This document shows positions 1 to 60,652 of a stretch of DNA of 60,652 bases, piece after piece (the stretch's first letter is position 1; every line of letters begins with the position of its first letter). The notes under the pieces were generated by a model. The model was not told the DNA's origin. It made no database searches and was given only the letters and a program-made list of their open reading frames with translations. The stretch covers positions 1 through 60,652 of the IMG/VR virus record IMGVR_UViG_3300017989_000126. One strand, 5' to 3'. A program made the translations under genes and the position numbers. Source of the stretch: a virus. Its lineage: Duplodnaviria > Caudoviricetes.

Positions 1-135
1 AGCCAAGCCAGAAGTACACTTCTGGAAGGTGCAGAGATCACTGGAGAGATAAAGTTCTCTTAATTACCAGCATGAGCGTCCGACATCCCAAGTGGATGAT
101 GATATGATCCATCCCATAAGAAATTGTGGAATTAG
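1..135 (+). ncRNA. Group I intron, 3' half (P6-P9); 5' part lies outside the window
   Basis: AGCCAAGC..GAAGGTGCAGAGATCA resembles the Q/R elements. P7 is GATCA (36-40) with TGATC (105-109). P7.1 is CTGG..CCAG, P8 is CATCC/GGATG, J8/7 is GATGATA, P9 is CCATAA-GAAA-TTGTGG. Candidate terminal G at 135. Confidence 0.75.
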
Positions 136-206
136 ATGTACACCAAAATTCACACTCAACACTGAGTAATTTGAATTACTGTAACTTTCAATTAAAGAAT
201 AGCGTT

Positions 207-247
207 CTTCAATTCGATACTATGTTATCATGGTATCGAAATTGGAG
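207..247 (+). promoter_or_regulatory. Hairpin occluding the RBS of the HNH gene
   Basis: TTCGATAC (213-220) pairs with GTATCGAA (233-240); the stem extends through CTTCAA/TTGGAG over the GGAG RBS. Confidence 0.55.
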
Positions 248-253
248 GACGCT

Positions 254-817
254 ATGTCTATTTGTATGCATTGCAATAAAGAGTATACACCAGTGAGGTT
301 CAAAAAAGGTTCACCGCTTGCGAGCAGGAAGCCCCTACTTTCGTAGAAAGTTTACAAAGAGCAAAACCGCATTACTACAGCCAAGAAACGAGCATTGGTA
401 ACCAAAAAATGCAAACTTTGCGAAAAAGAATTCTCTCCCCAAAAAAGAATAACTCAAGTTTATTGCTCCAAACGTTGCCGTGAGTTAATTCCCAAGCGAG
501 CATATCAAATGCTCAGGCGATGCATGAAGCTTACGAAACAAAGTAAGCTGCATCATACTCATGAGACTCTTGGGTACACCCCTGCTCAGTTACAAGAGCA
601 CATTATGTCTCATTCAAATTGGGAAAAGGTGAAAGATGGACCATGGCATATCGATCACATATTTCCCGTTGTAGCTTTTATAGAACACAACATAACAGAT
701 ATGTCGGTTATCTGTGCCTTAGAAAATCTGCAACCCTTGTCAGATGAAGATAATCACTCTAAAAATGGAAAATATGATAAAGGTCAATTCAGCAAATTTT
801 TAAAAGAGTCTTTATAA
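254..817 (+). pseudogene. HNH homing endonuclease with Zn-finger N-terminus, interrupted by in-frame TAG at 344-346
   Basis: GGAGG + ATG254 is in frame with ORF 395-817. CxxC motifs and the WHIDHIFP...NLQPL...N HNH motif are present. The stop lies in a ~33-bp foreign segment. Confidence 0.7.
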
Positions 818-823
818 TATGAC

Positions 824-1021
824 ATGTATGATGGAAGAACAGCAGAGCCAGCACAATTCAAGAGGATAACCATACCTTTAATTCGTAGAATTTACCCACA
901 ACTCATTGTCGGTAATGTTGTTGCTGTCCAACCATTGATGAGCAGTTTTAATTTACAAAGATACATTCAAGGCAGCTCGCCAAATAAAGAAAAAGCTAAT
1001 TGGAAGACCGAAGGATTCTAA
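824..1021 (+). CDS. Small protein resembling a gp23-type major capsid protein fragment, with C-terminal WKTEGF
   Basis: FKRITIPLIRRIYPQLIVGNVVAVQPL resembles the conserved IPLVRR..P.LIA..IV.VQP segment of T4-like capsid proteins. Confidence 0.6.
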   Translation: MYDGRTAEPAQFKRITIPLIRRIYPQLIVGNVVAVQPLMSSFNLQRYIQGSSPNKEKANWKTEGF

Positions 1022-1110
1022 TCAAACAACCGGGTTCTCTTAGGGCAATATTGGCTTAAAGTATTGCTAAATTCAGCATTTTTTGCTATGATATGTTGTG
1101 GAGAATTTCT

Positions 1111-1977
1111 ATGCTTAACAAAGTTTTAATTTGTGTAGTCGTTTTGTTGACAGTGATAATTGGTTTTGGCGTCTATGAAAAAGCCAAAAAAACCTTACCT
1201 TATCCTTACGATTATGTTCATGCACCTCCAAGTGCACTTAATCAGTTAAATTTGGAAACAATCACAGTTGAACCTGATCCTGAGCCTATCTGTATTCCCA
1301 AAGAGGTTTTGGAAGTTAATCGAATCAATAGTCAACTGAAAGGCATGGCTTGTAGCGGCATCAATGTTTATGTCTGGGAAGGCGGTTTTAAATTTCGCCT
1401 ATCAGGTAATCTTCGCTATGAGAAAGGGAAAAAATTTCGCATGACAGTTCGTTCTCTGTTTGGGAAAGAACTCGACCTTGGGTCTAATGATGAACAGTTT
1501 TGGTTTTGGTCTCGTCGAAGCAATGAACCCGGTTTATTCTACGCAAAACACGAAGATTATTACAAAACAAGGCTCAAAACCCCATTCAATCCCGTATGGA
1601 TCATGCACACTCTGGGAATTGACGAAATCGATGCAGAAGATGTCGAAATTGTTGATGAAAAAGACAAAGATGAGATCTTGGTTGTCAAAGAAGGCGTAAA
1701 TTCTATGGGAAAACCCATATTGACCACAACTTTTGTGAATCGATACACAATGAGAGTCACAAAGGTGCTAACAACAGATTTGAATGGAAAACCTTTAGCC
1801 TCTTCTGAAATTAAGAAATACAGCGGTAATTTCCCGATTGAAATCGTTTATGACTGGTTTGAAGAAAACAAAACCATGGAAATCAAGATTAAAGGACCAT
1901 GGGAAGGCGGAAAATCTAACCCGCTTCTTTGGGAGAGACCTAATATCAATCCAAAAACTGACATGGGTGTTGACTAA
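1111..1977 (+). CDS. Membrane-anchored hypothetical protein (possible LolA-like fold)
   Basis: GGAG RBS before ATG1111, N-terminal TM helix, DLGSNDEQFWFW motif. Confidence 0.6.
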   Translation: MLNKVLICVVVLLTVIIGFGVYEKAKKTLPYPYDYVHAPPSALNQLNLETITVEPDPEPICIPKEVLEVNRINSQLKGMACSGINVYVWEGGFKFRLSGNLRYEKGKKFRMTVRSLFGKELDLGSNDEQFWFWSRRSNEPGLFYAKHEDYYKTRLKTPFNPVWIMHTLGIDEIDAEDVEIVDEKDKDEILVVKEGVNSMGKPILTTTFVNRYTMRVTKVLTTDLNGKPLASSEIKKYSGNFPIEIVYDWFEENKTMEIKIKGPWEGGKSNPLLWERPNINPKTDMGVD

Positions 1978-1980
1978 ATT

Positions 1981-2350
1981 TTAGTTCATCAGAAATTTAA
2001 CACATTCATTGATTACATCTTTTTTTTGACAATCAAAATCACTTTCCCAAACAACTAAAATTTCAAATCCGTTTTTTCTAGCTTTTTCTAATTTATTAAA
2101 ATCTTTTTCCCATACTTCTTTCGCTGTCATATTCCACACTCGAATAAACTCATCTTCTTTAAAATATTTTGGATTTGCGTGCCAAATATTTCCGTTAAAT
2201 TCTATAACTTTTTGTCATCAACAATTACAAAATCAAAATTTGTATTTGTGCCACATCCATATTCGTGATTTAATTCTCCAAAATAAACCCTTTTATCTTG
2301 CAAACACAATCTGTTGTATAAATCCCAAAATAGTTTTTGAGATTTCTTAG
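1981..2350 (-). pseudogene. Truncated, frameshifted Vsr/DUF559-like endonuclease remnant
   Basis: Minus strand reads ..FDFVIVDDKK(frameshift in A-run ~2209)VIEFNGNIWHANP..WEKD..K...GFEILVVWESD..FLMN*; no start found. Confidence 0.65.
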
Positions 2351-2390
2351 AATAATTTTGTCGATTAAGAGTTCAGTAATATATAACACT

Positions 2391-4550
2391 ATGTTCAAAA
2401 AATGGTTGATTGAAGAAGGCAAAAAAGAACTTGCCAAACAATTTAAACAAAAGCTACACGGTGTGCCTCAAGATCCAGATCACCACCCGGAAGGATCGGT
2501 GTTTTTTCATACACGCTTAGTTCGTAAAGCAATTCCTAATGCAATTCAAGAATTGAAATCTCTTCAACAAAACGATCCTGAACTCAGCTATGTACTTTCA
2601 AATTTGAATTTTGATCTTCCTCCAGAAGAAATGAATGTTTTGAAAATGGCAGCTTGGTTGCATGACATTGGAAAGCCTGCAACAACAACTGTTGGTGGAT
2701 TGCCTTTTTTGACACGTGCTCCATTGACTGGAAAAATACAGTCAATTGCACATCAAGATCCCAAAAACTACATGCCGGAAATTGAAGATCTGGAAAGCGT
2801 AGCCCCACCAGAAACAATTGCATTTTTCAAAAAACATGAACCTTTAATTCGATTCCTTGTCGATCACCACATGGACTTTGTGGCAGAAAAGTTTTCAAGA
2901 ACCATTGTAGATGAATTTTTCAGAGATGGAAAAATAATCAACGATGTTCGCATCAAACTTCTGCTTGCTTTAATGTGGTCTGATAAAATGGGTCGAGAGC
3001 CAGCAGAAATGGTGGTCAGAGGGATTGCAAAGAATGCTAAAAAGCTGGCTCTTTCTGCAAAGTTTGGCTTACAAAGACAAAAGAAACGAGACAATCAATC
3101 AAAGCCATTTGAAGGTGGACCAGATGCTTTCAGAGCTATGCTTCAGAAGCGTGGTGTGGATTCTGCAAGCATTGAAAAAGCGATACAAAACAAATTTGGA
3201 ACAAACGAATCATTTAGAACGTTTTTAGAAATGCAAGAAGCACAACCAACCACAATTGAAGCCAACATCCCCATGACGGACAAGGTCCATGTGGTCGCCA
3301 AACATTTAAAGAATGGCGACAATGGGGTTGTTGTGTATGCTGTTGGTGGTGCAGTACGGGATTTTCTGAATGGAGTTCAACCAAAAGACATTGACCTCAC
3401 CACCAATCTTTCTGAAGAAGATATAATCAAAAGATTAGAAACTCCAGAAGCTCGTAAAGATGGCATACGCATACATAAAAAAGAAAGTGTAGACACATTT
3501 GGTGTTGTGTTTGTGTTTGTTGATGGTCACGATTTTGAAGTTGCACCATTCCGAAAAGACATAGGCTCTGCTGATGGTCGTCGTCCTGAAGCTGTTGAAC
3601 GTGGCACTATTCAGGATGATGCTATGCGTCGTGATCTTACCATGAACAACCTCTATTATGATTTCGAGAAGAATTTGATTCTTGATTTCAATCCCAATGG
3701 GCAGGGAATAGAAGACGCACAAAATGGCGTTGCACGTCCTGTTGGCGATCCATTTGAACGATTCGACGAAGACAAAATTAGAGTATTTCGATTGGTTCGT
3801 TTCTTCTCTCGGTTTAATCCCGGAATTATCACTAATACCCTTGATGAAAGAACTCGAAAAGCTGTAGAGCATTACAAAGAAGTTCACAAACAAAAAGGAA
3901 TTTTCCCTGAGAGGATTTATGAAGAATTTACTGGTGGAATTAAACAGTCTCAAAACACCAGCATGTTCTTAAAAAGTCTTGCTGCACTTGATTTAATGCA
4001 AGCTGTATTTCCGGGAATGAATGTAGATGTTGAAGGCATTGATCGAATTGGCAACAGTAAAAAATTGGGTGTTATTTTAGCATGGTTATTGAGAAATAAC
4101 CCAAATGCCTCAAGGCAACTTAAGGCTTTAAAGTACCCTAATGTTGTCACTGATAAAGTCAATTTCCTGCATCAACTATTGGATAGATTTCAAGGGAATC
4201 CTGAAAGCATATCAAACATTCATGGTTTGATTAAACAACGTGACAGGTTCATCGATCCAAACTATGACACTGAGCAAAAAGAGCAAATGTCACAGGAAAT
4301 GAAACAGGACATTATTGAGTTCAGCCAAATGGCAGGAGTCGATTTATTGAATCTTGACCGTGCTACTCACTTTGCATCTTATAATGTGCCAAAAATTAAT
4401 GGCAATGAATTGATGCAAAGACTGGGAATTTCAGGGCCAGAAGTGGGCGCAGCAATGGATCAGGAAAGAGACAGACATTACAGTCAATCTTTCCAAGATT
4501 ACCTAAAGCAATCACTTCCCAAGTCTTCTGCGAATCGCATCCCGTCTTAA
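2391..4550 (+). CDS. cca: HD-domain / tRNA nucleotidyltransferase (CCA-adding, class II) fusion
   Basis: HHPEGSVFFHT and WLHDIGK (HD domain); VGGAVRD, DIDL, RRDLTMN, EDKIRVFR (class II NTase). Confidence 0.85.
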   Translation: MFKKWLIEEGKKELAKQFKQKLHGVPQDPDHHPEGSVFFHTRLVRKAIPNAIQELKSLQQNDPELSYVLSNLNFDLPPEEMNVLKMAAWLHDIGKPATTTVGGLPFLTRAPLTGKIQSIAHQDPKNYMPEIEDLESVAPPETIAFFKKHEPLIRFLVDHHMDFVAEKFSRTIVDEFFRDGKIINDVRIKLLLALMWSDKMGREPAEMVVRGIAKNAKKLALSAKFGLQRQKKRDNQSKPFEGGPDAFRAMLQKRGVDSASIEKAIQNKFGTNESFRTFLEMQEAQPTTIEANIPMTDKVHVVAKHLKNGDNGVVVYAVGGAVRDFLNGVQPKDIDLTTNLSEEDIIKRLETPEARKDGIRIHKKESVDTFGVVFVFVDGHDFEVAPFRKDIGSADGRRPEAVERGTIQDDAMRRDLTMNNLYYDFEKNLILDFNPNGQGIEDAQNGVARPVGDPFERFDEDKIRVFRLVRFFSRFNPGIITNTLDERTRKAVEHYKEVHKQKGIFPERIYEEFTGGIKQSQNTSMFLKSLAALDLMQAVFPGMNVDVEGIDRIGNSKKLGVILAWLLRNNPNASRQLKALKYPNVVTDKVNFLHQLLDRFQGNPESISNIHGLIKQRDRFIDPNYDTEQKEQMSQEMKQDIIEFSQMAGVDLLNLDRATHFASYNVPKINGNELMQRLGISGPEVGAAMDQERDRHYSQSFQDYLKQSLPKSSANRIPS

Positions 4551-4745
4551 TTTTTCAATACGCTGTCTTTGAGAATCAAGCCTCTGTGCTTGTTTGGGAG
4601 ATGTTGCAGCTTGAGCATTGAGTGTTCTAAGTTGCTGAGGAGTAGCTCCTGCTGCAACTCCACCCTGAGTTGACCTAGGTCCAACTGTTGGTCTCAAAGC
4701 TGATCTGCGTCTAACAACACCTTTACGTCCACACCCACATCCCAT
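4512..4745 (-). CDS. Small basic protein (MGCGCG start)
   Basis: GGAGG RBS; Arg/Lys-rich 77 aa ORF. Confidence 0.7.
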   Translation of the reverse strand: MGCGCGRKGVVRRRSALRPTVGPRSTQGGVAAGATPQQLRTLNAQAATSPKQAQRLDSQRQRIEKLRRDAIRRRLGK

Positions 4746-4803
4746 GAGAAACCTCCTTTGCCTTTATATATGGGTTGCGAATTTAAATCAAATGCACTAA
4801 ACT

Positions 4804-6330
4804 ATGTGCATGTCTAATCTTGAATTAAATGCTGAGGAAATTTTAGAAAGCGCCATAGAAAAAAGCAGAGAGATCATGAACTCTCAGCCACAAGTAGCAG
4901 AAATTATCCTCAAACAACTTATCAAATGTAAACCAGATCACCCTGAAGGATTGCAACTTTTGGGATTATTGGAACATAGACTAGGCAAACATGCCGAAGC
5001 TATTGAAATCATTCAGGTTGCCATAGAAGTAGACCCGGAATGTGCTGAAAACCATAATAATATTGGGTTGGCCTATGCTTGTTTGGGCGAATATGAAAAA
5101 TCTATTGAACACATAGAAAAAGCTGTTGAGATGAAAACGGATCATTATGTTTTCCTCAATAATTTAGCTCTACAATATCGACAAGTTGGCAGATACGATG
5201 AGTCTATTGATACATTCCAAAAAGCTATCGATGCCAATAACACGCCGCAAATTTGGGGCAATCTTGGTGGTGTGTGGGGAGAATTGGGTAATCTCGAAAA
5301 ATCAGAAGAGTGTTTCATGAATGCTTTGGAAATTGATCCAAATTATCCTGCGGCTCATGTAGACATAGCTTTCATAAATCATCTAAGAGGAAATTGGGAA
5401 AAAGGATTTGAAGAATACGAATGGCGATTCGATCACTTTCCTCAACTTCAATTTTACAAAAAAGTCTATGACCAAGAAAAAAAATGGGATGGAAAAGCCG
5501 ACCTCAAAGGCAAAACAATTATTCTATACGGAGAACAAGGTCTGGGCGACACAATTCAGTTTGTTCGTTATGTAAAAGTTCTTAAAGAAAAAGGTTGTCA
5601 TGTTATTGTACATTGCCCAAGTTCTTTAAACGCTGTGATCTCCAGATGTGAAGGTGTTGATGAAATTGTCAATCGTGACATTGTCACAGGCAAAGGTGAT
5701 CCTTTGCCTGAATATGATTACCAATGTTCTTTATTGAGTTTGCCACATTTGCTTAAAGTGGTTGATGTAGGAACATCACCGTACATTTCACCTATAGTTA
5801 CTCTGAATACTAAAGAGCAATATCCTGACACATTCAACATAGGGATTTGCTGGGCAGGCAGCCCTGCACACCCCAAAGATGCAGAAAGGTCCATTAAGCT
5901 AAAACACTTCAAGCCTATTCATGATATACCTAATGTCAAGCTGTTCAGTCTTCAAGTTGACATGAGAAAAAGAAGTTACGTGAACACTCTTTCTAATTTA
6001 GATCTCACTGAAGATTGCGATGATATAAGAATTGTAGATATGACGAACATGATCCAGACATTTGATGATTCTGCAACAATCATTAGCGGCCTTGATCTTG
6101 TAATTAGTTGTGATACTGCATTGGTTCATTTAGCTGGTGCCATGGGTGTGCCTTGTTGGGCTTTAATTCCATACAGTCCTGATTGGCGGTGGGGAATTGA
6201 AGGCGATAAAACAAACTGGTATGAATCTTTGACATTGATACGTCAAAAAGAACGAGGTGATTGGACAGGTGTATTTGAGGAAGTAAAAGACCGACTTAAC
6301 AAAAACTTTTCTTTACCGGAGACAACATGA
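4804..6330 (+). CDS. TPR-repeat protein with GT9-like glycosyltransferase domain
   Basis: Multiple TPRs; EQGLGDTIQF, ICWAGS, DLVISCDTALVHLAGAMG, DWRW motifs. Confidence 0.85.
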   Translation: MCMSNLELNAEEILESAIEKSREIMNSQPQVAEIILKQLIKCKPDHPEGLQLLGLLEHRLGKHAEAIEIIQVAIEVDPECAENHNNIGLAYACLGEYEKSIEHIEKAVEMKTDHYVFLNNLALQYRQVGRYDESIDTFQKAIDANNTPQIWGNLGGVWGELGNLEKSEECFMNALEIDPNYPAAHVDIAFINHLRGNWEKGFEEYEWRFDHFPQLQFYKKVYDQEKKWDGKADLKGKTIILYGEQGLGDTIQFVRYVKVLKEKGCHVIVHCPSSLNAVISRCEGVDEIVNRDIVTGKGDPLPEYDYQCSLLSLPHLLKVVDVGTSPYISPIVTLNTKEQYPDTFNIGICWAGSPAHPKDAERSIKLKHFKPIHDIPNVKLFSLQVDMRKRSYVNTLSNLDLTEDCDDIRIVDMTNMIQTFDDSATIISGLDLVISCDTALVHLAGAMGVPCWALIPYSPDWRWGIEGDKTNWYESLTLIRQKERGDWTGVFEEVKDRLNKNFSLPETT

Positions 6331-7217
6331 AAATATTTTACAGGATCAGTGACAACAGTTATGCGAAACAAAAGCTTCCCGGTGCAGATAAAGAAACATG
6401 TCTCACAAATTTTGTTAAAGCATTTGAAGATGTAATTTTCACAAAAGAGACATTAGAGGGAAAGAACGAACCTCCTATTTTCATTATAGCAGATCGCTGT
6501 ACTCGAAAAACGAATAAAATGCTTACAGAAACCGGTCTTCCCATGAAGATCACTGATTTAGGTAATGCTGGATCATTGCACTATGCTTTAGATTTAGCCC
6601 TTGAAGAATGTCGTCCCGGAGAATTGGCATATTTTGTTGAAGATGATTATCTTCATTTAGGAAATGCTTCCCAAGTTCTCAGAGAAGGCATGATGATCTC
6701 TGATTACCTAACATTATATGATCATCCTGACAAATACACAAATTTGTATGACATGGGAGAAACATCAAAAGTTGTTAGAACTAACAGTAGTCATTGGAGA
6801 TATACGGTTAGTACATGTATGACATTTGCTGTTAAAACAGACATTCTTGCTGAAGATATTGAGATCTTCAAAAAGCACACAGACACTTTTGAAACAGGCA
6901 ATGAAGGGGAACATCCTCTTGATCATGAAATTTTTGTGGAGTTACGTGAGAAGGGTAGAAAATTGGCTGTTTCTATTCCGGGCGTTGCTTGTCATGTTGA
7001 TATGACGCTTTCTGCAAAAGCTAGTAGAAACATGATGGAACCTTGGGCCATTGAAACCATGACAAGGGATTTGGAAGAGCAGGTAAAAAGCGTTTACAAA
7101 CGCCTAAAGCCAGAAGATGTAAAAAGGTTTGCTGATTTGGAGTCTTCTGTTCTCAAAAGTCAGGGGTGGAATCGCCTGATAAGACTTGATGCATTATTGA
7201 AAAAATGCGAAGGATAA
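6327..7217 (+). CDS. GT-A-type glycosyltransferase-like protein
   Basis: YFVEDDYLH (DxD-like) motif; translationally coupled to the TPR-GT gene. Confidence 0.65.
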   Translation: MKIFYRISDNSYAKQKLPGADKETCLTNFVKAFEDVIFTKETLEGKNEPPIFIIADRCTRKTNKMLTETGLPMKITDLGNAGSLHYALDLALEECRPGELAYFVEDDYLHLGNASQVLREGMMISDYLTLYDHPDKYTNLYDMGETSKVVRTNSSHWRYTVSTCMTFAVKTDILAEDIEIFKKHTDTFETGNEGEHPLDHEIFVELREKGRKLAVSIPGVACHVDMTLSAKASRNMMEPWAIETMTRDLEEQVKSVYKRLKPEDVKRFADLESSVLKSQGWNRLIRLDALLKKCEG

Positions 7218-7290
7218 TAATATTTGAATAAATTCTCCTCAAACTCTATATACTTCATACCGTTGCAACAGGTACAGGAGAATTAGAACT

Positions 7291-7512
7291 ATGGATTTTA
7301 TCACTTGGTGCCAAGACAGAGGACTGGCAATCCCAACTGTAGATGAACAGCGTGAACGAACTGGTGTAAGAGGTCAGTATCCTGATGGATACGTTCGCAG
7401 CCAGTATCCTGATGGATATTTCGCTCCGACAACAGCTACATGGAAACTCGACCTTCAAAATGCCGAAAAGGTTAAGAACAAGAAGGACGCTGGAGAAACG
7501 CCGGTCAAGTAA
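7291..7512 (+). CDS. Small putative virion protein
   Basis: GGAG RBS; MDFITW start; internal repeat RxQYPDGY x2. Confidence 0.65.
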   Translation: MDFITWCQDRGLAIPTVDEQRERTGVRGQYPDGYVRSQYPDGYFAPTTATWKLDLQNAEKVKNKKDAGETPVK

Positions 7513-7527
7513 GTCTAAAAAACAAAC

Positions 7528-7563
7528 AAAAAGCCCTTTAAACACGTGTTTGAAGGGCTTTTT
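7528..7563. terminator. Bidirectional intrinsic terminator
   Basis: AAAAAGCCCTT..AAGGGCTTTTT between convergent genes. Confidence 0.8.
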
Positions 7564-7566
7564 GTA

Positions 7567-7902
7567 TTATTTGCCAGCATCATTCCACATTGATTCTACA
7601 ATTCGTTTATCTTGATCTTTTTCAGCTAAGGATTTTTCTTTCTTAATCAGGTCAAGATTACGTTCCCAATAAATCCATTGATTTTCGTTCTTCTCGTGCT
7701 GAAAAACTATCCCCATTGCTAAGTATTTCTCAATGATTTCTTCAACTCTTTCTGTTGAGAGACCTGAGTCTTTTGCAATCATGGCTGTACTGCGATAAGG
7801 CCATTCATTATTGCGAGAAAGTGCAATAAAAAACCTTTGCTCTTCGTTGCCTTCTTCTGTTCCTTGTGGATAAACATCGATCCATTTTTTTGGTTTTGGC
7901 AT
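7567..7902 (-). CDS. Hypothetical protein, possible winged HTH
   Basis: GGAGG RBS; STAMIAKDSGLSTERVEEII helix pattern. Confidence 0.65.
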   Translation of the reverse strand: MPKPKKWIDVYPQGTEEGNEEQRFFIALSRNNEWPYRSTAMIAKDSGLSTERVEEIIEKYLAMGIVFQHEKNENQWIYWERNLDLIKKEKSLAEKDQDKRIVESMWNDAGK

Positions 7903-7976
7903 ATGACCTCCGAAAAACTAATAGCTAAACTCTACTATACATAGTTAGGACGTAACAGTAAAGGGGTAAATAAACC

Positions 7977-8486
7977 ATGAAGTATCAAGAGAAAATGAAT
8001 CGATATGAAAAGAAGCAACTTCAGGAGAAAATTCTGGATGAAGCTTTGGCAGGCAAAGGGTTGTATCTTTACGAAAACAATTCCGATGCCGATTTAACAC
8101 TTCCTCGACCCACACAAAGTGGGAGGCGTGAAATTGGAGGAAGAGAACAATTTCAGGGTGATGACTACTATATGCAGTTAGTTCGTACAGGATTTCTGAG
8201 ATTGATTAAAGAACTCCAACCACCAACGCCAGCGGCACCTCCGCAAACAAACATTCAAGAACAAAATGAGGTAACAATGACAGAACAAAAACAAGAAAAG
8301 CTTATTCTGGATCAACCAGACACAGTTACAACTGAAGGAACTGTTGAGAATGTAGCTCAACCACAACAGTGCGATAAAGGCACAGAATGCTGTGGGGGAA
8401 CTGGACATGGGCAACCACAGCCAGAAGTTCTTCTCAATGAAGCTCCTGTTGATGACGATGACAGCTTCATGATCATTGAAGACTGA
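7977..8486 (+). CDS. Hypothetical protein
   Basis: 169 aa ORF followed by a terminator. Confidence 0.7.
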   Translation: MKYQEKMNRYEKKQLQEKILDEALAGKGLYLYENNSDADLTLPRPTQSGRREIGGREQFQGDDYYMQLVRTGFLRLIKELQPPTPAAPPQTNIQEQNEVTMTEQKQEKLILDQPDTVTTEGTVENVAQPQQCDKGTECCGGTGHGQPQPEVLLNEAPVDDDDSFMIIED

Positions 8487-8508
8487 TTCCAGTCCAATTT
8501 TTGTACTT

Positions 8509-8554
8509 AAAACCTCAGATTGAGTTGCTTATGCGATTTAATCTGAGGTTTTTT
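8509..8554 (+). terminator. Intrinsic terminator
   Basis: AAAACCTCAGATT..AATCTGAGGTTTTTT. Confidence 0.75.
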
Positions 8555-8641
8555 CATTCAAAGCCCAAGCTTGTATTCCCAAGAAGATCTTCCAAAGCTA
8601 TACTCAGCCAAATCCATCATTGATTTGGTAAGGAGGAGAAG

Positions 8642-9088
8642 ATGGCGTTTTTTGGGCTTTTTAAAAATGGAGCACTTGTGCATTTGTCGGATCAGGAAAC
8701 AGAGGTAGTTTCCAAATTCGAAACACTCGGTGCTGACAAACTGCAACGCATTGAAAGTTTAGGCCGACTTTCCGAAATTCTAAATGAAAATCAAGAGAAG
8801 CCAAAAACTGCCCCTCTTCTGAGCGACGAGGACATTGAGGCATTTGCTGAAAGTATGTCTGATGCTGCTGAAACAGTTATGCAAAAACTGGAGAAGCTCG
8901 AAGATGCAGGCGTTGAAAACATACAAAAACTTCGTGATAGCGGCAAAAGTATCGTCGCCGAAGTAAAGAGTTTGGGAATAAGAGGCGTATCTGCTCTGAA
9001 TGAGCAACTTAAATCCTTTTCATCCCAACTAGATGAAACCCTGTCGGCACAACAAAGTGACGACAAATCCAACGAAGGAGAAATTTGA
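8642..9088 (+). CDS. Hypothetical coiled-coil protein
   Basis: AGGAGG RBS, 148 aa. Confidence 0.7.
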   Translation: MAFFGLFKNGALVHLSDQETEVVSKFETLGADKLQRIESLGRLSEILNENQEKPKTAPLLSDEDIEAFAESMSDAAETVMQKLEKLEDAGVENIQKLRDSGKSIVAEVKSLGIRGVSALNEQLKSFSSQLDETLSAQQSDDKSNEGEI

Positions 9089-9639
9089 TGATTTTGGCAG
9101 GTATTGTAAACGGTTTGTTTTTCGTAATTGTTTTTGCTGTTGTTGTAGGTGCCGTCATTTGGCTCTACAAAAACACAGTTGTAGAAGATGAAGATGGATC
9201 TAAAGAACCGCTTTTTGAAGATGAAGAAATCACACCGGCCCCAAAACGAACACCGCCAGCAGACACTCGGAAAAGAAAATACAAGAAACGTGATGATGGT
9301 CGGTATGAAAATGAAGATGGCGATATCGTAGATGAACTTCTTGGTTGGATGCTTTTAGTTGAATTGTTTGATGACGAACAACCGCCTCAAGAAGAGCCTC
9401 CTTTTGAAGTTAAAGAAGAGTCTGATGCCGAAACAGATAATGACTCTTTTGAATTTGAAGAAGAACCCGAATCTAAACCTGTTCAATCTGACCCTGAACC
9501 GACACCGCTTGCTGAAGCGGATGATGATTCAAGAAGAAACCCTCCACCTGCATATGAACCGCCAAGCTACGAAGATAACAGCAGTAGCAGCAGTTATGAT
9601 TCTGGTGATTCTGGTGATTCTGGCAGTTTTGGAGACTGA
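9085..9639 (+). CDS. Membrane-anchored acidic protein
   Basis: N-terminal TM helix; acidic low-complexity SDSG tail. Confidence 0.7.
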   Translation: MMILAGIVNGLFFVIVFAVVVGAVIWLYKNTVVEDEDGSKEPLFEDEEITPAPKRTPPADTRKRKYKKRDDGRYENEDGDIVDELLGWMLLVELFDDEQPPQEEPPFEVKEESDAETDNDSFEFEEEPESKPVQSDPEPTPLAEADDDSRRNPPPAYEPPSYEDNSSSSSYDSGDSGDSGSFGD

Positions 9640-9643
9640 TTAA

Positions 9644-10780
9644 ATGAAATATTTGTTAGCATCATTAATGCTGATGTCTTCATCAGCATTTGCTCAAACA
9701 GATTTTCAATCTTTAGTAAGCATTCGTGAAAGTTACGAAATCGTTCAAAGCATGGGCGAACGTGATTTGATGGATGAAGCTGATTGTACAAGCTTGAAAC
9801 AAGAGCTTATGCAAAAGGCTCAAAAGATTGATCCCGAAATAAAAAGCTTTGAAGACCTTCGATGGGAAACACAAGGTTTCTCTGAAAGGGTTGGTGGGTT
9901 TTTTACCTTCACCAACATTCTATTGGTTACAGCCTGTTTAATGTTCACCCTTGCGGTAATATGGTTGTTTGGGCTTTATATGCTAACCATTTTACTCGCT
10001 GTTCCAATCGGAGTTTATGAATTTGGATGTTATGCCATTTGTGGCTGGGCAATATTGGCTGGTACTCAGGTATCTCCTAGCTTCACTATGGCAACTGTGT
10101 TACCCGGCTGTCTTGGCTTGATTGGATGTTTAAGTTTCAGCCATAAACGTCACGTCGATGAAAGTGCCAGAAACTTCAAAGAAGAAAAATACATTTCGAT
10201 ATATTCTTCTATCCTCTTCTTTGTATGGGGTGCTGTTGCGATTTATTACGATAGTTCAATTATTGGGTTCATGTCAGTAGGTGCTTTCATGACCGCTGTT
10301 GGATTTATCTGCGGTATGGTGCCGGGTGTTGTGTATGTCGGATTTGAAAATGATGAAGTTGTGCCACAAGGGACACTTGCTGCCTTTTTTGTCCTTTTGG
10401 CACATGTTGTTTTATCAATCACAAACACAACAATAAATCAACTTGAACCATTTAGAACAGGCATGGAATTTCTCGGAACATTCGTTTATTTTCTGGGAAT
10501 ACTGATCATGGCTTCTAAGTATTGGTCCAAAAAACTTTATCCAATTTACAATCTCCTTGCCATCGTTTCTGGCTGTGCTGCTTTGTATCTCGGCAGCGTT
10601 TATGGAATGGGCATGTTACTTGGAGTTGGCGGTACATTCTTTTATCTGTACCTGCTTGAAAAATATTACGAAATCCCTTGGGAAGGTAAAGGTTGGGCTT
10701 GGTCTTTGCTAGGGCTGTCAATTATCCTCTACGGCATGTACGCTTTTTCCATTAAGCACCCGGAATATTTTCTGTGGTAA
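9644..10780 (+). CDS. Multi-pass membrane protein with signal peptide
   Basis: Signal peptide (SSSAFA) and roughly 10 hydrophobic segments. Confidence 0.75.
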   Translation: MKYLLASLMLMSSSAFAQTDFQSLVSIRESYEIVQSMGERDLMDEADCTSLKQELMQKAQKIDPEIKSFEDLRWETQGFSERVGGFFTFTNILLVTACLMFTLAVIWLFGLYMLTILLAVPIGVYEFGCYAICGWAILAGTQVSPSFTMATVLPGCLGLIGCLSFSHKRHVDESARNFKEEKYISIYSSILFFVWGAVAIYYDSSIIGFMSVGAFMTAVGFICGMVPGVVYVGFENDEVVPQGTLAAFFVLLAHVVLSITNTTINQLEPFRTGMEFLGTFVYFLGILIMASKYWSKKLYPIYNLLAIVSGCAALYLGSVYGMGMLLGVGGTFFYLYLLEKYYEIPWEGKGWAWSLLGLSIILYGMYAFSIKHPEYFLW

Positions 10781-10792
10781 AATCTTGATCTG

Positions 10793-10831
10793 CTTTACAG
10801 ATTGAGTAATCTGCCGTAGAATGTTTGTGTA
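10793..10831 (+). promoter_or_regulatory. Sigma70-type promoter for the NAD operon
   Basis: TTTACA (10794-99), 17 bp spacer, TAGAAT (10817-22); near-copy at 18382. Confidence 0.7.
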
Positions 10832-10877
10832 AAAAGCTGATTTTGAATCCGCCAGAACAATTTTTGGAGATCGAACA

Positions 10878-11741
10878 ATGAAACGTGTGGACCTGATCGT
10901 TATTGACGGTCAAAATGACTTCCTTGACCCAAAAGGTGCCCTTTATGTGCAGGATGCCGACAAGGAAGCAGAAAAGCTGGCGGCGATGATCGACCGTTTG
11001 GGCAACAAAATCTACAAGATTCACGCCACGCTGGACAGTCACTATCCAGTTGATATTGCTCATCCAGTCATGTGGATTGATTCACACGGAAACAATCCTG
11101 ATCCTTTCACTATCATCACAGCCGATGATGTTCGAAATGGAAAATGGCGTTGTACTCTGTTGGGTAACATTCCAGACCCAGTTACAGGTGAAACAATCAG
11201 CTATCAACAGCGTTGCCTGAACTACGTGGAAGAACTGGAAAAGAATGCACGATATCCACTGTGCATTTGGCCTCCGCACTGTCTGATTGGTTCATGGGGA
11301 CACAACGTGTATCCACCTCTTTTCGAGGCATACACACGTTGGATCGAAAAGAGTCGATCACCATGGGTTGACTACGTTGTCAAAGGCGACAACGTGTGGA
11401 CCGAACATTATTCTGCTATCAAAGCAGATGTACCTGATCCTTCTGATCCAAGAACGCAGCTTAATGCTGACCTGTTGAACACAATCAACAAAGCAGACAT
11501 TGTTCTTTGGTCTGGTTGGGCTGGATCGCACTGTCTCGCCAATACTGGCAATGATGTTGAATCATTCCCGGCTGGTGATGAAATCTACAAGAAGTCAATT
11601 CTTCTTGAAGACCTGAGTGCTCCGGTGACTTCCCCTATTACGGATGTGAATGACATGTTCGCTCAGTTGCGAACTGACTTCATCGACAACATGCGGAATA
11701 AGGGAATGCAGATCATGAACAGCACTGATGTTCTCACATAA
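10878..11741 (+). CDS. pncA: Nicotinamidase (isochorismatase family)
   Basis: IDGQNDF, D-x-H, WPPHC, VKG, SHC catalytic motifs; NAD gene context. Confidence 0.85.
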   Translation: MKRVDLIVIDGQNDFLDPKGALYVQDADKEAEKLAAMIDRLGNKIYKIHATLDSHYPVDIAHPVMWIDSHGNNPDPFTIITADDVRNGKWRCTLLGNIPDPVTGETISYQQRCLNYVEELEKNARYPLCIWPPHCLIGSWGHNVYPPLFEAYTRWIEKSRSPWVDYVVKGDNVWTEHYSAIKADVPDPSDPRTQLNADLLNTINKADIVLWSGWAGSHCLANTGNDVESFPAGDEIYKKSILLEDLSAPVTSPITDVNDMFAQLRTDFIDNMRNKGMQIMNSTDVLT

Positions 11742-11785
11742 CATCAGTCTTTCATTCACACACTTCACAATTTTGGAGAAAAGAT

Positions 11786-12535
11786 ATGAGCAGCAAAGAT
11801 TTAAGTCAGGGACTCACTGACTTCGAAGTACCGGGTGCAAATTTTGGTTTTACCGGTGCGAACATTGATGATCTTGCATCAATGGAACAGACTCTTTACG
11901 GTCTGGTTGTGGATGAAAGTGGCTCAACAATGCCATTTCGACCAGAAATGTCTAAGGCCACAGTGGCAATTGTCGATTCTCTGAGAGAGAGCCCACGGGC
12001 AGACAATCTCATGTATCGAATGACCCACTTTTCTAATGGGGTTCGTGAAATTCACGGTTTCAAAGAACTTCAGAATTGTCATCCCGGCGATTATGACGAT
12101 CTGTTTGAACAGACAGGTCAGACTGATCTTTATGATGCAACACTTGAAATGTCAGAAGCTATTCGCATCTATGGCGAAAAGCTTGCCGAACAGAGCTATA
12201 TGGCCAATGGCATTCTTGTGGTGATCACCGATGGTTGTGATTTTCCCGGCTCTACTCACGGCATGGGTGATGTCAAACGATCTTTTGAGCAGGTTATTCA
12301 GGGTGAAATTCTTGAATCCATGAACACCATTTTGCTCGGAGTCAATATTCATGAGGCTCATGTAAAGCAGAAGCTTGAAGAGTTTCATCGAGAAGCTGGC
12401 TTCACTCAGTTTGAATGTGTCGAAGACGCTTCAAAATCAACAATGGCCAAACTGGCACAGTTTGTTTCTGACAGCGTCAGTTCTCAGTCGCAGGCTTTGG
12501 GAACTGGGGGAGCTTCACAAAGTCTTACGTTCTAG
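11786..12535 (+). CDS. vWA domain protein (TerY-like)
   Basis: MIDAS DESGS, TxLYDA, ITDG. Confidence 0.8.
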   Translation: MSSKDLSQGLTDFEVPGANFGFTGANIDDLASMEQTLYGLVVDESGSTMPFRPEMSKATVAIVDSLRESPRADNLMYRMTHFSNGVREIHGFKELQNCHPGDYDDLFEQTGQTDLYDATLEMSEAIRIYGEKLAEQSYMANGILVVITDGCDFPGSTHGMGDVKRSFEQVIQGEILESMNTILLGVNIHEAHVKQKLEEFHREAGFTQFECVEDASKSTMAKLAQFVSDSVSSQSQALGTGGASQSLTF

Positions 12536-12661
12536 GAGAGTACCAACTGGGCAAGGCATTGCTTGGTTGCAGGATGAATACACGTGGAAGTTACAGTCTT
12601 CTGAATGGACTGGGTCTTAGCGGACCATGCAGGGTTCAAATCCCTGCCATCCGAAATCTCC
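12535..12661 (+). ncRNA. tRNA-like structured RNA (non-canonical)
   Basis: T-arm GCAGGG-TTCAAAT-CCCTGC; variable-arm-like GGTC..GACC; anticodon-arm-like CAGTC..GACTG; GGATG/CATCC stem; extra 5' hairpin; outer GGAGA/TCTCC stem. Confidence 0.6.
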
Positions 12662-12664
12662 TTT

Positions 12665-12702
12665 AACACACCGGGGCACCTCCCCCGGTGTGTTGTTTTT
12701 TC
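12665..12702 (+). terminator. Intrinsic terminator
   Basis: ACACACCGGGG..CCCCGGTGTGT followed by a T-run. Confidence 0.8.
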
Positions 12703-12714
12703 AGGAAAAGTGCT

Positions 12715-12762
12715 ATGAACAATCTCATCTCCAGATCGCTTTTCGACAACGACCTGTATAAG
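12715..12762 (+). pseudogene. Orphan 5' end of pncB
   Basis: MNNLISRSLFDNDLYK, compared with RSILDSDLYK at the start of intact pncB. Confidence 0.7.
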
Positions 12763-12800
12763 AATGACAAAAACTTATACAAAACAAACTACTATAGTGT

Positions 12801-13481
12801 ATGGAACATTTCATCTATGCACTAAAACAACAAGGTAGCGAATTGCCTTTCTATATTGGAAAATCAAACAATCCAAAGAAGCGGAAAAAACGCCATCTTT
12901 ATGATGCAAAGAACTTGATGCTGAATTACCCAGTTCATAACAAATTGAGAAAGCTGTTAAGAGACGGACTTGGAATTGATCTTGAAATTCTGGAATCGAA
13001 GCTAACCGAAGATGAAGTTGATGATAGGGAGGTTTATTGGATTTCTTTTTATCGTACCAAAACCAAATTGTGTAATTTAGCCAATGGTGGAGAAGGCGGC
13101 AAAGGGTTGACCGAAGAGACAATTGAAAAAATAAAGAAAGCCAACATTGGACAAAAACGATCTGAAGAAACTCGAAAACGAATAAGTGATTCCCGTAAAG
13201 GGATTGTATTTTCAAAAGAACACAAACAGAATCTTTCAAAAGCACGGAAGAAAAGAATTGTAACTGAAGAAACTCGTCGGAAAACAAGTGAAACCTCTAC
13301 TGGTTCGATTAACATCAAGAAATATAAACTTACTGATCCAAACGGTGGGATTCACTTCACTGACAGAGGGTTGTCAGATTTTTGTCGCAAGAACAATTTA
13401 ACACCAGCTAATTTGTCAAAAGTTCTAAAGGGCGAACGCACACACCATAAAGGTTGGAGGATTGAATATGTCGAACCATGA
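12801..13481 (+). CDS. GIY-YIG homing endonuclease with NUMOD3 repeats
   Basis: FIYAL..FYIGKS, R/E/N catalytic pattern, NLANGGEG, SEETRKRIS repeats. Confidence 0.9.
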   Translation: MEHFIYALKQQGSELPFYIGKSNNPKKRKKRHLYDAKNLMLNYPVHNKLRKLLRDGLGIDLEILESKLTEDEVDDREVYWISFYRTKTKLCNLANGGEGGKGLTEETIEKIKKANIGQKRSEETRKRISDSRKGIVFSKEHKQNLSKARKKRIVTEETRRKTSETSTGSINIKKYKLTDPNGGIHFTDRGLSDFCRKNNLTPANLSKVLKGERTHHKGWRIEYVEP

Positions 13482-14646
13482 CCCCGCTGTTCGATCAATA
13501 TTAGATTCGGACTTATACAAATTTACAATGATGGCAGCAGTCTTGAAGCACTACGAAAACACACCGGTTCAGTATCGATTTAGCAATCGTCGGAAAGAAG
13601 GTAAATTCAATAATGCTTTTGTTTATGAATTTGAATCTGAAATTGATCGTCTTTGTGGATTAAAAGTAGAAGATAAAGAACTAGATTGGTTTTCTAAAAC
13701 CTGTCCTTTTCTCACGGATCAGTATTTCGAATTTCTGCGAAACTACCGTTTTAACAAAAATGAACTTAGATGGTCAGTTGAAGATGGTGAATTAAACCTG
13801 TCTGTCAATAGCTCATGGGAACTAGGTATTTTGTGGGAAGTACCTCTTATGAGCATAATTTCAGAATGCTTCTTTCGTACATGTGACACTGAATGGGAGT
13901 TTAATGTTCTTGAGCAAGAAAAAAGAATTCGAGACAAAGCTAAAATTCTAACCGATGTTACATTTGCAGACTTCGGCACTCGACGCCGAAGGTCTTATGA
14001 TGTTCAAGATTTGGTTGTAAAAACACTTGTGAATTGTGCTCCAAATTTTGTAGGCACAAGCAACGTCTCACTCGCCATGAAGCACAACACCAAGCCAATT
14101 GGAACTTTAGCACATGAGTGGATCATGGCGACCAGCGTTCTCATGGGACTTCGCCACGCCAACAAGTTTGCACTGGATGCTTGGAGTGAAGTATTCAACG
14201 GCGATTTGGGAATTGCATTAACGGACACTTATGGAAGCAAAGCTTTCTTCGAGGATTTTGACGGATATCTGGCTCGATTGTTTGATGGAGTTCGTCATGA
14301 TAGCGGCGATCCTTTTGAATTTGCCAGAAAAGCGATCACTCACTACAAGTCACTGGGAATCAATCCCATGTCAAAAACCATCGTGTTTAGCGACGGTTTG
14401 ACAGCCAAACTTGCTGCGGAAATCAACGAAAGATTCAAAGATGTCATCCGATGCTCTTTCGGCATCGGAACTCACTTCACGAATGATTTCCATAACAGCA
14501 AGGCTCTGAACATGGTCATCAAACTTTGGTCTTGTGAAGGGGTTCCACTGGTGAAGTTGGGAGATGACGAAGGGAAAGCCATTGGCGATCCTGATGCCGT
14601 TCGAGTTGCTCGATGGGTGTTCAACGACAAACCACTGGACAATTAA
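13468..14646 (+). CDS. pncB: Nicotinate phosphoribosyltransferase
   Basis: DLYKFTM, DFGTRRR, GTSN, GTLAHEW, LTDTY, RHDSGDP, FSDGL, FGIGT. Confidence 0.95.
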   Translation: MSNHDPAVRSILDSDLYKFTMMAAVLKHYENTPVQYRFSNRRKEGKFNNAFVYEFESEIDRLCGLKVEDKELDWFSKTCPFLTDQYFEFLRNYRFNKNELRWSVEDGELNLSVNSSWELGILWEVPLMSIISECFFRTCDTEWEFNVLEQEKRIRDKAKILTDVTFADFGTRRRRSYDVQDLVVKTLVNCAPNFVGTSNVSLAMKHNTKPIGTLAHEWIMATSVLMGLRHANKFALDAWSEVFNGDLGIALTDTYGSKAFFEDFDGYLARLFDGVRHDSGDPFEFARKAITHYKSLGINPMSKTIVFSDGLTAKLAAEINERFKDVIRCSFGIGTHFTNDFHNSKALNMVIKLWSCEGVPLVKLGDDEGKAIGDPDAVRVARWVFNDKPLDN

Positions 14647-14647
14647 A

Positions 14648-14977
14648 ATGGAACAACTTCTCTGTCACTTGCTTGGAGACTATCTCCTGCAAACATCATG
14701 GATGGCTTTGAACAAAAGCAAGCGATGGTGGCCTGCAATTGTTCATGTGTCAATTTACACAAGCGTGTTCCTGTTGTTGACAACAAGCATCCCGGCATTG
14801 CTTGTCATTGGCGGAACACACCTGCTGATTGATCACTATCAGTTTCCCAAGATTTGGTTCAATGCAGTTCGTGGAAAAGAGGATTCCCCGGAATGGTTTC
14901 TGATGTGGCTTTACGTCATTCAGGACAACTCTTGGCATCTGATCATTAACTTCTTGGCGTTGAGGTATCTGACATGA
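14648..14977 (+). CDS. DUF3307-like membrane protein
   Basis: HLLGDYLLQT, HxxIY, THxxID, DNSWH motifs. Confidence 0.75.
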   Translation: MEQLLCHLLGDYLLQTSWMALNKSKRWWPAIVHVSIYTSVFLLLTTSIPALLVIGGTHLLIDHYQFPKIWFNAVRGKEDSPEWFLMWLYVIQDNSWHLIINFLALRYLT

Positions 14978-16950
14978 ACAAATATGGATTTGTAAGAGTT
15001 ACTGCTGTTTCACCTCGGGTTTACATTGGCAATCCAGAACAAAACCTCTTCGAAGCACATGGTGAACTTGCTCGTTCAGACGATTCAGATATTATTTTGT
15101 TTCCTGAACTCAGCATGACAGGATACACTTGCGGTGATTTGTTTGGTCAGGAAAGTTTGACTAACAATGCGTTGAAAGAAACGGTTAGGTTAGCTGATGG
15201 TGTTGGCAACCAGTTGGTTGTTGTTGGATTACCATTTGTGTTTGAATCTAATCTCTACAACTGTGCTGCTGTCTTGAACAATGGTCGCATCGTGGGGATT
15301 GTCCCCAAGCAATATTTGCCCACCTACAAAGAGTTTTACGAAAAGAGGTGGTTTCAGGCTGGTGAAGGTCTACCAAACACAGAAGTTGAAATTGAAGGTC
15401 GTGCTGTTCTTTTTGGGCCGAATCTCCTATTCAGCTACGAAGGAGTCAAAGTTGGCATTGAAATTTGTGAAGATGTCTGGATGCCCATTCCACCTAGTTG
15501 TTATCACACTATTGCTGGTGCAAACGTCATCCTCAATCTCTCTGCCAGCAATGAGACCGTTGGAAAATCTGATTACCGCACAGATTTGGTGAAAAATCAG
15601 TCTGGTCGCTGCGTGTGTGCTTATGCATACGCCAGTTCCGGGCCAATGGAATCCACCTCTGATCTTGTGTTTGGTGGACATTCTCTAATCGCTGAAAACA
15701 GTCATATTCTGGCTGAGTCACCTCGTGTGGGCAAAGGTAATCACAGTGCATCTGTGATTACAGCAGATGTTGACTATGAAAAACTGAATCATGAGAGACG
15801 CTCATCTACGTCTTTCGGTGACTCTGCATCATGTGTCACTAATCACGACACAATTCCCATTGAACTCGTAAATCGTCCTGAAGTTGTTACTCCGATCAAA
15901 CGAGTGATTGCCAAACATCCATTTGTCCCAAGTGACAAAGAGCGGTTGCGGGATCGTTGTGAGGACATCTTCGGCATTCAGACAATGGGTCTGGTGGGTC
16001 GATTGGCCAACATCAGAGGTCCAATCAATATTGGAATCTCTGGTGGTCTCGACTCAACGTTGGCATTGCTGGTTGCCATCAAAGCCTGTGATCACTTCAG
16101 GTTTGATCACAGGCGAATTCAAGGCATCACCATGCCCGGATTCGGAACCACCAAGAAGACCAAGAAGAATGCCAAGAAACTGATGAAGGGTCTGGGGATT
16201 ACTCAGAAAGAAATAGACATCAGGCCGATGGCCCTTCAGGTGTTCAATGACATGGAACACACTCCATTTGGCATCGGCAGCACACCTTTGACTTTAGAAG
16301 ACCTTCAAGGTGGGCTTGAAAGTCTTGAACCGGGTGCTCAGGACTTGGTATTTGAAAATGTGCAGGCACGTGTCAGAACCCTGACGCTGATGTCTCATGG
16401 GTTTGTTCTGGGAACCGGTGATCTCTCCGAGCTTGCTCTGGGCTGGTGCACCTACAACGGTGACCACATGAGCATGTATAACGTCAACTGTTCGATCCCA
16501 AAGACTCTGGTCAAGTTCTTGGTGGAGTATGTTGCCAACAATGATCCTGCCTTCAAAAAGGTCAAAGATACGTTGTTGGATATTGTGGACACTGAAATCT
16601 CTCCAGAACTTTTGCCACCCGGCAAAGACGGAGAGATCGCACAGTCCACAGAAGACAAACTTGGGCCTTACGAACTGCACGACTTCTTCCTGAGTCACTT
16701 CATTCGCAATGGTTCAAGCCCTCAGAAGATTCTTCTTTTGGCTTGTCAGGCATTTGAAAGTGATTACGAGCCTGACTTCATCAAAGTAACTCTCATCACT
16801 TTTTTGAAGAGATTCTTTGCAAATCAGTTCAAAAGAAATTGTGTGCCAGATGGCCCAAAAGTTGGATCAGTGAGTCTTTCGCCTCGTGGCGATTGGCGAA
16901 TGCCTTCTGACGCTGATGTCAGCATGTGGATTAAGGAACTTGAAGAATGA
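14974..16950 (+). CDS. nadE: Glutamine-dependent NAD+ synthetase
   Basis: Nitrilase triad FPEL/EKRWF/EICED; SGGLDST; ENVQARVR; GDLSELALGW; SLSPRGDWRMPSD. Confidence 0.97.
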   Translation: MNKYGFVRVTAVSPRVYIGNPEQNLFEAHGELARSDDSDIILFPELSMTGYTCGDLFGQESLTNNALKETVRLADGVGNQLVVVGLPFVFESNLYNCAAVLNNGRIVGIVPKQYLPTYKEFYEKRWFQAGEGLPNTEVEIEGRAVLFGPNLLFSYEGVKVGIEICEDVWMPIPPSCYHTIAGANVILNLSASNETVGKSDYRTDLVKNQSGRCVCAYAYASSGPMESTSDLVFGGHSLIAENSHILAESPRVGKGNHSASVITADVDYEKLNHERRSSTSFGDSASCVTNHDTIPIELVNRPEVVTPIKRVIAKHPFVPSDKERLRDRCEDIFGIQTMGLVGRLANIRGPINIGISGGLDSTLALLVAIKACDHFRFDHRRIQGITMPGFGTTKKTKKNAKKLMKGLGITQKEIDIRPMALQVFNDMEHTPFGIGSTPLTLEDLQGGLESLEPGAQDLVFENVQARVRTLTLMSHGFVLGTGDLSELALGWCTYNGDHMSMYNVNCSIPKTLVKFLVEYVANNDPAFKKVKDTLLDIVDTEISPELLPPGKDGEIAQSTEDKLGPYELHDFFLSHFIRNGSSPQKILLLACQAFESDYEPDFIKVTLITFLKRFFANQFKRNCVPDGPKVGSVSLSPRGDWRMPSDADVSMWIKELEE

Positions 16951-17804
16951 ATACAGGATCGTTTTTTACCATTGGTAGCACTCACGTTGTTTGTGAAGAC
17001 TATGCCTTACATGGGGTCGCAGAAGATCCTTATGTGATTCTTTCTGATGGCTGCTCTAACGGAGGTGTGCGAATTGATACAGACTTTGGCTCTCGGCTAC
17101 TTTGCAAATCAGCCGAGAATCATTTGTCAATATTGCCATACAATTCATTTGGATTTAAAGAACGTGTCATTAGCACAACGGTGACACAAGTGCAAACTTA
17201 TTTCAACATGGATCTTGCATGCCTTACTGCTACTTTGCTGTTGGCTAGAAAATATGATGACTTCATTTACACCATGTTAATTGGAGATGGATATATTGGG
17301 GGAAAACGACGTGATGGACGATGGATGCTTTATGAAATAGAATATGAAAAAGGAGCACCTTATTACCTTAAATACAGTTGGAATCCCAAAGACAAAGAGG
17401 CTTATTTTAATCGATTTGGAAGCATTGGAACACTTAGAACCTTTTCTTGGAGAGAAGGTGGAGATATTGAAACATCCAGTATGGAATTTGATCTGAAAGA
17501 CGATCATCCAGAGCATTTTGAATTCGATTTTAAAATTGATGAATATGAATTTGTATTCATTGCTTCTGATGGATTGAGTCGTTTTTATCATCAGGCAACT
17601 ACGCCAGATAAATCAATGATTCCCATTCCGATAACAACCGTTGTGCCTATTTTGTATGGATTCAAAGGATATCAAACGTCATTTGTCGAAAGGCAAATGC
17701 ATTGGGTCATGAACACCAAAAAGCCAAGATCACTTTCTAAAACACTGGGCGTTGATGTAAAGTGTTCAGATGATTTCAGCACCGGAGTAATTCACTGTGG
17801 CTAA
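16947..17804 (+). CDS. PP2C-like protein phosphatase (TerY-P type)
   Basis: G-x-x-H..CED, LSDGCS, IGDG, ASDG, DD motifs. Confidence 0.8.
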   Translation: MNTGSFFTIGSTHVVCEDYALHGVAEDPYVILSDGCSNGGVRIDTDFGSRLLCKSAENHLSILPYNSFGFKERVISTTVTQVQTYFNMDLACLTATLLLARKYDDFIYTMLIGDGYIGGKRRDGRWMLYEIEYEKGAPYYLKYSWNPKDKEAYFNRFGSIGTLRTFSWREGGDIETSSMEFDLKDDHPEHFEFDFKIDEYEFVFIASDGLSRFYHQATTPDKSMIPIPITTVVPILYGFKGYQTSFVERQMHWVMNTKKPRSLSKTLGVDVKCSDDFSTGVIHCG

Positions 17805-18408
17805 ATTTGCGATTTTTGGAGGATCTTTTGATCCTCCCACATATGCACATAAAATGGCTGGAGAACTTGTCTATGCTGAAACAGACATAGATCAATTCTG
17901 GTACATGCCTTGTTGCAGCCACAAATTCAATAAAGACTCTGAAGATTCTTGTCATCGATTAACCATGGTAGAAAGAATGGTTTATCAGATAAACGAGAAC
18001 TACCAAGGATTTCCTTTTCGTGAATGCACTTACGAAATCGACAACAAAACCAAAGGCCATCTAATTGAAACGATGGAAGCTTTAGAAAAAGAAAATCCAA
18101 AAGATGAATTTGTGATCGTTGTGGGTTCAGATTGTGCCAATGATATCAAGAAAAAATGGCATCGTGGCAAGGAACTTATCGAACGATATCCATTCATTGT
18201 GTTGAAAAGAAGTGGATACGAATTGTTAGCTTCTTGGCCATACGAAAAACCAAATCAGGTTTTGGAATTTGGTGTAAGCTATAGCTCAACAACGCTTCGT
18301 AAAGCTTTATCAGAAGGCGATTTTGAGCACGCTCAACGAAGACTCTATCCTGCAATTTTCAATTACATTAAGAAGAACAAACTTTACAGTCAGGAAAACC
18401 AGACGTAA
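17797..18408 (+). CDS. nadD: Nicotinate-nucleotide adenylyltransferase
   Basis: FGGSFDPPTYAH, VGSD, W, SSTTLR. Confidence 0.9.
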   Translation: MAKFAIFGGSFDPPTYAHKMAGELVYAETDIDQFWYMPCCSHKFNKDSEDSCHRLTMVERMVYQINENYQGFPFRECTYEIDNKTKGHLIETMEALEKENPKDEFVIVVGSDCANDIKKKWHRGKELIERYPFIVLKRSGYELLASWPYEKPNQVLEFGVSYSSTTLRKALSEGDFEHAQRRLYPAIFNYIKKNKLYSQENQT

Positions 18409-18420
18409 AATGTTTGTGTA
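18382..18420 (+). promoter_or_regulatory. Sigma70-type promoter for kinase-SPFH genes
   Basis: TTTACA (18383-88), 17 bp spacer, TAAAAT (18406-11), followed by GTTTGTGTA as at 10823. Confidence 0.7.
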
Positions 18421-18441
18421 CACTTTTACGGGAATACATTC

Positions 18442-20154
18442 ATGAAACTTACCATTCGAGGCACTGGTGATAAAGTCAATATCACCAAGACACATGTAGT
18501 CGCCAAAGGTGGTGAGGGTGTCATCTATATTAAAGATGGCGTTGTCTACAAAATCTGTCATGCTGGGAAAATGATTCCCGATGGAAAATTTCAAGAACTG
18601 GCTGTTCTCAATCATCCCAACATCATCAAGCCAGAGCAAGTTTTACTGGATTCTAAAGGAAAACCAGTTGGCTATACCATGAAGCTGGTTCCTAATTCAG
18701 TGCCACTTGCTCAAATTCTAACAAAATCTTACCGAGATCGAGAGAACGTTACATTCGATCAAATGGGTAAGTTAATACAGGATATTCGTGATGGCATTGA
18801 ACACATCCACTCCAAGGACATTCTCCAAGTAGATGGTAATGAGATGAACTACATGGTTTCGTTGGATTACGAAACTGTGTCATTCATTGATGTGAATAGT
18901 TTTCAAACCAAACATTATCCAGCAGAGGCTTTAATGCTAAGCGTGCGAGATTGGCACGTTGAAAAGAAAAACGGAGTCTACATTTGGACAGAGCTGAGTG
19001 ATTGGTTTTCTTTCGCAATTATCTCGTTCTACATGTGGACCGGAATTCATCCCTTCAAGGGAGCACATCCTCGTTTCAAAAATGTCAAAACGAGGATGGA
19101 AGATCAAATGAAGGCAAATGTTTCAGTTTTAAACTCTGAAACAAAATACCCTGCTGCTGCTGTTTATCCTTTTGATGTCATTCCTGATGTTTACATGCAG
19201 TGGTACAAAGCTCTGTTTGAACGTGGCGAACGACATCCGGCCCCACAGGACTTTCATGGCAAAATCCTTCTTGTCGCCAAAGTCAAAGAAATCAGTGGCA
19301 GTGATAACTTCGAAATCAAAGAAATTCATGATTTTGGGGAAATGCTGGTTGGTTTTATAGGTCGCCCCGGAACAGAGGTTTCTATTGGACCTGAACATGT
19401 GTTTGTAAATCAGGCCCCTAAGCCAAAACCATACAAGAAAATCCGTGCAGGCATTACAAATGTGATGCAAATTCCTGTCTCAGCTCATCTTGAGAACAAT
19501 ATCGTTCATTTGACAAATCTAAAAACTCAGGAAAAAATCGATTATCAAGGGAATGGAAGTGATCTGATGAGTTGCGAGGGGCGTTTGTACGTTCAAAGCA
19601 ATAATCGAATCGTTGAAATTCAATTCATTGAATCTGGCAAAAACATTATGGCGGCACCGAAAGTCGTTTGTGATATTTTGCCCAATGCAACGCAGATGTT
19701 TCAGGGAACAATCATCCAGTATCTGTTCGAAGGATACTTTGTCTCTGTATTCCCAAAATCAGGCATTGCTCAACAGTTCCATATTAAAGAACTTGATGAA
19801 TATCAAATTACTGAAGCGAAATATGAAAATGGGGTTCTGATGGTTGTTGGAATTTCCAAAGGCAAGTATGATCGCTTCGTGATCCGTTTTGAAGAAAGAT
19901 GGGGCAATTATGAAATAGCCCGTAAAATTGAAGACATCATTCCCACTGGTTTGAACTTCACAGTTCTGGAGAATGGGGTTTGTGTTTGTATTACGGAAGA
20001 AGAGAAAATCGAATTGTTCTCTTCCCGTTCGGGATCGCAAAATGTTAAATCGATCTCTGACCCGGTTATAGAAAGCGACATGAGGTTATGTCGAGTTGGG
20101 TCACAAGTTATGTTTGCCAAAGGCAACAAGCTGTTCAAGCTGTCTATGAAATAA
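18442..20154 (+). CDS. Ser/Thr protein kinase (TerY-P type) with beta-rich C-terminal domain
   Basis: KGGEG, VYK, DGNEMN, FIDVNSFQ, SDWFSF, GIHPFKG. Confidence 0.85.
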   Translation: MKLTIRGTGDKVNITKTHVVAKGGEGVIYIKDGVVYKICHAGKMIPDGKFQELAVLNHPNIIKPEQVLLDSKGKPVGYTMKLVPNSVPLAQILTKSYRDRENVTFDQMGKLIQDIRDGIEHIHSKDILQVDGNEMNYMVSLDYETVSFIDVNSFQTKHYPAEALMLSVRDWHVEKKNGVYIWTELSDWFSFAIISFYMWTGIHPFKGAHPRFKNVKTRMEDQMKANVSVLNSETKYPAAAVYPFDVIPDVYMQWYKALFERGERHPAPQDFHGKILLVAKVKEISGSDNFEIKEIHDFGEMLVGFIGRPGTEVSIGPEHVFVNQAPKPKPYKKIRAGITNVMQIPVSAHLENNIVHLTNLKTQEKIDYQGNGSDLMSCEGRLYVQSNNRIVEIQFIESGKNIMAAPKVVCDILPNATQMFQGTIIQYLFEGYFVSVFPKSGIAQQFHIKELDEYQITEAKYENGVLMVVGISKGKYDRFVIRFEERWGNYEIARKIEDIIPTGLNFTVLENGVCVCITEEEKIELFSSRSGSQNVKSISDPVIESDMRLCRVGSQVMFAKGNKLFKLSMK

Positions 20155-20164
20155 GGAGAACCTA

Positions 20165-21724
20165 GTGCGAGATTTCAGTGAAAATCCAATTGATGTACGC
20201 AATGCCATGAGGAAATTAGCCCCATGGATATTTGTCATTGGCATTGTGTTTATGGTTGGAATGACTTATCTCATCTATTCACAATTCCGAATCGATGTGC
20301 CAACCAAACATTTTGCCGTCCTGATCAAAAAGACCGGCAAAAATATTCCCAATGACGCAGAATGTGCCCCGGATGAATCTTACAAAGGGGTTCAAAAAGA
20401 GCTTCTATTGGAAGGGCGATATTTCCGCAACCCATTTGAATGGGACTGGGAAGTTCATCCCTATGATGAAATTGCGTCAAATGAACTTGGTGTACTTGTA
20501 AAGCTCAATGGCGAAAACCTCCCTTACAGACACTTTGTTGCGTCAAAAGATATTGAAAAGGGAATTGTCGAAGACGTGCTTCGACCGGGACGTTATCCAA
20601 TCCATCCCTACACCGAAAAACTTTTGCGATTCAAACCAATCACAATTCCTGCTGGACACAAAGGTGTTGTCACGTTACTAGCTGCTCCAATGCCAGAAAA
20701 TCCCAACGAACTTCTTGTAGAAGAAGGACGCCGTGGGGTTCAGAAAAAGACACTTGATCCCGGAACGTATTATGTGAACCCATATGTGACACGGATCAAT
20801 GAAATCGATTGTCGGTCTCAACGATTCAACCTTTCCGAAGGTGGTGACATGGGATTCCCGTCTCTGGACGGATTCTGGGTCCAATTGGATGGAATTGTTG
20901 AATTCCGTGTTAACCCCGAGAAAGCCGCTGAAGTTTTTGTGATCTACAATGAAACGTTCAATGACAAAAATGACATTGAACGAGTAGATGAAGAAATTGT
21001 CACAAAGATTATTCTTCCTAATGCAAGAAGTTTCTGCCGTTTGAAGGGGTCAAGCAACAAAGGTCGTGACTTTATCGGTGGCCAAACTCGTATTGAATTT
21101 CAGAAGGCTTTTGCAGAAGCAATGGAATCTGAATGTGAGCCTTTGGGTATTGAAATCGTCCAAGCTTTGATCACAAAGATTTATCCACCAGAAGCAATTG
21201 CTGGACCTGTTCGTGATCGTGAAGTTGCACGTCAGCAATTGCGACAGTATGGACAGCAGATTCTCCAACAGGAATCTGAGATCAAACTTGCTGTTGAAAA
21301 GCAAAAAGTTGTTCAAAGAACAGAACTGCGTGCTGCGGATCAATCTGTTGTAACGGAAACTGTGGCTGCTAAGCAGAAGCAGCAGGTTGCTGTCACTAAA
21401 GCAAATGAACAACGAGAAGTTGCCAGATTTAAACTTGATGCAGCAAAAGATGAAGCAGAAGCGATCATTGCTCGTGGAGAAGCTGCTGCTTCTGTTATCA
21501 AATTCGACAATGAAGCTATTGCTGCGGGTTGGGAGCGTGCCATCAAAGCCTTTGGTGGAGATGGAAGTGCATATGCTGATTATACTCTTTGGGAAAAGAT
21601 TGCACCGAGTTTTCGAAAAATCATGACCAATACAAACAACAGTCCTTTGATGGAACACTTCGGTTTGTCTGGCCCAACACCAGAAAAACCTGAAACTGTC
21701 GAACAAGCCACACCTGCTGAATAA
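20165..21724 (+). CDS. SPFH/band-7 family membrane protein
   Basis: TM anchor, LxPGxYxxNP repeats, FPSLDGF, coiled-coil tail. Confidence 0.85.
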   Translation: MRDFSENPIDVRNAMRKLAPWIFVIGIVFMVGMTYLIYSQFRIDVPTKHFAVLIKKTGKNIPNDAECAPDESYKGVQKELLLEGRYFRNPFEWDWEVHPYDEIASNELGVLVKLNGENLPYRHFVASKDIEKGIVEDVLRPGRYPIHPYTEKLLRFKPITIPAGHKGVVTLLAAPMPENPNELLVEEGRRGVQKKTLDPGTYYVNPYVTRINEIDCRSQRFNLSEGGDMGFPSLDGFWVQLDGIVEFRVNPEKAAEVFVIYNETFNDKNDIERVDEEIVTKIILPNARSFCRLKGSSNKGRDFIGGQTRIEFQKAFAEAMESECEPLGIEIVQALITKIYPPEAIAGPVRDREVARQQLRQYGQQILQQESEIKLAVEKQKVVQRTELRAADQSVVTETVAAKQKQQVAVTKANEQREVARFKLDAAKDEAEAIIARGEAAASVIKFDNEAIAAGWERAIKAFGGDGSAYADYTLWEKIAPSFRKIMTNTNNSPLMEHFGLSGPTPEKPETVEQATPAE

Positions 21725-21756
21725 CAAAAAGAAAATAAACGAAAGGATTATAAATC

Positions 21757-23340
21757 ATGAAATGGCGAACAAAGTTTCTGCTAACTTCACTTCTGATAAC
21801 AGTTATCGGAGCGTTTACATTACACTGGATGATTAACCGTGTTTATGTTGAGCCCGGTTACAGCTTGCAGCTTCGCTACAAAGGTTCACTGCTGGCTATG
21901 GTCGGCGTGCCTGTCAAGAAAGCCAAACCCGGACACTTTGCAGAAGAAGGTGAAGTCGGTGTTCTCAAAGAAATGCGTGGACCCGGACGGCACTTCTATT
22001 GCCCACTATGGTGGGAAACTGAAATCGTCCCAGACAAAATTGTAATGCCGGGACAAATCGCTGTTGTAAAGAGTAACCTTGGTGAGCCTCTTCCATCGGG
22101 TGAATACCTCGTGGAGGGTGATCTTGGAGAAACGAAACACAAAGGGATTTTGAGAAAATCTTTTGGTCCGGGACGTTATCGTGTGCATCCTTATGCATAT
22201 GAATTTGATGTCATCGAAAGACCTGTTCGAAGCGAAAATGGAAAACACGCTGGGTTTATTTCAATACCAACTGGTTATGTTGGTGTTGTGACAAACAAAG
22301 CATCAAATCCAATCACAGAAGAGCCAAAAGGTGTACTCGATGATGTTCTTCCTCCCGGTTTATATCCAATCAATGGACGTGAACAGGAAGTTGACATTGT
22401 TGAAATTGGATACCGTGAGGCATCTATCAACGTAAAAACTCAAGTTGAAGCTGATGGTTCTGTGAAGGTGGATGAAGCAGGTGAGCCTGTTATTGCCAGT
22501 TTGACAGAAGGAATTAACTTCCCAAGTAGCGATGGCTTTCCGATTCTAATGGACTTTACAGCAATTTGGGGAATTCTTCCTGATGCAGCGCCGAGAATTA
22601 TTCGAACATTCGGCAACATTGGTGCTGTAGAACAAAAAGTGGTGATGCCTCAAATTGAATCGATTTGTCGAAACAATGGCTCAGCCCACTCTGCTGTTGA
22701 TTTGCTTGTTGGTGAGTCTCGACAAAAATTCCAAGAAGACACTGAAATTGAATTTCACCGTGTTCTTGATGATAAGCAGATTCAACTTCTGTATGGTTTG
22801 GTGCGTCACATCTACATTCCGAAAGAAGTTCGTCAGCCAATTCAAACAGCATTTATTGCCGATGAATTAAAGTTGACTCGGGATCAGGAACAGATCACCA
22901 CGCAAAAAGAAGCTGAACTTCGTGAAATTGAAAAGCTGAAAGATGTGGAAGCTGAAAAAATTGATGCTGACACGAAGAAGCAGGTTGCTGAGATCATAGC
23001 ACTTGGTCAAAAGCAAGTTGGAGAAACCGAAGCTGAAACAATTCAATTGGTTGCTGAAATCGATAAAGAAACAGCCACAATTGAAGCTGAATCGACTGTG
23101 GTGATTGGTCAAGCCAAAGCTAAAGCAAACCAATTGGAAGAAGAAGCTAAAGCCCAATTGTTTGAATTGGCCGTACAAGCTTTCGAAAGACCGAATGCCT
23201 ACAATCGATATATCTTTGCCGATGGTTTGCCAGAAGATCTGGAATTTGAATTTCTCTATGCAGGCGAAGGTACTCTTTGGACTGACATGAAGAACTTTGG
23301 AATTCGAGGGAACGTCGATCTGAACCCTGAAAAGAAATAA
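21757..23340 (+). CDS. SPFH/band-7 family membrane protein (partner paralog)
   Basis: TM anchor, GPGRH/PPGLY repeats, FPSSDGF, coiled coil. Confidence 0.85.
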   Translation: MKWRTKFLLTSLLITVIGAFTLHWMINRVYVEPGYSLQLRYKGSLLAMVGVPVKKAKPGHFAEEGEVGVLKEMRGPGRHFYCPLWWETEIVPDKIVMPGQIAVVKSNLGEPLPSGEYLVEGDLGETKHKGILRKSFGPGRYRVHPYAYEFDVIERPVRSENGKHAGFISIPTGYVGVVTNKASNPITEEPKGVLDDVLPPGLYPINGREQEVDIVEIGYREASINVKTQVEADGSVKVDEAGEPVIASLTEGINFPSSDGFPILMDFTAIWGILPDAAPRIIRTFGNIGAVEQKVVMPQIESICRNNGSAHSAVDLLVGESRQKFQEDTEIEFHRVLDDKQIQLLYGLVRHIYIPKEVRQPIQTAFIADELKLTRDQEQITTQKEAELREIEKLKDVEAEKIDADTKKQVAEIIALGQKQVGETEAETIQLVAEIDKETATIEAESTVVIGQAKAKANQLEEEAKAQLFELAVQAFERPNAYNRYIFADGLPEDLEFEFLYAGEGTLWTDMKNFGIRGNVDLNPEKK

Positions 23341-23360
23341 CAGTTCGTTTCCTAAAACTC

Positions 23361-23394
23361 AAAAGGCCGCTGTTCCAAAACAGCGGCCTTTTTT
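23361..23394 (+). terminator. Intrinsic terminator closing the operon
   Basis: AAAAGGCCGCTG..CAGCGGCCTTTTTT. Confidence 0.85.
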
Positions 23395-23617
23395 GCTATT
23401 ATATCTATATGTGGGCAATTTATTGGTTAATTATTGAAACGAAAAAAGCTTGGAAAGGCAAAGATCAACAGAGAAGGTACGCTTTAGCTAATGTTTGGGG
23501 AGCAGGTGCTTTACTCGGAGTTGTTATTGCAGCTTATTTTTGGAGCTAAAAAATGTGGGTTGTCTGTGTTTTAATTTTTATCATCTGTTTGTTTACAATT
23601 GGCGTCAACAAAACTTT

Positions 23618-23730
23618 ACCGCTTCACGGCGAGAAAGCCCCTACTTGCGTAAGCAAGTTTGCCTATCATAGATCGTGAGCGAAGCGAACGAGTAAGGCAG
23701 GCAAACCTCTTTAGGGTCGGGGTAGTTGAC
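23618..23730. mobile_element. Non-autonomous IS200/IS605-type mini-element
   Basis: GAAAGCCCC...TTTAGGGTCGGGGTAGTTGAC end motif with internal nested hairpins; GC-rich against an AT-rich background. Confidence 0.6.
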
Positions 23731-23752
23731 TAGGAAGCATTGTCGCTGCTCT

Positions 23753-24214
23753 TCACTGGACCAGTGACCATTCCCTAAATGTCAAAGCTCTATTTCGCAT
23801 AACGTGAAAATAACGATCTAATTGAGCTTCGAATTTTGGATGAAGATTCAAATCTTTAATCTTATCCAAATCAACCCATTTGTATTCTGAATGCTCTTCG
23901 CTCAGAGATACGTCAAATGGCTCTTTAATGCGATAAAGATAAGTAGTCCAACGATGTGTTCCATCTTGGCTTTCAACGGCATCTATTCGATTTCCGGGGA
24001 TATTTGGAATACCTGTCTCTTCTTCTGTTTCACGAATAGCACAGGCAATCATCGATTCGCCTTTTTCGGCTTTTCCGCCCGGCAATCCCCAAGTTCCCTG
24101 ATGATCTCCTTCATCTCTCTTAAGTAAGAGAGTTTGCTTGCCATCAGTGAACATGATGCCAGCTCCTCTTTTGCCTTTGTATCTTGATCCGCCCTTACCA
24201 ATTCTATGATACAT
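23753..24214 (-). CDS. Nudix hydrolase
   Basis: GGKAEKGESMIACAIRETEEETG Nudix box. Confidence 0.92.
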   Translation of the reverse strand: MYHRIGKGGSRYKGKRGAGIMFTDGKQTLLLKRDEGDHQGTWGLPGGKAEKGESMIACAIRETEEETGIPNIPGNRIDAVESQDGTHRWTTYLYRIKEPFDVSLSEEHSEYKWVDLDKIKDLNLHPKFEAQLDRYFHVMRNRALTFREWSLVQ

Positions 24215-25013
24215 GGTTCCTCACATACAAGCTGTGTTTGACTTCTACTTTACTGTCTGCCAAACGTTGAAAACCGTTTTCAATAAACACGTGTTTTGTA
24301 TATAGATCAATTGGAACATCAATTGTTTTATCAATGCCGTTTTCACTACCATTCAAAGAAAGAGCGTAATTACATTTCAAAGATCTCAACCAATCAAAAA
24401 GAAGATTGATATTGAAGTCTCCATAGTAATAAACTTCTTTAGACACATAAGGGGGGTCAAGGTACAAAAAATCTCCCGATTTTGCATTGACCTTTTGATA
24501 ATCTTTAACTTCAAACTTGATATCAACTTTGCCGAATTCGCAATTCCATTGATTAAGAATTGACTTTAAATTTTGAGGTCGAATTCCACTTCTTCTTAAA
24601 TGAAAGCCACTATTGAACTCGCCTTTTTTGTTGTAGCGAACTAAACCATTTCGACATGTTCTCAATAGAAAAAAGAATTTGAGAGGATCTTGGTCTTTGT
24701 TGAACTCGCTACGAGTTTCATAATAATAGTCTTTGCCTTTAGACTGTAATTTATGCCATCTAATTGTGTAGTCTTCAAAAAGTCGATTAGGATCATTTTG
24801 AACTAATTTCCAAATCTCTATAAGAGGTTTGTTGTGATCGCTGGCTCGATATTTTTTAGCAGCTTTGTTTTTTATTGCTTCATAAAGAACAGAAGCTCCC
24901 CCAAGAAATGGCTCGTAATATGTGTCTGTTTCTTTTGGGAAATGAAAAAGAATTCGTTCAGCTTGTAACCGCTTACTGCCTTTCCATTTTACGAGGACTT
25001 CATTTTGTTTCAT
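24204..25013 (-). CDS. dam: Dam-family (D12-class) DNA adenine methyltransferase
   Basis: KWKGSK, YYEPFLGGAS, LYLDPPY; target specificity unverified. Confidence 0.85.
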   Translation of the reverse strand: MKQNEVLVKWKGSKRLQAERILFHFPKETDTYYEPFLGGASVLYEAIKNKAAKKYRASDHNKPLIEIWKLVQNDPNRLFEDYTIRWHKLQSKGKDYYYETRSEFNKDQDPLKFFFLLRTCRNGLVRYNKKGEFNSGFHLRRSGIRPQNLKSILNQWNCEFGKVDIKFEVKDYQKVNAKSGDFLYLDPPYVSKEVYYYGDFNINLLFDWLRSLKCNYALSLNGSENGIDKTIDVPIDLYTKHVFIENGFQRLADSKVEVKHSLYVRNHVS

Positions 25014-25489
25014 TTGAAGGATTTCGGTCCCCGTTTCAGGGGAACAGCTTTCAGTTTTTGAACGTGACGATCAGGTGTATCCTTAAGAGAGTGCATCACG
25101 TTTTTAATATCCTTCACTATTTCAGCAGCATTGTCAGATTCGCATTTCTGCGTGTTGCCATCAGGAATAGAAACTGTTTTTCTATCTTTGTTCCAGAAAC
25201 CTTTAGAAATGAAATAACACTTTTGACTTGGGTTCCAAGAAACTACCCCTACATGTTCTCCGTCATCCCAGTTTCTTGAAGAAACTAGAAGTCTCAGTGG
25301 TTGCTCTTCAAATACCTGACGAACATGAAAATCTGACTTCTTTAAAGCAGCCGAAGCATACCCAAGGCAAATCTTAGCATAGTTCTTCAACACCTCATCA
25401 GCTTTAGTGCGATAATTCACTTCAACGCTGTATCTGGTATCTGCTTCGTTTAAAGGTTCTCTTTTAAGCCAATCAATGAAAGTTTCCAT
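25010..25489 (-). CDS. Putative virion protein
   Basis: Start reassigned to METFIDWLKREPLNEA, which follows TATATA. Confidence 0.7.
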   Translation of the reverse strand: METFIDWLKREPLNEADTRYSVEVNYRTKADEVLKNYAKICLGYASAALKKSDFHVRQVFEEQPLRLLVSSRNWDDGEHVGVVSWNPSQKCYFISKGFWNKDRKTVSIPDGNTQKCESDNAAEIVKDIKNVMHSLKDTPDRHVQKLKAVPLKRGPKSFK

Positions 25490-25508
25490 ATCGCTAATAT
25501 ATAGTTGT

Positions 25509-25706
25509 ATGATGAAAACTTTTACACAATGGCTTGAAGCAAGATTGGCAGAAGAGGATGGAGGCGGTGGCGGTGGCGGTGGTACGGACACTGGTGCCAT
25601 AGCTACGCATCCTTCACCTTTGGGTTGCCAATGTAACTGTGGAACAAAAAAAAAGAAGAAAAAGACTAAGTCACGATCAAACTTTGGGTCTAGTGACAAT
25701 TCCTAA
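25509..25706 (+). CDS. Small Gly/Lys-rich putative head protein
   Basis: MMKTFTQWLEARLAEE start, poly-Gly, poly-Lys. Confidence 0.65.
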   Translation: MMKTFTQWLEARLAEEDGGGGGGGGTDTGAIATHPSPLGCQCNCGTKKKKKKTKSRSNFGSSDNS

Positions 25707-26370
25707 TAATCTCAAATAATCGTCTACACCACCCGAAAATGCCGTACTACCAAATGTTGTTGCGTCAGTTACATCTTTGTTTTGCAGGCCCCTATGAAAT
25801 ATAGCACCTGTAGGAGTTAAATACAAACTTTCGATACCATAACGTAAGTTGTACACTTTAAATTCATAATCTCCATTCCCGTATTTGTCCTTCTTTTGAT
25901 TGTTCTCTCTTTGAGTGATCGGACGTAGGTTCTCTAAGCAGTTGATCAGCTTCAGGTCGTAAATCTTGTGCTGTATGAATGCTTCAATTGGGAAGATGTG
26001 GTCCAAGTGCCATCGCTTATCTTTAACATTATCCCAATTGGGATGATTTGTGATATGCTCCTGTAACTCCTTTGGGCCATAGCCAAGCATGTCACTGGTG
26101 CGACCAACCTTTTCTTTGTCGGTTGCCTTGAGTGAACTTTGAAGTGCTTTGTAGCATCGCTTCCGAAAAGTTCTATCGAGCTTCAGTTTTTCACGATCAT
26201 CCACCCAATTATGGTGGTTTGAACCTCTTAGTTTTTCAAGGCCACATTCTTTGTGTGTTTCCACATGAACATTGATACTTCATTTTGTTCATGCAACCAG
26301 TGTATTTATCTAAAAGTTCGCACCCTCCGGCACGGAACAAATCAGCCATTTCAGCAGTTGTGTATTTCAT
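25677..26370 (-). pseudogene. Frameshifted HNH homing endonuclease (paralog of 254-817)
   Basis: MKYTTAE..CSCG in one frame; LGYGPKELQEHI..WHLDHIFP..NLRP..N in another. Confidence 0.7.
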
Positions 26371-26402
26371 AGCTACATCATCGTAGTAAGAATAAATATA
26401 CT

Positions 26403-27419
26403 TTAGTCCACTGTGATGGGATTCGTATATTTTTCCCAAATTGGCTTGATATAGTTTTCGAAGATTGCCTTGAAAGCCCAGACAAGTCCGGCATCCATGG
26501 TAATGGGCAGAAAATCGCCATAACGATATAAAAGATCTTCTTGCCATTGTTTTTTCATTTCCCAACCTTGTTGCTTCATGTAATCTCCATCCAATTGCAT
26601 ACCACCACCCGGACCCGGTGGTTGAGCATACTTACCTCGAACATGACCAAGCATAATCATTGCATGAGCTAAAGCTCCTTCCTGCATCGCTTGTGTCACT
26701 TCTTTCCAGTCTTTGCATTTTTGAAGATAATGAACAATTACAAGCTGAGGCTTGTAAGGAGTTGGGTAAATTTTAATGTGGCGACGATCAGCGACCCATT
26801 CCCAACCGCCAATATTGCTGCTAAGTCGTGAGAACATTTGCTCATACTGTTTGTAGAGCACCCATTCACCGGCACGTCCCCAAATTGGCTGAATTGGGTC
26901 GATCATTCCACCTTGAATGCTGGAATATGCACCACCCGGATAGAAATATTCAATGGGAATTGCTCCATCAAGGTCAGATGCTTGAAACGCAAAGCTACCC
27001 TGTTCTTTGTAAAATACATTGCGAATCATGCCAATATCATCAGGCATTTTATACACAGACTGGCCGGGAATTGCTCTGAAAGTGTAATAATCATAATGAT
27101 CTCGACCAGCATATTCTTCAAAAACAGCTAATGATTGATCGACTGCCAAATCTAATTGTTGTTCGTCTAATTCTACTTTAACTACAGGTGCACCAAGCAT
27201 CAATAAAACATAGTCTTTAATGTCCTCACGAACTTTCTCACGATAAGTTCTACGAGTCATATTAGGACGGTCATGTGGAGCAACTGGTGAATTACAACCT
27301 CCAATGCTGCCGCATGTTGAAGCTTTAGATTTAGTGCCTCCTACTGTGCAGGTGGCATCATCAAACGATCTTTGAGAAGGTCGATTTATTACTAAGGTAT
27401 TTGATCCGCAATTTGCCAT
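26403..27419 (-). CDS. Neck protein (T4 gp13-like)
   Basis: LGAPVVKVELDEQQLD and LGHVRGKY..PGPGGG.QLDG. Confidence 0.85.
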   Translation of the reverse strand: MANCGSNTLVINRPSQRSFDDATCTVGGTKSKASTCGSIGGCNSPVAPHDRPNMTRRTYREKVREDIKDYVLLMLGAPVVKVELDEQQLDLAVDQSLAVFEEYAGRDHYDYYTFRAIPGQSVYKMPDDIGMIRNVFYKEQGSFAFQASDLDGAIPIEYFYPGGAYSSIQGGMIDPIQPIWGRAGEWVLYKQYEQMFSRLSSNIGGWEWVADRRHIKIYPTPYKPQLVIVHYLQKCKDWKEVTQAMQEGALAHAMIMLGHVRGKYAQPPGPGGGMQLDGDYMKQQGWEMKKQWQEDLLYRYGDFLPITMDAGLVWAFKAIFENYIKPIWEKYTNPITVD

Positions 27420-27455
27420 GATAAATCTATATAGTTGTGATAACGAAATAAGGTA

Positions 27456-30400
27456 ATGTACATGTCGTCTTTCAGAAATCTTTTCAACGATGAATTAAAG
27501 AAAACAACTCCTCTCTGGATGGAGATGGGGATAGGAACCACGCCCAAAGTAGAAAACAAGGGTTGGATGGCTCAATTGTCCCCTGCGGCAAGAAATCTTC
27601 TTAGTATGGCTCCCAAAACAAAAGAAGACGACAAAGATAAAAATAACAGAGGATTGAAACAAGGTAAAGACGTTGTCAATCAGGCTAAAATTGCTTATTG
27701 GCTATTTCATGATGGTCTATATGAAGCCTCTCAAGAAAGGGCTAAGTTTACAAAAAGAGTCAACGAGCAACTTCCTCCAGAACAACAAGTACATGAAGTT
27801 TATGTGTTTGCCGAACAAGCACACAAAAAATTTCCAGCACTTGCCAAACTTTGGAATGAAAGCATGAAACAAGAATGGTTTAGCAACCATGAACCTAAAA
27901 TGCTGGAATCCATGGGTTTGATTATGGATCTGCAAAAAGTCAATGAGATTATTCGTGAGTTTGGCGGTGAAGAATTTTATTTTGGTGGACTTAATGGCTT
28001 CATGCCTTGGTTGGAATCTGCACAGTGGGAAGGTGCACCAAAAATGTCCTTCAAAGAGCCTTTTGACCAACAGGGACCGGATCTTTCTCAAGGTAAACTT
28101 CACATCGATGATGACAGCGGTCAGTCATTTTATGAATTCAAAGGACTTCAGGCTCCTAATGAAATAGTATATTTTCAAAACCCAATTAAAAACGCTTTAG
28201 TAAAAATGGACCGTGCTATGGAGTCCGATGAAGGCAAAGCGTTTACTGAATTCCAGAAAAGCTTAAAAACTTCTAAGATTAAAAGTAGAGATTATTCTTA
28301 CGGGTCGCAATATGACGCTGATAATAAGTTTAGCGGAAAAGATGGAATGCTGCCTGTAGATGATAATGGATATGATGATAAGGTATACGAACACATTAAG
28401 AAAATGGTTGCGTATGGACTAAAGCTGCCTTACGTCTCCAAGCAAAGTATCGATTTTTTCCCTCCTGAAAACAGAGCTTTCATGAAGGGAAATAAAACGT
28501 TTTATTATCTTTCTCCCGAACAGCAAAAGGAAGCCTATGAAAATTTCATTTCAGGGGCTTCTATGAACAATAAAGTCATGGCTAGGATAAACAATCCAGT
28601 CACAGGAGCAAGATGGCATATTGCAGGAATCATTAACACCGCTGCAAAAAAACTAAAATTACCAGCTACCAAATTGACATTGTATCGACCAGAAGGAATT
28701 GATTATAGCCAATTTGCTTATGTCGAAAAGCAGGATGAAGTAGATGAAAAAGGCAGCACATTGTATCACATCACTCAAGCTCTTGGTGATGGTTGGAATT
28801 GGGATTTAACTGATGAAGAAAAATCAGAAGGACGTGAAATTCCAAGTTCTAAAAGAAGACAAGCTACAATTAGACTAGGAAGTAAACGATCAGGCAGCAA
28901 AAAATACACTTTCAAAAAGAACAATGAAACAGGTCTGTTTCATTTGGTGAAACCAACAAAAGAACCTTGTGGCCCAGAGGGCTGTGGGCTTATTGGTGTT
29001 GATTTTGGAATTAACACCAACACACAAGGAAAAATGAGAACAGTGCCCCTTCCAACCCCGGAAGCAACAGAAGATGCTTTGCAGGACATGGTAATCAATC
29101 CAGAGAATTGGGGAGAAAGAGAAGGTACAAGTGCATCAAACGTAATGGATCTTCCAGCAGTTAAATCTGCTGTCAGAAGAGGTATATCAGCAGCTAAAAG
29201 CCGAGGGGTTGCAGACCCGGATGAAGGCAATGCTTTCACCGCTGCTGTAATATGGCTTCAAAACAATCTTGGTGATGGCCATATAAAAATCGGAAATCTA
29301 AACAATACTAAATTCATTGAAAAACTACAAGAACTAGAAAATGTAGATTACAAAAAAATTGATGCATTGTTTAAATCAGGGAAAGAACCTCAATCAATTG
29401 ATCCTTCTAATGAAGAAACTTATTTCCCAGAGGATATTACAAAAGCTCTTTTGAAAAATGGAAAAGAGTGGAGAATTTATCAAATGTCTTCATTCATCGC
29501 CAGAGTTGCTACAGGAGAAGAATCGCTTGATGATAAAATGGTTCAGCAAAGTGCATTGGCAGATGAAGATGGAAAAGGCATTGAGGCTGGAGATAATCAA
29601 AGAGTAGGAGCAACGGAACGTGAAGGTAAAATGGCAATGACATTTACCAGCAACCGTGCTCGTAAATTCAATGCTATTACTGGTTCAAAAACTGGTGTTA
29701 CCGAAGTAGATCCCAGCACCATTTCATTCGATAAAGTCATGGACATGATCCGAAAAAGATCAGAACCGTTTATCAACATCACAAGACTTGAAAAACAAGG
29801 CTACAGTGATGATTATGCCAATGCTTTCAAAAATACAATAAGCATGCTTGATGCAAACGATCTACAAAGTGGCCCAATTCGAGCTTTGAAAAACGCTCAA
29901 AATTCAAGTAGCGAAGATGAAAAATTAGGTATTGTTGACGGAGTTCATGATTATTTTGTGGAATTAGTGAACTCTGTCATGCGTGTACCTGATCCATCTG
30001 AAGAAGTTGAAACTATGATTTTCACACTTGCTTCAGTTTTAAGACAAACCATACCAAAGCTAAAAGCCTTAGACAGCAATGGCTTGATTGCAGATAGTGG
30101 GATTGATCAAATTGCCGATGAGGTTTCTAAAAGAACCAAAACAACAAATGTGCCTCAACAAGATATACGTCAGTTGCCTCAACAAGGTGATGCTGCAATG
30201 TTCAAGGCAGCAATGCAGGATGCTATTCAGGCTCATCAATATGGATATGGAAGTATGAATGATTTTCTGGCACAAGTGTATCAAAATGACAACTGGTCAA
30301 GAATGTGGCAAAAGGTCATGCAAAGTGACCCTGAACTACAACACTATCAGCAACAATATCAGCAACAATATCAGCACCAACAACAGCAACAACCTCAGAT

Positions 30401-30641
30401 AAGGAAAGTAGCAGAAAGTCTTATAAAGGTAACTAAATTTTCTGAATGGATGGACTCTTTAAAAGAGACTGATGCTGTTTATGACGGAACGCCTGCTAAA
30501 GATGGAGGTGGATTTAATTGGTGGGGAGCTGTTGGCTCTCCCGGTGGAGTAAGCATTTCAGGTGAAGCTGATAATGCAGAAGAAGATCCAACAGGCAAAG
30601 GAAAGAAACGTGGAAAAAGAAGAACAAGAAAAAAGAAGTAA
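27456..30641 (+). CDS. Large hypothetical protein, possibly internal head protein
   Basis: 1061 aa ORF; poly-Q tract; KFSEWMDSLKE motif; basic tail. Confidence 0.7.
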   Translation: MYMSSFRNLFNDELKKTTPLWMEMGIGTTPKVENKGWMAQLSPAARNLLSMAPKTKEDDKDKNNRGLKQGKDVVNQAKIAYWLFHDGLYEASQERAKFTKRVNEQLPPEQQVHEVYVFAEQAHKKFPALAKLWNESMKQEWFSNHEPKMLESMGLIMDLQKVNEIIREFGGEEFYFGGLNGFMPWLESAQWEGAPKMSFKEPFDQQGPDLSQGKLHIDDDSGQSFYEFKGLQAPNEIVYFQNPIKNALVKMDRAMESDEGKAFTEFQKSLKTSKIKSRDYSYGSQYDADNKFSGKDGMLPVDDNGYDDKVYEHIKKMVAYGLKLPYVSKQSIDFFPPENRAFMKGNKTFYYLSPEQQKEAYENFISGASMNNKVMARINNPVTGARWHIAGIINTAAKKLKLPATKLTLYRPEGIDYSQFAYVEKQDEVDEKGSTLYHITQALGDGWNWDLTDEEKSEGREIPSSKRRQATIRLGSKRSGSKKYTFKKNNETGLFHLVKPTKEPCGPEGCGLIGVDFGINTNTQGKMRTVPLPTPEATEDALQDMVINPENWGEREGTSASNVMDLPAVKSAVRRGISAAKSRGVADPDEGNAFTAAVIWLQNNLGDGHIKIGNLNNTKFIEKLQELENVDYKKIDALFKSGKEPQSIDPSNEETYFPEDITKALLKNGKEWRIYQMSSFIARVATGEESLDDKMVQQSALADEDGKGIEAGDNQRVGATEREGKMAMTFTSNRARKFNAITGSKTGVTEVDPSTISFDKVMDMIRKRSEPFINITRLEKQGYSDDYANAFKNTISMLDANDLQSGPIRALKNAQNSSSEDEKLGIVDGVHDYFVELVNSVMRVPDPSEEVETMIFTLASVLRQTIPKLKALDSNGLIADSGIDQIADEVSKRTKTTNVPQQDIRQLPQQGDAAMFKAAMQDAIQAHQYGYGSMNDFLAQVYQNDNWSRMWQKVMQSDPELQHYQQQYQQQYQHQQQQQPQIRKVAESLIKVTKFSEWMDSLKETDAVYDGTPAKDGGGFNWWGAVGSPGGVSISGEADNAEEDPTGKGKKRGKRRTRKKK

Positions 30642-30642
30642 A

Positions 30643-30912
30643 ATGATGAGCTATATGGCCAACCCAAGGTCATTTACCATTAAAAAATGGACTTCTCAAC
30701 TTCTCAAAGCATTTTACAGCGACAAACATGATCAAATCATAGATCGAGTTTCCACTTCTCTTTTAACAGATGGAGATGTTCAGGACTTTGGCAAACTTTT
30801 GGGTGCCATTTATGAAAGTGGATATCGTAAAGCAGTTAAAGAGTTACAGGGTCAAATTGAAGATCTTGGATATAAAGTCGATGTTAAAACTCAAGTAGAA
30901 GACATCAACTGA
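30643..30912 (+). CDS. Hypothetical protein
   Basis: Starts 1 nt after the upstream stop. Confidence 0.65.
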   Translation: MMSYMANPRSFTIKKWTSQLLKAFYSDKHDQIIDRVSTSLLTDGDVQDFGKLLGAIYESGYRKAVKELQGQIEDLGYKVDVKTQVEDIN

Positions 30913-31525
30913 AATCAGGATTCACATCAGATGTGATAGCTGAAACTAAGTAACCTCCTGATTTTGGCTCAACTTCTGTTACTCTCCACCATCTTTTAGA
31001 TTCATCTTGAGGATAAATCACAGATTCTTTAGAGACTTCACTTGTAGTCCATAGTTCGATATCAAAATCTGTTTGTTTTGATATCACCGCTGCAAATTTG
31101 ACTTTATTTCCATATGTGATTCTTTCATAAGAATCGCCATAGAGTTCATCTTTGATTTGAGTTTTGATTGCAGGAGCACAATGAACCATCACTTTGTTCT
31201 TTTGAAGAAACTCCATTGTTTTTTTATCAAAATCAATTTTGTTTTCTTCTAAAGATTGAATTTCAGGTTCTGGTTCTACTTTTTTAGGTTCTTCAATTAC
31301 AGGCTCTGCAACATTTTCTTCTAATCCCAGCTCTTCTGCAATGTCAACTACATCATAATCTTTCTTGAATTGTTCGATTGGGTTGTTTTCATCTTCTTTA
31401 ACGTCTTCTTTCCATCCAAAATTAATGAGCTTAACATTGTCCGAATTCCATTCGGATTGTTCTTTCATCAAGGGATTTGGACCCCTAAGTTTATACACGT
31501 TTCCATCTCGATCTTTAATCGCCAT
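30905..31525 (-). CDS. Possible head-closure/neck-related protein
   Basis: DELYGD motif, beta-rich C-terminus; N-terminus resembles that of the 34679 protein. Confidence 0.5.
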   Translation of the reverse strand: MAIKDRDGNVYKLRGPNPLMKEQSEWNSDNVKLINFGWKEDVKEDENNPIEQFKKDYDVVDIAEELGLEENVAEPVIEEPKKVEPEPEIQSLEENKIDFDKKTMEFLQKNKVMVHCAPAIKTQIKDELYGDSYERITYGNKVKFAAVISKQTDFDIELWTTSEVSKESVIYPQDESKRWWRVTEVEPKSGGYLVSAITSDVNPDFS

Positions 31526-31736
31526 GCTGATATCCCACTTTTACCTTTGCCTCACCGCTAATTTTGATTTCTGAAGATTGTTTATGAATTTCATTGTTGA
31601 TTATCTTACAAACAGTCGATTGGCTGATTTCGAACAAATCAGCCAGTTTTTTCTGCGTGTAATCCCCTTTACTATAAAGACATCTGATTTCTTTGATTGT
31701 GTCTGATGTAAGATTTTTAGGGCCTCTTTTTGTCAT
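31515..31736 (-). CDS. Small HTH DNA-binding protein
   Basis: TQKKLADLFEISQSTVCKII; GGAG RBS before ATG31736. Confidence 0.75.
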   Translation of the reverse strand: MTKRGPKNLTSDTIKEIRCLYSKGDYTQKKLADLFEISQSTVCKIINNEIHKQSSEIKISGEAKVKVGYQHGD

Positions 31737-31809
31737 TTGAATATTCTCCAAATAATTCAATTTCACATTAGTATATACAGGAAATTGAATATTTAAGGAG
31801 ATCCTTTCT

Positions 31810-32208
31810 ATGTCTCTCGTGTGCCCTAATGAAAAAGGTGAATATTTGCTCCTACAGTACATTGTAGGAATCACAACAGCGGACAATCCAGTTCTGCACC
31901 TTTATTCGACAGATACTACGCCAACAGATTCAACTGTTATTGGTGATTTGACAGAAGTTGCTTCAACAGGCTATGCGGCAATAACGCTAACATCCACCAA
32001 CTGGACCACTACACAATCTGCTGGTGTAACCACAGCTATTTTCAGTGAGCAAACATTTACTTTTGGTACAACCACAACTGCGTATGGCTACTATGTCACA
32101 GACGAATCCGGCAACTTGCTTTGGTTGGAAAGATTCAGTGGTGCTCCATTCTCAATCCCATCTGGCGGTGGAACTATAAGTATCACTACCAAGCTTACGC
32201 TTTCTTGA
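31810..32208 (+). CDS. Putative virion structural protein
   Basis: Thr-rich beta protein with LHLY..TE..GY..FTF..YGYY pattern; AAGGAG RBS. Confidence 0.65.
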   Translation: MSLVCPNEKGEYLLLQYIVGITTADNPVLHLYSTDTTPTDSTVIGDLTEVASTGYAAITLTSTNWTTTQSAGVTTAIFSEQTFTFGTTTTAYGYYVTDESGNLLWLERFSGAPFSIPSGGGTISITTKLTLS

Positions 32209-33371
32209 TTTCTGCAAAGTTTACTTAAAAATAAATTCATGATTACTATCATAATGTTGGAGGTAATCATGAATTTTAATAAACCTTATAGTAAGTGGTC
32301 TAAAGAAGATGTTCTGTGTCGTTTAAAAGGAATTGCACAAAAAGATGGACAATTCCCTGCAAGGAAGAGGCTTGATGAATTAAAAGAATTTAAGCTTATA
32401 AATGCAATAACTCATCTTGGACTAAAGTATCACGATCTTTCAATAACACTTGGGTATAAGTGCAACCGTAAACCTCGTGGGTATTGGACTGAAGAAAATG
32501 TCATCAAAAAACTTCAATTAATCGAAAAAGAACTTGGTTCATTTCCAACATCTAAATATGTCAATGATGTATATCCAGAGGTAATGAGAGCAATTTACCG
32601 AACGAGAGATTGGAGATATTACAAGTCTAAGCTTGGACATGTCGTCAAAGAGAAATGGTCAAAGTCAAAAGTTCTTGATCGTATACAGCAACGCATTGAT
32701 GAACTAAAGCATGTCCCCCCTACAACAGAAATTAGAAAATTAGACCCATCGTTGATGGCAGCTATTGATCGTCTGCCAAACAACTATGGAGAACTTTTGA
32801 CCGAACTTGGGCATCAACCAATTCAACGGATCAATGGGTTTTGGAAGGTGTGGGAAAATGTAGAAAAAGAAATTCTTCCAAGATGCAAAGACGGCAAAAT
32901 GCCTTCTGTATCTCAATTGAAACAAGAGATAGGGTCGTCAGTGGCTTTAGCTATAGCTGATTTTGGAGGTGTAGTTGAAGTAGCTGATAGACTTGGTGTA
33001 GAAGTAAGTCCTGAGTCGTACTTAATATCAAAAGATGGCCACGCTCTTAAGTCAACATATGAAGTTGAATTTGACGATTTTTTATTTGATCAAAAAATAA
33101 AACATGAGGTTGATTGCGAAGTAACAAAAGACAGCAAAATTCGATGTGATTTCAAGGTGGCAAATTCGTTCATCGAAATATGGGGCTTCGAAGAAAGAAC
33201 AAACAATAAAAGGTGCGAACGTTACGCTAAGAAGCGGATCAAAAAAGAAAAGATATACCGAAAACACAATTTGAAATTAATTTCAATTGAAGCAACAACG
33301 TTTAGAAAAAACAAAGAGTCACGTCGAAATATTTTTCAAGAAAAGCTTGATGAAGCACTTTCTTGATTTCT
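32200..33371 (+). repeat. 14-bp direct repeat CTTTCTTGATTTCT flanking the endonuclease gene
   Basis: Identical copies at 32200-32213 and 33358-33371. Confidence 0.75.
32269..33366 (+). CDS. Putative homing endonuclease: repeated HTH-like modules plus PD-(D/E)xK domain
   Basis: W[ST]xE repeats; KSTYE, CDF, IEIWG; RBS and ATG lie in an 11-bp stem (32236-46/32263-73). Confidence 0.7.
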   Translation: MNFNKPYSKWSKEDVLCRLKGIAQKDGQFPARKRLDELKEFKLINAITHLGLKYHDLSITLGYKCNRKPRGYWTEENVIKKLQLIEKELGSFPTSKYVNDVYPEVMRAIYRTRDWRYYKSKLGHVVKEKWSKSKVLDRIQQRIDELKHVPPTTEIRKLDPSLMAAIDRLPNNYGELLTELGHQPIQRINGFWKVWENVEKEILPRCKDGKMPSVSQLKQEIGSSVALAIADFGGVVEVADRLGVEVSPESYLISKDGHALKSTYEVEFDDFLFDQKIKHEVDCEVTKDSKIRCDFKVANSFIEIWGFEERTNNKRCERYAKKRIKKEKIYRKHNLKLISIEATTFRKNKESRRNIFQEKLDEALS

Positions 33372-33426
33372 ATGGTTTGAATTAGTATTGACCACAACAT
33401 GTGGTATGTGGTACTAATATGAATCT

Positions 33427-34113
33427 ATGAAACAGAAATTTTATGCAATCAACAAGGGCATAGAGTTTCAATGTGGGTTCGATATTGATTCTTTAAAGTT
33501 ATCAACTGCTGTTCAAGAATGTAATGATGGACTTGCTGCTCTTCCTATGACCCTTTGGCATCGTATTGCTCTTAAAAACAGCACCGCTGTCGTTGGAGAA
33601 TATCTTGTTGCGGCAATTGCTGCAACAACAAATGCCATAGTTAATCCAATTGAAAAAGGCTATCCCGACCTTCTTCCTAAGACTGCAATATCTGCAACAG
33701 AAAAGCAACTTCGAAATTATCCAACAGGATTAGAAATCAAAGGAACTTGTGGAACTCTGTCTAAAAAATGTTCTTTGGAAGTAGGAAAACCAAGGTTGCC
33801 TCATTTAAAAGGCTTAACATGGCAAGCTCATCATAGAGAAGTGAATCAACTATTGAGTTTTGTATGGGATTTCTGTGAAATTACAGAAAACCAAATATCA
33901 CCTTGTATTACAGCTATTTTTTATTCTGCGAATTTAAATGAAAGTGACTGGGGAGTTATCTCTGGAACAACTGGCAGAAACACAAAAGTAAGTGGTATGG
34001 TGAAATCTGGGAAATCAAAAATGGCTGAAGGATTGGTTTGTGTAATAAATGATGAAGAGTGCAAAAGTCGTTATAAGAAAATATTACCTAACTTAGCATT
34101 GCCAATTGATTAA
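33427..34113 (+). CDS. Type II restriction-endonuclease-like PD-(D/E)xK protein
   Basis: GYPDL....GLEIKG motif. Confidence 0.55.
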   Translation: MKQKFYAINKGIEFQCGFDIDSLKLSTAVQECNDGLAALPMTLWHRIALKNSTAVVGEYLVAAIAATTNAIVNPIEKGYPDLLPKTAISATEKQLRNYPTGLEIKGTCGTLSKKCSLEVGKPRLPHLKGLTWQAHHREVNQLLSFVWDFCEITENQISPCITAIFYSANLNESDWGVISGTTGRNTKVSGMVKSGKSKMAEGLVCVINDEECKSRYKKILPNLALPID

Positions 34114-34141
34114 AAAAGGCGAGGTTGAAACCTCGCCTTTT
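34112..34141. terminator. Bidirectional terminator
   Basis: AAAAAGGCGAGG..CCTCGCCTTTT. Confidence 0.8.
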
Positions 34142-34144
34142 CTC

Positions 34145-34612
34145 TTAAGCAGTTTTTTCTTTCCAAGCACCTTCACGATACTTGGCAACCATCCAGTCAA
34201 TTGCTGTGGAAACCAACACGCTCATGATATAACTTTTCACTCGACCAGCAAAAGGTCTCATCCAAATAGGAATTGCTTCACGAACGATGTAGTCATAAAG
34301 AATATCGACAGCATTCATTACGGTTGCTTTTTTATCTGGTCCAAGATCAACAAGATCATCAACAAGCCAGATTAAACCATCAATACTATTGAGCAAAAAT
34401 TTGGTTGCTTTGTAAAGACCAGCAGTGGTTCTCTGCCAGATTTTCCACCAAGTTCTTTCTCCACGAATGTTTGTCCATTCTTCTATAAGAGTAGCCACAT
34501 AAGTGTCTACTTCTTTAACAGGCTTAACGTCACCAATTGGATCTGCTTCTGTTTTTTCCATGCCAGCGACTTGACTTAGTGCAAATGCTTCTATTGAAAG
34601 ATTTTCTTTCAT
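34145..34612 (-). CDS. Hypothetical helical protein
   Basis: GGAGG RBS, 155 aa. Confidence 0.7.
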   Translation of the reverse strand: MKENLSIEAFALSQVAGMEKTEADPIGDVKPVKEVDTYVATLIEEWTNIRGERTWWKIWQRTTAGLYKATKFLLNSIDGLIWLVDDLVDLGPDKKATVMNAVDILYDYIVREAIPIWMRPFAGRVKSYIMSVLVSTAIDWMVAKYREGAWKEKTA

Positions 34613-34678
34613 TGTAATACCCTCCCTTGTGAACCGTATTTAGGAATTCTCAACCTAGTATTGCTACATAAATTTATA

Positions 34679-35245
34679 ATGGCAATAAGAAATCCTGACG
34701 GTTCAGTATACAGAACATCAAATAGTCTACAACAATTTGATCCCAACAATCCAGAACATGATTTGTTCAATATTTGGGATGAAGAGGTCATCGAAATTGG
34801 TGGATCACCTTTGTATTATTATGAAGTGTTCATCAACATGAATACAATTGATGAACTCTATGTTGAAGACAGAGGAAAGCTTTGGTCTAATTGTCCAAAG
34901 TGCATTTATGGATACTACGAACCAATTCCAGCACAGAATTATATGACAGTCTTCGGCATCGACTCACCTGATGAAATGATGTTCGAAGTGAACTACCGTC
35001 ATGCACTGCGGGAAATTGGACATGCTCCTAAAATTGGTTCACGTATTTTCACGCCACATAAAAGAGAGAATTGGGTAGTCATTCAAAGAAATCTTGAAGT
35101 TTACAAAATGTGGGGAGAACTTCGCATTCAACTAATGTGCCAGAGATTTCAGGAATCTCTTACAACTGGCGAAGGCAAAGTTACTCAACCATCTCCAAAC
35201 TTTAAAATCAATGATATAAAAGATCTTGGTGGCGGGAAATGTTAA
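34679..35245 (+). CDS. Neck/head-closure protein (T4 gp14-like)
   Basis: IEIGG..YY, DELYVED, FGIDSPDE, PKIG; structural gene context. Confidence 0.7.
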   Translation: MAIRNPDGSVYRTSNSLQQFDPNNPEHDLFNIWDEEVIEIGGSPLYYYEVFINMNTIDELYVEDRGKLWSNCPKCIYGYYEPIPAQNYMTVFGIDSPDEMMFEVNYRHALREIGHAPKIGSRIFTPHKRENWVVIQRNLEVYKMWGELRIQLMCQRFQESLTTGEGKVTQPSPNFKINDIKDLGGGKC

Positions 35246-35251
35246 CCATCA

Positions 35252-35656
35252 TCAAAACCCTTCTTCTTTCCAGTTAAAATCAACTTTTACATTAGATAAC
35301 GGAGGAAGAGGAGGTAGTTCTGGCACTGGCACAAAAGCTCTGACATTTTCAGAAACTTGATTTCTAATATCTTGAACCAAATTTCCTTCTATTGGCCAAT
35401 CGTCATTTGGCATATTTGGAAGTTCATCTATTACTTCCATGTGTATTTCGCCATCTTCATCCAAAGATATTTTGTAAGTGACTGGTTCAGTATTGGTAAT
35501 TCTTCCATCTTCATTTACTGACATGGAAACGCTTTGAACAATTGTTCGTGTAGAAGAACTTGGTTCTTGTGTGCGAGCAATATCTTCTTCAGAAAAGAAT
35601 CTATTATCATTAGCACTTGGTCCCCAAATAACTTTAAGTTGATCAAACCAACTCAT
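35252..35656 (-). CDS. Hypothetical protein with C-terminal WKEEGF
   Basis: Start reassigned to MSWFDQ; ends FNWKEEGF*. Confidence 0.65.
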   Translation of the reverse strand: MSWFDQLKVIWGPSANDNRFFSEEDIARTQEPSSSTRTIVQSVSMSVNEDGRITNTEPVTYKISLDEDGEIHMEVIDELPNMPNDDWPIEGNLVQDIRNQVSENVRAFVPVPELPPLPPLSNVKVDFNWKEEGF

Positions 35657-35801
35657 TAGCTTCTTCTTTCTCGATAACAAATTTCGGTGGATTCACTTTA
35701 GTGAATAGTTTTTTAGGAATTTTCGCTTTAGGTAATTTAGAACCTACGACAACCTTCTTGGGAAGAGGGATTTTGCTGCTGATTATTCTATAAGGCTTCA
35801 T
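35643..35801 (-). CDS. Small Lys/Pro-rich protein (52 aa; not in ORF track)
   Basis: MKPYRIISSKIPLPKK...NELV*, overlapping the next gene's start. Confidence 0.5.
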   Translation of the reverse strand: MKPYRIISSKIPLPKKVVVGSKLPKAKIPKKLFTKVNPPKFVIEKEEANELV

Positions 35802-35852
35802 AATCTAATGTAGAAACAAAAAGACAAACCTAAATATATCAAAGGTAAGAAA

Positions 35853-36842
35853 ATGACTCAACCCGATTTAAATCCATGCAATGATCCGGGGCCTATTAAA
35901 GATCTCAACATAGACCCAATTTCGCCACTTTGCTCACCAAACGACCCTTCAAAACCAAAATCTCAAAAAGATGTTGAAGGAAAAGGGCTTGACTGGCTGG
36001 TGGATGAAATGTCCAACAGGAAAAAGGGCATTGGTCAAAGTGGGCTATGTGACCCAATGCAAAAAGGTCACATCATTAATGAACAGGGCATGAGCCCACC
36101 CGACAGGAATACACTATACCGATATGGTCGATCTCTCAGAGGTACAGATGAAGCTGTCATGGATATGTTTCGTGACATTGTGGTTCTTGATGAACAAGGC
36201 AAAGCTCATAATGTGCCAATTATCTGGGGAACTCAGGAAAAAGCGGTTGCTGCTGTAATTCAGGAAAATGTTCGTAAAGATGAAAGTGTTGTTGTTGATA
36301 GGATTAAACTACCAATCTTAGCGATCCATACTTCTGGTTACAGCATGAATCAGGATCGTTACATTTATCATAAGGCAACAGATTATTTAAAGAGTCTTAA
36401 TAGAGACTGGAAGCCGGGATTCGCCATCAAGGAAAGATATGAGCGTGATACGGTCTTTGGAGTCACAAGGGGCATTCCTATGGATGTGGAATACACTCTT
36501 TATGCTTGGACTCTTTATGAAGAGGATGTCAGGCAAATCCTCACACAAATTATTACAAAATTCAGCCCCATGGCATACATAAGGGTTAGAGGTGTTTCTT
36601 GGGAAATTGGGGTCAAACTTGATTCCATTTCTAATAACGTTGAGGCGGAACCCGGTGATCAAGCGGTAAGAGTCATCAAATACCAATTCAACTTGACAGC
36701 AGAGACATTTGTTACACAACCGATACAACGAAAGAAAGCTGTATTGAAAACAAAAGTAGACATTGTCGATTCTGTTGATGACGAGGCGGTTACAGAGGTG
36801 ATCGCAAGATTAGAACAAGCAGTGAAGGAACTGAAAGAATGA
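35853..36842 (+). CDS. Tail terminator / sheath stabilizer (T4 gp15-like)
   Basis: VPIIWGTQEK, IKLP, P.DVEYTL, QILTQI..KF; located upstream of the sheath gene. Confidence 0.75.
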   Translation: MTQPDLNPCNDPGPIKDLNIDPISPLCSPNDPSKPKSQKDVEGKGLDWLVDEMSNRKKGIGQSGLCDPMQKGHIINEQGMSPPDRNTLYRYGRSLRGTDEAVMDMFRDIVVLDEQGKAHNVPIIWGTQEKAVAAVIQENVRKDESVVVDRIKLPILAIHTSGYSMNQDRYIYHKATDYLKSLNRDWKPGFAIKERYERDTVFGVTRGIPMDVEYTLYAWTLYEEDVRQILTQIITKFSPMAYIRVRGVSWEIGVKLDSISNNVEAEPGDQAVRVIKYQFNLTAETFVTQPIQRKKAVLKTKVDIVDSVDDEAVTEVIARLEQAVKELKE

Positions 36843-37072
36843 TTGAAGTAACCAACAAGGGCCGAAGCCCTGTGCAATTGATAGTAAGATCAAAACTAGC
36901 AACCAAGTCATTCACTACCTTGATCGTTCCCGGAATCGGGGCTGGGAAGAACATTGTAGAGATAGAAGATGAAATGACCACAGACTATATCGGTCGTGTG
37001 GAGAAAATGGGTTTGATCACCACTAGATACTTGCCAAACACGACTCATCGTAAGGGATCAAAGGGAGATTAA
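36839..37072 (+). CDS. Small hypothetical protein
   Basis: Coupled between the gp15-like and sheath genes. Confidence 0.7.
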   Translation: MIEVTNKGRSPVQLIVRSKLATKSFTTLIVPGIGAGKNIVEIEDEMTTDYIGRVEKMGLITTRYLPNTTHRKGSKGD

Positions 37073-37075
37073 CCA

Positions 37076-39424
37076 ATGGCTATACTTAGAGGATTTCCTC
37101 CATCGAACACAATTTCGCCTAGCGTTCGAATCACCGAAAAAGATTTGTCCTTTATTGCACCAGAACAATCCTTCCATCGTGCAGGTATTGTTGGGTTTGC
37201 ATCCAAGGGACCAATCAACGTGCCAACCCAGATTTCCACGCACAGACAACTCAACACGGTATTTGGCTACCCGCATCCTGAAAGCGGTGACCCGTACCTC
37301 ATTTACGCTGCTGAGCAATACCTGCTTGTTGCAAATGAACTGTGGGTTGTTCGTGTTGGAGACGAGGAAAACGTTAGTGACGAACAAGCTCGAAAAGCAG
37401 AAGTAGAACTTCCTGCTGCTGGTGGCCAGATTCTTATTGAATCTGATACTGCTGGGCCATACACATTTGCGGAAGACTCTTTCTTCCGCTGGAGACTCAA
37501 TGGAGTCTTGCAAGAAAAGGTTTTGGTTGTGCTTGCTGGAACATACACAACAGCACAAACAGTCGAAGACCTCAACCTTCAGCTTGAATCAGATATTGAC
37601 GGCATTGAATTCTATGTCGCAACAGATGACAAAATCGCTGTACGAACCACATTCTCGTTTGGCCCAGATGCTGAACTGGAACTCGTTTCTGTTCAGGACG
37701 CCATCTATGGTGGTGCTGTTGTTGATGGAAACGTAACTGGTTTGGGAACAGGCATGACACAAGCCAGCATTACTGGCTCTAAATCACAATATCCAGCAAG
37801 TTATCAAACTGCTGGTGAATATGACTTCGCTGGTCTTACTGACCAGAACATTCAAATCGTCATTGACGGCACAGACAATGTGTTGATCGACAATGTTATT
37901 CAGGTCATCGACCTTGAAGACCTTGAAGGTGGCGAATACACGATTGCTGAAGTCGTTTCAGAAATCAATAGTCAGAAGACAGTAAACGGTGGCTCTTTGC
38001 CGGGTGGCTGGACTGCTTCTGCAACAGGAGACAACCTCACATTTACAACCGATCACCATGGACGAGATGCAAGATTGCTTATCAAGTCTGACAGTACTGC
38101 TGATGGTGTTTTCGGATTTGAAAATGTGACCGTCACAGGAACAAGCCCGCTGGGAACTTCTGGTGACGCTGCTGTTCATACTTATGGACGAGCCAACGGT
38201 GATGCAGGAGACGGAGAACTTACTCTGACAATTACTGCTGACACTGCTGGTATCGATGGTAACGACACACAAGTTGTTGTCACCAACAACATTCGTGAAG
38301 GTAACTTTGAAATCGATGTTTATAACAACGGTGTTCAAGTTGAAGCATGGGGACAGTTAACCAAAGATGAAACAAGTCGTTTCTATGTTGAAACGTTCTT
38401 GGCTTTGGTTTCTGACTGGATTCGTGGCGTCGATGTCACATCTAACCCTGCTCCTCCACTGGATGGAACTTACCGATTAGCAGGTGGTTCAGACGGTATC
38501 CCATCAGACCCTGATGAACAAGATGCATTAATCTTGGGTAATCAGCTTGGATTTACTGGACTGTACGCTTTGTCAGAACCAGAACAGATCGACATCGACC
38601 TGATCTGTGTTCCGGGGCACACCTCAACATCAGTTGTTACAGCCTTGTTAGACTTCGCACAAAACCTGCGAGCTGATTGTTTAGCTGTTATCGATCCACC
38701 ATTTGGTTTGACAGTTAACGAAATTATTGCATGGCAAAACGGTGTTCACCCGCTCAACACTACTCGCTTTGACAGCGACTTTGGTGCTCTCTACTGGCCT
38801 TGGGTCAAGATCAGAGACAACTTCAACCGTGTTGATATTTGGGCTCCACCATCTGGTTCTATCTTGGCGGTTATCGCTCGATCTGATCAGTTGGCAGCAC
38901 CGTGGTTCGCACCTGCTGGTCTTAACCGAGGAACAGTTCCGGGTATTTCGGACGTATTCTCTCGACCAACCCTGCAAGAGCGAGACCTGATGTACGGATA
39001 CAGAAATGCCATTAACCCAATTGTTCAGTTTGTGGACTTTGAAGGGTTTGTGGTTTGGGGTCAGAAGACCCTGCAAAGGCGTCCTACGGCTCTCGACAGA
39101 GTCAATGTAAGGCGGCTCTTGTTCTATCTTGAGAAGAGAATTAGAGCAGCTTCTCGTGCTCTGCTCTTTGATCCACACGATGAAGAACTAAGGGCTCAGT
39201 TTGTTCGATTGGCAACAGCTATTCTTACAGAGGTCCAAGTTGGTCGTGGTCTGACAGACTTCAGAGTCAAATGTGACGATGAGTTGAACCCACCAGACGT
39301 TATCGACCGAAATGAAATGCGAGCTAGAATTGGCGTCCAGCCAACACGTGCGGTTGAGTTTATCTTCATTGAATTCTCGATTCACAGAACTGGAAGCTTT
39401 GCAGAGAACGCTGACACGTTCTAA
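37076..39424 (+). CDS. Contractile tail sheath protein (gp18-like)
   Basis: SPSV.I.EKDLS, KGP, YWPW, PPSG, WFAPAG.NRG, VWGQKTL, RVNVRRL, VEFI. Confidence 0.97.
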   Translation: MAILRGFPPSNTISPSVRITEKDLSFIAPEQSFHRAGIVGFASKGPINVPTQISTHRQLNTVFGYPHPESGDPYLIYAAEQYLLVANELWVVRVGDEENVSDEQARKAEVELPAAGGQILIESDTAGPYTFAEDSFFRWRLNGVLQEKVLVVLAGTYTTAQTVEDLNLQLESDIDGIEFYVATDDKIAVRTTFSFGPDAELELVSVQDAIYGGAVVDGNVTGLGTGMTQASITGSKSQYPASYQTAGEYDFAGLTDQNIQIVIDGTDNVLIDNVIQVIDLEDLEGGEYTIAEVVSEINSQKTVNGGSLPGGWTASATGDNLTFTTDHHGRDARLLIKSDSTADGVFGFENVTVTGTSPLGTSGDAAVHTYGRANGDAGDGELTLTITADTAGIDGNDTQVVVTNNIREGNFEIDVYNNGVQVEAWGQLTKDETSRFYVETFLALVSDWIRGVDVTSNPAPPLDGTYRLAGGSDGIPSDPDEQDALILGNQLGFTGLYALSEPEQIDIDLICVPGHTSTSVVTALLDFAQNLRADCLAVIDPPFGLTVNEIIAWQNGVHPLNTTRFDSDFGALYWPWVKIRDNFNRVDIWAPPSGSILAVIARSDQLAAPWFAPAGLNRGTVPGISDVFSRPTLQERDLMYGYRNAINPIVQFVDFEGFVVWGQKTLQRRPTALDRVNVRRLLFYLEKRIRAASRALLFDPHDEELRAQFVRLATAILTEVQVGRGLTDFRVKCDDELNPPDVIDRNEMRARIGVQPTRAVEFIFIEFSIHRTGSFAENADTF

Positions 39425-39436
39425 GAAAAATTCCAC

Positions 39437-39465
39437 AGGACTCCCCATTCCGGGGAGTCCTTTTT
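39437..39465 (+). terminator. Intrinsic terminator
   Basis: GGACTCCCC..GGGGAGTCCTTTTT. Confidence 0.8.
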
Positions 39466-39488
39466 ATCCACAGAAATAAGAGGTTTTC

Positions 39489-40037
39489 ATGGCTGATATG
39501 GGAATAGGCAGGCTAGGTGCCCCCACAACCATCATGAAAAGAAAGTTCCGATGGAAATTCCAAATACAAACACCACTTGGGTTCGTTCCTGAATGGTGGT
39601 GTAAAATTGGATCACGTCCACAATTGGACATAGATGAAACAGAAGTCAACTTCCTTAACCAAGCAACTTGGTTCCCCGGAAAGGCTAGATGGCAACCCCT
39701 TTCGATCACTTACATAGACAACAATGAATCGGGCGATGCGGGTCTACAAGGTTTGTGGAACCTCATTGCTTCTGTTTACAACTTTCAAACAAACGAATTA
39801 GGTCAGACAGAAAAATTAGGATGGAATAGCACTGGCATTCTAACAATGTACGATGGATGCGGTGGGCTCATGGAAACATGGCAATTAGGATCTTTATGGC
39901 CTCAGTCAATTAACTGGGGTGATTTAGATTACGCAGTGTCTGAAGAAGCAACAATAGACGTGACTTTTAGATATTCTGAGGTCCGACACTTCTCTTCTTG
40001 CGGACCAACACCATTTGGAATATGTCAAGGGTGTTAA
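39489..40037 (+). CDS. Tail tube protein, paralog 1 (gp19-like)
   Basis: KRKFRW, RP, PGK..W, YDGCG, WP..WGDLDY, RY. Confidence 0.85.
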   Translation: MADMGIGRLGAPTTIMKRKFRWKFQIQTPLGFVPEWWCKIGSRPQLDIDETEVNFLNQATWFPGKARWQPLSITYIDNNESGDAGLQGLWNLIASVYNFQTNELGQTEKLGWNSTGILTMYDGCGGLMETWQLGSLWPQSINWGDLDYAVSEEATIDVTFRYSEVRHFSSCGPTPFGICQGC

Positions 40038-40081
40038 TACATCATAAATAGTTCTAATAGAACAACCATACAGGAGTAAAA

Positions 40082-40687
40082 ATGGCTAACAAACCTATGG
40101 GAATCGGCATTATCGGCCAGCCGGATATCGTCTTTAAAAGACAATTCCGTTGGACTTTTGAAATCCAAGGTTTTTGTAACAACGAAAAAAACGTAGTTCC
40201 AGAACACTTTGTGATGACGACAGGCCGTCCAAACCTCAGTATTGAGGAAACACAAATCGACCACTTGAACGCCAGAACATGGATTCCGGGTAAAGCTCAG
40301 TGGGAAACTATCACAGTAACATATATCGATGTGGCACATGACCAAATGCGAATGCTTTGGAACTGGCTTGCAACAACCCATGATTTCACTGATCCAGTAA
40401 ATCTTACCATGGGTAATAAGCGAGACTGGCATGCAGTCGGTGTTCTGAACATGTACGATGGTTGCGGTGTTCTTCTGGAAACTTGGGAAATGAGAAACAT
40501 GTGGCCAACCGCCGTAAACTTCGGCGAGCTTGACTACTCAAGTTCTGAATACGCAACAATTGAATTAACGCTTCGTTACTCAGATGTGGCTTACAGATCA
40601 CTGTGTCCAGAATTCACTCCAGAAGCTTGCTGCTCTGGTTGTGGTACTGGTACGACTGTTACCCAGCCAAGTGTCGATTTTGTTTAA
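40082..40687 (+). CDS. Tail tube protein, paralog 2
   Basis: Same motifs; FGELDYS, IELTLRYS. Confidence 0.88.
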   Translation: MANKPMGIGIIGQPDIVFKRQFRWTFEIQGFCNNEKNVVPEHFVMTTGRPNLSIEETQIDHLNARTWIPGKAQWETITVTYIDVAHDQMRMLWNWLATTHDFTDPVNLTMGNKRDWHAVGVLNMYDGCGVLLETWEMRNMWPTAVNFGELDYSSSEYATIELTLRYSDVAYRSLCPEFTPEACCSGCGTGTTVTQPSVDFV

Positions 40688-40718
40688 AAATTGATACAGG
40701 TATAGATAAGGAGATAAA

Positions 40719-41345
40719 ATGGCTATACCTATGGGTATTGGCAATTTGGGTTTCGAAAACAATGTGTTCAAACGGAAATTCCGTTACACCGTTGAGTTGC
40801 AAAATATTTGTGGCGGTCAACAGGTTCCAAAACATTATGTGAAAATGGCTGACCGCCCAAATATTTCAATTGAACCAACTGAGATCAATTTCCTCAACGC
40901 TAAAAGCTGGATTCCGGGCAAAGCATCATGGGAAACCATTACTTTGACTTACTATGATGTTGCCAACACATATGAATTGAAACCACTATATGACTGGTTA
41001 GCATCAGTCTACAATTTTGCTGATCCTCGTGGTATTTTTGGAGGTTTACAACAAGGCTCTCAAAAGAATGATTATGCAGCAACTGCTATCATATCTCTTT
41101 GGGATGGTTGTGGAGAAGAATTAGAAAGATGGACAATTAGAGATGCTTGGCCAGAAGCAGTGAATTTTGATTCCCTCGATTACAGTGATTCCGAAGCAGT
41201 CACTATCGAATTGACACTGCGTTACTCCGATGTATTTTACCAACACATGTGTCCAAATTACATTCCTCAAAACTGCTGTTCGCCTTGTGGTGGCATAGGA
41301 GGGGGTTTGACTTTAATAAACGTTGAAAGAACTCCGCTTCGTTAA
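40719..41345 (+). CDS. Tail tube protein, paralog 3
   Basis: Same motifs. Confidence 0.85.
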   Translation: MAIPMGIGNLGFENNVFKRKFRYTVELQNICGGQQVPKHYVKMADRPNISIEPTEINFLNAKSWIPGKASWETITLTYYDVANTYELKPLYDWLASVYNFADPRGIFGGLQQGSQKNDYAATAIISLWDGCGEELERWTIRDAWPEAVNFDSLDYSDSEAVTIELTLRYSDVFYQHMCPNYIPQNCCSPCGGIGGGLTLINVERTPLR

Positions 41346-41373
41346 ACGATCATTGTCGTTGGTTACTATATTG

Positions 41374-41400
41374 AGGGGTAGCTTATGCTGCCCCTTTTTT
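41374..41400 (+). terminator. Intrinsic terminator
   Basis: AGGGGTAGC..GCTGCCCCTTTTTT. Confidence 0.7.
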
Positions 41401-41416
41401 ATCTATGGAGGCTCAA

Positions 41417-41938
41417 ATGGGTCGTAGAATGAGCATTGACTTTGGCGATAAGTTGTGCAAAAGAAAACATCGTTGGCTATTTCAGCTTACCAGCAATAAT
41501 GGCGAAGTAATTGGAGATGGATCGCTTAACACATTACCTCCACTTAAAACATCCCGACCAACTTTAGTTTTCAAAGAAATGTCAGCACAACATCTTAACG
41601 AAGAGGTGTTTTACCCGGCAAAGCCTGACTGGAAGCCAATTCAAATCACATTATACGACATTAAAACAAATGGAAACCACCCTGTATTCGAATGGCTGAA
41701 AAGCCTTTATGATCCAGAAGATCAAGCAAAGTGGTCAGCTCCTGTTGACAGTGGTTTCATTAGACCAAATGCAACTTTGACTTTATTTGATGGTTGCGGT
41801 GAAGTTGTGGAAAGATGGGTCTACCAAAGTGTCTGGCCTCAGACAGTGGATTTTCAACAACTAGACATGGGCTTAAGCGAATATGTTACATGTGATTTGA
41901 TTTTAAGATACGTCAGAGCTTACATTGAGGAATTTTGA
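41417..41938 (+). CDS. Tail tube-like protein, paralog 4
   Basis: KRKHRW, RP, FDGCG, WP..F..LD, LRY; GGAGG before ATG41417. Confidence 0.8.
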   Translation: MGRRMSIDFGDKLCKRKHRWLFQLTSNNGEVIGDGSLNTLPPLKTSRPTLVFKEMSAQHLNEEVFYPAKPDWKPIQITLYDIKTNGNHPVFEWLKSLYDPEDQAKWSAPVDSGFIRPNATLTLFDGCGEVVERWVYQSVWPQTVDFQQLDMGLSEYVTCDLILRYVRAYIEEF

Positions 41939-42186
41939 TCTTCTTGCTCTTCGTCATATTCTTCTTTTAAACACTCTTTCATTCCACGCAGGGCGTCTTC
42001 AAGTTGCTTGTTTTTCCAACCCATTTCACGACATGTACTGCTTTTATTGAGACGACCTTTTTTGGTGTATACAATATTTTCACCGCCTAACAAACACTCC
42101 ACTAAATCGCCATATCCATTGTCGATTAATTTTTGAATCATCTCACCTGTTTCAAGGTTAATTGTTGGATCTACATTAGCATTCAT
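41920..42186 (-). CDS. Small DNA-binding-like protein next to the late sigma gene
   Basis: YTKKGRLNKS motif. Confidence 0.65.
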   Translation of the reverse strand: MNANVDPTINLETGEMIQKLIDNGYGDLVECLLGGENIVYTKKGRLNKSSTCREMGWKNKQLEDALRGMKECLKEEYDEEQEDQNSSM

Positions 42187-42201
42187 AAATTTTACCCCAC
42201 T

Positions 42202-42744
42202 TTAATTGTATCGCTCTTTTCCATTTCTAAGAAAAACTGATTCGAGTTTGTCTTGCAAGAATGTATGATACTTCTTTTTCAATTCATGATAATTTCGTGC
42301 GCTGCGATAAAGTTGTCGATAATGATTCAAAATACATGTTGTCATATAATTGAATGCTTTAGCTTTTTGTCCATTCTTGCCTGTGTAATTGGGGTTGAAT
42401 CTATCTACTTTTTCAAAGCAGATAACTACGCCTTCCTGAATAGCATCATCAATATCAATGCCACTAAATTTTGCATAGTTAGCGATGTTTTCAGACAAGA
42501 TATAAAAAGCAGTAGCTAACTGGTCCTGACACTCTTTGAAATTTTCACATGTTTCTTCATATGAATCAATTTTGTCTTGCAGTAGCTTCTTCTTTTGGTT
42601 ATCTTTGTATTTCAACTTGCGTCTTTGGTGTGTCTCTTGTAGATCCTGAAGTATTAATTCGTATTTTTGTTTTTCACGTTTGTGTATTTGAAAGGACTGA
42701 ATCACAGATTCAAATGTCTTATTGTTTAGATACTCGTTAGCCAA
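42202..42744 (-). CDS. Late-transcription sigma factor (T4 gp55-like)
   Basis: YLNNK, DDAIQEG..CFEKVDRFNP, KAFNYMTTCI. Confidence 0.8.
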   Translation of the reverse strand: MANEYLNNKTFESVIQSFQIHKREKQKYELILQDLQETHQRRKLKYKDNQKKKLLQDKIDSYEETCENFKECQDQLATAFYILSENIANYAKFSGIDIDDAIQEGVVICFEKVDRFNPNYTGKNGQKAKAFNYMTTCILNHYRQLYRSARNYHELKKKYHTFLQDKLESVFLRNGKERYN

Positions 42745-42845
42745 AAGTCCTCCTGTGTACCAAAGGGGGGATTATATATCTGTTTGTGGCTAACAAATTC
42801 TCACAAGAAAAAACAAGAAATCCATTCTATTAAAATAATCATAGT

Positions 42846-43037
42846 ATGCATCTTATCAGTTTGTTCTCAGAAATACAAGCCAATCCTAAGAATATTAGGG
42901 CTTACAGGCGTCTCATAGATCATTATCGTAAACAAAATATGATAAATGAAGAGCAAGCTTTTATTAGCCTGCTGGAGGAAAAGTTTGACACTACTTACGA
43001 TTCAAATCCTGACGAAGAACAACGAACAAACAATTGA
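42846..43037 (+). CDS. Small hypothetical protein
   Basis: 63 aa ORF. Confidence 0.55.
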   Translation: MHLISLFSEIQANPKNIRAYRRLIDHYRKQNMINEEQAFISLLEEKFDTTYDSNPDEEQRTNN

Positions 43038-43944
43038 AAAAACACTTCGTTCAATTCAACCTTTAGATTGTCCCATTGTAGCCATAGACATGGGCAGCAA
43101 AGATAACACTATAGAAATATGTCAAAATTATGGAGTGGAAGTTGTTTGGGACAAATCTACTACAAATAGAAGCGATCTTCGTAACAAAATAACACAACAA
43201 TGTGACACAGAATGGCAAATGTATATTGAACCATGGGAAACATTAAACCAAGGTCATATGCTTGTTTTAAATGGCCTAAAAAGCAATTTTCATTACCTGA
43301 CAATTATACGCAACACTATATTCAGCAAAGAGATACGAATTTGGAAACCTGCAAGTGGTAAAAAATTCATAAACCCTGTTTTTGAACGAATTGATTCCGA
43401 TCAAGCCGATAATCTATCAGGAATCATTTATTCAGGAGGCAATTTAAACTTTGAAGATGCCAGAAAAGAATTAAATCGCTGGAAAAACGAAAAACCAATG
43501 GATGCTGCTCCGTTTTACTATGAAGCATCTCTTTTAATGGCCGAAGGAAAATATGAAGAATTTATGAAATCATCTTCGCATTATATGTTCATTGAAAACA
43601 AAGTCTCTATGTCTTCTGTAATGAATCGATACTATTATGCATTCGTTTCTTTGTACCACTTCAAACAAGTAAAACCCACTTTGCAGAACTTAGCTCTTTG
43701 CCTTGAAGCCAAACCATTAATGGCAGAATTTTGGTGTTTGACAGCAGATGTCCATTACCATCTTTTGAACGATTTTGACAAAGCAAAAAAACTTTATGAA
43801 AATGCAATTTTTTTAGGCCGGAGACGACTGAAAAGTGATGAATGGCCGATGGATGTCACAAAATATGGATCATATCCAGAGAAAATGATTGCCAGTTGTG
43901 ATGAACTTTTGAAATCAACACAAGTTTATTCTAAAAGAAATTAA
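42946..43944 (+). CDS. GT2-like glycosyltransferase with TPR-like tail (true start probably near 42985)
   Basis: ILTKNNEQTIEKTL, IDMGSKDNT. Confidence 0.75.
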   Translation: MKSKLLLACWRKSLTLLTIQILTKNNEQTIEKTLRSIQPLDCPIVAIDMGSKDNTIEICQNYGVEVVWDKSTTNRSDLRNKITQQCDTEWQMYIEPWETLNQGHMLVLNGLKSNFHYLTIIRNTIFSKEIRIWKPASGKKFINPVFERIDSDQADNLSGIIYSGGNLNFEDARKELNRWKNEKPMDAAPFYYEASLLMAEGKYEEFMKSSSHYMFIENKVSMSSVMNRYYYAFVSLYHFKQVKPTLQNLALCLEAKPLMAEFWCLTADVHYHLLNDFDKAKKLYENAIFLGRRRLKSDEWPMDVTKYGSYPEKMIASCDELLKSTQVYSKRN

Positions 43945-44312
43945 AACCCCAAATCATTTATCACAACAGTAACTTGATCTTCAAACCTTGCAATGTCGAG
44001 TTGTTTGCGACCGGGAGGGAGAGCACGAAGTTTACTGGCCAATTCATGAATCGTGCAATTGATTACCGACCACTCGTTCTTTGTCACTGTTTCTTCTTCA
44101 GCTTCACTTGTGTCTTTTGTTGGGAAATAATCTGCAAGTTGTTTTGAAGCTGTTTTCATTACCTTTTTGTAGATTGGATGATTGCAGGCACATCCCGGAT
44201 TTTGGAGAAACTTAGTGACATCCTTTGTCAGCTCTTCGGGGAGAGTTGACCGAAAACGGTCATCGAGAAGTGCTTGCTTCACATCCAGTAATTTGATTTT
44301 CTGTTTGCTCAT
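43941..44312 (-). CDS. Hypothetical protein (CACN motif)
   Basis: Part of a tightly packed minus-strand run. Confidence 0.7.
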   Translation of the reverse strand: MSKQKIKLLDVKQALLDDRFRSTLPEELTKDVTKFLQNPGCACNHPIYKKVMKTASKQLADYFPTKDTSEAEEETVTKNEWSVINCTIHELASKLRALPPGRKQLDIARFEDQVTVVINDLGF

Positions 44313-44659
44313 GTTTCATCCAATTCTTCTGGTTCTTCGATCTTTCTCTGAGCTTCTTTTTGACGTTCTTCCTCTTCTTCAATCCTTTTTCTTTGCTCTT
44401 TTTCTGCTTTCACAAAGACATCAGGAAGTCTTTTTAAAACAACGCCTCTGCCACATTTTGGACATTTAACTGAAGGGGGTTGTTCTGTTGCTTTCTTGGT
44501 TTTAGTCTTTTTGGTCAATGGATCAATGTAAGGAGAACCACCGGGAACTTTAGGTCTTCTGATTTCCACCAGTCCTTCTGTTGATTCAACAATTTTTTTG
44601 TAAGCACATGGCTCGCAAAAAATCATATACCTTTTATTCGCTGTCATCCCCAACATCAC
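44309..44659 (-). CDS. Zn-ribbon protein
   Basis: CEPC and CPKCG. Confidence 0.7.
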   Translation of the reverse strand: MMLGMTANKRYMIFCEPCAYKKIVESTEGLVEIRRPKVPGGSPYIDPLTKKTKTKKATEQPPSVKCPKCGRGVVLKRLPDVFVKAEKEQRKRIEEEEERQKEAQRKIEEPEELDET

Positions 44660-44975
44660 CTATTACAAATTCTGTTTTTGAAACAATGTAATCGTTTATA
44701 ATCATATAAGCTGGCGAAACGAAACTTCCAGCAAAACCTGAAGCAAGAATCCAAAATGGGTTTTGTGAAATAATAATTGCTCCGCAGATCATGCCACACC
44801 AAAAACCACAACATTGATGACATGTAACAAGTTTGTTAAAAGTGTCACCAAGCAATTCAGTGCCCTTGTTTCTAAACAAAACAACAAGAGGCATGTCGCT
44901 TTCAACGACAATATTTGTCAATCCAATTGTGCTCAATAAAAAGAAAATTATATCAGCCATTATTTGCCTCTTCAT
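44634..44975 (-). CDS. DUF1360-like membrane protein
   Basis: LVTCHQCCGFW plus TM segments. Confidence 0.65.
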   Translation of the reverse strand: MKRQIMADIIFFLLSTIGLTNIVVESDMPLVVLFRNKGTELLGDTFNKLVTCHQCCGFWCGMICGAIIISQNPFWILASGFAGSFVSPAYMIINDYIVSKTEFVIGDVGDDSE

Positions 44976-45231
44976 TTAAAACAACATTCATCCCTGATGA
45001 ATGACATGGTTTATCCCAATGTGTAACTTCTATGCGAGAGGATTCATTAGAGGTAGGAACAAACATTACGATGTAATTTTCTTCCTTTTCAATTCGTTGA
45101 ATCATCTCTTTGTTGAACTCTTTCGCTGTTTTCATCGTTTGAATTCTTTCTTCCTGAGAATCCTCAGACAAAAAGTTAATGTAAAAAGTCAATATTCCAC
45201 GCATTTGCTCAGCCATTATTTCTCCTATCAA
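44953..45231 (-). CDS. Hypothetical protein
   Basis: Packed ORF with AGGAG RBS. Confidence 0.6.
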   Translation of the reverse strand: MIGEIMAEQMRGILTFYINFLSEDSQEERIQTMKTAKEFNKEMIQRIEKEENYIVMFVPTSNESSRIEVTHWDKPCHSSGMNVVLNEEANNG

Positions 45232-45233
45232 TT

Positions 45234-45605
45234 TTATCGCCAGAAGGATATATAGAGATATTCAGCATCCCTCCATGTACTGAAGTATTGAAACTCAATT
45301 TCACACAATGCTTCACATATCTTAGTTTCTGACAAGGGTATTTTGTAGTTTTCAACTGATCGATAGTTGAGTTTTTCTACTACCAATTGCTCGCCAAAAT
45401 GCTTTTCTAATATCTGAACGTGTTCATCATTCAATTGATCCAAGAAGTCTAAAATGGCTTGTTTTGCCATTTGTCGAAGCATTGGCACTCTAAACCCCAA
45501 TCTCCATTGCTCAAAATAACTGAACATGTAGGGAGGCAATAGTTTCTGAACTTCAGTATCTTGAAAAACAAGTTCTTCTGCGGTGGAGAAATTTAATCTT
45601 TTCAT
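45234..45605 (-). CDS. Hypothetical protein
   Basis: 123 aa ORF. Confidence 0.65.
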   Translation of the reverse strand: MKRLNFSTAEELVFQDTEVQKLLPPYMFSYFEQWRLGFRVPMLRQMAKQAILDFLDQLNDEHVQILEKHFGEQLVVEKLNYRSVENYKIPLSETKICEALCEIEFQYFSTWRDAEYLYISFWR

Positions 45606-45672
45606 ACTCTAATATTTCGCACCCTCGGTAGCGAAAAGCCTAATCAACTTAGAATAGTAACAAGGAGCCAAT

Positions 45673-46812
45673 ATGGCCGATGATGTTTACAGACAAACAC
45701 GAAAGAAAGTAGATCCAGATCCACAAGCTGAATCCGAAACAGTTTCACAGCCAAGTATTGATCAATTGCCTGATGATCACCCTCTAAAGGCTGTTCAATC
45801 CGTTCATCAAGCTGCTGCCCAAGAAGTTGGACAAGAAGCCCCTGCTCCTATGCGGCCTATGGCGACCCCAGATGGTGGTTTACAAATTTCAGGCAATGTG
45901 CCCCCACAATTGCGTGCACAAATGCAAGGTGGTTCACAAGGACCACCAAAAATGAACAATCCCAGATCAACTTCAACACCACAGCCCACTCCTGATAGTC
46001 AATTAAGACTTCAGGGAAGCAGCGAATTAGAAAATTTGTTGGGAAGGCTGGCCGAAGAACATTCAAATTGGGAACCTTTGGAACTTCCTTCTAAAGGTCG
46101 ATTTTACGAAAACATCCCTCCTGTTCTTCATATTCGACCTATGACAGGTGAAGAAGAGCAAATCCTTGCCACCCCAAGATGGGTCAAAAAAGGCAAGGCG
46201 ATTGATATGATTTTCGAGAAATGCATTAGAGAAAAAATACCAACAGAAGAGTTACTTTCAGTAGATCGTAACTATCTTTTGATTTTCCTTCGAGGTATAT
46301 CTTATACTCCTGAATACGATGTAGAAGTGAAATGTCCTGAATGTGCTACCAACTTTGCCACAATCATTAACCTTGACGGAATTGAAGTTGAGGAATGTCC
46401 TGACGACTTTGATTCATCTAAACTTGTAGGAACATTGCCAATTACAGGATTTGGTTATCGTTACAAATTAGCAACTGGTGGCGACGAACAGGCAATTACA
46501 GATTATCGTGAACGACGAGTTCAAATGTTTGGCGATCAAACAGAAGATGATACGTTGTTGTTTAGAACAGCTTCTTTGTTGGAATGGGTTGAAGGCGTCA
46601 CAGATCGACGTGAGATTCAAGTTCTTTTGAAGCGTCTTCCAATTGGTGACGTTGCTCATCTTCGAAATGCAGTTAATGATCCTCCTTTTGGCGTAGACAC
46701 TAAAATTCCCATGGTTTGTCCGGCATGTGCAGAAGAATTCAATATTGAATTGCCACTAGAAGCAAGTTTTTTCTTCCCACGGAAGAAGAAGGAAAACCCA
46801 ACCCATCAGTAG
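45673..46812 (+). CDS. Baseplate hub assembly / tail chaperone (T4 gp26-like)
   Basis: LPSKG, RPMTGEEE.IL, DRNYLLIFLRGISY, CPEC, CPAC, FF end. Confidence 0.8.
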   Translation: MADDVYRQTRKKVDPDPQAESETVSQPSIDQLPDDHPLKAVQSVHQAAAQEVGQEAPAPMRPMATPDGGLQISGNVPPQLRAQMQGGSQGPPKMNNPRSTSTPQPTPDSQLRLQGSSELENLLGRLAEEHSNWEPLELPSKGRFYENIPPVLHIRPMTGEEEQILATPRWVKKGKAIDMIFEKCIREKIPTEELLSVDRNYLLIFLRGISYTPEYDVEVKCPECATNFATIINLDGIEVEECPDDFDSSKLVGTLPITGFGYRYKLATGGDEQAITDYRERRVQMFGDQTEDDTLLFRTASLLEWVEGVTDRREIQVLLKRLPIGDVAHLRNAVNDPPFGVDTKIPMVCPACAEEFNIELPLEASFFFPRKKKENPTHQ

Positions 46813-46988
46813 AGCTTTGGCAAACGCTGATGGAGGAATTGTTCTTCTTCCAGTATCATATGCATATGAGCAAAAAAGATTGCATGACCTTACCTGTGCA
46901 TGAGCGCAAGTGGTTAATTCAAAGATTTATAGACCAGAAGAAAAAGGAAAATGAAGCCATAGATAAAGCACGTAAGAAAATTAAATAG
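46767..46988 (+). CDS. gp51-like extension in the -1 frame (probable programmed frameshift product)
   Basis: T TTT TTC at 46767-73; the -1 frame is open to TAG 46986-88 and reads ..LMEELFFFQYHMHMS..MTLPVHERKWLI.. Confidence 0.7.
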   Translation, partial: FFLPTEEEGKPNPSVELWQTLMEELFFFQYHMHMSKKDCMTLPVHERKWLIQRFIDQKKKENEAIDKARKKIK

Positions 46989-46999
46989 CGGGGTCGCTA

Positions 47000-47155
47000 A
47001 TGCGGAATTATTGGCTTAATCAGCACAAGGAAAGGAAAAAGAAAAAAACACTTTTGAAAGACTTGGATAAATCTGCCAGAGGCATTATCTTAAAACATTT
47101 AAAGCATAAAACGCCTAAAAAAAGTGGCAAAAAACTTTGGCTACCGGGAGACTAA
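47000..47155 (+). CDS. Small basic protein (51 aa; not in ORF track)
   Basis: MRNYWLNQ...KLWLPGD* fills the intergenic gap. Confidence 0.5.
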   Translation: MRNYWLNQHKERKKKKTLLKDLDKSARGIILKHLKHKTPKKSGKKLWLPGD

Positions 47156-47157
47156 GG

Positions 47158-47898
47158 ATGGCAACTAAAGAAAGATATCAAAACCCTGTTGTGAACGACA
47201 CAATTAATTTAAGAATGTTTACTTACAACAGTGCTAATTTGGCAGATGTGTCAGGTATCGAAAAGGTAGACATTTATTACCTTGATCCACAAGAAGTTAC
47301 AGAAACAAATGCAGATGGGCGAAGATTAGTAGAAAGCATAGATGGTTCTGGTGTCACTGTCGAAGACACTGGAACACATCTTGTCACAATATCTGCTGAA
47401 ACAACCAAATATGTCATAGGTCAATATCTTGACATTTGGTCAATTACAATGGAATCCGATGAACCGGATCAAACCATTGAAAACTGTTTCACAATTTACC
47501 CAGACCTATGGTACACAACTCCTACTCCTGTTGTGTATGATTTTAATTTTCACTTTCAGCCAAACAAGCTCAGAAAAGGCTCTAAACAATACTTGATTGC
47601 GGAAATCATACCAAATGTTCCGAGAGGATCTGATTTGGAACGATACTATCACAATTTAGCTATTGTAAGTGATCTTAAAGTCACAATTGAACAAGAGTGT
47701 GGAGATTGCTTGCCTGAAGAACGAGATCTTAGAATCGTAGTTGATGAAGAAAGTGTTGGTTATCGTGAAATGCGATACGGATACTATCAGCTTGATACTA
47801 CTGATTTAAATTGTGGGATTTACAATGTTACATTCAAGCTGGAATTTGGTGATAATATTTTTATTTCAGACCGAATGCCATTGCAAATTTATGATTGA
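47158..47898 (+). CDS. Putative virion structural protein (Ig-like beta folds)
   Basis: Two beta-rich repeats with G.Y motifs. Confidence 0.6.
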   Translation: MATKERYQNPVVNDTINLRMFTYNSANLADVSGIEKVDIYYLDPQEVTETNADGRRLVESIDGSGVTVEDTGTHLVTISAETTKYVIGQYLDIWSITMESDEPDQTIENCFTIYPDLWYTTPTPVVYDFNFHFQPNKLRKGSKQYLIAEIIPNVPRGSDLERYYHNLAIVSDLKVTIEQECGDCLPEERDLRIVVDEESVGYREMRYGYYQLDTTDLNCGIYNVTFKLEFGDNIFISDRMPLQIYD

Positions 47899-47938
47899 TA
47901 TTTAGAAAACATTACTCTTACAAGTCATTGGAGAAATA

Positions 47939-48454
47939 ATGGAAACAGTATCAATAGATCAGACAAACGTCCCTCAGCCTACAAAGCTCCCGGATTGGAA
48001 TAATTTTTGGTTGATTCCAGCCAGCAGTCCACATCTCAGAGAATTTGTACTTTCGGCAGAATGGAGTTACAGAGATAAGACTCTGTCTTTTGAACTCAAA
48101 GAAACACCAGCATTTTCTGCCTTTGATTGGTTCAGTAAACTTCCAAATGATACAGATAATGAAGAAATAATTGCTGTTTGTTTCTTTGATGATGACAATT
48201 TGGAAATTGCCAGATTGGAATTCAAAGGATTAGCTTTGTCTGGTCACAGGTGTGAATTAAACGATGGTGAAGAAGATGAAGATGAAGACAATGATTTGAT
48301 TCATGAGCTGATTTTGAGATTTCAATCAGTAAAACGTGTTCGTGGGAATCAACAATCCCTAGAAAATGTTCACAAAAAATTTCAGGAAGTAGCTGATGAA
48401 GAATGGAACGGTGAACAAAAAGAACTGGTGACAAGCACAATTCTTGATCACTGA
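47939..48454 (+). CDS. Hypothetical protein, possibly divergent tail-tube fold
   Basis: GGAG RBS; FFDD....I..LEF and terminal L.LRF pattern. Confidence 0.5.
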   Translation: METVSIDQTNVPQPTKLPDWNNFWLIPASSPHLREFVLSAEWSYRDKTLSFELKETPAFSAFDWFSKLPNDTDNEEIIAVCFFDDDNLEIARLEFKGLALSGHRCELNDGEEDEDEDNDLIHELILRFQSVKRVRGNQQSLENVHKKFQEVADEEWNGEQKELVTSTILDH

Positions 48455-48467
48455 AAAAAAAAAAGAC

Positions 48468-48577
48468 TTGACAGAAAATTTCAGGTCCGATATAGATACG
48501 TTTGCTTGGTGAGGCGTGCCGTGTGGCAAAAGTCACGTAGTGCAGCAATCGGCTGCGAATTTGCAACAATAGGTTGC
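48468..48577 (+). promoter_or_regulatory. Sigma70-like promoter and triple-hairpin leader
   Basis: TTGACA (48468), 17 bp spacer, TATAGA; hairpins at 48521-38, 48542-56 and 48563-77. Confidence 0.5.
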
Positions 48578-48600
48578 GTAGACAATTTAGGAGGTAGACT

Positions 48601-49620
48601 ATGTCTATCCAAGATATGTACGATTCCGTACAGACGTTGCTCGAAGAGCACAATGAGGCCATCGCCCCCGGTAAAACAAATGAACCGGGACAAGTTGATC
48701 CGCAAAAGATGATCAACTGCTTAAAAGCTGCTGGTGGCACTACCACTGATCGCCTGAAAGCCTTCAAATATGAAGACATTTTGCAGTGTCTTCCTGCTGT
48801 GGAAGGTATTGAAACAGGCCGTCTTGTTAAACCAATTGCTCTTGCTAAAGACATTGCCAAAGTTTTCCGTGGAAACACCACAGAGGCTTCCGACGAACCA
48901 AGGCGACCAGTTTCCAGCAAAAAAGCGTCTCGCATGACGCCAAAAGAGCTTTTGGAAAGTTTTGATCCCGATGAACCAAAGTCACCCATTGGGAAACGCC
49001 TCGCTGAAATTTCACGAGGTGAACCATGTCTGATTTACAAAGATGAAACAAGCCGAATCCTTGACATTGATACGTCATTGGCTCACCTCAAAGAGGCGAA
49101 ACAGGGACTTCCGGGTGTTGAATCCTTTAAAGTCGGGGATGAAATCAAAAAGGTTTATCGAGTTGGTGAATTGCCTCAAAACTTCACTGATGAAAACCCA
49201 ATTTATCCCGGTCGTCCACTTCGCTTAGGTGGAACATGCGACCAAACGAACCGTTCATGGGAAGGTGTTGGTCTTAGCATTCGTCAAATGGTACGTCTTG
49301 TTACTGAGTTTGAAAACATTGAACTCGATATTGACAAATCTAACGATTTGATCGACAAAGCTGTTGGTCCAGATGCCTTCAAGCAACTTCGAGATCGTTA
49401 CCGTAAAGCAGCTCTGAGATTTGATGAGCTGAAACAAACGGGAGATCTTCCAAAGCTAAAAATTGCTCTTGGGCAATTGGAAGGAGCTTCTCCAAAAGGA
49501 GGTCGCCCTTTTGATGGAGGCCGAAGAGTAGACATGTTTGCTGCCAGTTCCCCTGTTTTCCACGAAGGGGTATGGTCTGCATCTGAAAGCTATCTTCGTG
49601 CCAATCGAGCCGGTAAGTAA
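48601..49620 (+). CDS. Hypothetical protein
   Basis: AGGAGG RBS, 339 aa. Confidence 0.8.
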   Translation: MSIQDMYDSVQTLLEEHNEAIAPGKTNEPGQVDPQKMINCLKAAGGTTTDRLKAFKYEDILQCLPAVEGIETGRLVKPIALAKDIAKVFRGNTTEASDEPRRPVSSKKASRMTPKELLESFDPDEPKSPIGKRLAEISRGEPCLIYKDETSRILDIDTSLAHLKEAKQGLPGVESFKVGDEIKKVYRVGELPQNFTDENPIYPGRPLRLGGTCDQTNRSWEGVGLSIRQMVRLVTEFENIELDIDKSNDLIDKAVGPDAFKQLRDRYRKAALRFDELKQTGDLPKLKIALGQLEGASPKGGRPFDGGRRVDMFAASSPVFHEGVWSASESYLRANRAGK

Positions 49621-49637
49621 TCAACGCAAATAAGAGC

Positions 49638-49667
49638 ACCGATCCGGTTCGTTGCCGGATCGGTTTT
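49638..49667 (+). terminator. Intrinsic terminator
   Basis: ACCGATCCGG..CCGGATCGGTTTT. Confidence 0.75.
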
Positions 49668-49733
49668 ACAAAGTTTATGTGATACTCATGTAAACTCACT
49701 ACAAATACAACCCCATGAAGGGAAAAAATATCA

Positions 49734-50729
49734 ATGAGTAAAAAACCAAGAACCCATGTTTTGTTTGTCGTTGACCGGTCGTCATCTATGAGCACAACCA
49801 AAAAACAAGCTGTTGATGGCTTTAATGAACAAGTTGATCAACTGAGAGAGGATTCAAAAGATCAGGACATTCGTGTTTCTCTGGTCACATTCAATGGCAA
49901 TGTCTATGAGCATTTCTGGGATCAACCAGTCGATACTCTGGAGAATGCTAAACACAAAGATTTCAAACCCAGTGGTTCCACATCATTTTATGATGCCTTG
50001 GGTTATGGAATTCAAAAACTTCAGGAAACAACAGACACTCAAGATGAGAACAATGCTTATCTTGTAATCTCAATTTCTGATGGTGGAGAAAACTCTTCAA
50101 AGTTCTACGTCAATGGAAGTTTGAAAGAAATGGTAGAAGGCTGTCAGCTTAGCAAAAGATGGACATTCACATATATGGGATGTTCTGAAGCTGTACTGGC
50201 AGAAGTTGCTCAAGCTACTTCTATTCCTGTTTCCAATATGGCTGTTTGGGCAAATCAAACAGCCGATGCTGCAACTCGTGGAATGTCTGGTACACGTAAG
50301 AGAATGAAGTCTTACATGACCAATCGAACCAAAGGCACTGTGTCTGCTGAATGTTTCTATTCAGCAGATGTTGGTACAGCTATGAACTTTTCAGACGTTG
50401 ACGAATCTTCTGTTTCTATTAACACATTTGGTAATACATCAGGAACATTTGCTGATACATCAAATTCAGTTGTTGAATCTACAGATACAGATACAGATTC
50501 GGTAAAAGATTACAATTTCGATAAGTTGCGTGAATCTCAACTTCCTGAATACACTTGTCGAAAAGCAGAAGAAAGGGGGACTATCTTTGGGTGTTCCAGC
50601 ATGGTTGAATTCAAAGGAAAAGAAGGAGAAGAAACCTCTGATTTTGAATATCCCAATGCACAAATGTGGAATTCAATGAGGCGAGGTGGTCCTGATGTTT
50701 ATCGAAAGATGACCTCTAAATTGTCTTAA
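49734..50729 (+). CDS. vWA domain protein
   Basis: DRSSSM, TSFYDALG, ISDGGENSS, WTFTYMG. Confidence 0.85.
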   Translation: MSKKPRTHVLFVVDRSSSMSTTKKQAVDGFNEQVDQLREDSKDQDIRVSLVTFNGNVYEHFWDQPVDTLENAKHKDFKPSGSTSFYDALGYGIQKLQETTDTQDENNAYLVISISDGGENSSKFYVNGSLKEMVEGCQLSKRWTFTYMGCSEAVLAEVAQATSIPVSNMAVWANQTADAATRGMSGTRKRMKSYMTNRTKGTVSAECFYSADVGTAMNFSDVDESSVSINTFGNTSGTFADTSNSVVESTDTDTDSVKDYNFDKLRESQLPEYTCRKAEERGTIFGCSSMVEFKGKEGEETSDFEYPNAQMWNSMRRGGPDVYRKMTSKLS

Positions 50730-50745
50730 TCGATATCAAACGAAT

Positions 50746-50776
50746 AAAAGCCCGGTTGTCACAACCGGGCTTTTTT
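50746..50776 (+). terminator. Intrinsic terminator
   Basis: AAAAGCCCGGTTG..CAACCGGGCTTTTTT. Confidence 0.85.
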
Positions 50777-50835
50777 ATTGAACCTCTGCAAAAAATTTGT
50801 GTCCTTGAGTAACTTATACTCTCAAGAGAATTATC

Positions 50836-51477
50836 ATGAAACATTACCCAAGCATCAATAGTGCCTCAAAGGCACCCAGAGAGCCCTGTATAGGGTTTGT
50901 GAAATACGATGGAACCAACTTCAGAGCGGAATGGTCTCGGAAGCGTGGTTGGTATAAATTTGGCGTAAGAAATCGCCTCATCGACGAAAATGAAGACATC
51001 TACGGCCCATCAATCCCATTGTTTTTGAACAAATACAGCGACGAACTGGTCAAGGTTTTCAAAGCACACAAGAAGATCAAAACCTGTCAGAGCGTCATCG
51101 TGTATGGTGAATTTTTCGGAACAAAAAGTTTCGCAGGTTCTCATATGCCCTGCGAAGACTGGGATGTGGTTTTATTTGATGTGAATCCACATAAGCAAGG
51201 GTTCATATCTCCACGGGAATTCGTTGATGAATTTGGCCATCTCAATGTCGCCGAGGTAATTTACCAAGGTGATCTCACTGATCAATTTATTGAAAACGTC
51301 CGAAACTCTGATCTTGACTTTGAATCAAAGTATAAGGTAAAAACAGAGGTTCCTGAAGGCGTGATTGTCAAAGGCGGATCAGGTCACCGGCTCTGGATGG
51401 CGAAAGTCAAATCCCTTGCCTACAAAGAAGCTCTCAAGAAAAGATATGAGGCTGATTGGATAAAATTCTGGGAATAA
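50836..51477 (+). CDS. ATP-dependent RNA ligase-like protein (Rnl2-type adenylation domain)
   Basis: KYDGTN, YGEFFG, LFDV, EGVIVK, AKVK. Confidence 0.8.
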   Translation: MKHYPSINSASKAPREPCIGFVKYDGTNFRAEWSRKRGWYKFGVRNRLIDENEDIYGPSIPLFLNKYSDELVKVFKAHKKIKTCQSVIVYGEFFGTKSFAGSHMPCEDWDVVLFDVNPHKQGFISPREFVDEFGHLNVAEVIYQGDLTDQFIENVRNSDLDFESKYKVKTEVPEGVIVKGGSGHRLWMAKVKSLAYKEALKKRYEADWIKFWE

Positions 51478-51482
51478 GCAAG

Positions 51483-51767
51483 ATGCTTGATGAAAAAGCT
51501 TACGAACTGATTCGCTCTTGGAGAAGGGGTGAAATAAATGGAAATCAGTTTGATTATCGATTACAACTACTAGGTGTGACAGAAGCTTATTGCAGATCTG
51601 TCACAAAAGAAAAAGATGCTGAATGTATTCGAGCAGTTGTCAAAGAAGCCGCTGTTTTGGCTTTTGGGACAATGTTGTTTGTCAGCTTTATTTTCAAAAG
51701 CGGAGATTTAAGACTCGTTGAAAAACGGGAGAATCAAAGATACATTATGAACATCATTCGAATCTGA
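51483..51767 (+). CDS. Hypothetical protein
   Basis: ORF with one hydrophobic segment. Confidence 0.5.
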   Translation: MLDEKAYELIRSWRRGEINGNQFDYRLQLLGVTEAYCRSVTKEKDAECIRAVVKEAAVLAFGTMLFVSFIFKSGDLRLVEKRENQRYIMNIIRI

Positions 51768-51941
51768 ACTTGTAACAGTCAATAAAACTTCTCTTACTTG
51801 CGGATCGAGCCCCACTACACTCCACTTATCATCTGCAAGACTTTCCAACCATACTCTTGTTTTCCCTCCCTCCGGGAAGGATTTAATAACAGCGTTTTTT
51901 GATAAAGAACGGCTGAATCTTTTATAAGGTGAAATTGCCAT
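51708..51941 (-). CDS. Hypothetical protein
   Basis: ATG 4 nt after TATATA. Confidence 0.5.
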   Translation of the reverse strand: MAISPYKRFSRSLSKNAVIKSFPEGGKTRVWLESLADDKWSVVGLDPQVREVLLTVTSSDSNDVHNVSLILPFFNES

Positions 51942-51955
51942 GCTTTATATAGCAA

Positions 51956-52120
51956 TCAAAAACCCTCTTTCTTCCAAGGGACATTGATCTTTCTGCGGCG
52001 TTTTAATTCGTTGTCGATAGCTTTAATTTCTGGCTTTAATTGTCCTAGCGTATTATGACGAATAAGCACTTTCAACGTTTGTAAAAGCTCTTTTGTGGAA
52101 TATAAATGAAGCCCTTCCAC
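51956..52120 (-). CDS. Small protein ending WKKEGF (tandem paralog 3)
   Basis: GTG start overlaps the upstream TAG. Confidence 0.7.
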   Translation of the reverse strand: MEGLHLYSTKELLQTLKVLIRHNTLGQLKPEIKAIDNELKRRRKINVPWKKEGF

Positions 52121-52287
52121 TAAAACCCCTCTTTTTGCCAAACAATTATATTTTCTCTTCGCTTCAATTCGATACGAATTTCCTGTACATGCTTTGCTAA
52201 AATACCAGACATATCTTCGCACATCAAATAAGCCTTGAGCCTACGTTGCAATTCTTCTGTTGGCTCAAACAACAAAAGAGATCGCAT
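52120..52287 (-). CDS. Small protein ending WQKEGF (tandem paralog 2)
   Basis: TGATG coupling; ELKRR motif. Confidence 0.7.
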   Translation of the reverse strand: MRSLLLFEPTEELQRRLKAYLMCEDMSGILAKHVQEIRIELKRRENIIVWQKEGF

Positions 52288-52484
52288 CAAAAACCTTCTT
52301 CTTTCCAAGAAAGCTTTTTCTTAGGTTTTTGAAAACAATTTTTAATTCTGTTATGTCGCAACATAAGTTCGGCAGATATAGCCGCTGCTTTATCTTCAGG
52401 AAGATTAGTATAATCTTTCCATTGCAACGACCTAATCAGGTCACCGATTGGCACATGAGAAAGGTTCATTTTTGAACAAGCCAT
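52287..52484 (-). CDS. Small protein ending WKEEGF (tandem paralog 1)
   Basis: ELMLR motif and shared tail. Confidence 0.7.
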   Translation of the reverse strand: MACSKMNLSHVPIGDLIRSLQWKDYTNLPEDKAAAISAELMLRHNRIKNCFQKPKKKLSWKEEGF

Positions 52485-52702
52485 CCAAGAGGATTATCTA
52501 AATGACGGCCCGGAGCATTTGCTGGAAGCTTAGCCATTCCTTTAATGACTTTTTGCCATGGCATGAATATTTTTCGACTGGTGCTTTTCATACGAAATTC
52601 AATTCCGTCTTTTTTCATGGTTACAATCACGTCGCCAGAATTTCCAAATTCATCTTCTAGCTCCACTTCCCTTGAGACAGGCTTTACTAGCTTAGTCGCC
52701 AT
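52466..52702 (-). CDS. Hypothetical protein
   Basis: 78 aa coupled ORF. Confidence 0.65.
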   Translation of the reverse strand: MATKLVKPVSREVELEDEFGNSGDVIVTMKKDGIEFRMKSTSRKIFMPWQKVIKGMAKLPANAPGRHLDNPLGWLVQK

Positions 52703-53112
52703 TCTGCACCTTTTCCTTCAATTAGAAACTCTCGAACTTTATCCCACCCCATGAAACCACCAAGGTTTCTGTCGTCAATGTGCCATGTTGCATGAGGCTT
52801 ACGTGTATCGCAATTATAACATGATCGAAAATCAAAATCAAGTATGGTCTCATTAACAGCATCAAACTCTATGCCATTATGCTTGCAAAAATCAACTGCA
52901 TCCTTGAGATATTGTTTGTCTATTTTATGTCGAACATCTTCTCTGCATGTCCATAAAATAAGTTTGTAACCATATTGTTGAAGTTCTTTTAAAACCTCGA
53001 AAGCTCCCGGTAACGTTTCCCCAATATCAGGAAAACTGTGCTCGACAATAGTTCCATCAAAATCAATCAACAACACGCCTTTCATTCCTCTACTCCACTT
53101 AAAGTAAACCAA
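52687..53112 (-). CDS. HAD-superfamily phosphatase (capless type)
   Basis: IDFDGT, WTCR, KP, IDDR. Confidence 0.85.
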   Translation of the reverse strand: MVYFKWSRGMKGVLLIDFDGTIVEHSFPDIGETLPGAFEVLKELQQYGYKLILWTCREDVRHKIDKQYLKDAVDFCKHNGIEFDAVNETILDFDFRSCYNCDTRKPHATWHIDDRNLGGFMGWDKVREFLIEGKGAEWRLS

Positions 53113-54521
53113 AATCTGGAACCTTCGCCAATGTTGGATTCCACTCCGATTTCTCCATCGTATTCATGAACAATTCTTTTAGCAATAGCTAAACCAGCAC
53201 CAATTTTGCCATTGGGGTTTAATACTTCAAACATTTGAAAAATCTTATCATGATATCTTGGTTCTATTCCGGGACCATCATCTTTGATGATGAATTTTCC
53301 ATTATCGTAAATCACATCAATTTCAACTACGGATTCATTCGAGTGTTCAATTGCATTTTCTATAAACACATTGAATAACATTTGCATTTGGTGACGATTG
53401 GCATTTATCACAGGAAGATTAACTACGTTTAATTCAATATCTTTTCCAATGGAATTGACACCAACACAATTTTGGACTACTTCAGAAATATCAATCTCTG
53501 ATCTAAAATCAGAATTAGGTATCTTTGTATATTCTAAAATGGCATCTATTAACCCATGCATTTTGGTTGATTTCTTTTTGATAGCTTTAAGGTGAGTTAA
53601 AGCCTCATCTGTAAGATGTTTTGGATCAATGTCTTCTTCAAGCCAATTTGCTAAATTGGAAATAGCTCTCAGGGGAGATTTGAGATCGTGTGAAGAAAGT
53701 CTAATAAAGCCTTCAAGATCTTTAACTAAACTTTCCACACGTTTCAAGTGTCTTTCACTTGCTTCAATTTCTGTAATATCTTCGATTTGAGAAACTGTGT
53801 GTATAAAGTTTCCATTTTCGTCTCGAACAACTGAAACAGTAAGTCTTACTGGAAATACCGTGCCGTCTTTTTTGATGTATCTTTTCCGCATTTGATACGT
53901 GTCTAAAGTGCCAGCTAAAACCTGTTTAAATTGATCCCAGTCTGGTTTGATATCATCTTCCAGAGTATGATCCATAAAAGTCATGGACAAAAGTTCTTCT
54001 TCTGTATATTGAAGCATTTCGCAAATAGCAGGATTAACTTTCAGCCATTCTCCACCTGCGGACACCAATCCCATGCCAATACCAGAAGCGTAAAACGCTC
54101 GTTCAAATCTATCTTTTTCTACGTCGAGTTCACCTGCTGAAGCTATGAATTTCAATGCTTTTGTTTGAACAAAAATCAATAAATAAACAGCGGTAATGAC
54201 AGAAACAAATGCCGTTAAGAATTTCAGCATTCCTGAAATTCTGTAAATGGGATTATAGAAGATGCACGCTTCTATCAAATGCGTAAAACCACAAAGGAAA
54301 ATGAACAAAGAAAACAAAACAAGAAAAGTTTTAATCTTCTTGAGATTAGTGCTCATTCTGTAAAGAATAAACAAGAGCCCTACAGGAATAGCAAAATAGG
54401 AAACAAAAATTGTAATGTCAGAACAAATATGAAGCCAACCTTCAAATTGACTCCAATTTCCGCAACTCCATCTTGCTGGATAGTCAGATGTGTCAAATAG
54501 TTTTTTGAAAAATTCTAACAT
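53082..54521 (-). CDS. Sensor histidine kinase: ethylene-receptor-like TM domain, PAS, HisKA, HATPase
   Basis: SD....SYFAIP, FLCGFTHL, PAS, SHDLKSPL, ENAI, DDGPGI, GAGL. Confidence 0.9.
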   Translation of the reverse strand: MLEFFKKLFDTSDYPARWSCGNWSQFEGWLHICSDITIFVSYFAIPVGLLFILYRMSTNLKKIKTFLVLFSLFIFLCGFTHLIEACIFYNPIYRISGMLKFLTAFVSVITAVYLLIFVQTKALKFIASAGELDVEKDRFERAFYASGIGMGLVSAGGEWLKVNPAICEMLQYTEEELLSMTFMDHTLEDDIKPDWDQFKQVLAGTLDTYQMRKRYIKKDGTVFPVRLTVSVVRDENGNFIHTVSQIEDITEIEASERHLKRVESLVKDLEGFIRLSSHDLKSPLRAISNLANWLEEDIDPKHLTDEALTHLKAIKKKSTKMHGLIDAILEYTKIPNSDFRSEIDISEVVQNCVGVNSIGKDIELNVVNLPVINANRHQMQMLFNVFIENAIEHSNESVVEIDVIYDNGKFIIKDDGPGIEPRYHDKIFQMFEVLNPNGKIGAGLAIAKRIVHEYDGEIGVESNIGEGSRFWFTLSGVEE

Positions 54522-55057
54522 TAAATCTCAAACCAAAACTTTTCATTTGTTGACGATAACAACTTTTCCAAAGTTCCAATATTCCAATCACGATAAACAA
54601 ATGAGTAGTCAAAATTTGACACGCTGATATCTGTGTTCTTGGCAATAAAAATCCATGGTTTACGACTTCGCTTCCAAAGAATGATTGGTTTACGTCCACT
54701 TTGTTCAGCATCATGTGTAGATTGTTCTATAAATTCATCAAGTCTGGCACAGCCACCATCTAAAACGCTGCTAAAATCCACATCATTGTCGTACCCACCT
54801 TTACATTCAATAACCCACTTAAACCCTTCAGGACAACACAAGTCGCCAATAAATGAATCTCTTGCATGTGCAGGCATAGATGTAACTTGGCTCCATCGAT
54901 TGCCGGAACCAACAGATCGAGAAAATTCTTTTTTGAAATGTTTGGTAAGAAGCTTGCAGAGTTCCAGTTCAACTCTGTTTCCTTTTCTTTTGCCATTTAC
55001 TCTCTTTTTGTCGCTGCTCATGTTTTCAAAAATATCGTCAATATCAAGATCATCCAT
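54521..55057 (-). CDS. Holliday junction resolvase-like nuclease
   Basis: NGKRKGNRVE, GSG, GDL, IECK. Confidence 0.8.
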   Translation of the reverse strand: MDDLDIDDIFENMSSDKKRVNGKRKGNRVELELCKLLTKHFKKEFSRSVGSGNRWSQVTSMPAHARDSFIGDLCCPEGFKWVIECKGGYDNDVDFSSVLDGGCARLDEFIEQSTHDAEQSGRKPIILWKRSRKPWIFIAKNTDISVSNFDYSFVYRDWNIGTLEKLLSSTNEKFWFEI

Positions 55058-55160
55058 ACAAATATGTATGATTATTGACTAATAACATCCTTTAATTTTA
55101 GGATAACGTATAATGAACGAAATGAAGAATATCCTTGGTTTACACACTAAATAGAGTGCT

Positions 55161-55688
55161 ATGTTCAACAAATTTACAGAATGGGCTAATTACAAGCTTG
55201 AAGAATCAACCGCTGAATCCGCACCTAAAACAAAAATGCCGGAAAAGGGCGATATTGTCATCAAGCGGCCCAGTGCTGTCTTTTGGGATGACCGTAAGCC
55301 AAAATCGTCTTGGGTAAAATGTCCAAGCAATAGAAATCTGAATAATACTTCTATGACAATGTATATTGTCATAGGAGATCAGGACTTTGGGCATGACGGT
55401 AAAATTCCGGCTCTCAACACCAGCCCTGCCAAAAATAGAAGCAGAAAGAAAACTTGGCTGGACCCGGAACATTTATTTGATATTACGGACATCTACAAGC
55501 CAGAAGACAGAAAAGGCAATAATGTTTGGTTGAGAATACCGCCTGATTCCAAATATCGAGAGATATATGACTTTTGGAAACAAGAGTGTTTAGAAGAACC
55601 TATCGAAGAGAACAAAAACTACAAAAGAATGTGGAAAGTGGATTTGAATGAACAAAAGCTGTACAGAGAGTATCCAACAGGAGGGTGA
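55161..55688 (+). CDS. Putative virion protein
   Basis: MFNKFTEWANYKLEE start after TAAATA. Confidence 0.65.
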   Translation: MFNKFTEWANYKLEESTAESAPKTKMPEKGDIVIKRPSAVFWDDRKPKSSWVKCPSNRNLNNTSMTMYIVIGDQDFGHDGKIPALNTSPAKNRSRKKTWLDPEHLFDITDIYKPEDRKGNNVWLRIPPDSKYREIYDFWKQECLEEPIEENKNYKRMWKVDLNEQKLYREYPTGG

Positions 55689-55689
55689 C

Positions 55690-56205
55690 ATGGGGTTTAA
55701 AACCTACTTGTTAAACGAAGAAAAAAGTCATCTGGGGCACAAAGTAACCGATGTGCTCACTACCGTGCATGATCTTCAGAATGACATGGAGCACATGGGC
55801 GTTCGTCAAACAACACGATTAGCAGACGACATTGTCAACAGAATAAGAAAAATTCTTCACAGCCAGTGGACAATCAAGCAACAAAAGCATTTGCAATCAC
55901 TTCAAAAAGTGGCAGTTGCTTTAAAGAAAACCATTGAAGAAAAAGGTGATCTAAAGCAAATGATCCCGGCAGCAGCTCAGGAACTGGAAAATGTTTCTAC
56001 TAAACTGGGAATCAAAACAACAAGTGCTTTAGATCAAGCAGCAGAACTTGGCGGCGAAGACGTTGAACAGCAGGATATGGAATTGACCTCACAACAGGAT
56101 GGCCCAGAACAACCTGTTGATCCTCAAATGGACCAAATGGGACAAATGCCGCCAGATCCGAATCAACAAGACCCCATGATGGGACAGGGACAACAAGGCT
56201 TCTGA
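55690..56205 (+). CDS. Putative virion protein, Q/M/P-rich tail
   Basis: GGAGG RBS; MGFKTYLLNEE start. Confidence 0.7.
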   Translation: MGFKTYLLNEEKSHLGHKVTDVLTTVHDLQNDMEHMGVRQTTRLADDIVNRIRKILHSQWTIKQQKHLQSLQKVAVALKKTIEEKGDLKQMIPAAAQELENVSTKLGIKTTSALDQAAELGGEDVEQQDMELTSQQDGPEQPVDPQMDQMGQMPPDPNQQDPMMGQGQQGF

Positions 56206-56681
56206 TGAAATCTCCATATGGAATAGGCACAAAAAATGTGTCTATTAAATCCGGGATAGTAGAAAAAACCTTTTCAAATCAAGCTAATTATAACTCTGAA
56301 GTACATCATTTAAATAAATTAGCTGACTTTCATCGTGTTCCTAATATAATTGAATTAAATGACGAAAAAATGTCTATAAAAATGACATATGTGGGTGAAC
56401 CAATAAGTCGAATTACAATCCCTGAAGATTGGCGACATCAATGCAATGATATTTTAGACGGTCTGCAAAAATACAACTGCGTTCATGGAGACCTAGAAGA
56501 AAACGTGACAGTTTTAAATGGTAAACTTCACATAATAGATTTTGCTAACTCATACAAAGATGAATGGGGACACAAAGGAGATGAATATCTCTTGTTTCTG
56601 CACATTGTGTGTGTTCACAAAAACTTCAAAAAACAAGACTTAATTGACCTGTCTGAAAGAAAACGATCTATCCTGATTTAG
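56205..56681 (+). CDS. Small atypical kinase (RIO/APH-like)
   Basis: VEK, E, HGDL..N, IIDF. Confidence 0.65.
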   Translation: MKSPYGIGTKNVSIKSGIVEKTFSNQANYNSEVHHLNKLADFHRVPNIIELNDEKMSIKMTYVGEPISRITIPEDWRHQCNDILDGLQKYNCVHGDLEENVTVLNGKLHIIDFANSYKDEWGHKGDEYLLFLHIVCVHKNFKKQDLIDLSERKRSILI

Positions 56682-58311
56682 TAGTTGAAGCCACGTAATG
56701 ATCCTTTGCGGCATTAAGCAACCCTACAAACAAAGGTGCTGGATTTTGAAAGCGTGACTTAAACTCAGGATGAGCCTGAGTTCCAACAAAATAAGGATGA
56801 ATTTCAGGATCAAGTTCCATCATTTCTACAAGATTGCTTTCAGGGGTTCTTCCAACTACTCGAAACCCTTTCTTTTCAAGCTTGCAAACATAATCACCAT
56901 TCACTTCGTAACGATGGCGATGTCTTTCGCTGATATTTTTCTTGTTTCCATAAAGGGAACGAATGATCCCTTTTTCAAGTATACAGTCATATGATCCCAA
57001 ACGCATTGTGCCTGATTTGTGATCGATATTTTCTTGACCATCAACATAATCAATCACGTAACGATGAGAATCTTTCTTTTTCGAAAATTCTCGACTCGTG
57101 GCATCATCCCACCCAAGAACATTCTGTGCAAACTCGATAACAGCACATTGAAGACCAAGGCAAATCCCCAAGAAAGGAATTTTCTTTTCCCGACAATATC
57201 GAATTGCAAGTGTCTTGCCTTCAACTCCACGTGAATCAAATCCGCCCGGAACAATGACTCCATTAACATCTTTGAAAATATGGCGAACACTGCGTAAATC
57301 TTTGCCCTCTAATTCTTCAGCGTTGATCCAAGTGATTTTAACTTTAGTCTCACAATCCACGCTGGCATGAACAAGGGCTTCTTTAAGGCTTTGATAAGCT
57401 TCATCGCAATTATCGTACTTGCCAACAATGGCAATATTTGTATCTGGATAATCTTCGCCTTCAATATAAGCTTCCACCAATTTTCGATACTTGTGTATCT
57501 TGACGCCTTTTCGAGGCAGGTGGAATTTGTCGGCAATCAAATCATCAACGTGCCTATCGTAGAACTCAATAGGCACTTGGTAAATTGAACTTACATCAGG
57601 AGCTTCAAAAACAGCTTCTCTGGATACATTGGTTAAACGAGCAACTTTGTCCAATATTTGTTTTGGAAGCTCTCTATCAGTACGACAAAGCAGCATTTCA
57701 GGTTGAATGCCATGCATCAACAAAGTTTTCACGGAGTTTTGTAATGGTTTTGTTTTGAATTCTTTGACGGTTGCATTCCAAATTACTGGAGCAACCATAA
57801 TGACCATTACATTATCAGGGTTTGCTTGTTTAAATTGCCGTATTGCTTCATAAAACCCACTGGATTCAATATCGCCAACTGTTCCACCAATTTCAGCTAT
57901 AACGATGTTGTCATTAGTGCCCAGTGCTTTTAGTCGTTCGTGAACCTTACCTGTAACATGAGGGATCACCTGAACAGTTTCACCAAGGTATTGCCCTTGT
58001 TCTTCTTCGCTCAAAAGCTCTTTATACAAAGTACCACTGGTAAAAATATTTTTGCCAGACATTGTAATGTCTGTAATTCGTTCGTAATGACCGAGATCAA
58101 GATCTGTTTCTGATCCGTCATCACAAAGAAACACCTCGCCGTGTTGACGAGGATTCATAGTGCCAGCATTAACGTTAAGATAAGGATCGAGTTTGATCAA
58201 CTCTACATTAGATCCACGCATTTTTAGCAACAAGCCAATTGAAGCGGCACTGATGCCTTTTCCTGTCCCAGAATACACACCTCCTACCACAACAATAAAT
58301 TTGCCAGTCAT
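56668..58311 (-). CDS. pyrG: CTP synthase
   Basis: GGV.SG.GKG, KLDPYLNV, ETDLDLGHYER, GICLG, RHRHRYE, HPEF. Confidence 0.97.
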   Translation of the reverse strand: MTGKFIVVVGGVYSGTGKGISAASIGLLLKMRGSNVELIKLDPYLNVNAGTMNPRQHGEVFLCDDGSETDLDLGHYERITDITMSGKNIFTSGTLYKELLSEEEQGQYLGETVQVIPHVTGKVHERLKALGTNDNIVIAEIGGTVGDIESSGFYEAIRQFKQANPDNVMVIMVAPVIWNATVKEFKTKPLQNSVKTLLMHGIQPEMLLCRTDRELPKQILDKVARLTNVSREAVFEAPDVSSIYQVPIEFYDRHVDDLIADKFHLPRKGVKIHKYRKLVEAYIEGEDYPDTNIAIVGKYDNCDEAYQSLKEALVHASVDCETKVKITWINAEELEGKDLRSVRHIFKDVNGVIVPGGFDSRGVEGKTLAIRYCREKKIPFLGICLGLQCAVIEFAQNVLGWDDATSREFSKKKDSHRYVIDYVDGQENIDHKSGTMRLGSYDCILEKGIIRSLYGNKKNISERHRHRYEVNGDYVCKLEKKGFRVVGRTPESNLVEMMELDPEIHPYFVGTQAHPEFKSRFQNPAPLFVGLLNAAKDHYVASTTKSG

Positions 58312-58321
58312 CTTTTTTCCC

Positions 58322-58513
58322 CTACCTTCTTTGTCTACACAATCTGAGAAGAATGATGATCAGACATGCTACAGCAGACCAAGTTTTGATCGCAAATGGT
58401 ATTTTCAGCCCAAAAAGAACGTTTAGGCTCCAAATAACCACAAAAGGGGTGGCGGTGATCAAAATCAAGACCACCACCACCCGAATGATCAACAAGACAT
58501 TCTCATTGTTCAT
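58322..58513 (-). CDS. Small membrane protein
   Basis: Two TM segments; GAGG RBS. Confidence 0.65.
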   Translation of the reverse strand: MNNENVLLIIRVVVVLILITATPFVVIWSLNVLFGLKIPFAIKTWSAVACLIIILLRLCRQRR

Positions 58514-58581
58514 GTTACCTCAATTCCAAAATTTATTCAACTCTACATGAGTTAGCTATTTGGTTTTTTATCGGCAACTTA

Positions 58582-60652
58582 TCAAACGTACTGTAAATCG
58601 CAACTGCCACCTGCGCAAGCAATGGTAGCTTCGAGGCGAGTATTGTCTTGCTCTTCAATCATAGCAGAGAAATCAACATCTTTGTATTCTCTCATGAGAT
58701 CGCAATAATACTTCCAATTGTTTACGTCTTTCAAACAATAAGTCATCTGTTTGATGTTTCCATCAAAATACCTTTCAGCAAACTGTTTTGCTCGACGAAC
58801 CCAATCAACCTTAGCTTCGTAAACTTGTTGTTCACGTTCCTGTTCTCGAACATCTTCTAAACTGATATGCGGCATTTCTTCAGTAACTTTTGGTTGTGGC
58901 TCTGTAAGAGGTTCTCCCAGTCCCAAAACGACTTCACAAGCTTTCCAAAGATTGTCATTGAAAGCATGAAGCCCATCAACAATCAAACCGCTTGCCATAA
59001 CACTTGCATCGCCATACATTTTAACCAATTGAGATGGACGATAAATTGCAGTGAATGGAGCTTGTGGGTAATCTTTGTCCCCTGTAATTGGCAAGAGACT
59101 AATACCGGCAAAGTATTTCCTATTCTTGAAAATATACTGAGTGACATCATCCCATTCATCTTCCTTGACTGTAATTGTATTTGAAACATTATGCACCAGC
59201 CAATCAGCGGTACATCTGGATTCAACAGTTCCTGCCATGACCCAGTTTTGTTGAGTGCTTTTAACATGATCCAACAAAGTGAGAGCATCAATGTCATTCT
59301 TAGTCTTAGCACCTTTAGGCACTTCAACACAAAAAGCAATGACCTCATCGGTGCCATTGGCTGACCAGACAGATTTTTCAACAGCTAATGGGTTGATTTC
59401 TTTAAAGAATTTCAGGGGCGGCTCAAGATAGTTGCCCTGAGAACGACGAATATAAACACTGGCGTGATGTGGGTGAATGCCGGAAGCAGTTCCCAAAATA
59501 CAAGAAGTTGTCCCTGCTGGTTTCACGCATGTTGCACGAGCAGTTGGATTGATGCCAATTTTCTCAGCGATCTTTTCATTTGTCTTAATGATCAACTTAG
59601 CATTTTGCCGTTGAAGTTTGGGATCAAACAAAACGTCTGGATTATCCATCATGCCAGTAATGCTTACTCCCAACAAAGCTTCTCTCTCAATGATTCTTCG
59701 AGATGTGTCGCCCAGATATTTCAAATCTGTGTAACCTGCCTGACAAGTGCCAATAATAGCAGCGGCTTTAGAAGCCGTTTTGAAATCTTCAGGAGTCTTA
59801 CATTTTGCTCCATTGATTTCACAAAGATTACAAGCTTCCCAGCCACTTTTACCAGTAATTTCATCAACTGGATAAAGGCCAATTTCTACACACGGGTTTA
59901 CCAACAATTCTGTTGAATCTGACCAGACAAAACCCGGTTCGCCAAATTCACGCACATAAGACATCAGTTCTTCAAACTGTTCTTTAGTGGTTTCATTACG
60001 AATTAAAAGTGCTGAATTGTTGCTGCGACCACGTTGTGGGTTTTCTGCAAACCAATTACCCGTTTTTGCAGTTGCCATTTCTTTGTCAGTAGGACTAAAA
60101 AGACAAATTGTGGCAGATCGTCTTACGCCACCACTCAACACAGCATCTGAGGCGTGCATGACAATGTCATATGCATCAATTGGTCGAATGCGACTTTGAC
60201 CTCTTTCAAGACAGGCGTCCAATAGCTCACGAACTTTTTCCAAAGCTATTTTGAGCGGTTTAGGACCGGGTGCCTTCCCAGATGAAGAACCCAAAGGAGC
60301 ACCTTCAGGACGAATCAAACTGTAGTCAAATACTACATCAAACCCTTCAAATTCCGGGAATTCTCCACCAGACATATAGCTACTCAAAAGAACACCAAGT
60401 GAATCAGCCCAGCCTTCAATTGAGTCCGGTATTAGATATGTTTTGTTTTTGCCCAAGCGTTCTGGAACAAAATCAGGAATTTTAGCAACATGATGTTCCT
60501 GCACTGAAAAACCTGTTCCACAACCGCACAACAATAGCCAAAAACATTCTTGAAAAAATCGCATTCTGTCACAATATGATGCGATGCAATTATAGATTCT
60601 GGCATTCTTCTTTTCAATCGGTTTGCCCCCGAACTGTAAAGCTCGTTGCGAC
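58582..60652 (-). CDS. nrdJ: Class II (B12-dependent) ribonucleotide reductase, 5' end beyond window
   Basis: Frame open to the edge (SQRALQFGG..IYNC); GCGTGFS, GGVRRSA, NPCVEI, CNL, VKPAGT, C-terminal CAGGSC. Confidence 0.95.
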   Translation of the reverse strand, partial: SQRALQFGGKPIEKKNARIYNCIASYCDRMRFFQECFWLLLCGCGTGFSVQEHHVAKIPDFVPERLGKNKTYLIPDSIEGWADSLGVLLSSYMSGGEFPEFEGFDVVFDYSLIRPEGAPLGSSSGKAPGPKPLKIALEKVRELLDACLERGQSRIRPIDAYDIVMHASDAVLSGGVRRSATICLFSPTDKEMATAKTGNWFAENPQRGRSNNSALLIRNETTKEQFEELMSYVREFGEPGFVWSDSTELLVNPCVEIGLYPVDEITGKSGWEACNLCEINGAKCKTPEDFKTASKAAAIIGTCQAGYTDLKYLGDTSRRIIEREALLGVSITGMMDNPDVLFDPKLQRQNAKLIIKTNEKIAEKIGINPTARATCVKPAGTTSCILGTASGIHPHHASVYIRRSQGNYLEPPLKFFKEINPLAVEKSVWSANGTDEVIAFCVEVPKGAKTKNDIDALTLLDHVKSTQQNWVMAGTVESRCTADWLVHNVSNTITVKEDEWDDVTQYIFKNRKYFAGISLLPITGDKDYPQAPFTAIYRPSQLVKMYGDASVMASGLIVDGLHAFNDNLWKACEVVLGLGEPLTEPQPKVTEEMPHISLEDVREQEREQQVYEAKVDWVRRAKQFAERYFDGNIKQMTYCLKDVNNWKYYCDLMREYKDVDFSAMIEEQDNTRLEATIACAGGSCDLQYV

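Follow-up and report, generated by a model that had tools for sequence, protein, structure and literature searches.

Five small proteins encoded in the 60,652-nucleotide stretch of viral DNA analyzed here (the window), which is a piece of a very large T4-like myovirus genome, end in the same short peptide, W[KQ]xEGF, immediately before the stop codon. The DNA occurs in sediment and seawater. Giant T4-like phages carry this tag lineage-wide, and the window belongs to the clade that bears it. On the sequence evidence, the tag is selected as a peptide and functions solely as a free C-terminal end. We hold with moderate confidence that it is a C-terminal short linear motif that serves as a docking or sorting handle on small accessory proteins of ~35 to 250 aa. 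The original prediction had picked out the five ORFs from the window alone, and all of them translate as it described. The tagged genes and the ORF that precedes the first of them are as follows.

395..817, + strand: HNH/endonuclease VII-like ORF of the homing-endonuclease type (PHROG 1035 endonuclease VII, E 6e-10, plus HNH PHROGs)
824..1021, + strand: P0001, 65 aa, ending ...KANWKTEGF; tag codons 1001-1018, stop TAA 1019-1021
35252..35656, - strand: P0002, 134 aa from ATG, ending ...VDFNWKEEGF; tag 35255-35272, stop TGA 35252-35254
52287..52484, - strand: P0005, 65 aa, first gene of a tandem triplet, ending ...KLSWKEEGF; stop TGA
52120..52287, - strand: P0004, 55 aa from an overlapping ATG, ending ...IIVWQKEGF; stop TAG
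51956..52120, - strand: P0003, 54 aa from an overlapping GTG, ending ...NVPWKKEGF; stop TGA

The HNH ORF stops 6 nt 5' of P0001; it has a paralog at 25677-26264 and homologs in the related records G005 and G006. Within the triplet, the TGA stop of P0005 overlaps the ATG of P0004 (TGATG) and the TAG stop of P0004 overlaps the GTG of P0003 (TAGTG). The true starts of the second and third triplet genes are likely this ATG (52287) and this GTG (52120), not those of the longer ORFs (52120-52308 for P0004 and 51956-52222 for P0003, both - strand). P0002, whose full ORF spans 35252-35680 on the - strand, most likely starts at ATG 35656 and not at the ORF end; the 134 aa so predicted equal the length of the database record. 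P0002 is an acidic and probably disordered ORFan: its Atlas model has a pLDDT of 0.42, its Atlas look-alikes all lie below 0.9, it matches no Pfam or PHROG family, and a search of 5.8 billion proteins returned no relative besides itself. It sits in a variable spot between a conserved gene (34661-35245) and gp15, where relatives carry other inserts. Strain variants of P0002 differ by 10 synonymous and 6 conservative changes, which argues that it is a real gene, and the tag is unchanged among them.

The motif is far from a chance occurrence. A six-frame translation of the window contains exactly five EGF-stop sequences, and each is a W[KQ]xEGF-stop that follows at least 60 open codons. The shorter pattern W..EGF occurs six times in the same translation; five of these lie directly at a stop with 60 to 140 open codons before it, and the sixth (19262-19279, - strand) is in a noise frame with a single open codon ahead of it. 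At the DNA level the pattern TGGAARNNNGARGGNTTYTRA, which does not cover the fifth copy with its CAA and TAG, matches the window four times, whereas 100 dinucleotide-preserving shuffles gave 0.00 matches on average. Over seven tag-bearing records (728 kb), 38 of the 41 six-frame occurrences of W..EGF adjoin a stop. The window counts, the shuffles and this adjacency together exclude a chance origin.

The codons of the tag vary freely. The variation reported for the window (GAA/GAG, GGA/GGG/GGT, TTC/TTT and all three stops) was verified, and it extends to the related records: Glu is encoded by GAA 20 times and GAG 17 times, Phe by TTC 22 times and TTT 17 times, Gly by all four of its codons (15/7/11/6), and all three stops are seen. 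By comparison, the residues are nearly invariant. When each position is counted conditionally on the other tag positions, among all ORFs of at least 35 aa, the last residue is F in 37 cases and L in one, position -2 is G in 37 of 37, position -3 is E in 37 and D in two, and position -6 is W in 37 and N in one. The free synonymous variation and the 37:1 ratio of Phe to Leu, together with the adjacency to the stop, bear out the original prediction that it is the peptide, together with its place at the very C-terminus, that is under selection.

A scan of whole records with the tag pattern, as had been proposed along with the original prediction, gave 25 matches in all five of the records in which the tag had been found and 12 matches in three of five sheath relatives. 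These 37 C-terminal matches all terminate in TGA or TAA, and the reversed pattern matched once across the same 10 records. EGF is the commonest final tripeptide of all ORFs in five of seven tag-bearing records. In bacterial genomes, the pattern scan produced two matches, neither of them above chance level or in a good frame. Altogether, 67 distinct tagged ORFs of 35 to 253 aa were collected from ~30 related viral contigs. Their consensus tail is E-x-[VI]-[ND]-W-K-K-E-G-F-COOH, with the core W-x-x-E-G-F-COOH; N or D occupies position -7 in 55/67 and E or D position -3 in 67/67, and K is found at -5 in 39/67 and at -4 in 33/67, which makes the tail basic. All eight tags of G005 read W-[VI]-K-E-G-F. 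The tagged genes are located at variable sites and often form tandem arrays whose members are coupled in translation. The G+C content of the scanned tag records is 40 to 51%. The wider lineage is large, with 2,871 capsid relatives at E values up to 1e-10 among 8,000 scored candidates and contigs up to ~630 kb. The tag is missing from two large relatives of 340 kb each, G003 and G004, and is thus dispensable for the virion plan.

The bodies that carry the tag are diverse. By BLAST, the 67 ORFs fall into 50 body clusters with no detectable similarity between clusters, so that the tag is indeed portable across unrelated proteins, as had been claimed. Among 40 tagged bodies scanned, Gp23 was the only named Pfam family (four bodies), and the major head protein was the only PHROG family matched more than once. 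The only recognizable bodies are short pieces of the phages' own major capsid protein, taken from its N-arm, its spine-helix region or its C-terminus, and one piece of the tail sheath; most tag bearers are not capsid pieces. Of the window proteins, P0001 matches Pfam Gp23 at positions 2-32 of 376 (E 1e-4, 22.3 bits, which misses the cut-off of 24.4), PHROG 138 major head protein (E 7e-5) and a capsid HMM of the lineage at positions 53-96 (E 1.8e-14), and it can be aligned with six other tagged N-arm miniproteins. These matches identify P0001 as a fragment of a T4-type major capsid protein, taken from its N-arm (Gol-like region), and not as a capsid protein itself. The body of P0004 probably comes from the spine-helix segment of the capsid protein, as suggested by an hhalign match to the tagged spine family A2 (probability 78%, 21 columns, RRLKAY... 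against RKLKAxW...); in P0003 the tag alone aligns with this family. The three body types of the original prediction, a capsid-like fragment, an acidic protein and a tandem triplet, can therefore be recognized in the window, but they are not fully unrelated, since P0004 is probably capsid-derived like P0001.

In a search of 1.84 billion proteins, N-arm miniproteins with the tail made up 37 of the best 150 cluster representatives, a further sign that the tagged genes are real. Some lineages have a different tail, ...D-P-W-E-P..., on this N-arm miniprotein. The profile of this family matches T4 gp23 at residues 96-133 (E 0.04). The full capsid proteins of the clade end in ...ANF[IV][IV], without the tag. 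In G005, consecutive tagged ORFs correspond to N-arm, spine and C-terminal pieces in the order of the capsid protein. They share 66% DNA identity with the capsid gene over 113 nt and are otherwise undetectable by blastn; pieces so diverged must be old. In 80 capsid loci, the 3 kb around the capsid gene are free of tagged ORFs, and a role in head assembly is thus unsupported by position. A tblastn search around the sheath genes of 76 relatives revealed no homologs of the five window proteins, and the tag is absent there as well.

The original prediction named two TPR proteins, at 4804 and 42946. The ORF at 4804-6330 does contain TPRs and is the sole window ORF with such matches, but the ORF at 42946 is a family-2 glycosyltransferase without a TPR match. 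G005 has a homolog of 4804-6330, and so does G003, which lacks the tag; in G008 to G010 the glycosyltransferase part alone is present. The neighbours of the tagged arrays vary by locus and include an RNA ligase, a 2H phosphoesterase, a DnaJ-like protein, a GT9-like glycosyltransferase, sugar-nucleotide enzymes and a UvrD-like helicase. ORF clustering of eight fragmentary records identified no gene whose occurrence tracks the tag, and neither Hsp70 nor Cpn60 was found in five records. An Rfam scan of the window gave no match, so the gene ends are not explained by an intron or a known RNA. The T4 late-promoter consensus TATAAATA is absent from the window, and a crude upstream k-mer search yielded no usable promoter motif.

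We propose that the tag is a portable C-terminal handle that would deliver these diverse bodies to a single shared receptor; partner binding itself is an inference. A tentative first guess at the receptor is the assembling prohead or the capsid interior, in which case the tag would be the C-terminal counterpart of the capsid-targeting sequence (CTS) of the T4 internal proteins or of the cargo-loading peptides of encapsulins. A doubtful second is a hub that acts on whatever the capsid-like or sheath-like bait has bound, and a third, distinctly unlikely, is a protease for which the tag would be a timed degron. The excerpted bodies suggest an extension of the hub idea, itself unlikely, in which the capsid N-arm/Gol, spine, C-terminal and sheath-core excerpts act as decoys for host pattern-recognition defences that sense these very proteins, and the tag links these baits to the hub. 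The sheath excerpt would represent the sheath core motif, and the excerpted segments would be the most conserved, sensor-exposed parts of the virion. The hub, of phage or host origin, would sequester, modify or destroy the catch of the bait, and the non-capsid bodies would be coupled to it as well. If true, this would be a modular, genome-encoded, adaptor-like form of counter-defence in which the bait can be swapped while the handle stays constant. Nothing relevant to free-standing capsid-fragment decoys or truncated gp23 copies was found in the published literature (supplementary files aside).

Some of the conservation could reside in the RNA. The K-E-G codons spell a Shine-Dalgarno-like AARGARGG located 6 nt ahead of the overlapping ATG, so a contribution at the RNA level is real and, for the E-G pair, inseparable from peptide function. 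Stop and start overlap in 19/39 tagged ORFs vs 127/897 other genes, the next same-strand start falls between -30 and +15 nt in 30/39 vs 290/642 gene pairs overall, and TGA is the stop codon of 30/39 tagged ORFs vs 363/897 others (Fisher p 8e-6). These biases would be expected if the tag were a cassette for translational coupling, in which GARGG is the Shine-Dalgarno sequence (AAG-GAG-GGN spells a perfect core), UUY plus UGA forms the spacer and stop, the next AUG overlaps, and the peptide is a by-product. As a full account this is improbable: no start lies within 15 nt of nine of the 39 tagged ORFs, and in the window a gap of 71 nt comes after P0001 and the gene beyond P0002 runs towards it. 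Moreover, Phe outnumbers Leu 37:1 at the last codon even though UUR would be an equally good spacer, Trp occupies -6 in 37/38, GAA is as frequent as GAG and AAA as AAG, and 280 other upstream genes of tight pairs have no preference for E-G at -3/-2. The tagged ORFs without a nearby start, the ratio of Phe to Leu and the lack of an E-G preference elsewhere largely rule out a ribosome-binding site as the sole cause, in agreement with the original prediction, and leave the stop-start element as a partial contributor, with its 19 overlaps in 39. A signal in the nascent peptide, by which W...EGF-UGA would slow or modulate release in the ribosome and tune re-initiation on the next gene as arrest peptides do, would account for the strict adjacency to the stop (38/41), for a TGA bias that is also seen in tagged ORFs without stop-start overlap (15/20) and for the frequent coupling of the downstream gene. 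It is nonetheless very improbable, as all three stops are used, several bearers have no downstream gene, and no conserved mRNA structure was detected 3' of the three window copies that were folded.

Other readings assign the peptide a role without a receptor, or none at all. The spacing of W(-6)...E(-3) G(-2) F(-1), which we take to have Schellman C-cap geometry, would fit an intrinsic end-cap in which a one-turn helix is closed by Gly and Phe packs on Trp, stabilizing the C-terminus of tiny proteins or protecting it from exoproteolysis or tail-specific degradation. The good N-cap residue (N/D) at -7 in 55/67 is consistent with such a cap, as are the small size of all bearers, many of them probably poorly folded like P0002, and the failure of co-occurrence to provide a partner. 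A generic stabilizer, however, should not be limited to a single phage clade or missing from the close relatives G003 and G004, which have similar small ORFs, and bacterial genomes lack the tag apart from two chance-like matches; we consider this reading unlikely. The T4-type prohead protease cuts after Glu in L/I-x-E, and an enzyme such as a prohead protease or a capsid-piece ligase might cut or join at N/D (-7) or E (-3). Both positions are well conserved (55/67 and 67/67), the eight G005 tags all fit aliphatic-x-Glu, and the capsid pieces there are consecutive and in capsid order. We give such processing or ligation very little probability because -7 is variable (P, V and S in P0003, P0004 and P0005), in most genomes K or Q occupies P3, the annotated arrays have no ligase, cyclase or radical-SAM gene beside them, and most bearers are not capsid pieces. 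It is extremely improbable that the tail has no function of its own and was inherited from one ancestral gene end, spread by a mobile DNA cassette or acquired by chance. T4-type hyperplastic regions do carry promoter-stem-loop cassettes, the triplet genes are adjacent and may be paralogs, and tagged genes lie in variable spots, one of them beside an HNH gene. Against this are the 50 mutually dissimilar body clusters, the age of the G005 capsid pieces, and the DNA of the tag, in which almost all synonymous sites differ among the copies of one genome, so that no DNA repeat is conserved. A DNA repeat or mobile cassette was rejected, as synonymous sites vary both within and between genomes and the flanks are dissimilar.

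The CTS of T4 is known as the one classical case of a terminal targeting peptide on hypervariable small phage proteins. The docking or sorting handle proposed here would be a second, C-terminal and unrelated in sequence, in a clade of giant environmental phages that is abundant but has hardly been studied. The original prediction knew of no named system for such a tag; none is found in Pfam or PHROGs, and a motif-string search of the literature (supplementary files aside) found no published description. In practical terms, the regular expression of the tag retrieves a whole class of 'dark matter' miniproteins from these genomes, and one peptide could be used to isolate the partner that they have in common. 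That the tag is linked to free-standing capsid and sheath excerpts is unexpected. This link bears on phage answers to host sensors of core virion proteins, on the strong conservation of the Gol-like region in T4-type capsid proteins and on a possible role of that region as an EF-Tu ligand; host sensing of a capsid protein together with EF-Tu is reported in a preprint (bioRxiv 10.64898/2026.01.04.697583). If the tag directs packaging, it would be a ready handle for loading cargo into large capsids.

Among known systems, the T4 CTS ends in a protease site, x-x-Glu followed by a small residue, and the tag also has x-x-Glu and then a small residue. According to PMC3012670, the CTS is a short terminal peptide that is the sole common part of highly diverse small proteins encoded at variable T4-type loci. 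The tag is similarly a single short terminal peptide on 67 ORFs of 50 clusters, at variable loci and in arrays. The CTS, however, is N-terminal and is cleaved off after Glu by the prohead protease, whereas the tag is C-terminal and needs a free end, and the two sequences are unrelated. Encapsulin cargo peptides resemble the tag as short C-terminal peptides on unrelated bodies. They bind in a pocket that the N-terminal arm/helix and the P-domain of an HK97-fold shell protein form on its luminal side, and the tagged capsid excerpts reproduce the shell elements that form this pocket. Encapsulin targeting peptides are Gly/Ser/Leu-rich, a consensus unlike the tag, and the tag bearers, in contrast, include pieces of the shell protein itself. 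The C-terminal Phe tails of the bacterial SSB tip and of T7 gp2.5 and gp4, and the clamp-binding tails of T4 gp43, gp33 and gp55, are read by partners; the tag is like them in its position at the extreme C-terminus, its terminal aromatic residue and its free carboxylate, and such tails are possible on small phage proteins. These tails are acidic, whereas the tag has a basic tail with Lys-Lys, and it occurs on no replication protein, the tagged ORFs being at most 253 aa. A clamp tail was rejected on this basis and because no family-B polymerase (PF00136) was found in five related records. The Gol of T4 gp23 activates the Lit protease through EF-Tu and presumably overlaps residues 96-133, which the N-arm family matches. 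Gol comprises 29 residues within the first quarter of gp23, and PMC3014915 names it the most conserved region of this protein. The P0001 family reproduces the N-terminal stretch that is best conserved among T4-type capsid proteins, but while Gol is part of a complete capsid protein, the members of this family are free-standing proteins of 60 to 150 aa with a tail of their own.

The original prediction that five small proteins of the window share a W[KQ]xEGF-stop ending was borne out on translation of all five ORFs:

824-1021, + strand: P0001
35252-35656, - strand: P0002
52287-52484, 52120-52287 and 51956-52120, - strand: P0005, P0004 and P0003, the tandem triplet

Six W..EGF strings occur in the six-frame translation of the window, five of them directly before a stop and after 60-140 open codons; EGF-stop is confined to the ends of the five tagged ORFs. 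At the DNA level, a degenerate pattern of the tag has 4 matches in the window and none in 100 shuffles. The flanks of the five sites lack any similarity, and their synonymous sites differ. In the triplet each stop overlaps the next gene's start (TGATG, TAGTG), so these proteins are probably 65, 55 and 54 aa long.

The window, which is the entire 60,652-base record of this genome, is part of the genome of a giant T4-like environmental phage, since it carries T4-type genes (tail sheath stabiliser gp15, tail sheath and a T4 baseplate protein) and sheath and capsid relatives lie on large contigs. The sheath has 76 IMG/VR relatives (60-90% identity, contigs up to 459 kb). The capsid protein of G005, a close relative whose sheath is 81% identical to that of the window, has 389 relatives in IMG/VR and 2,871 at E up to 1e-10 among 8,000 candidates scored from a large protein collection; identity is 80% or higher for every one of the best 120, whose contigs reach about 630 kb. 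Window DNA is present in runs labelled sediment and seawater metagenomes. Auxiliary genes encode CTP synthase, ribonucleotide reductase, NAD synthase, NAPRTase, RNA ligase, a CCA-adding/poly(A) polymerase-type enzyme, a Ser/Thr kinase, a PP2C phosphatase (interleaved with the NAD cluster) and two SPFH proteins. Individual features of the window are:

395-817, 25677-26264, 12801-13481 and 32239-33366: four genes of homing-endonuclease type (two paralogs resembling HNH/EndoVII, a GIY-YIG gene with NUMOD motifs and a gene with an HNH-associated repeat); 395-817 abuts P0001
12559-12655, + strand: tRNA-Cys, 97 nt, anticodon ACA (ARAGORN)
13462-18408 and 23753-24214: NAD salvage/synthesis cluster (NAPRTase, glutamine-dependent NAD synthase, cytidylyltransferase-like NMNAT-type protein, Nudix hydrolase)
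18442-20154: Ser/Thr kinase, after the NAD cluster
20165-23340: two SPFH paralogs, after the NAD cluster
39489-41938, + strand: four tandem paralogous genes (177-208 aa) immediately after the sheath gene, with copies in G005, G003 and G010; probably multiplied tail-tube-type genes
53082-54521, - strand: sensor histidine kinase with an ETR1_N (ethylene-receptor-type N-terminal) domain (E 3e-25), PAS, HisKA and HATPase; unusual phage cargo

Rfam found no tRNA and no other family over the window, and the ARAGORN tRNA is either a doubtful call or an intron-bearing tRNA. Among the relatives, no family-B DNA polymerase was found in G002 (completeness judged 91%), G005, G007, G008 or G009; Hsp70 and Cpn60 were likewise not found in G001, G002, G003, G005 or G008. 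Since the polymerase is missing from five records, a T4-type replicase is not used by these T4-like-headed giants.

The tag spans the lineage. Of 42 stretches that matched the exact pattern in IMG/VR, 13 have the tag at the end of an open frame of 36 codons or more; tagged ORFs are often consecutive (five in contig L109, three each in L106 and L093). A looser pattern, run over whole records, gave 25 matches in five tested records (10 in one 239-kb record) and 12 in three of five sheath relatives, including 8 in G005. All 37 stop with TGA or TAA; the reversed pattern matched once across the ten records, and two 340-kb relatives yielded no tag. With about 20 additional contigs from two further scans, the sequence covered (3.27 Mb) contains 67 different tagged ORFs, 35-253 aa long. 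Counting from the last residue, position -8 is V or I in 36 of these, -7 is N or D in 55, -5 and -4 are K in 39 and 33, and -3 is always acidic (E 63, D 4); W, G and F were set by the search pattern and are not independent evidence. This circularity is removed by counting C-terminal residues over every ORF of 35 aa or more in seven tag-bearing records. Each key position, given the other three, is nearly invariant (F 37 vs L 1; G 37/37; E 37 vs D 2; W 37 vs N 1), and EGF is the most frequent final tripeptide in five of the seven. A stop adjoins 38 of 41 six-frame occurrences of W..EGF. Separately, LWKREGF-stop is common to ten unrelated small viral contigs (L078, L081, L086, L089, L094, L097, L098, L112, L115 and L116), in a 7-codon frame; this DNA segment is conserved in another phage group and matches the pattern by accident.

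Synonymous codons of the tag's Glu, Gly and Phe are used near-evenly, all three stops occur, and the tag-bearing records range from 40 to 51% G+C; hence there is no conserved DNA repeat and selection acts on the peptide, as had been proposed. A DNA repeat as cause of the tag was ruled out by the freely varying codons and stops. Weight is nevertheless due to the possibility that the codons are conserved purely as a ribosome-binding or coupling signal for the next gene. The K-E-G codons spell AARGARGG, 6 nt ahead of an overlapping ATG; stop-start overlaps occur in 19 of 39 tagged ORFs vs 127 of 897 other genes, and TGA stops in 30 of 39 vs 363 of 897 (p 8e-6). However, 9 of the 39 have no start within 15 nt, among them P0001, which is followed by a gap of 71 nt, and P0002, whose neighbour is convergent. 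As a spacer UUR (Leu) would equal UUY, yet F outnumbers L 37:1; GAA is as common as GAG at the tag Glu, and 280 other upstream genes of tight pairs show no E-G preference. Our conclusion is that selection targets the peptide, whose codons also serve as a handy coupling signal: the ribosome-binding explanation named in the original prediction fails as sole cause, given the nine ORFs and the F:L ratio, and holds as a contribution, given the overlaps.

The portability claimed for the tag is upheld by its bodies, which, minus tails, form 50 BLAST clusters. In Pfam and PHROGs searches of 40 bodies, the major capsid protein was the only family recognised more than once. A profile built from four full capsid proteins of the clade, which themselves end in ...ANF[IV][IV] without the tag, matched (E < 1e-3) 11 of the first 49 tagged ORFs and 15 of 67 overall, in three separate segments: the N-arm (about 49-111), 245-304 (a strand and the start of the spine helix, RKLKAxW..EAQQDL) and the C-terminal strands (416-485). 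In G005 three consecutive overlapping tagged ORFs hold the N-arm, spine and C-terminal segments in capsid order, 5 kb from an intact 488-aa capsid gene; an N-arm-then-spine pair recurs in G010 and five further contigs. The arrangement looks like a split 'mini capsid P-domain'. Excerpt-bearing loci include:

L163 (G005) 18936-19881, L082 6060-7054 and L233 2274-2893: conserved capsid-excerpt mini-operon of two or three overlapping tagged genes
L185 (G006) 7966-8217: tagged 84-aa ORF with the tail-sheath core motif NPIVQ...WGQ..L, within a five-gene tagged array

The G005 pieces share 66% DNA identity with the capsid gene over only 113 nt and otherwise match only at the protein level; they are old genes rather than fresh duplicates. 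The G006 ORF matches window sheath residues 647-669 (12/23 identical, pairwise E 3e-6; phmmer E 6e-4 in an 8-record set), and excerpts therefore extend beyond the capsid protein.

P0001 is, by profile similarity, an N-arm miniprotein. Searched against 1.84 billion proteins, its family profile matches 640 cluster representatives (E up to 0.001); the best 150 include 129 that are no longer than 230 aa and 37 with the tag at their end. Other members, from other lineages (P0168, P0171, P0174, P0189, P0193, P0199, P0221), share a different recurrent tail, in which I-x-D-P-W-E/Q-P follows a basic run (...K-K-K-x-W-R-x-I-x-D-P-W-E-P...); it also closes a capsid-like miniprotein of the tag-free relative G003 (244431-244643; L162 1363-1575). 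This suggests that the tails are exchangeable modules matched to lineage. The profile aligns weakly (E 0.04) with residues 96-133 of T4 gp23, which we take to be the Gol region. A review (PMC3014915) describes Gol as a 29-residue EF-Tu-binding stretch, the most conserved part of gp23. In the triplet, P0004 resembles the spine family (hhalign probability 78%), and the alignment of P0003 with it is limited to the tail. P0002 is a true ORFan, acidic and with a poor structure model. It is under purifying selection, because a strain variant carries 10 synonymous and 6 conservative changes; the tag is unchanged. It lies between a conserved gene and gp15, where relatives have a LAGLIDADG-like or glycosyltransferase-like gene. 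In two seawater runs, strain variants have 1196 nt inserted just past its stop (35230/35238), and one of them also has 933 nt inserted at 47167 (47167/47170); these mark more variable spots.

The tag is therefore a strictly C-terminal, peptide-selected, portable motif of small accessory proteins in one phage clade. The literature searched contained no match to the tag strings and nothing relevant on capsid-fragment decoys, conserved C-terminal motifs of small phage proteins or truncated gp23 copies. Because a free C-terminal end is required and the motif is portable, it is probably a docking handle by which one receptor recruits different bodies. No gene family tracks the tag in the fragmentary records examined, and neighbours vary. 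Alternatively, the tail might have no receptor and stabilise tiny proteins by capping the end of a helix; the W...G-F spacing is compatible with this, but restriction to one clade is left unexplained. The miniproteins could also be baits, with the tag as common effector handle, since the capsid and sheath bodies are exactly the most conserved virion-protein pieces and host sensors are reported to read capsid protein together with EF-Tu (bioRxiv 10.64898/2026.01.04.697583).

As receptor of a docking handle we would rank the prohead or capsid first, by analogy with three systems, although no tagged gene lies near head genes and the large relatives G003 and G004 lack the tag. The tag would count among the terminal peptides used for targeting or docking, and may well be something more unusual. 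Its C-terminal position is that of encapsulin cargo peptides, which bind an HK97-fold shell, and its x-x-Glu-Gly element is reminiscent of T4-type prohead-protease sites. Its occurrence on diverse small phage proteins resembles that of the targeting peptide of T4 internal proteins, the one known case of such proteins with only a terminal targeting peptide in common (PMC3012670).

Follow-up and report, generated by a model that had tools for sequence, protein, structure and literature searches.

Introduction

A triad of a TerY-like vWA protein, a PP2C phosphatase and a Ser/Thr kinase, termed TerY-P, was reportedly described by Anantharaman, Iyer and Aravind in 2012, and the NrtR regulons of NAD metabolism are said to have been described by Rodionov and colleagues in 2008. 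Phage T7 encodes a kinase, gp0.7, that phosphorylates host proteins.

In the TerY-P passages of PMC11090510, the triad is defined by the three components named above, the described kinases carry a Zn-ribbon or an OB fold, and the defence form is that of Gao et al. (2020), as summarised there. In Escherichia coli, yegL (vWA), yegK/pphC (PP2C) and yegI (Ser/Thr kinase) form an operon, and PphC dephosphorylates autophosphorylated YegI, providing a biochemical precedent for such a triad (operon account in bioRxiv 10.1101/303594). Separately, jumbo-phage pncB-nadD-nadE clusters forming a Preiss-Handler route have been reported (cluster description in PMC11662467), and the rebuilding of NAD+ by phages has been shown to be a counter-defence for other enzyme sets, NARP1-3 (pathway description in PMC13464706). 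Finally, in the relevant section of PMC9503650, the vWA domains of NrtR- or WYL-regulated, ARG-centred systems are predicted chaperones (Iyer et al., 2022).

Gene layout of the locus

The DNA analysed here (the window) is a 60,652-nucleotide stretch of a Caudoviricetes virus, a huge phage. The following features were identified:

10794..10822, + strand: promoter-like site TTTACA-17-TAGAAT, 10/12 consensus matches, preceding the nicotinamidase-like gene
10878..11741, + strand: nicotinamidase-like (PncA-like) cysteine hydrolase, 287 aa (family profile, catalytic residues)
11786..12535, + strand: vWA protein with intact MIDAS and Ser-rich C-terminal tail (fold and motif)
12559..12655, + strand: tRNA-like element, 97 nt (ARAGORN: tRNA-Cys(ACA), weak cloverleaf)
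12664..12695, + strand: intrinsic-terminator-like hairpin, 13-bp stem and T-run
12801..13481, + strand: GIY-YIG homing endonuclease (Pfam GIY-YIG and NUMOD3, phrog_314)
13468..14646, + strand: PncB, nicotinate phosphoribosyltransferase (NCBIfam NF003704, 461 bits, cut-off 379)
14648..14977, + strand: DUF3307 small membrane protein (Pfam DUF3307, phrog_6676; hydrophobic segment)
14974..16950, + strand: NadE, glutamine-dependent NAD+ synthetase (NF002730, 806.6 bits, cut-off 473)
16947..17804, + strand: PP2C-type Ser/Thr phosphatase (PP2C_2, 29.6 bits, cut-off 24)
17797..18408, + strand: NadD-like nicotinate-nucleotide adenylyltransferase (CTP_transf_like, 56.7 bits)
18442..20154, + strand: Ser/Thr kinase fused to a beta-propeller (AF2 and Foldseek)
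20165..21724, + strand: SPFH/Band-7 protein 1 (Band_7, 97.1 bits; N-terminal membrane helix and coiled-coil-like tail by hydropathy)
21757..23340, + strand: SPFH/Band-7 protein 2 (Band_7, 71.6 bits; N-terminal membrane helix by hydropathy)
23361..23392, either strand: terminator hairpin, 14-bp stem and T-run (hairpins flagged on both strands; shared with the convergent NUDIX gene)
23753..24214, - strand: MutT-type NUDIX hydrolase, convergent (Pfam NUDIX)

Every gene named in the original prediction, from the pncA-like gene to the SPFH pair, is present on the + strand and in the order claimed. The span given for them, 11786..23340, does hold the others, but the pncA-like gene lies upstream of it. 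From pncB through DUF3307, nadE and PP2C to nadD, successive genes overlap or sit 1 nt apart: ATGA is common to both genes at the DUF3307/nadE and nadE/PP2C junctions, and PP2C and nadD overlap by 8 nt, the last two overlaps having been correctly anticipated, as was the terminator after the SPFH pair. The strong hairpin at 12664-12695, between the vWA gene and tRNA-like element on one side and the endonuclease on the other, had been overlooked. The pncB reading frame opens at TTG 13462, with ATG 13468 preceded by GGAGGA, while that of DUF3307 opens at 14564, with ATG 14648 as the likely start. The promoter-like site at 10794..10822 is weak evidence, because no excess of such sites is seen in the region (12 against 29.3 expected).

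A NUDIX gene also lies downstream of the kinase in L002, L003, L004, L010, L011 and L014 (tblastn), and is thus a recurrent neighbour at this position among the nearest phage relatives.

The four cassette proteins

The nicotinamidase-like protein has no Pfam match, possesses inserts relative to canonical PncA, and is matched by the NCBIfam nicotinamidase model over residues 3-55 only. Its family profile, however, finds solved nicotinamidases first (2h0r, 3.7e-18), and D10, K169 and C219, as well as D53/H55/H62 and the WPPHC motif (H134), are conserved in 36 sequences. One CPR locus (L066) encodes a canonical Isochorismatase/PncA protein besides the cassette enzyme, and the two may therefore be non-redundant; the cassette enzyme could act on another substrate.

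For the vWA protein, no Pfam, NCBIfam or PADLOC match was obtained even at E<=10. As Pfam finds nothing, its identity, as originally proposed, is taken solely from fold and motif, and both agree with it: among the matches listed by Foldseek against the PDB for the AF2 model (pLDDT 89.7), most are vWA or integrin I domains (E 5e-9 to 7e-7), and the MIDAS residues D43, S47, T113 and D149 are invariant in an alignment of 39 sequences. This alignment also reveals a conserved Ser-rich C-terminal tail, FVSxSISSQSQALGTGGxSQxLxF.

The PP2C metal ligands (D18, D34-G35, D114, D208-G209, D275-D276) do not vary among 53 family members. The kinase scores 29.8 bits against Pfam Pkinase, below the 31.7 cut-off, but its fold is confirmed by AF2 (pLDDT 90.7) and Foldseek, where the best matches are the LRRK2 kinase and WD40 domains, the clathrin and PALB2 propellers, and the ASK1 and IRAK4 kinases. 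In this model, residues 1-~270 form the kinase domain and residues ~290-570 a seven-blade-like beta-propeller. G23, G24, G26, K37, E52, D131, N136 and D150 are the same in all 30 kinase sequences compared. Judged from conserved residues, the phosphatase and kinase are predicted to be catalytically intact, and the alignments show catalytic or metal-binding residues to be kept in all four proteins.

Conservation of the cassette

A total of 766 kinase homologues were found at E<=0.001; among the best 120, 119 align over 98-100% of the query and one over 82%. I fetched 76 of the corresponding loci, and 60 were informative, their sequence reaching 4 kb or more upstream of the kinase. Both the nicotinamidase-like gene and the vWA gene are present in 57 of these 60; the exact order nicotinamidase-vWA-PP2C-kinase is found in 45, and a permuted order, PP2C-kinase / nicotinamidase-vWA, in 2. 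PP2C was not found by tblastn in 10/60, of which L073 has one by Pfam. From the other side, relatives of the nicotinamidase-like protein were found on 227 viral contigs, and of the best 80 viral loci, 74 extend 6 kb or more downstream, with vWA present in 70 of them, PP2C and the kinase in 68 each, and all three partners in 65. With identical copies merged, all four genes occur in 73 of 87 viral groups. Since the order persists among relatives with kinases only 25-53% identical, the arrangement is beyond chance.

The co-conservation of triad and NAD genes that had been predicted is therefore borne out, and the invariant unit is the nicotinamidase-like enzyme, the MIDAS vWA protein, PP2C and the Ser/Thr kinase with its beta-propeller. 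The four co-occur both in cellular genomes and in large phages; many bacteria and large phages carry the unit, of which I found no description in print. A cultured Variovorax megaplasmid has the nicotinamidase-like gene and the vWA gene as a pair, next to genes for NUDIX, macro and NAD kinase proteins, with no annotated kinase or PP2C at the locus. Together with the PP2C-less loci, this indicates that enzyme and vWA protein can occur as a pair where the switch is missing.

Variable and lineage-specific genes

NadE has both the CN_hydrolase and NAD_synthase domains. The best NCBIfam matches of the NadD-like protein are all NadD, and all fall below their cut-offs (TIGR00482, 94.9 vs 112.45). At least one of pncB, nadE and nadD lies within the flanks of 21/63 loci in one set and of 27/74 nicotinamidase-centred loci, and they are missing from the fetched flanks in two thirds of phage loci; these three genes are variable inserts in the cassette, found in roughly a third of loci. 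Interleaving as in the window recurs in three viral groups and one end-cut locus, with pncB and nadE between vWA and PP2C, and nadD between PP2C and the kinase (L003, L006/7, L013/26, L010).

The SPFH pair, homing endonuclease, tRNA-like element and DUF3307 gene are lineage-specific and outside the conserved machine. Only 2 of 87 de-duplicated viral groups, and none of 48 MAG groups, have SPFH genes close to the cassette, which leaves the membrane SPFH scaffold that had been proposed unsupported. The endonuclease is a recent insertion ahead of pncB: in a ~98% identical relative (42-kb contig), 528 other letters replace 12762-14047. The tRNA-Cys(ACA) call at 12559-12655 comes from ARAGORN alone, and nothing there exceeds an Rfam gathering threshold (tRNA-Sec, 14.4 bits vs 47), so that this element is tRNA-like only.

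Cellular neighbourhoods and function

In cellular MAGs, the cassette adjoins genes for the NAD repressor NrtR and for ADP-ribose enzymes. A scan of 55 loci showed NrtR as nearest neighbour in 12, and L066 and L073 have it there too; an NrtR-type gene (NUDIX + NrtR_WHD) thus directly adjoins the cassette in 14 related cellular or viral loci. The cassette is thus embedded in NAD/ADP-ribose gene neighbourhoods, and its cellular neighbourhoods are metabolic, not defence islands. Because triad and NAD genes are co-conserved, one functional unit tied to NAD salvage, as originally suggested, is supported, and the NrtR/ADP-ribose neighbours point the same way.

The explanation I favour, on balance and narrowly, is a full Preiss-Handler route built around the four-gene cassette, whereby phospho-controlled nicotinamide recycling sustains NAD+ in infection. 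The nicotinamidase-like enzyme would convert nicotinamide to nicotinate, from which PncB would make NaMN, NadD NaAD and NadE NAD+, completing the deamidating salvage route. Kinase and PP2C would form a reversible phospho-switch tuning this recycling, most likely by way of the Ser-rich tail conserved in the vWA partner, and the propeller would be its docking or sensing module. The expanded phage cluster may keep NAD+ high in infection, conceivably also where host NADase-type defences release nicotinamide. Counting against this reading, the 12664-12695 hairpin parts nicotinamidase-vWA from PP2C-kinase and the rest in this phage, as do the canonical PncA of L066, the loci without PP2C, the Variovorax pair, the phage loci that lack pncB, nadD and nadE, and the want of an NrtR gene in the 60-kb fragment count against it.

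The ADP-ribose genes beside the cassette, namely PARG (L036, L060), Macro (L045), PARP, with WGR (L037, L039), ARH (L066, L070) and NADAR (L025), eight loci in all, would fit a module for ADP-ribosylation conflicts instead of bulk NAD salvage. The nicotinamidase would then clear nicotinamide, a product inhibitor of ADP-ribosyltransferases, sirtuins and PARPs, the vWA protein would be a peptide-binding chaperone for ADP-ribosylated proteins, and kinase and PP2C would gate the process, the phage either supporting its own NAD-consuming modifications or undoing those of the host. The second, canonical PncA of L066 and the predicted vWA chaperones of Iyer et al. (2022) are in keeping with this. I nonetheless consider it unlikely: the interleaved partners in the window are the biosynthetic PncB, NadD and NadE, Pfam scans of the 60 kb found no ADP-ribosyltransferase, macro or ARH gene, and the words "nicotinamidase" and "PncA" are absent from the text of PMC9503650.

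Very unlikely is a host-takeover kinase, which would phosphorylate host proteins while PP2C limits its toxicity, the NAD link reflecting early-operon co-regulation only. The intact catalytic residues of both enzymes, a propeller that could bind host targets, and a promoter-like site immediately 5' of the kinase (18383-18411) would suit it. Yet the same four genes also occur in cells, on contigs as long as 1 Mb whose flanks are not of phage type (L037, L062) and where there is no foreign host for the kinase, and it would go unexplained why the nicotinamidase-like and vWA genes are its fixed partners.

Comparison with known systems

The cassette resembles TerY-P in having three genes of the same domain superfamilies and, potentially, a phosphorylation switch around a MIDAS vWA protein, which here has a conserved Ser-rich C-terminal tail. 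This content fits the triad as defined in that part of PMC11090510, and the kinase weakly matches the PADLOC models PD-T4-6 (3e-6) and mad6 (3.6e-6). A captured TerY-P-type defence triad serving superinfection exclusion, with the NAD genes as mere neighbouring auxiliary metabolic genes, is nevertheless the least probable reading. No PADLOC TerY model matches any of the 39 vWA family members, or the vWA or PP2C protein of the window; the kinase ends in a beta-propeller instead of the Zn-ribbon or OB fold of TerY-P kinases; the cassette almost always includes a nicotinamidase-like enzyme as its fourth member; in cells it adjoins NrtR and NAD/ADP-ribose genes and not those of Ter, restriction or CoCoNuT systems; and cellular kinase clades track phyla. 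The described TerY-P defence triads were rejected as the home of the cassette on account of the propeller tail and missing TerY match. The TerY-P identity originally assigned thus falls, and, given also the metabolic cellular neighbourhoods, the suggested defence island is unsupported.

The E. coli yeg operon is alike in its three domain types, but the passages on it cited from bioRxiv 10.1101/303594 mention neither a nicotinamidase partner nor an NAD context. NARP1-3 act by ADPR-based recycling, NMN ligation and PnuC+NadR, not by the enzymes of the window (PMC13464706, pathway description). With the jumbo-phage clusters, the window shares a phage-encoded pncB-nadD-nadE route; the words kinase, phosphatase and VWA are absent from PMC11662467, and the sections cited for both describe no regulatory triad. 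The NrtR systems differ in that the 60-kb phage fragment has no NrtR gene by Pfam scans, and section 3.8 of PMC9503650 does not mention the four-gene cassette; they are alike in that NrtR-type genes directly adjoin its relatives.

Gene content and organization of the cluster

The 60,652-base window spans an entire IMG/VR virus record. It encodes T4-like sheath, tube and baseplate genes, and its CheckV completeness of 12% suggests a genome of several hundred kb. Megablast of the region against GenBank phages gave no match, and relatives of the window kinase occur in only three GenBank phage records, all from uncultured phages of 462–595 kb. Contigs from sediment and seawater metagenomes (public runs from several studies) contain window positions 10800–20700; with possible source samples excluded, the fraction of sampled words recovered from this stretch was 0.94 in one run and 0.45 in three runs of another study. 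The cluster comprises the following features.

Features of the NAD gene cluster
10878–11741, + strand: nicotinamidase-like gene, 287 aa
11786–12535, + strand: vWA gene, 249 aa
12559–12655, + strand: tRNA-like element, called by ARAGORN only
12664–12695: strong terminator-like hairpin, 13-bp stem
12801–13481, + strand: GIY-YIG endonuclease gene
13462/13468–14646, + strand: pncB
14564 (ORF) or 14648 (likely start) to 14977, + strand: DUF3307 gene
14974–16950, + strand: nadE
16947–17804, + strand: PP2C gene
17797–18408, + strand: nadD
18442–20154, + strand: kinase gene, 570 aa
20165–21724, + strand: SPFH gene 1
21757–23340, + strand: SPFH gene 2
23361–23392: terminator, 14-bp stem, 3' of SPFH gene 2

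Every gene listed in the original prediction was found, all on the + strand, and the region it delimited, starting at 11786, holds all of them except the nicotinamidase-like gene, which lies just outside. The start/stop overlaps it described are real, with an ATGA in common between nadE and PP2C and 8 nt shared by PP2C and nadD, and the terminator it placed after the SPFH pair is present. The DUF3307/nadE junction is likewise an overlapping ATGA, and a single nucleotide separates the pncB stop from the likely DUF3307 start. Judged by consensus matches, the terminator behind the vWA gene and tRNA-like element suggests two transcription units, and a promoter-like site ahead of the kinase suggests a third.

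For the RNA at 12559–12655, ARAGORN alone calls a 97-nt tRNA-Cys(ACA) with a weak cloverleaf. Rfam returned nothing at threshold, the matches being to ar14 (26 bits vs 58.8) and tRNA-Sec (14.4 vs 47), and since all are sub-threshold I do not accept this element as a tRNA gene.

Several other genes of the window deserve mention. A poly(A)-polymerase/CCA-adding head-domain protein of 727–737 aa is encoded near the cluster (2337–4550, +), and the same protein lies directly upstream of the related genes in two other loci (L012:4519–6702, L021:4569–6752). A histidine kinase (53082–54521, −), unusual for a phage, begins with an ETR1_N domain of the ethylene-receptor type (3e-25) and continues with PAS, HisKA and HATPase_c. 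Tail-tube paralogues of the gp19 type stand three in a row at 40082–41938 (+), and a RIO-type kinase-like protein (56205–56681, +), a CTP synthase (56668–58311, −) and a class II ribonucleotide reductase-like protein (58582–60564, −) are found towards the end of the window.

The nicotinamidase-like enzyme and the NAD route

The NCBIfam nicotinamidase match of the 287-aa protein covers its N-terminal part only. A profile built from 36 relatives ranks solved nicotinamidases first (2h0r, 3.7e-18; 29iv, 3.3e-13; 1ilw; 3pl1), with WPxHC visible in the alignment, and D10, K169, C219, D53, H55, H62 and a WPPHC motif are conserved in the family (36 sequences). I take D10, K169 and C219 to be the nicotinamidase D-K-C triad, and D53, H55, H62 and WPPHC to correspond to the metal ligands. 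A predicted nicotinamidase with triad and metal site is present for a Preiss-Handler route.

PncB and NadE exceed their curated cut-offs (NF003704, 461 bits vs 379; NF002730, 806.6 bits vs 473). The NadD-like protein passes Pfam CTP_transf_like; its 12 NCBIfam matches, all to nicotinate/nicotinamide nucleotide adenylyltransferase or adenylyl/cytidylyltransferase families, all stay below the respective cut-offs (best TIGR00482, 94.9 vs 112.45). The phosphoribosyltransferase passes both the nicotinate-specific subfamily NF003704 and the equivalog TIGR01514, and matches phrog_448 only weakly (3.4e-16).

Pfam scans of the 60-kb window found no NrtR_WHD protein, and a search for an operator ahead of the nicotinamidase-like gene found no inverted repeat. 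In these two respects the window differs from an NrtR regulon. NrtR is present in 14 related loci.

A MutT-type NUDIX gene (23753–24214, −) is convergent on the cluster and matches the PADLOC candidate family PDC-S07 (7.9e-16); in six related phage loci such a gene likewise lies 3' of the kinase. A role as ADP-ribose or NAD(H) pyrophosphatase would fit the locus.

The vWA protein

The 249-aa protein has no family-level match in Pfam, NCBIfam or PADLOC, Pfam remaining empty even at E ≤ 10, and no PDB sequence match even with a family profile. In 39 aligned relatives the MIDAS set D43, S47, T113 and D149-G150 is invariant. The AlphaFold2 (AF2) model has a pLDDT of 89.7, and Foldseek matches it mostly to integrin I and other vWA domains (E 5e-9 to 7e-7). 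The conserved residues and the predicted fold together identify it as a vWA protein with a MIDAS site. In the same 39 relatives the C-terminal tail is strongly conserved (FVSxSISSQSQALGTGGxSQxLxF), with S230 and S235 invariant.

A second vWA protein is encoded far from the cluster (49734–50729, +; Pfam VWA, 1.2e-8), next to an RNA ligase gene (50836–51477, +).

The phosphatase and the kinase-propeller protein

The PP2C gene product passes the PP2C_2 cut-off (29.6 bits vs 24), and its metal-binding Asp set is invariant in 53/53 sequences (D18, D34-G35, D114, D208-G209, D275-D276). The kinase scores just below the Pkinase cut-off (29.8 bits vs 31.7; 32.2 with neighbouring matches), with G23, G24, G26, K37, E52, D131, N136 and D150 invariant in all 30 aligned sequences; K37, E52, D131, N136 and D150 form the catalytic set. 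In the AF2 model (pLDDT 90.7) the kinase domain is followed by ∼27 beta-strands over residues 290–569. Foldseek places LRRK2 (kinase and WD40) first, then the propellers of clathrin, PALB2, Nup133 and BamB and the kinases ASK1 and IRAK4. The model thus confirms the kinase fold and predicts the C-terminal region to be a beta-propeller; an ESM Atlas search with this propeller gave no usable match.

Four genes are co-conserved

The nicotinamidase-like enzyme, MIDAS vWA, PP2C and kinase-propeller genes are hereafter referred to as the cassette. At E ≤ 0.001 the kinase has 766 homologues, and among the best 120 of these, query coverage is 98–100% in 119 and 82% in one. A single-sequence kinase query retrieved no viral locus. 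With a kinase alignment as query, 76 loci were obtained, 28 from viral and 48 from metagenome-assembled (MAG) contigs, and the kinase-side count was restricted to the 60 of these whose contigs extend 4 kb or more beyond the kinase on its upstream side. The nicotinamidase-like and vWA genes are present in 57 of the 60, and the exact order nicotinamidase-vWA-PP2C-kinase in 45. Two loci have the permuted order, with PP2C-kinase preceding nicotinamidase-vWA, ten lack PP2C by tblastn (one of them, L073, has it by Pfam), two contain PP2C-kinase only, and one contig begins within the vWA gene.

The converse count started from the nicotinamidase-like gene, for which 227 viral contigs encode a relative. 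Among the best 80 of these, 74 have at least 6 kb downstream, and these encode the vWA in 70 cases, PP2C in 68, the kinase in 68 and all three in 65. The two sets have contigs in common, and merging identical gene DNA reduced 156 loci to 135 groups; all four genes are found in 73 of the 87 de-duplicated viral groups. The nicotinamidase-vWA and PP2C-kinase pairs move as blocks.

A fifth conserved gene was sought 3' of the kinase and rejected, the small ORFs of 19 loci being not mutually homologous (1 of 171 pairs) and having no match in the window.

A kinase tree was calculated from 68 sequences, after eight had been excluded because they were truncated, duplicated or of unsuitable length. The cellular sequences cluster by phylum, those from viruses are spread over at least five places, and the window kinase groups with those of two related loci, L010 and L002 (support 100). 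As this is a quick tree with an arbitrary root, I claim no direction of transfer.

Variable genes around the cassette

Of 63 cassette loci, 21 have at least one of pncB, nadE and nadD in their flanks, as do 27 of the 74 nicotinamidase-centred loci. The interleaving seen in the window, with pncB and nadE between vWA and PP2C and nadD between PP2C and kinase, recurs in L003, L006/L007, L013/L026 and the end-cut L010, whose kinases are 37–52% identical to that of the window. The DUF3307 and endonuclease genes are not retained at this position in related loci.

Each SPFH protein combines a Band_7 domain with a hydrophobic helix at its N-terminus, as an HflK/HflC-type pair would. Neither matches an NCBIfam model, those for HflK/HflC included, and a single-sequence query with the first found no viral relative. 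SPFH genes lie near the cassette in two of 87 viral groups (L011, L108) and in none of 48 MAG groups.

In a relative of ∼98% identity, represented by a 42-kb contig found in two runs of the same study, the arrangement is preserved whole, both SPFH genes included, with 528 other letters in place of 12762–14047, a stretch that holds the endonuclease gene and the 5' portion of pncB. Because this stretch is replaced in so close a relative, the endonuclease appears to be a recent mobile insertion, and the presence/absence polymorphism is consistent with recent homing and co-conversion.

Cellular context

Whole-flank Pfam scans covered five loci: L037 (a 1-Mb Chthonomonadaceae contig), L062 (a 1-Mb contig), L056 (a 974-kb Moduliflexus scaffold with PP2C-kinase only), and L066 and L073 (CPR contigs). 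All five have non-phage neighbours. Both CPR contigs show the order NrtR, nicotinamidase-like, vWA, PP2C, kinase; beyond the kinase there follow, in L066, a canonical Isochorismatase/PncA, nadD, pncB, ADP-ribosylglycohydrolase and nadE, and in L073, pncB and nadE.

For 55 further loci, the 105 nearest up- and downstream ORFs were scanned with Pfam. An NrtR-type regulator is the nearest neighbour in 12 (L025, L032, L033, L038, L047, L048, L051, L058, L059, L061, L064, L067). ADP-ribose-related nearest neighbours include PARG (L036, L060), Macro (L045), PARP with WGR (L039), ARH (L070) and NADAR (L025); others are pncB (L009, L020, L023, L067), an NAD synthase fragment (L043) and an NAD-dependent ligase (L019). 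L025 is an IMG/VR contig of 451,925 bases classed as viral, in which the cassette is flanked directly by the NrtR-type regulator on the upstream side and by NADAR on the downstream side; it is either a phage with its own NAD regulator or a misclassified contig.

The nicotinamidase-vWA pair also occurs, without annotated kinase or PP2C, on a megaplasmid of the cultured Variovorax sp. SRS16 (NZ_LR594667.1, 638747–640407; L158). One flank carries NUDIX, macro and RecX genes, and the other a nucleoside 2-deoxyribosyltransferase-domain gene and an NAD kinase. In this one annotated record, RefSeq names the two proteins 'cysteine hydrolase' and 'hypothetical protein'. The organism is tractable for genetics on the pair.

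A proposed model for the cassette

The cassette genes are linked, their catalytic sites are intact, and they lie among NAD and ADP-ribose genes. I propose that kinase and PP2C would determine how far one of the cassette's proteins is phosphorylated, the best candidate site being the vWA protein's invariant Ser-rich tail, and that the propeller would serve for docking or sensing. Phosphorylation would in turn tune the deamidation of nicotinamide, with which deamidating salvage begins, and PncB, NadD and NadE would complete the route in this phage. The phage could thereby sustain NAD+ through the infection of a large-genome virus. Recovery from host NADase defences may be a further benefit, by analogy with NARP1–3, the three phage NAD+-rebuilding pathways reported to have been demonstrated experimentally (PMC13464706).

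NAD+ is central to the conflict of phages with bacteria, and this locus suggests a fourth route, a deamidating one. A more unusual suggestion is that the first salvage enzyme would be under an additional level of control, by protein phosphorylation. A bolder proposal, which I put forward only tentatively and consider rather unlikely, is that the nicotinamidase-vWA pair switched by kinase-propeller and PP2C constitutes a so far unrecognised step of control in bacterial NAD+ salvage, and that huge phages have assembled around it an NAD+ reconstitution pathway of a fourth kind (nicotinamide to nicotinate, NaMN, NaAD and NAD+), recycling the nicotinamide of NADase immunity faster than the host depletes NAD+. 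At least 73 distinct groups of viral contigs carry the four-gene unit, and several bacterial phyla have it under NrtR, which senses ADP-ribose; given this wide spread, one biochemical study could explain a widespread, poorly annotated gene set.

Comparison with known systems

Literature searches found no published description of the four-gene unit, although the supplementary tables of PMC11662467 and PMC9503650 could list such neighbourhoods. NARP2 combines NadV with an NMN adenylyltransferase; its nicotinamide phosphoribosyltransferase is absent from the window, where the phosphoribosyltransferase is of the nicotinate type. Jumbo-phage pncB-nadD-nadE clusters have already been published (PMC11662467), and the text of that paper mentions neither kinase, phosphatase nor VWA. 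Phage G has a PncA-like gene (PMC12484599), and no kinase relative was found for it among GenBank phage records. ARG-centred systems have been described under NrtR/WYL regulation and with vWA chaperones (Iyer et al., 2022; PMC9503650), in a text that mentions neither nicotinamidase nor PncA.

Biochemistry of such a triad has been described for E. coli YegL-PphC-YegI, in which PphC dephosphorylates YegI (10.1101/303594). By the definition in PMC11090510, the TerY-P triad joins a TerY-like vWA and a PP2C with a Ser/Thr kinase; a Zn-ribbon is fused to the kinase in the CoCoNuT-linked form, and an OB fold in the form that Gao et al. described in defence. The original prediction assigned the vWA, PP2C and kinase genes to this type, and the cassette does encode all three components, a MIDAS vWA, a PP2C and a Ser/Thr kinase. 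However, its kinase carries a predicted propeller instead of a Zn-ribbon or OB fold, it has a fixed fourth component in the nicotinamidase-like enzyme, and its neighbours are NAD/ADP-ribose genes rather than defence islands. PADLOC v2 contains TerY-P models, and PADLOC gave no TerY match for the window vWA or PP2C, nor for any of the 39 family vWAs. The propeller tail, the fourth member, the lack of a PADLOC TerY match and the NAD/ADP-ribose context together argue for a TerY-P-like design and against membership in TerY-P itself, and the cassette offers a tractable model for the role of vWA-PP2C-kinase triads.

What the first reader, a model, noticed from the sequence alone, without database searches (positions are those of the whole stretch)
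12535..12661. Non-canonical tRNA-like RNA inside the NAD operon
Seen: a perfect T-arm (TTCAAAT loop), a long variable-type arm and an anticodon-like arm whose loop reads ambiguously (CUG or UGA). It has only a 5-bp acceptor-like stem, no clear D stem and no CCA. A separate 11-bp hairpin (12544-69) and an outer GGAGA/TCTCC stem enclose it, and a strong terminator follows. Inference: a tRNA mimic (nuclease decoy, Y-RNA-like partner, or an RNase P/Z processing signal) rather than a decoding tRNA.
Basis: partly seen in the sequence, partly recalled or inferred. Interest (0 to 1): 0.7.

Follow-up and report, generated by a model that had tools for sequence, protein, structure and literature searches.

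The report
Conserved tRNA-shaped RNA in phage operon
A giant phage carries, between two NAD-recycling genes, a small RNA that folds like a transfer RNA but breaks several tRNA rules; one related phage keeps the same fold, so it probably imitates a tRNA rather than decoding.

Summary
Window 12534-12662 folds as described: outer 6-bp stem, 11-bp hairpin, tRNA-shaped core 12572-12653, then an intrinsic terminator 12664-12695. It is not an ordinary tRNA. Rfam tRNA gives no hit at E<=10, tRNA-Sec scores 14.4 bits against a cut-off of 47, and ARAGORN names different anticodons in the two copies.

The core has a 5-bp acceptor and a 6-bp T stem (11 bp in all, not 12). It also has a canonical T loop, a conserved GG in the D loop, a 6-bp anticodon-like stem, a long variable arm, G at the discriminator position and no CCA.

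Only one homologue was found, L014. It is 86% identical, against 48% at third codon positions of the neighbouring gene. All 9 stem substitutions are transitions and 8 keep pairing; two pairs changed on both sides. The anticodon-like loop is not conserved (UCUGAAU versus CUCAUAU).

The element plus its terminator is a present/absent cassette. More distant relatives carry real tRNA(CUA) genes in the same spacer.

Best reading: a selected tRNA-Sec/allo-tRNA-like mimic, probably non-decoding. Its function is untested, and the evidence rests on two sequences.

The parts
11786..12535 (+). YegL/TerY-like vWA gene. Its stop codon TAG (12533-12535) overlaps the first strand of the outer stem.
   Evidence: Translation with a DESGS MIDAS-type motif. 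1017 homologues, several named YegL/vWA by their sources. phrog_7371.
12534..12539 (+). Outer stem, 5' strand (AGGAGA)
   Evidence: MFE fold. 5 of 6 pairs kept in L014. This strand is also present in L015-type relatives without the element.
12544..12569 (+). 11-bp hairpin with GGCA loop, 2 nt upstream of the tRNA-like core
   Evidence: Two one-sided changes in L014 both keep pairing (G.U to G-C, G.U to A-U). 23/26 identical.
12572..12576 (+). Acceptor-like stem, 5' strand (GGAUG)
   Evidence: Pairs with 12648-12652. Invariant in L014.
12579..12593 (+). D-like arm: 4 bp (12579-12593, 12580-12592, 12582-12591, 12583-12590), bulged C at 12581, loop with conserved GG (12586-12587). AA 12577-12578 serves as a 2-nt linker.
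   Evidence: The closing pair is U-A here and C-G in L014, a change on both sides. The L014 fold gives the same arm.
12594..12612 (+). Anticodon-like arm: 6-bp stem, 7-nt loop UCUGAAU (12600-12606; reading as anticodon UGA with C33)
   Evidence: The stem has one double change and two one-sided changes, all pairing. The loop is CUCAUAU and 2 nt longer in L014.
12613..12626 (+). Long variable-type arm (5 bp, loop UAGC)
   Evidence: Identical in L014.
12629..12647 (+). T arm: 6-bp stem, loop UUCAAAU
   Evidence: One G-C to G.U change in L014.
12648..12656 (+). Acceptor-like stem, 3' strand (CAUCC), then G at the discriminator position and AAA. No CCA.
12657..12662 (+). Outer stem, 3' strand (UCUCCU)
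12664..12701 (+). Intrinsic terminator (13-bp stem, 8 G-C pairs, T run). With the element it forms a cassette that is absent from L015-type relatives.
   Evidence: 34/36 identical in L014. The X5 contig diverges right after 12540 into another terminator.
10794..10822 (+). The only sigma-70-like promoter match upstream (TTTACA-17-TAGAAT), before the pncA-like gene. It is the putative start of the transcript that ends at the terminator.
   Evidence: This is a consensus match only: 1 found against 5.5 expected in shuffles.
12715..12762 (+). Native 5' end of pncB (16 codons, ending in DLYK), 19 nt after the terminator's T run. It is cut off here by the homing-endonuclease cassette.

Best explanation
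The element is a tRNA-derived small RNA that selection keeps in a non-canonical shape. It has a class-II, tRNA-Sec/allo-tRNA-like body: long variable arm, 6-bp anticodon-like stem, a D stem with a GG loop, a canonical T loop, and G at the discriminator position. Its acceptor branch is only 11 bp (5 + 6), it has no encoded CCA, and it carries an extra 5' hairpin.

It is made as the 3' end of the pncA-like/vWA transcript, which stops at the terminator right behind it.

Inferred mechanism. The D-loop/T-loop elbow and the acceptor/T stack let it be bound by proteins that recognise tRNA shape: RNase P, the phage's own CCA-adding-family enzyme, modification enzymes, and tRNA-cleaving defence nucleases. 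The branch length is wrong for EF-Tu, and the anticodon loop changes freely between relatives (UGA-type here, CAU-type in L014). So it most likely acts as a tRNA mimic or decoy rather than as a translator.

Shown: the fold, its conservation with pair-preserving changes, its failure to score as a tRNA, and its cassette nature.
Inferred: transcription, processing, and the binding partner.

About 0.7 for 'selected, non-canonical tRNA-derived RNA'; about 0.3 for the decoy mechanism itself.
For: Fold:
- z = -5.1, 0 of 200 shuffles as stable. The core and the hairpin fold the same way in both copies.

Conservation against L014:
- Element 111/129 identical (86%).
- vWA third codon positions 118/248 (48%).
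- The pncA-vWA spacer 19/44 (43%).

Substitutions in the 131-column alignment: 18, plus one 2-nt indel.
- 9 fall in paired columns. All 9 are transitions, and 8 keep pairing.
- 9 fall in unpaired columns, of which 3 are transitions.
- With uniformly random substitutions, at most one broken pair occurs in about 1e-4 of trials. With transitions only the figure is 0.078.
- Two pairs changed on both sides, in the D stem and in the anticodon stem.

Not an ordinary tRNA:
- RF00005 gives 0 hits at E<=10, while the control rings in 14 of 14 genomes.
- No Rfam family reaches gathering score.
- tRNA-Sec 14.4 bits against a cut-off of 47.
- ARAGORN calls Cys(ACA) here and Met(CAU) in L014, using different loops.

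Other points:
- The anticodon-like loop holds 3 substitutions and the 2-nt indel within 7-9 nt.
- In a 98%-identical strain (run X6), all 16 listed differences lie outside 12513-12703.
- The window encodes a CCA-adding/PcnB-family enzyme (2337-4550) and an Rnl2-like RNA ligase (50836-51477).
- Passages of PMC10264068 name tRNA-Ser(tga) and tRNA-fMet among the targets of VapC-type tRNases. These are the two anticodon types seen here.
- PMC5389517, sections 13 and 16, reports Sec-like allo-tRNAs with diverse anticodons. Some are inactive in translation and lie next to toxin-antitoxin genes.
Against: - There are only two independent sequences, so covariation is thin. In control (a), 125 of 500 shuffles reach the observed score.
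- The high identity could partly reflect a recently exchanged segment. The adjacent terminator (34/36) and pncB 5' end (44/48) are even more alike, and divergence against strain X6 is patchy.
- Conditional on transitions only, the pair-preservation test is weak (P = 0.078). The structure was also derived from the window sequence itself.
- No expression data were found.
- A 5-bp acceptor may be a poor RNase P substrate. PMC4201824 (passages) ascribes the lack of cleavage of short-stemmed YrlA RNAs to this.
- UCA and UCU are the commonest Ser codons of the window. A related huge phage has a true tRNA-Ser(UGA) with the same C33-type loop (L090). So a decoding past, or a decoding present, is not excluded.
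- The host and its tRNases are unknown.
Confidence: 0.45

Rival explanations
1. It is an unconventional but working tRNA. SerRS would charge it, because SerRS reads the long variable arm and G73 rather than the anticodon. It would be matured with CCA by the phage enzyme. It would decode UCN here, and another codon in L014. That would make it a new '5/6' cloverleaf beside the 8/4 and 9/3 allo-tRNAs.
For: - Long variable arm, G at the discriminator position, a GG D loop and a canonical T loop.
- A 7-nt loop closed by a stem in both copies.
- UCA (14.8 per 1000) and UCU (18.9 per 1000) are the top Ser codons.
- L090 tRNA-Ser(UGA) shares the C33-type CUGAA loop.
- A CCA-adding-family enzyme is encoded in the window.
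- Allo-tRNAs with non-serine anticodons insert Ser in E. coli (PMC5389517: abstract and sections 13, 16).
Against: - The acceptor branch is 11 bp. The 12-bp branch is what EF-Tu recognises (PMC5389517, introduction passage).
- No nucleotide stands between the D stem and the anticodon stem.
- The anticodon differs between two otherwise 86%-identical copies.
- There is no tRNA-model score.
- A CAU anticodon on a Ser-type body would mis-read AUG/AUA.
Confidence: 0.2
2. It is a decaying tRNA gene (a pseudogene) left in a spacer that tends to collect tRNA genes. It looks conserved only because window and L014 share this segment by recent recombination.
For: - The same spacer holds real tRNA(CUA) genes in L021 (64 bits) and L022 (51.4 bits), and a relic in L025.
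- L015-type relatives do without the element.
- It is rare: 1 homologue among 96 vWA loci, and none in roughly 1.3 Mb of further loci or in the pattern scans.
- The neighbouring terminator and pncB 5' end are even more alike than the element.
Against: - Every helix of the core is intact in both copies. 8 of 9 stem substitutions keep pairing, and two are double changes.
- Stem substitutions are all transitions, while only 3 of 9 loop substitutions are.
- The L025 relic shows what decay looks like: the acceptor 5' strand is lost and the stems are broken.
Confidence: 0.15
3. It is a cis-acting mRNA element with one of two roles. (a) A tRNA-shaped RNase P/Z site that trims the pncA-vWA message, leaving the 11-bp hairpin as a protective 3' end (mascRNA-like). 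(b) A structured leader/attenuator that, together with the terminator, sets read-through into pncB.
For: - The hairpin ends 2 nt before the predicted RNase P site.
- The terminator's T run ends 13 nt before the pncB start codon, and no promoter-like site lies between. So pncB needs read-through.
- There is a weak mascRNA-menRNA match: 20.6 bits, E = 0.09.
- In L021 and L022 a hairpin also precedes the tRNA.
Against: - A terminator hairpin already protects the 3' end, and L015-type phages use only that.
- The mascRNA score is far below its cut-off of 42.5.
- No convincing antiterminator pairing was found. The only candidate is a 7-bp AAYACAC/GUGUGUU match of low complexity, read by eye.
- The NAD riboswitch families held in Rfam gave no hit at E<=10.
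Confidence: 0.15
4. It is a Y-RNA-like (YrlA-type) partner of a Ro60/Rsr protein.
For: - It has a tRNA-like module with paired outer ends, and vWA genes lie nearby.
- Jumbo phages sometimes carry TROVE proteins with a tRNA-like partner (PMC7824862, passage).
Against: - No TROVE/Ro60 domain in any of the 74 ORFs scanned.
- No GNCGAAN0-1G motif.
- The arm order is canonical, not the YrlA arrangement in which the acceptor-like stem is a closed loop between T and D (PMC4201824, passages).
- No Y-RNA family appears even at E<=10.
Confidence: 0.02

Closest known systems
allo-tRNAs / tRNA-Sec-like tRNAs (Mukai et al. 2017, PMC5389517; sections 13 and 16 and passages read)
   Same: Long variable arm. 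G at the discriminator position. An anticodon stem longer than 5 bp. A D stem-loop with a longish stem and a small loop. Anticodons that vary between close relatives. Occurrence in phages and metagenomes. Some members are reported inactive in translation.
   Different: The defining 12-bp acceptor branch in 8/4 or 9/3 form is replaced by 5/6 (11 bp). There is an extra 5' hairpin and an outer stem. The tRNA-Sec model scores only 14.4 bits, so the search that found allo-tRNAs would not have found this. Their sequences are in supplements I could not open.
Class-II tRNA-Ser(UGA) of huge phages (e.g. L090 204-293, minus strand)
   Same: Variable arm, UUCAAAU T loop, G73, a CUGAA anticodon-loop core with C at position 33, and a GGA start to the acceptor.
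   Different: L090 has a 7/5 branch, nucleotides 8, 9 and 26, and an encoded CCA. The core model R2 scores it at only 20.3 bits, against 105-110 for the two copies of the element.
YrlA / bacterial Y RNAs (PMC4201824, passages)
   Same: A tRNA-shaped module with T and D arms inside a larger RNA whose ends pair. Known in phages. A substrate of tRNA enzymes.
   Different: No Ro60 gene, no Ro60-binding motif, and a different arm order.
mascRNA (tRNA-like 3'-end processing signal of MALAT1; Rfam RF01684)
   Same: A tRNA-like fold at the 3' end of a longer transcript, preceded by a protective structure. No decoding role.
   Different: A eukaryotic family. Only 20.6 bits against a cut-off of 42.5. 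Here a terminator follows.
tRNA(CUA) suppressor genes in the same vWA-pncB spacer of L021 and L022
   Same: The same genomic position, preceded by a hairpin.
   Different: They are canonical class-I tRNAs (64 and 51.4 bits) with no sequence likeness to the element. In them the terminator precedes the tRNA rather than following it.

Membership tests
canonical tRNA (Rfam RF00005) | Scores at or above 29 bits with the tRNA covariance model | tested here: not met
   0 matches at E<=10 in the window (4 candidates scored). The control rings in 14 of 14 genomes.
canonical tRNA (Rfam RF00005) | 7-bp acceptor stem plus 5-bp T stem (12-bp branch), 2-nt linker, nucleotide 26 | tested here: not met
   5 + 6 bp. 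The AA linker is present, but the D stem abuts the anticodon stem.
canonical tRNA (Rfam RF00005) | T loop of the UUCRANY type, and a GG in the D loop for the elbow | tested here: met
   UUCAAAU and GG, both invariant in the two copies.
canonical tRNA (Rfam RF00005) | Anticodon conserved among orthologues | tested here: not met
   UCUGAAU against CUCAUAU, with a 2-nt indel. ARAGORN calls Cys(ACA) and Met(CAU).
tRNA-Sec (Rfam RF01852) | Model score of at least 47 bits; 13-bp branch (8/5 in bacteria); UCA anticodon | tested here: not met
   14.4 bits, E = 4.8. The branch is 11 bp. There is no UCA in anticodon register. The branch rule is from PMC7609411, passages.
allo-tRNA (PMC5389517) | 12-bp acceptor branch composed 8/4 or 9/3 | tested here: not met
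   5/6. No 8- or 9-bp acceptor can be drawn from the flanks.
allo-tRNA (PMC5389517) | Long V arm with G73 or U73 | tested here: met
   A 5-bp V arm and G at 12653.
allo-tRNA (PMC5389517) | Sec-like D stem-loop (long stem, tetraloop) | tested here: inconclusive
   L014: 5 bp with a bulge, plus a UGGC tetraloop. Window: 4 bp with a bulge, plus a 6-nt loop.
YrlA / Y RNA | Encoded next to a Ro60 (TROVE) gene | tested here: not met
   No TROVE among 74 ORFs of the 60.6-kb window. The rest of the genome, about 88%, was not seen.
YrlA / Y RNA | GNCGAAN0-1G Ro60-binding motif | tested here: not met
   A regex over 12500-12720 and the L014 counterpart gave no match.
mascRNA-type RNase P/Z processing signal | Cleavage by RNase P and RNase Z that releases the tRNA-like RNA | not testable with these tools
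   Only a sub-threshold model match: 20.6 against 42.5 bits.
tmRNA | A tRNA-like domain plus a tag reading frame | tested here: not met
   ARAGORN reports no tmRNA in the window, and Rfam reports none.
intrinsic terminator (for 12664-12701) | G+C-rich hairpin followed by a T run | tested here: met
   13 pairs, 8 of them G-C, a 6-nt loop, then TTTTTT.

The most novel reading that the evidence does not exclude
This is a new cloverleaf class: a 5/6, 11-bp acceptor branch on a Sec/allo-like body, with a 5' clamp hairpin. Huge phages would use it as a bait for tRNA-cleaving immune nucleases. The fast-changing anticodon-like loop (Ser-UGA type in one phage, Met-CAU type in the next) would track the target preference of the host's tRNase. 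It would sit inside an NAD+-restoring counter-defence operon, so that one transcript answers both NAD-depleting and tRNA-depleting immunity.
Probability: 0.15. Interest if true: 0.8.

Novelty: new variant of a known kind. Interest (0 to 1): 0.5.

Why it matters
tRNA mimics are a small, scattered set: tmRNA, Y RNAs, mascRNA, viral TLS, and inactive allo-tRNAs. A phage-borne one with a shortened acceptor branch and a free-running anticodon loop would add a new architecture. It would give a concrete, cheap test of the idea that phages answer tRNA-targeting immunity with decoys as well as with resistant tRNAs.

If it turns out to be chargeable instead, it would extend the known limits of tRNA shape in bacterial translation.

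It also shows that annotation by ARAGORN alone mislabels such RNAs: Cys in one copy, Met in the other.

Tried and rejected
**Searches for more homologues, all empty**
- vWA protein alone in viral contigs.
- Three DNA patterns in viral contigs. The last gave 109 stretches. The 80 fetched as loci were screened with R1, together with 9 further vWA loci. The best score was 23.6 bits, and these are ordinary class-II tRNAs beginning GGGAUGA.
- Two patterns in genome contigs.
- R1 over 99 sources, 500 kb.
- R1 over five whole viral records, 63-392 kb.
- Core model R2 over 54 sources: best non-self score 28.9 bits.
- The 11 pncB loci from viral contigs had no tRNA and no vWA neighbour.
- Metagenome records behind L015-L017 are not held for whole-record search.

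**Expression**
- No RNA holder was listed among the 12 runs. The four runs laid were DNA contigs.

**Earlier findings of the scan**

**Considered and dropped**
- A protein-coding reading. The ORFs 12375-12620 (+) and 12532-12669 (-) overlap the element, but the 2-nt indel in L014 breaks any frame.
- An NAD riboswitch or any other Rfam family.
- The ar14 match (26 bits against 58.8). It rests on the terminator's C-rich loop and is chance-level.
- A D-region/terminator antiterminator: 7 bp of low-complexity pairing, not significant by my rough estimate.
- 8/4, 9/3 or 7/5 redrawings of the acceptor. They need A.C and A.G mismatches.

- Frame and coordinate slips, and a term-format slip, were corrected and repeated.
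Full report
**Setting.** The window is a 60,652-base virus record that CheckV rates at about 12% complete. It carries T4-like structural genes: Gp23, tail sheath, gp19 and baseplate. Its only DNA relatives among named phage records are two uncultured phages of 462 and 595 kb, with short matches. So it is a fragment of a huge phage.

Around the finding lies a Preiss-Handler NAD pathway:
- a nicotinamidase-like gene, 10878-11741;
- a YegL/TerY-like vWA gene, 11786-12535;
- pncB (NAPRTase);
- DUF3307;
- glutamine-dependent NadE, 14974-16950;
- PP2C, 16947-17804;
- NadD, 17797-18405;
- a protein kinase, two SPFH proteins and a NUDIX protein.

**The observation.** All the described pieces are present at the stated places:
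- outer stem AGGAGA/UCUCCU, 12534-12539 with 12657-12662;
- an 11-bp hairpin, 12544-12569;
- a tRNA-shaped core, 12572-12653;
- an intrinsic terminator, 12664-12695, with a T run.

The 176-nt stretch folds at -72.1 kcal/mol, z = -5.1, and none of 200 shuffles folds as well. The core and the hairpin fold the same way on their own.

**Anatomy of the core.**
- Acceptor-like stem of 5 bp (GGAUG/CAUCC).
- A 2-nt AA linker.
- D-like arm of 4 bp with a bulged C, whose loop holds a GG.
- It is directly followed by a 6-bp anticodon-like stem with the 7-nt loop UCUGAAU.
- A 5-bp variable arm.
- A 6-bp T stem with the canonical loop UUCAAAU.
- Then G, AAA, and no CCA.

The acceptor/T stack is therefore 11 bp (5 + 6), not the 12 bp (7 + 5) of standard tRNAs. 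PMC5389517 and PMC7609411 state that rule in the passages I read.

**Is it an ordinary tRNA? No.**
- Rfam finds nothing in the whole window at gathering score.
- The tRNA model gives no hit even at E<=10, while it rings in 14 of 14 control genomes.
- With permissive filters the best clan member is tRNA-Sec, at 14.4 bits against a cut-off of 47.
- ARAGORN does call a 97-nt 'tRNA-Cys(ACA)' at 12559-12655. That call borrows the 3' strand of the hairpin as an acceptor strand and uses another loop. In the homologue it calls 'tRNA-Met(CAU)' instead. The calls are not consistent.

**Homologues.**
- The vWA protein has more than 1000 relatives. I aligned the 14 closest with the query and scanned metagenome contigs (79 loci) and viral contigs (17 loci).
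- Of these 96 loci, ARAGORN finds tRNAs in four: L014, L021, L022 and L090.
- L014 has a vWA 75% identical. It carries the same element at 1431-1561, followed by the same terminator and an intact pncB.
- Covariance model R1, built from the two copies, finds nothing else in 500 kb and 782 kb of loci or in five whole viral records.
- Three pattern scans of viral contigs and two of genome contigs were empty or gave only ordinary class-II tRNAs.
- The element is therefore rare. All comparative evidence rests on two sequences, plus one 98%-identical strain.

**Is it under selection?** Window against L014:

| Region | Identical | Share |
|---|---|---|
| element | 111/129 | 86% |
| hairpin | 23/26 | 88% |
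| core | 69/81 | 85% |
| terminator | 34/36 | 94% |
| vWA coding sequence | 543/747 | 73% |
| vWA third codon positions | 118/248 | 48% |
| pncA-vWA spacer | 19/44 | 43% |

- There are 18 substitutions and one 2-nt indel.
- Nine substitutions fall in paired columns. All nine are transitions, and eight keep the pair. The one break is the innermost pair of the outer stem.
- Nine fall in unpaired columns, and only three of those are transitions.
- Random substitutions would leave at most one broken pair in about 1e-4 of trials. With transitions only, the figure is 0.078.
- With the revised D arm, two pairs changed on both sides: D stem U-A to C-G, and anticodon stem A-U to G-C. 98.8% of cells pair, against 28-47% when partners are slid by 1-3 columns.

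Caveats:
- Two sequences give little power. In one search, 125 of 500 shuffles reach the observed score.
- The structure was read from the window itself.
- The neighbouring terminator and pncB 5' end (44/48) are even more alike. A recently shared segment could explain part of the identity.
- In run X6 a 42-kb contig is about 98% identical over 11700-12762. None of its 16 listed differences falls in 12513-12703, but its differences are patchy.

**What varies.** The anticodon-like loop takes 3 of the 18 substitutions and the only indel. It reads UCUGAAU in the window (UGA in anticodon register, C at position 33). It reads CUCAUAU in L014 (CAU register, 7-bp stem). A decoding tRNA would not be expected to change its anticodon between copies that are otherwise 86% alike.

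**Cassette nature and neighbours.**
- A contig of run X5 matches 12506-12540 exactly and then runs into the L015-type sequence, which has a different terminator and no tRNA-like RNA.
- So the element plus its terminator is present or absent as a block, and its left border lies just after TAGGAGAG.
- The 5' strand of the 'outer stem' lies outside that block and also stands in phages without the element. This weakens the case for the outer stem.
- The pncA-like/vWA/pncB order recurs in 24 of the 96 loci, not de-duplicated.
- In two of these (L021, L022; vWA 47-48% identical) the same spacer holds a genuine tRNA with anticodon CUA, at 64 and 51.4 bits.
- L025 holds what looks like a broken relic of that tRNA.
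- The spacer thus collects tRNA genes. The relic shows what decay looks like, which is unlike the intact helices here.

**Transcription context.**
- The only promoter-like match nearby is at 10794-10822, before the pncA-like gene. This is a consensus match only.
- The element lies between the vWA stop codon and the terminator, so it would be the 3' end of that transcript.
- The T run ends 13 nt before the native pncB start (12715), with no promoter-like site between. pncB therefore depends on read-through.

**Other tRNA-related genes.** The window encodes a 737-aa CCA-adding/poly(A)-polymerase-family enzyme. Its head domain scores E = 8.5e-22, and the best solved relatives are CCA-adding enzymes. 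It also encodes an Rnl2-like RNA ligase. A CCA-less tRNA-shaped RNA could therefore be matured by the phage itself; this is inference.

**Comparison with known kinds.**
- *Allo-tRNAs and tRNA-Sec (closest in shape).* Shared: long V arm, longer anticodon stem, Sec-like D arm, G73, diverse anticodons, presence in phages. Some members are inactive in translation and lie next to toxin-antitoxin genes (PMC5389517, sections 13 and 16). But their defining 8/4 or 9/3 12-bp branch is not met.
- *YrlA-type Y RNAs.* Excluded by three tested features: no TROVE gene in the 74 ORFs scanned, no Ro60-binding motif, and a different arm order.
- *mascRNA.* A functional analogy only (20.6 bits).

**Mechanism.** I commit to a non-decoding tRNA mimic. 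The conserved parts are those that tRNA-shape readers use: the elbow, the acceptor/T stack and the V arm. The parts needed for decoding are off-standard or unconserved: the branch length and the anticodon.

A decoy for tRNA-cleaving defence nucleases is the most attractive specific role. The two loop types correspond to tRNA-Ser(UGA) and tRNA-fMet(CAU), both named as VapC-type targets in the passages of PMC10264068 that I read. The element also rides in an operon that could restore NAD+.

That last link, and the statements that SerRS ignores the anticodon and that RNase P measures the acceptor/T stack, rest on general knowledge and the cited passages, not on tests here.

**Rivals.**
- A working Ser-type tRNA of a new 5/6 form. 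UCA and UCU are the top Ser codons, and L090 has a true tRNA-Ser(UGA) with the same C33 loop.
- A pseudogene carried along by recombination.
- A cis-acting processing or attenuation element.

**Verdict.** This is a real, structured, apparently selected tRNA-derived RNA that fits no curated family. It is a new variant of the tRNA-mimic / allo-tRNA kind. The function is open and the evidence base is thin (two sequences, no expression data).

Noticed in passing
window 12715-13540; L013 3180-4030: A GIY-YIG/NUMOD homing endonuclease gene (12801-13481) sits inside pncB with no intron or intein.

The native pncB start (12715-12762, 16 codons ending DLYK) is cut off. A complete pncB with its own start (13468) and its own ...DLYKFTMM follows, overlapping the endonuclease stop. 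A second, donor-type LYK-coding half-site lies at 12773-12782.

A 98%-identical strain (run X6) and L014 run straight on from DLYK into FTMQQA... without the endonuclease. The pncB now in place is only 44% identical to L014's over residues 9-99.

L013, an unrelated viral contig, has a homologous endonuclease (42% identity), the same DLYK-coding remnant and a full pncB.

This looks like homing into the DLYK-coding site by a cassette that brings a replacement 5' end, or a whole replacement gene.
   Followed up: partly
window 10878-20154; loci L014-L109: The order nicotinamidase-like / YegL-type vWA / pncB recurs in 24 of 96 loci found through the vWA protein, many on contigs of 100-600 kb.

In the window the block also holds NadE, NadD, PP2C and a protein kinase. 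vWA + PP2C + kinase resembles the TerY-type triad; that name is recalled, not tested.

What a vWA protein does in an NAD salvage block is unexplained.
   Followed up: partly
L021 3283-3357; L022 1093-1163; L025 about 2150-2235: Amber-suppressor-type tRNAs (anticodon CUA) lie in the vWA-pncB spacer of two related phage contigs: 64 and 51.4 bits with the tRNA model. Both vWA genes there end in TGA. L025 has what looks like a decayed copy. This hints at TAG recoding in that clade. In-frame TAG codons were not checked.
   Followed up: partly
window 2337-4550: A 737-aa protein whose residues 328-708 belong to the CCA-adding / PcnB nucleotidyltransferase family. It has a roughly 330-residue N-terminal extension of unknown kind, apart from a faint HDIG match (E = 0.006).
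   Followed up: partly
window 49734-51477: A second vWA protein (331 aa) is directly followed by an Rnl2-like RNA ligase (213 aa). This may be an RNA-repair pair.
   Followed up: no
window 53082-54521 (- strand): A phage-encoded sensor histidine kinase. It has an ethylene-receptor-like N-terminal domain (ETR1_N, E = 3e-25), PAS, HisKA and HATPase domains. This is unusual cargo for a phage.
   Followed up: no
L090 204-293 (- strand): A canonical tRNA-Ser(UGA) of a related huge phage has the anticodon loop CCUGAAA, that is C rather than U at position 33. The window element shares this oddity.
   Followed up: no
window 12664-12700: The terminator gives a sub-threshold match to the alphaproteobacterial sRNA ar14: 26 bits against 58.8, E = 0.005. 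The match comes from its C-rich CACCUCC loop region. I judge it to be chance.
   Followed up: partly
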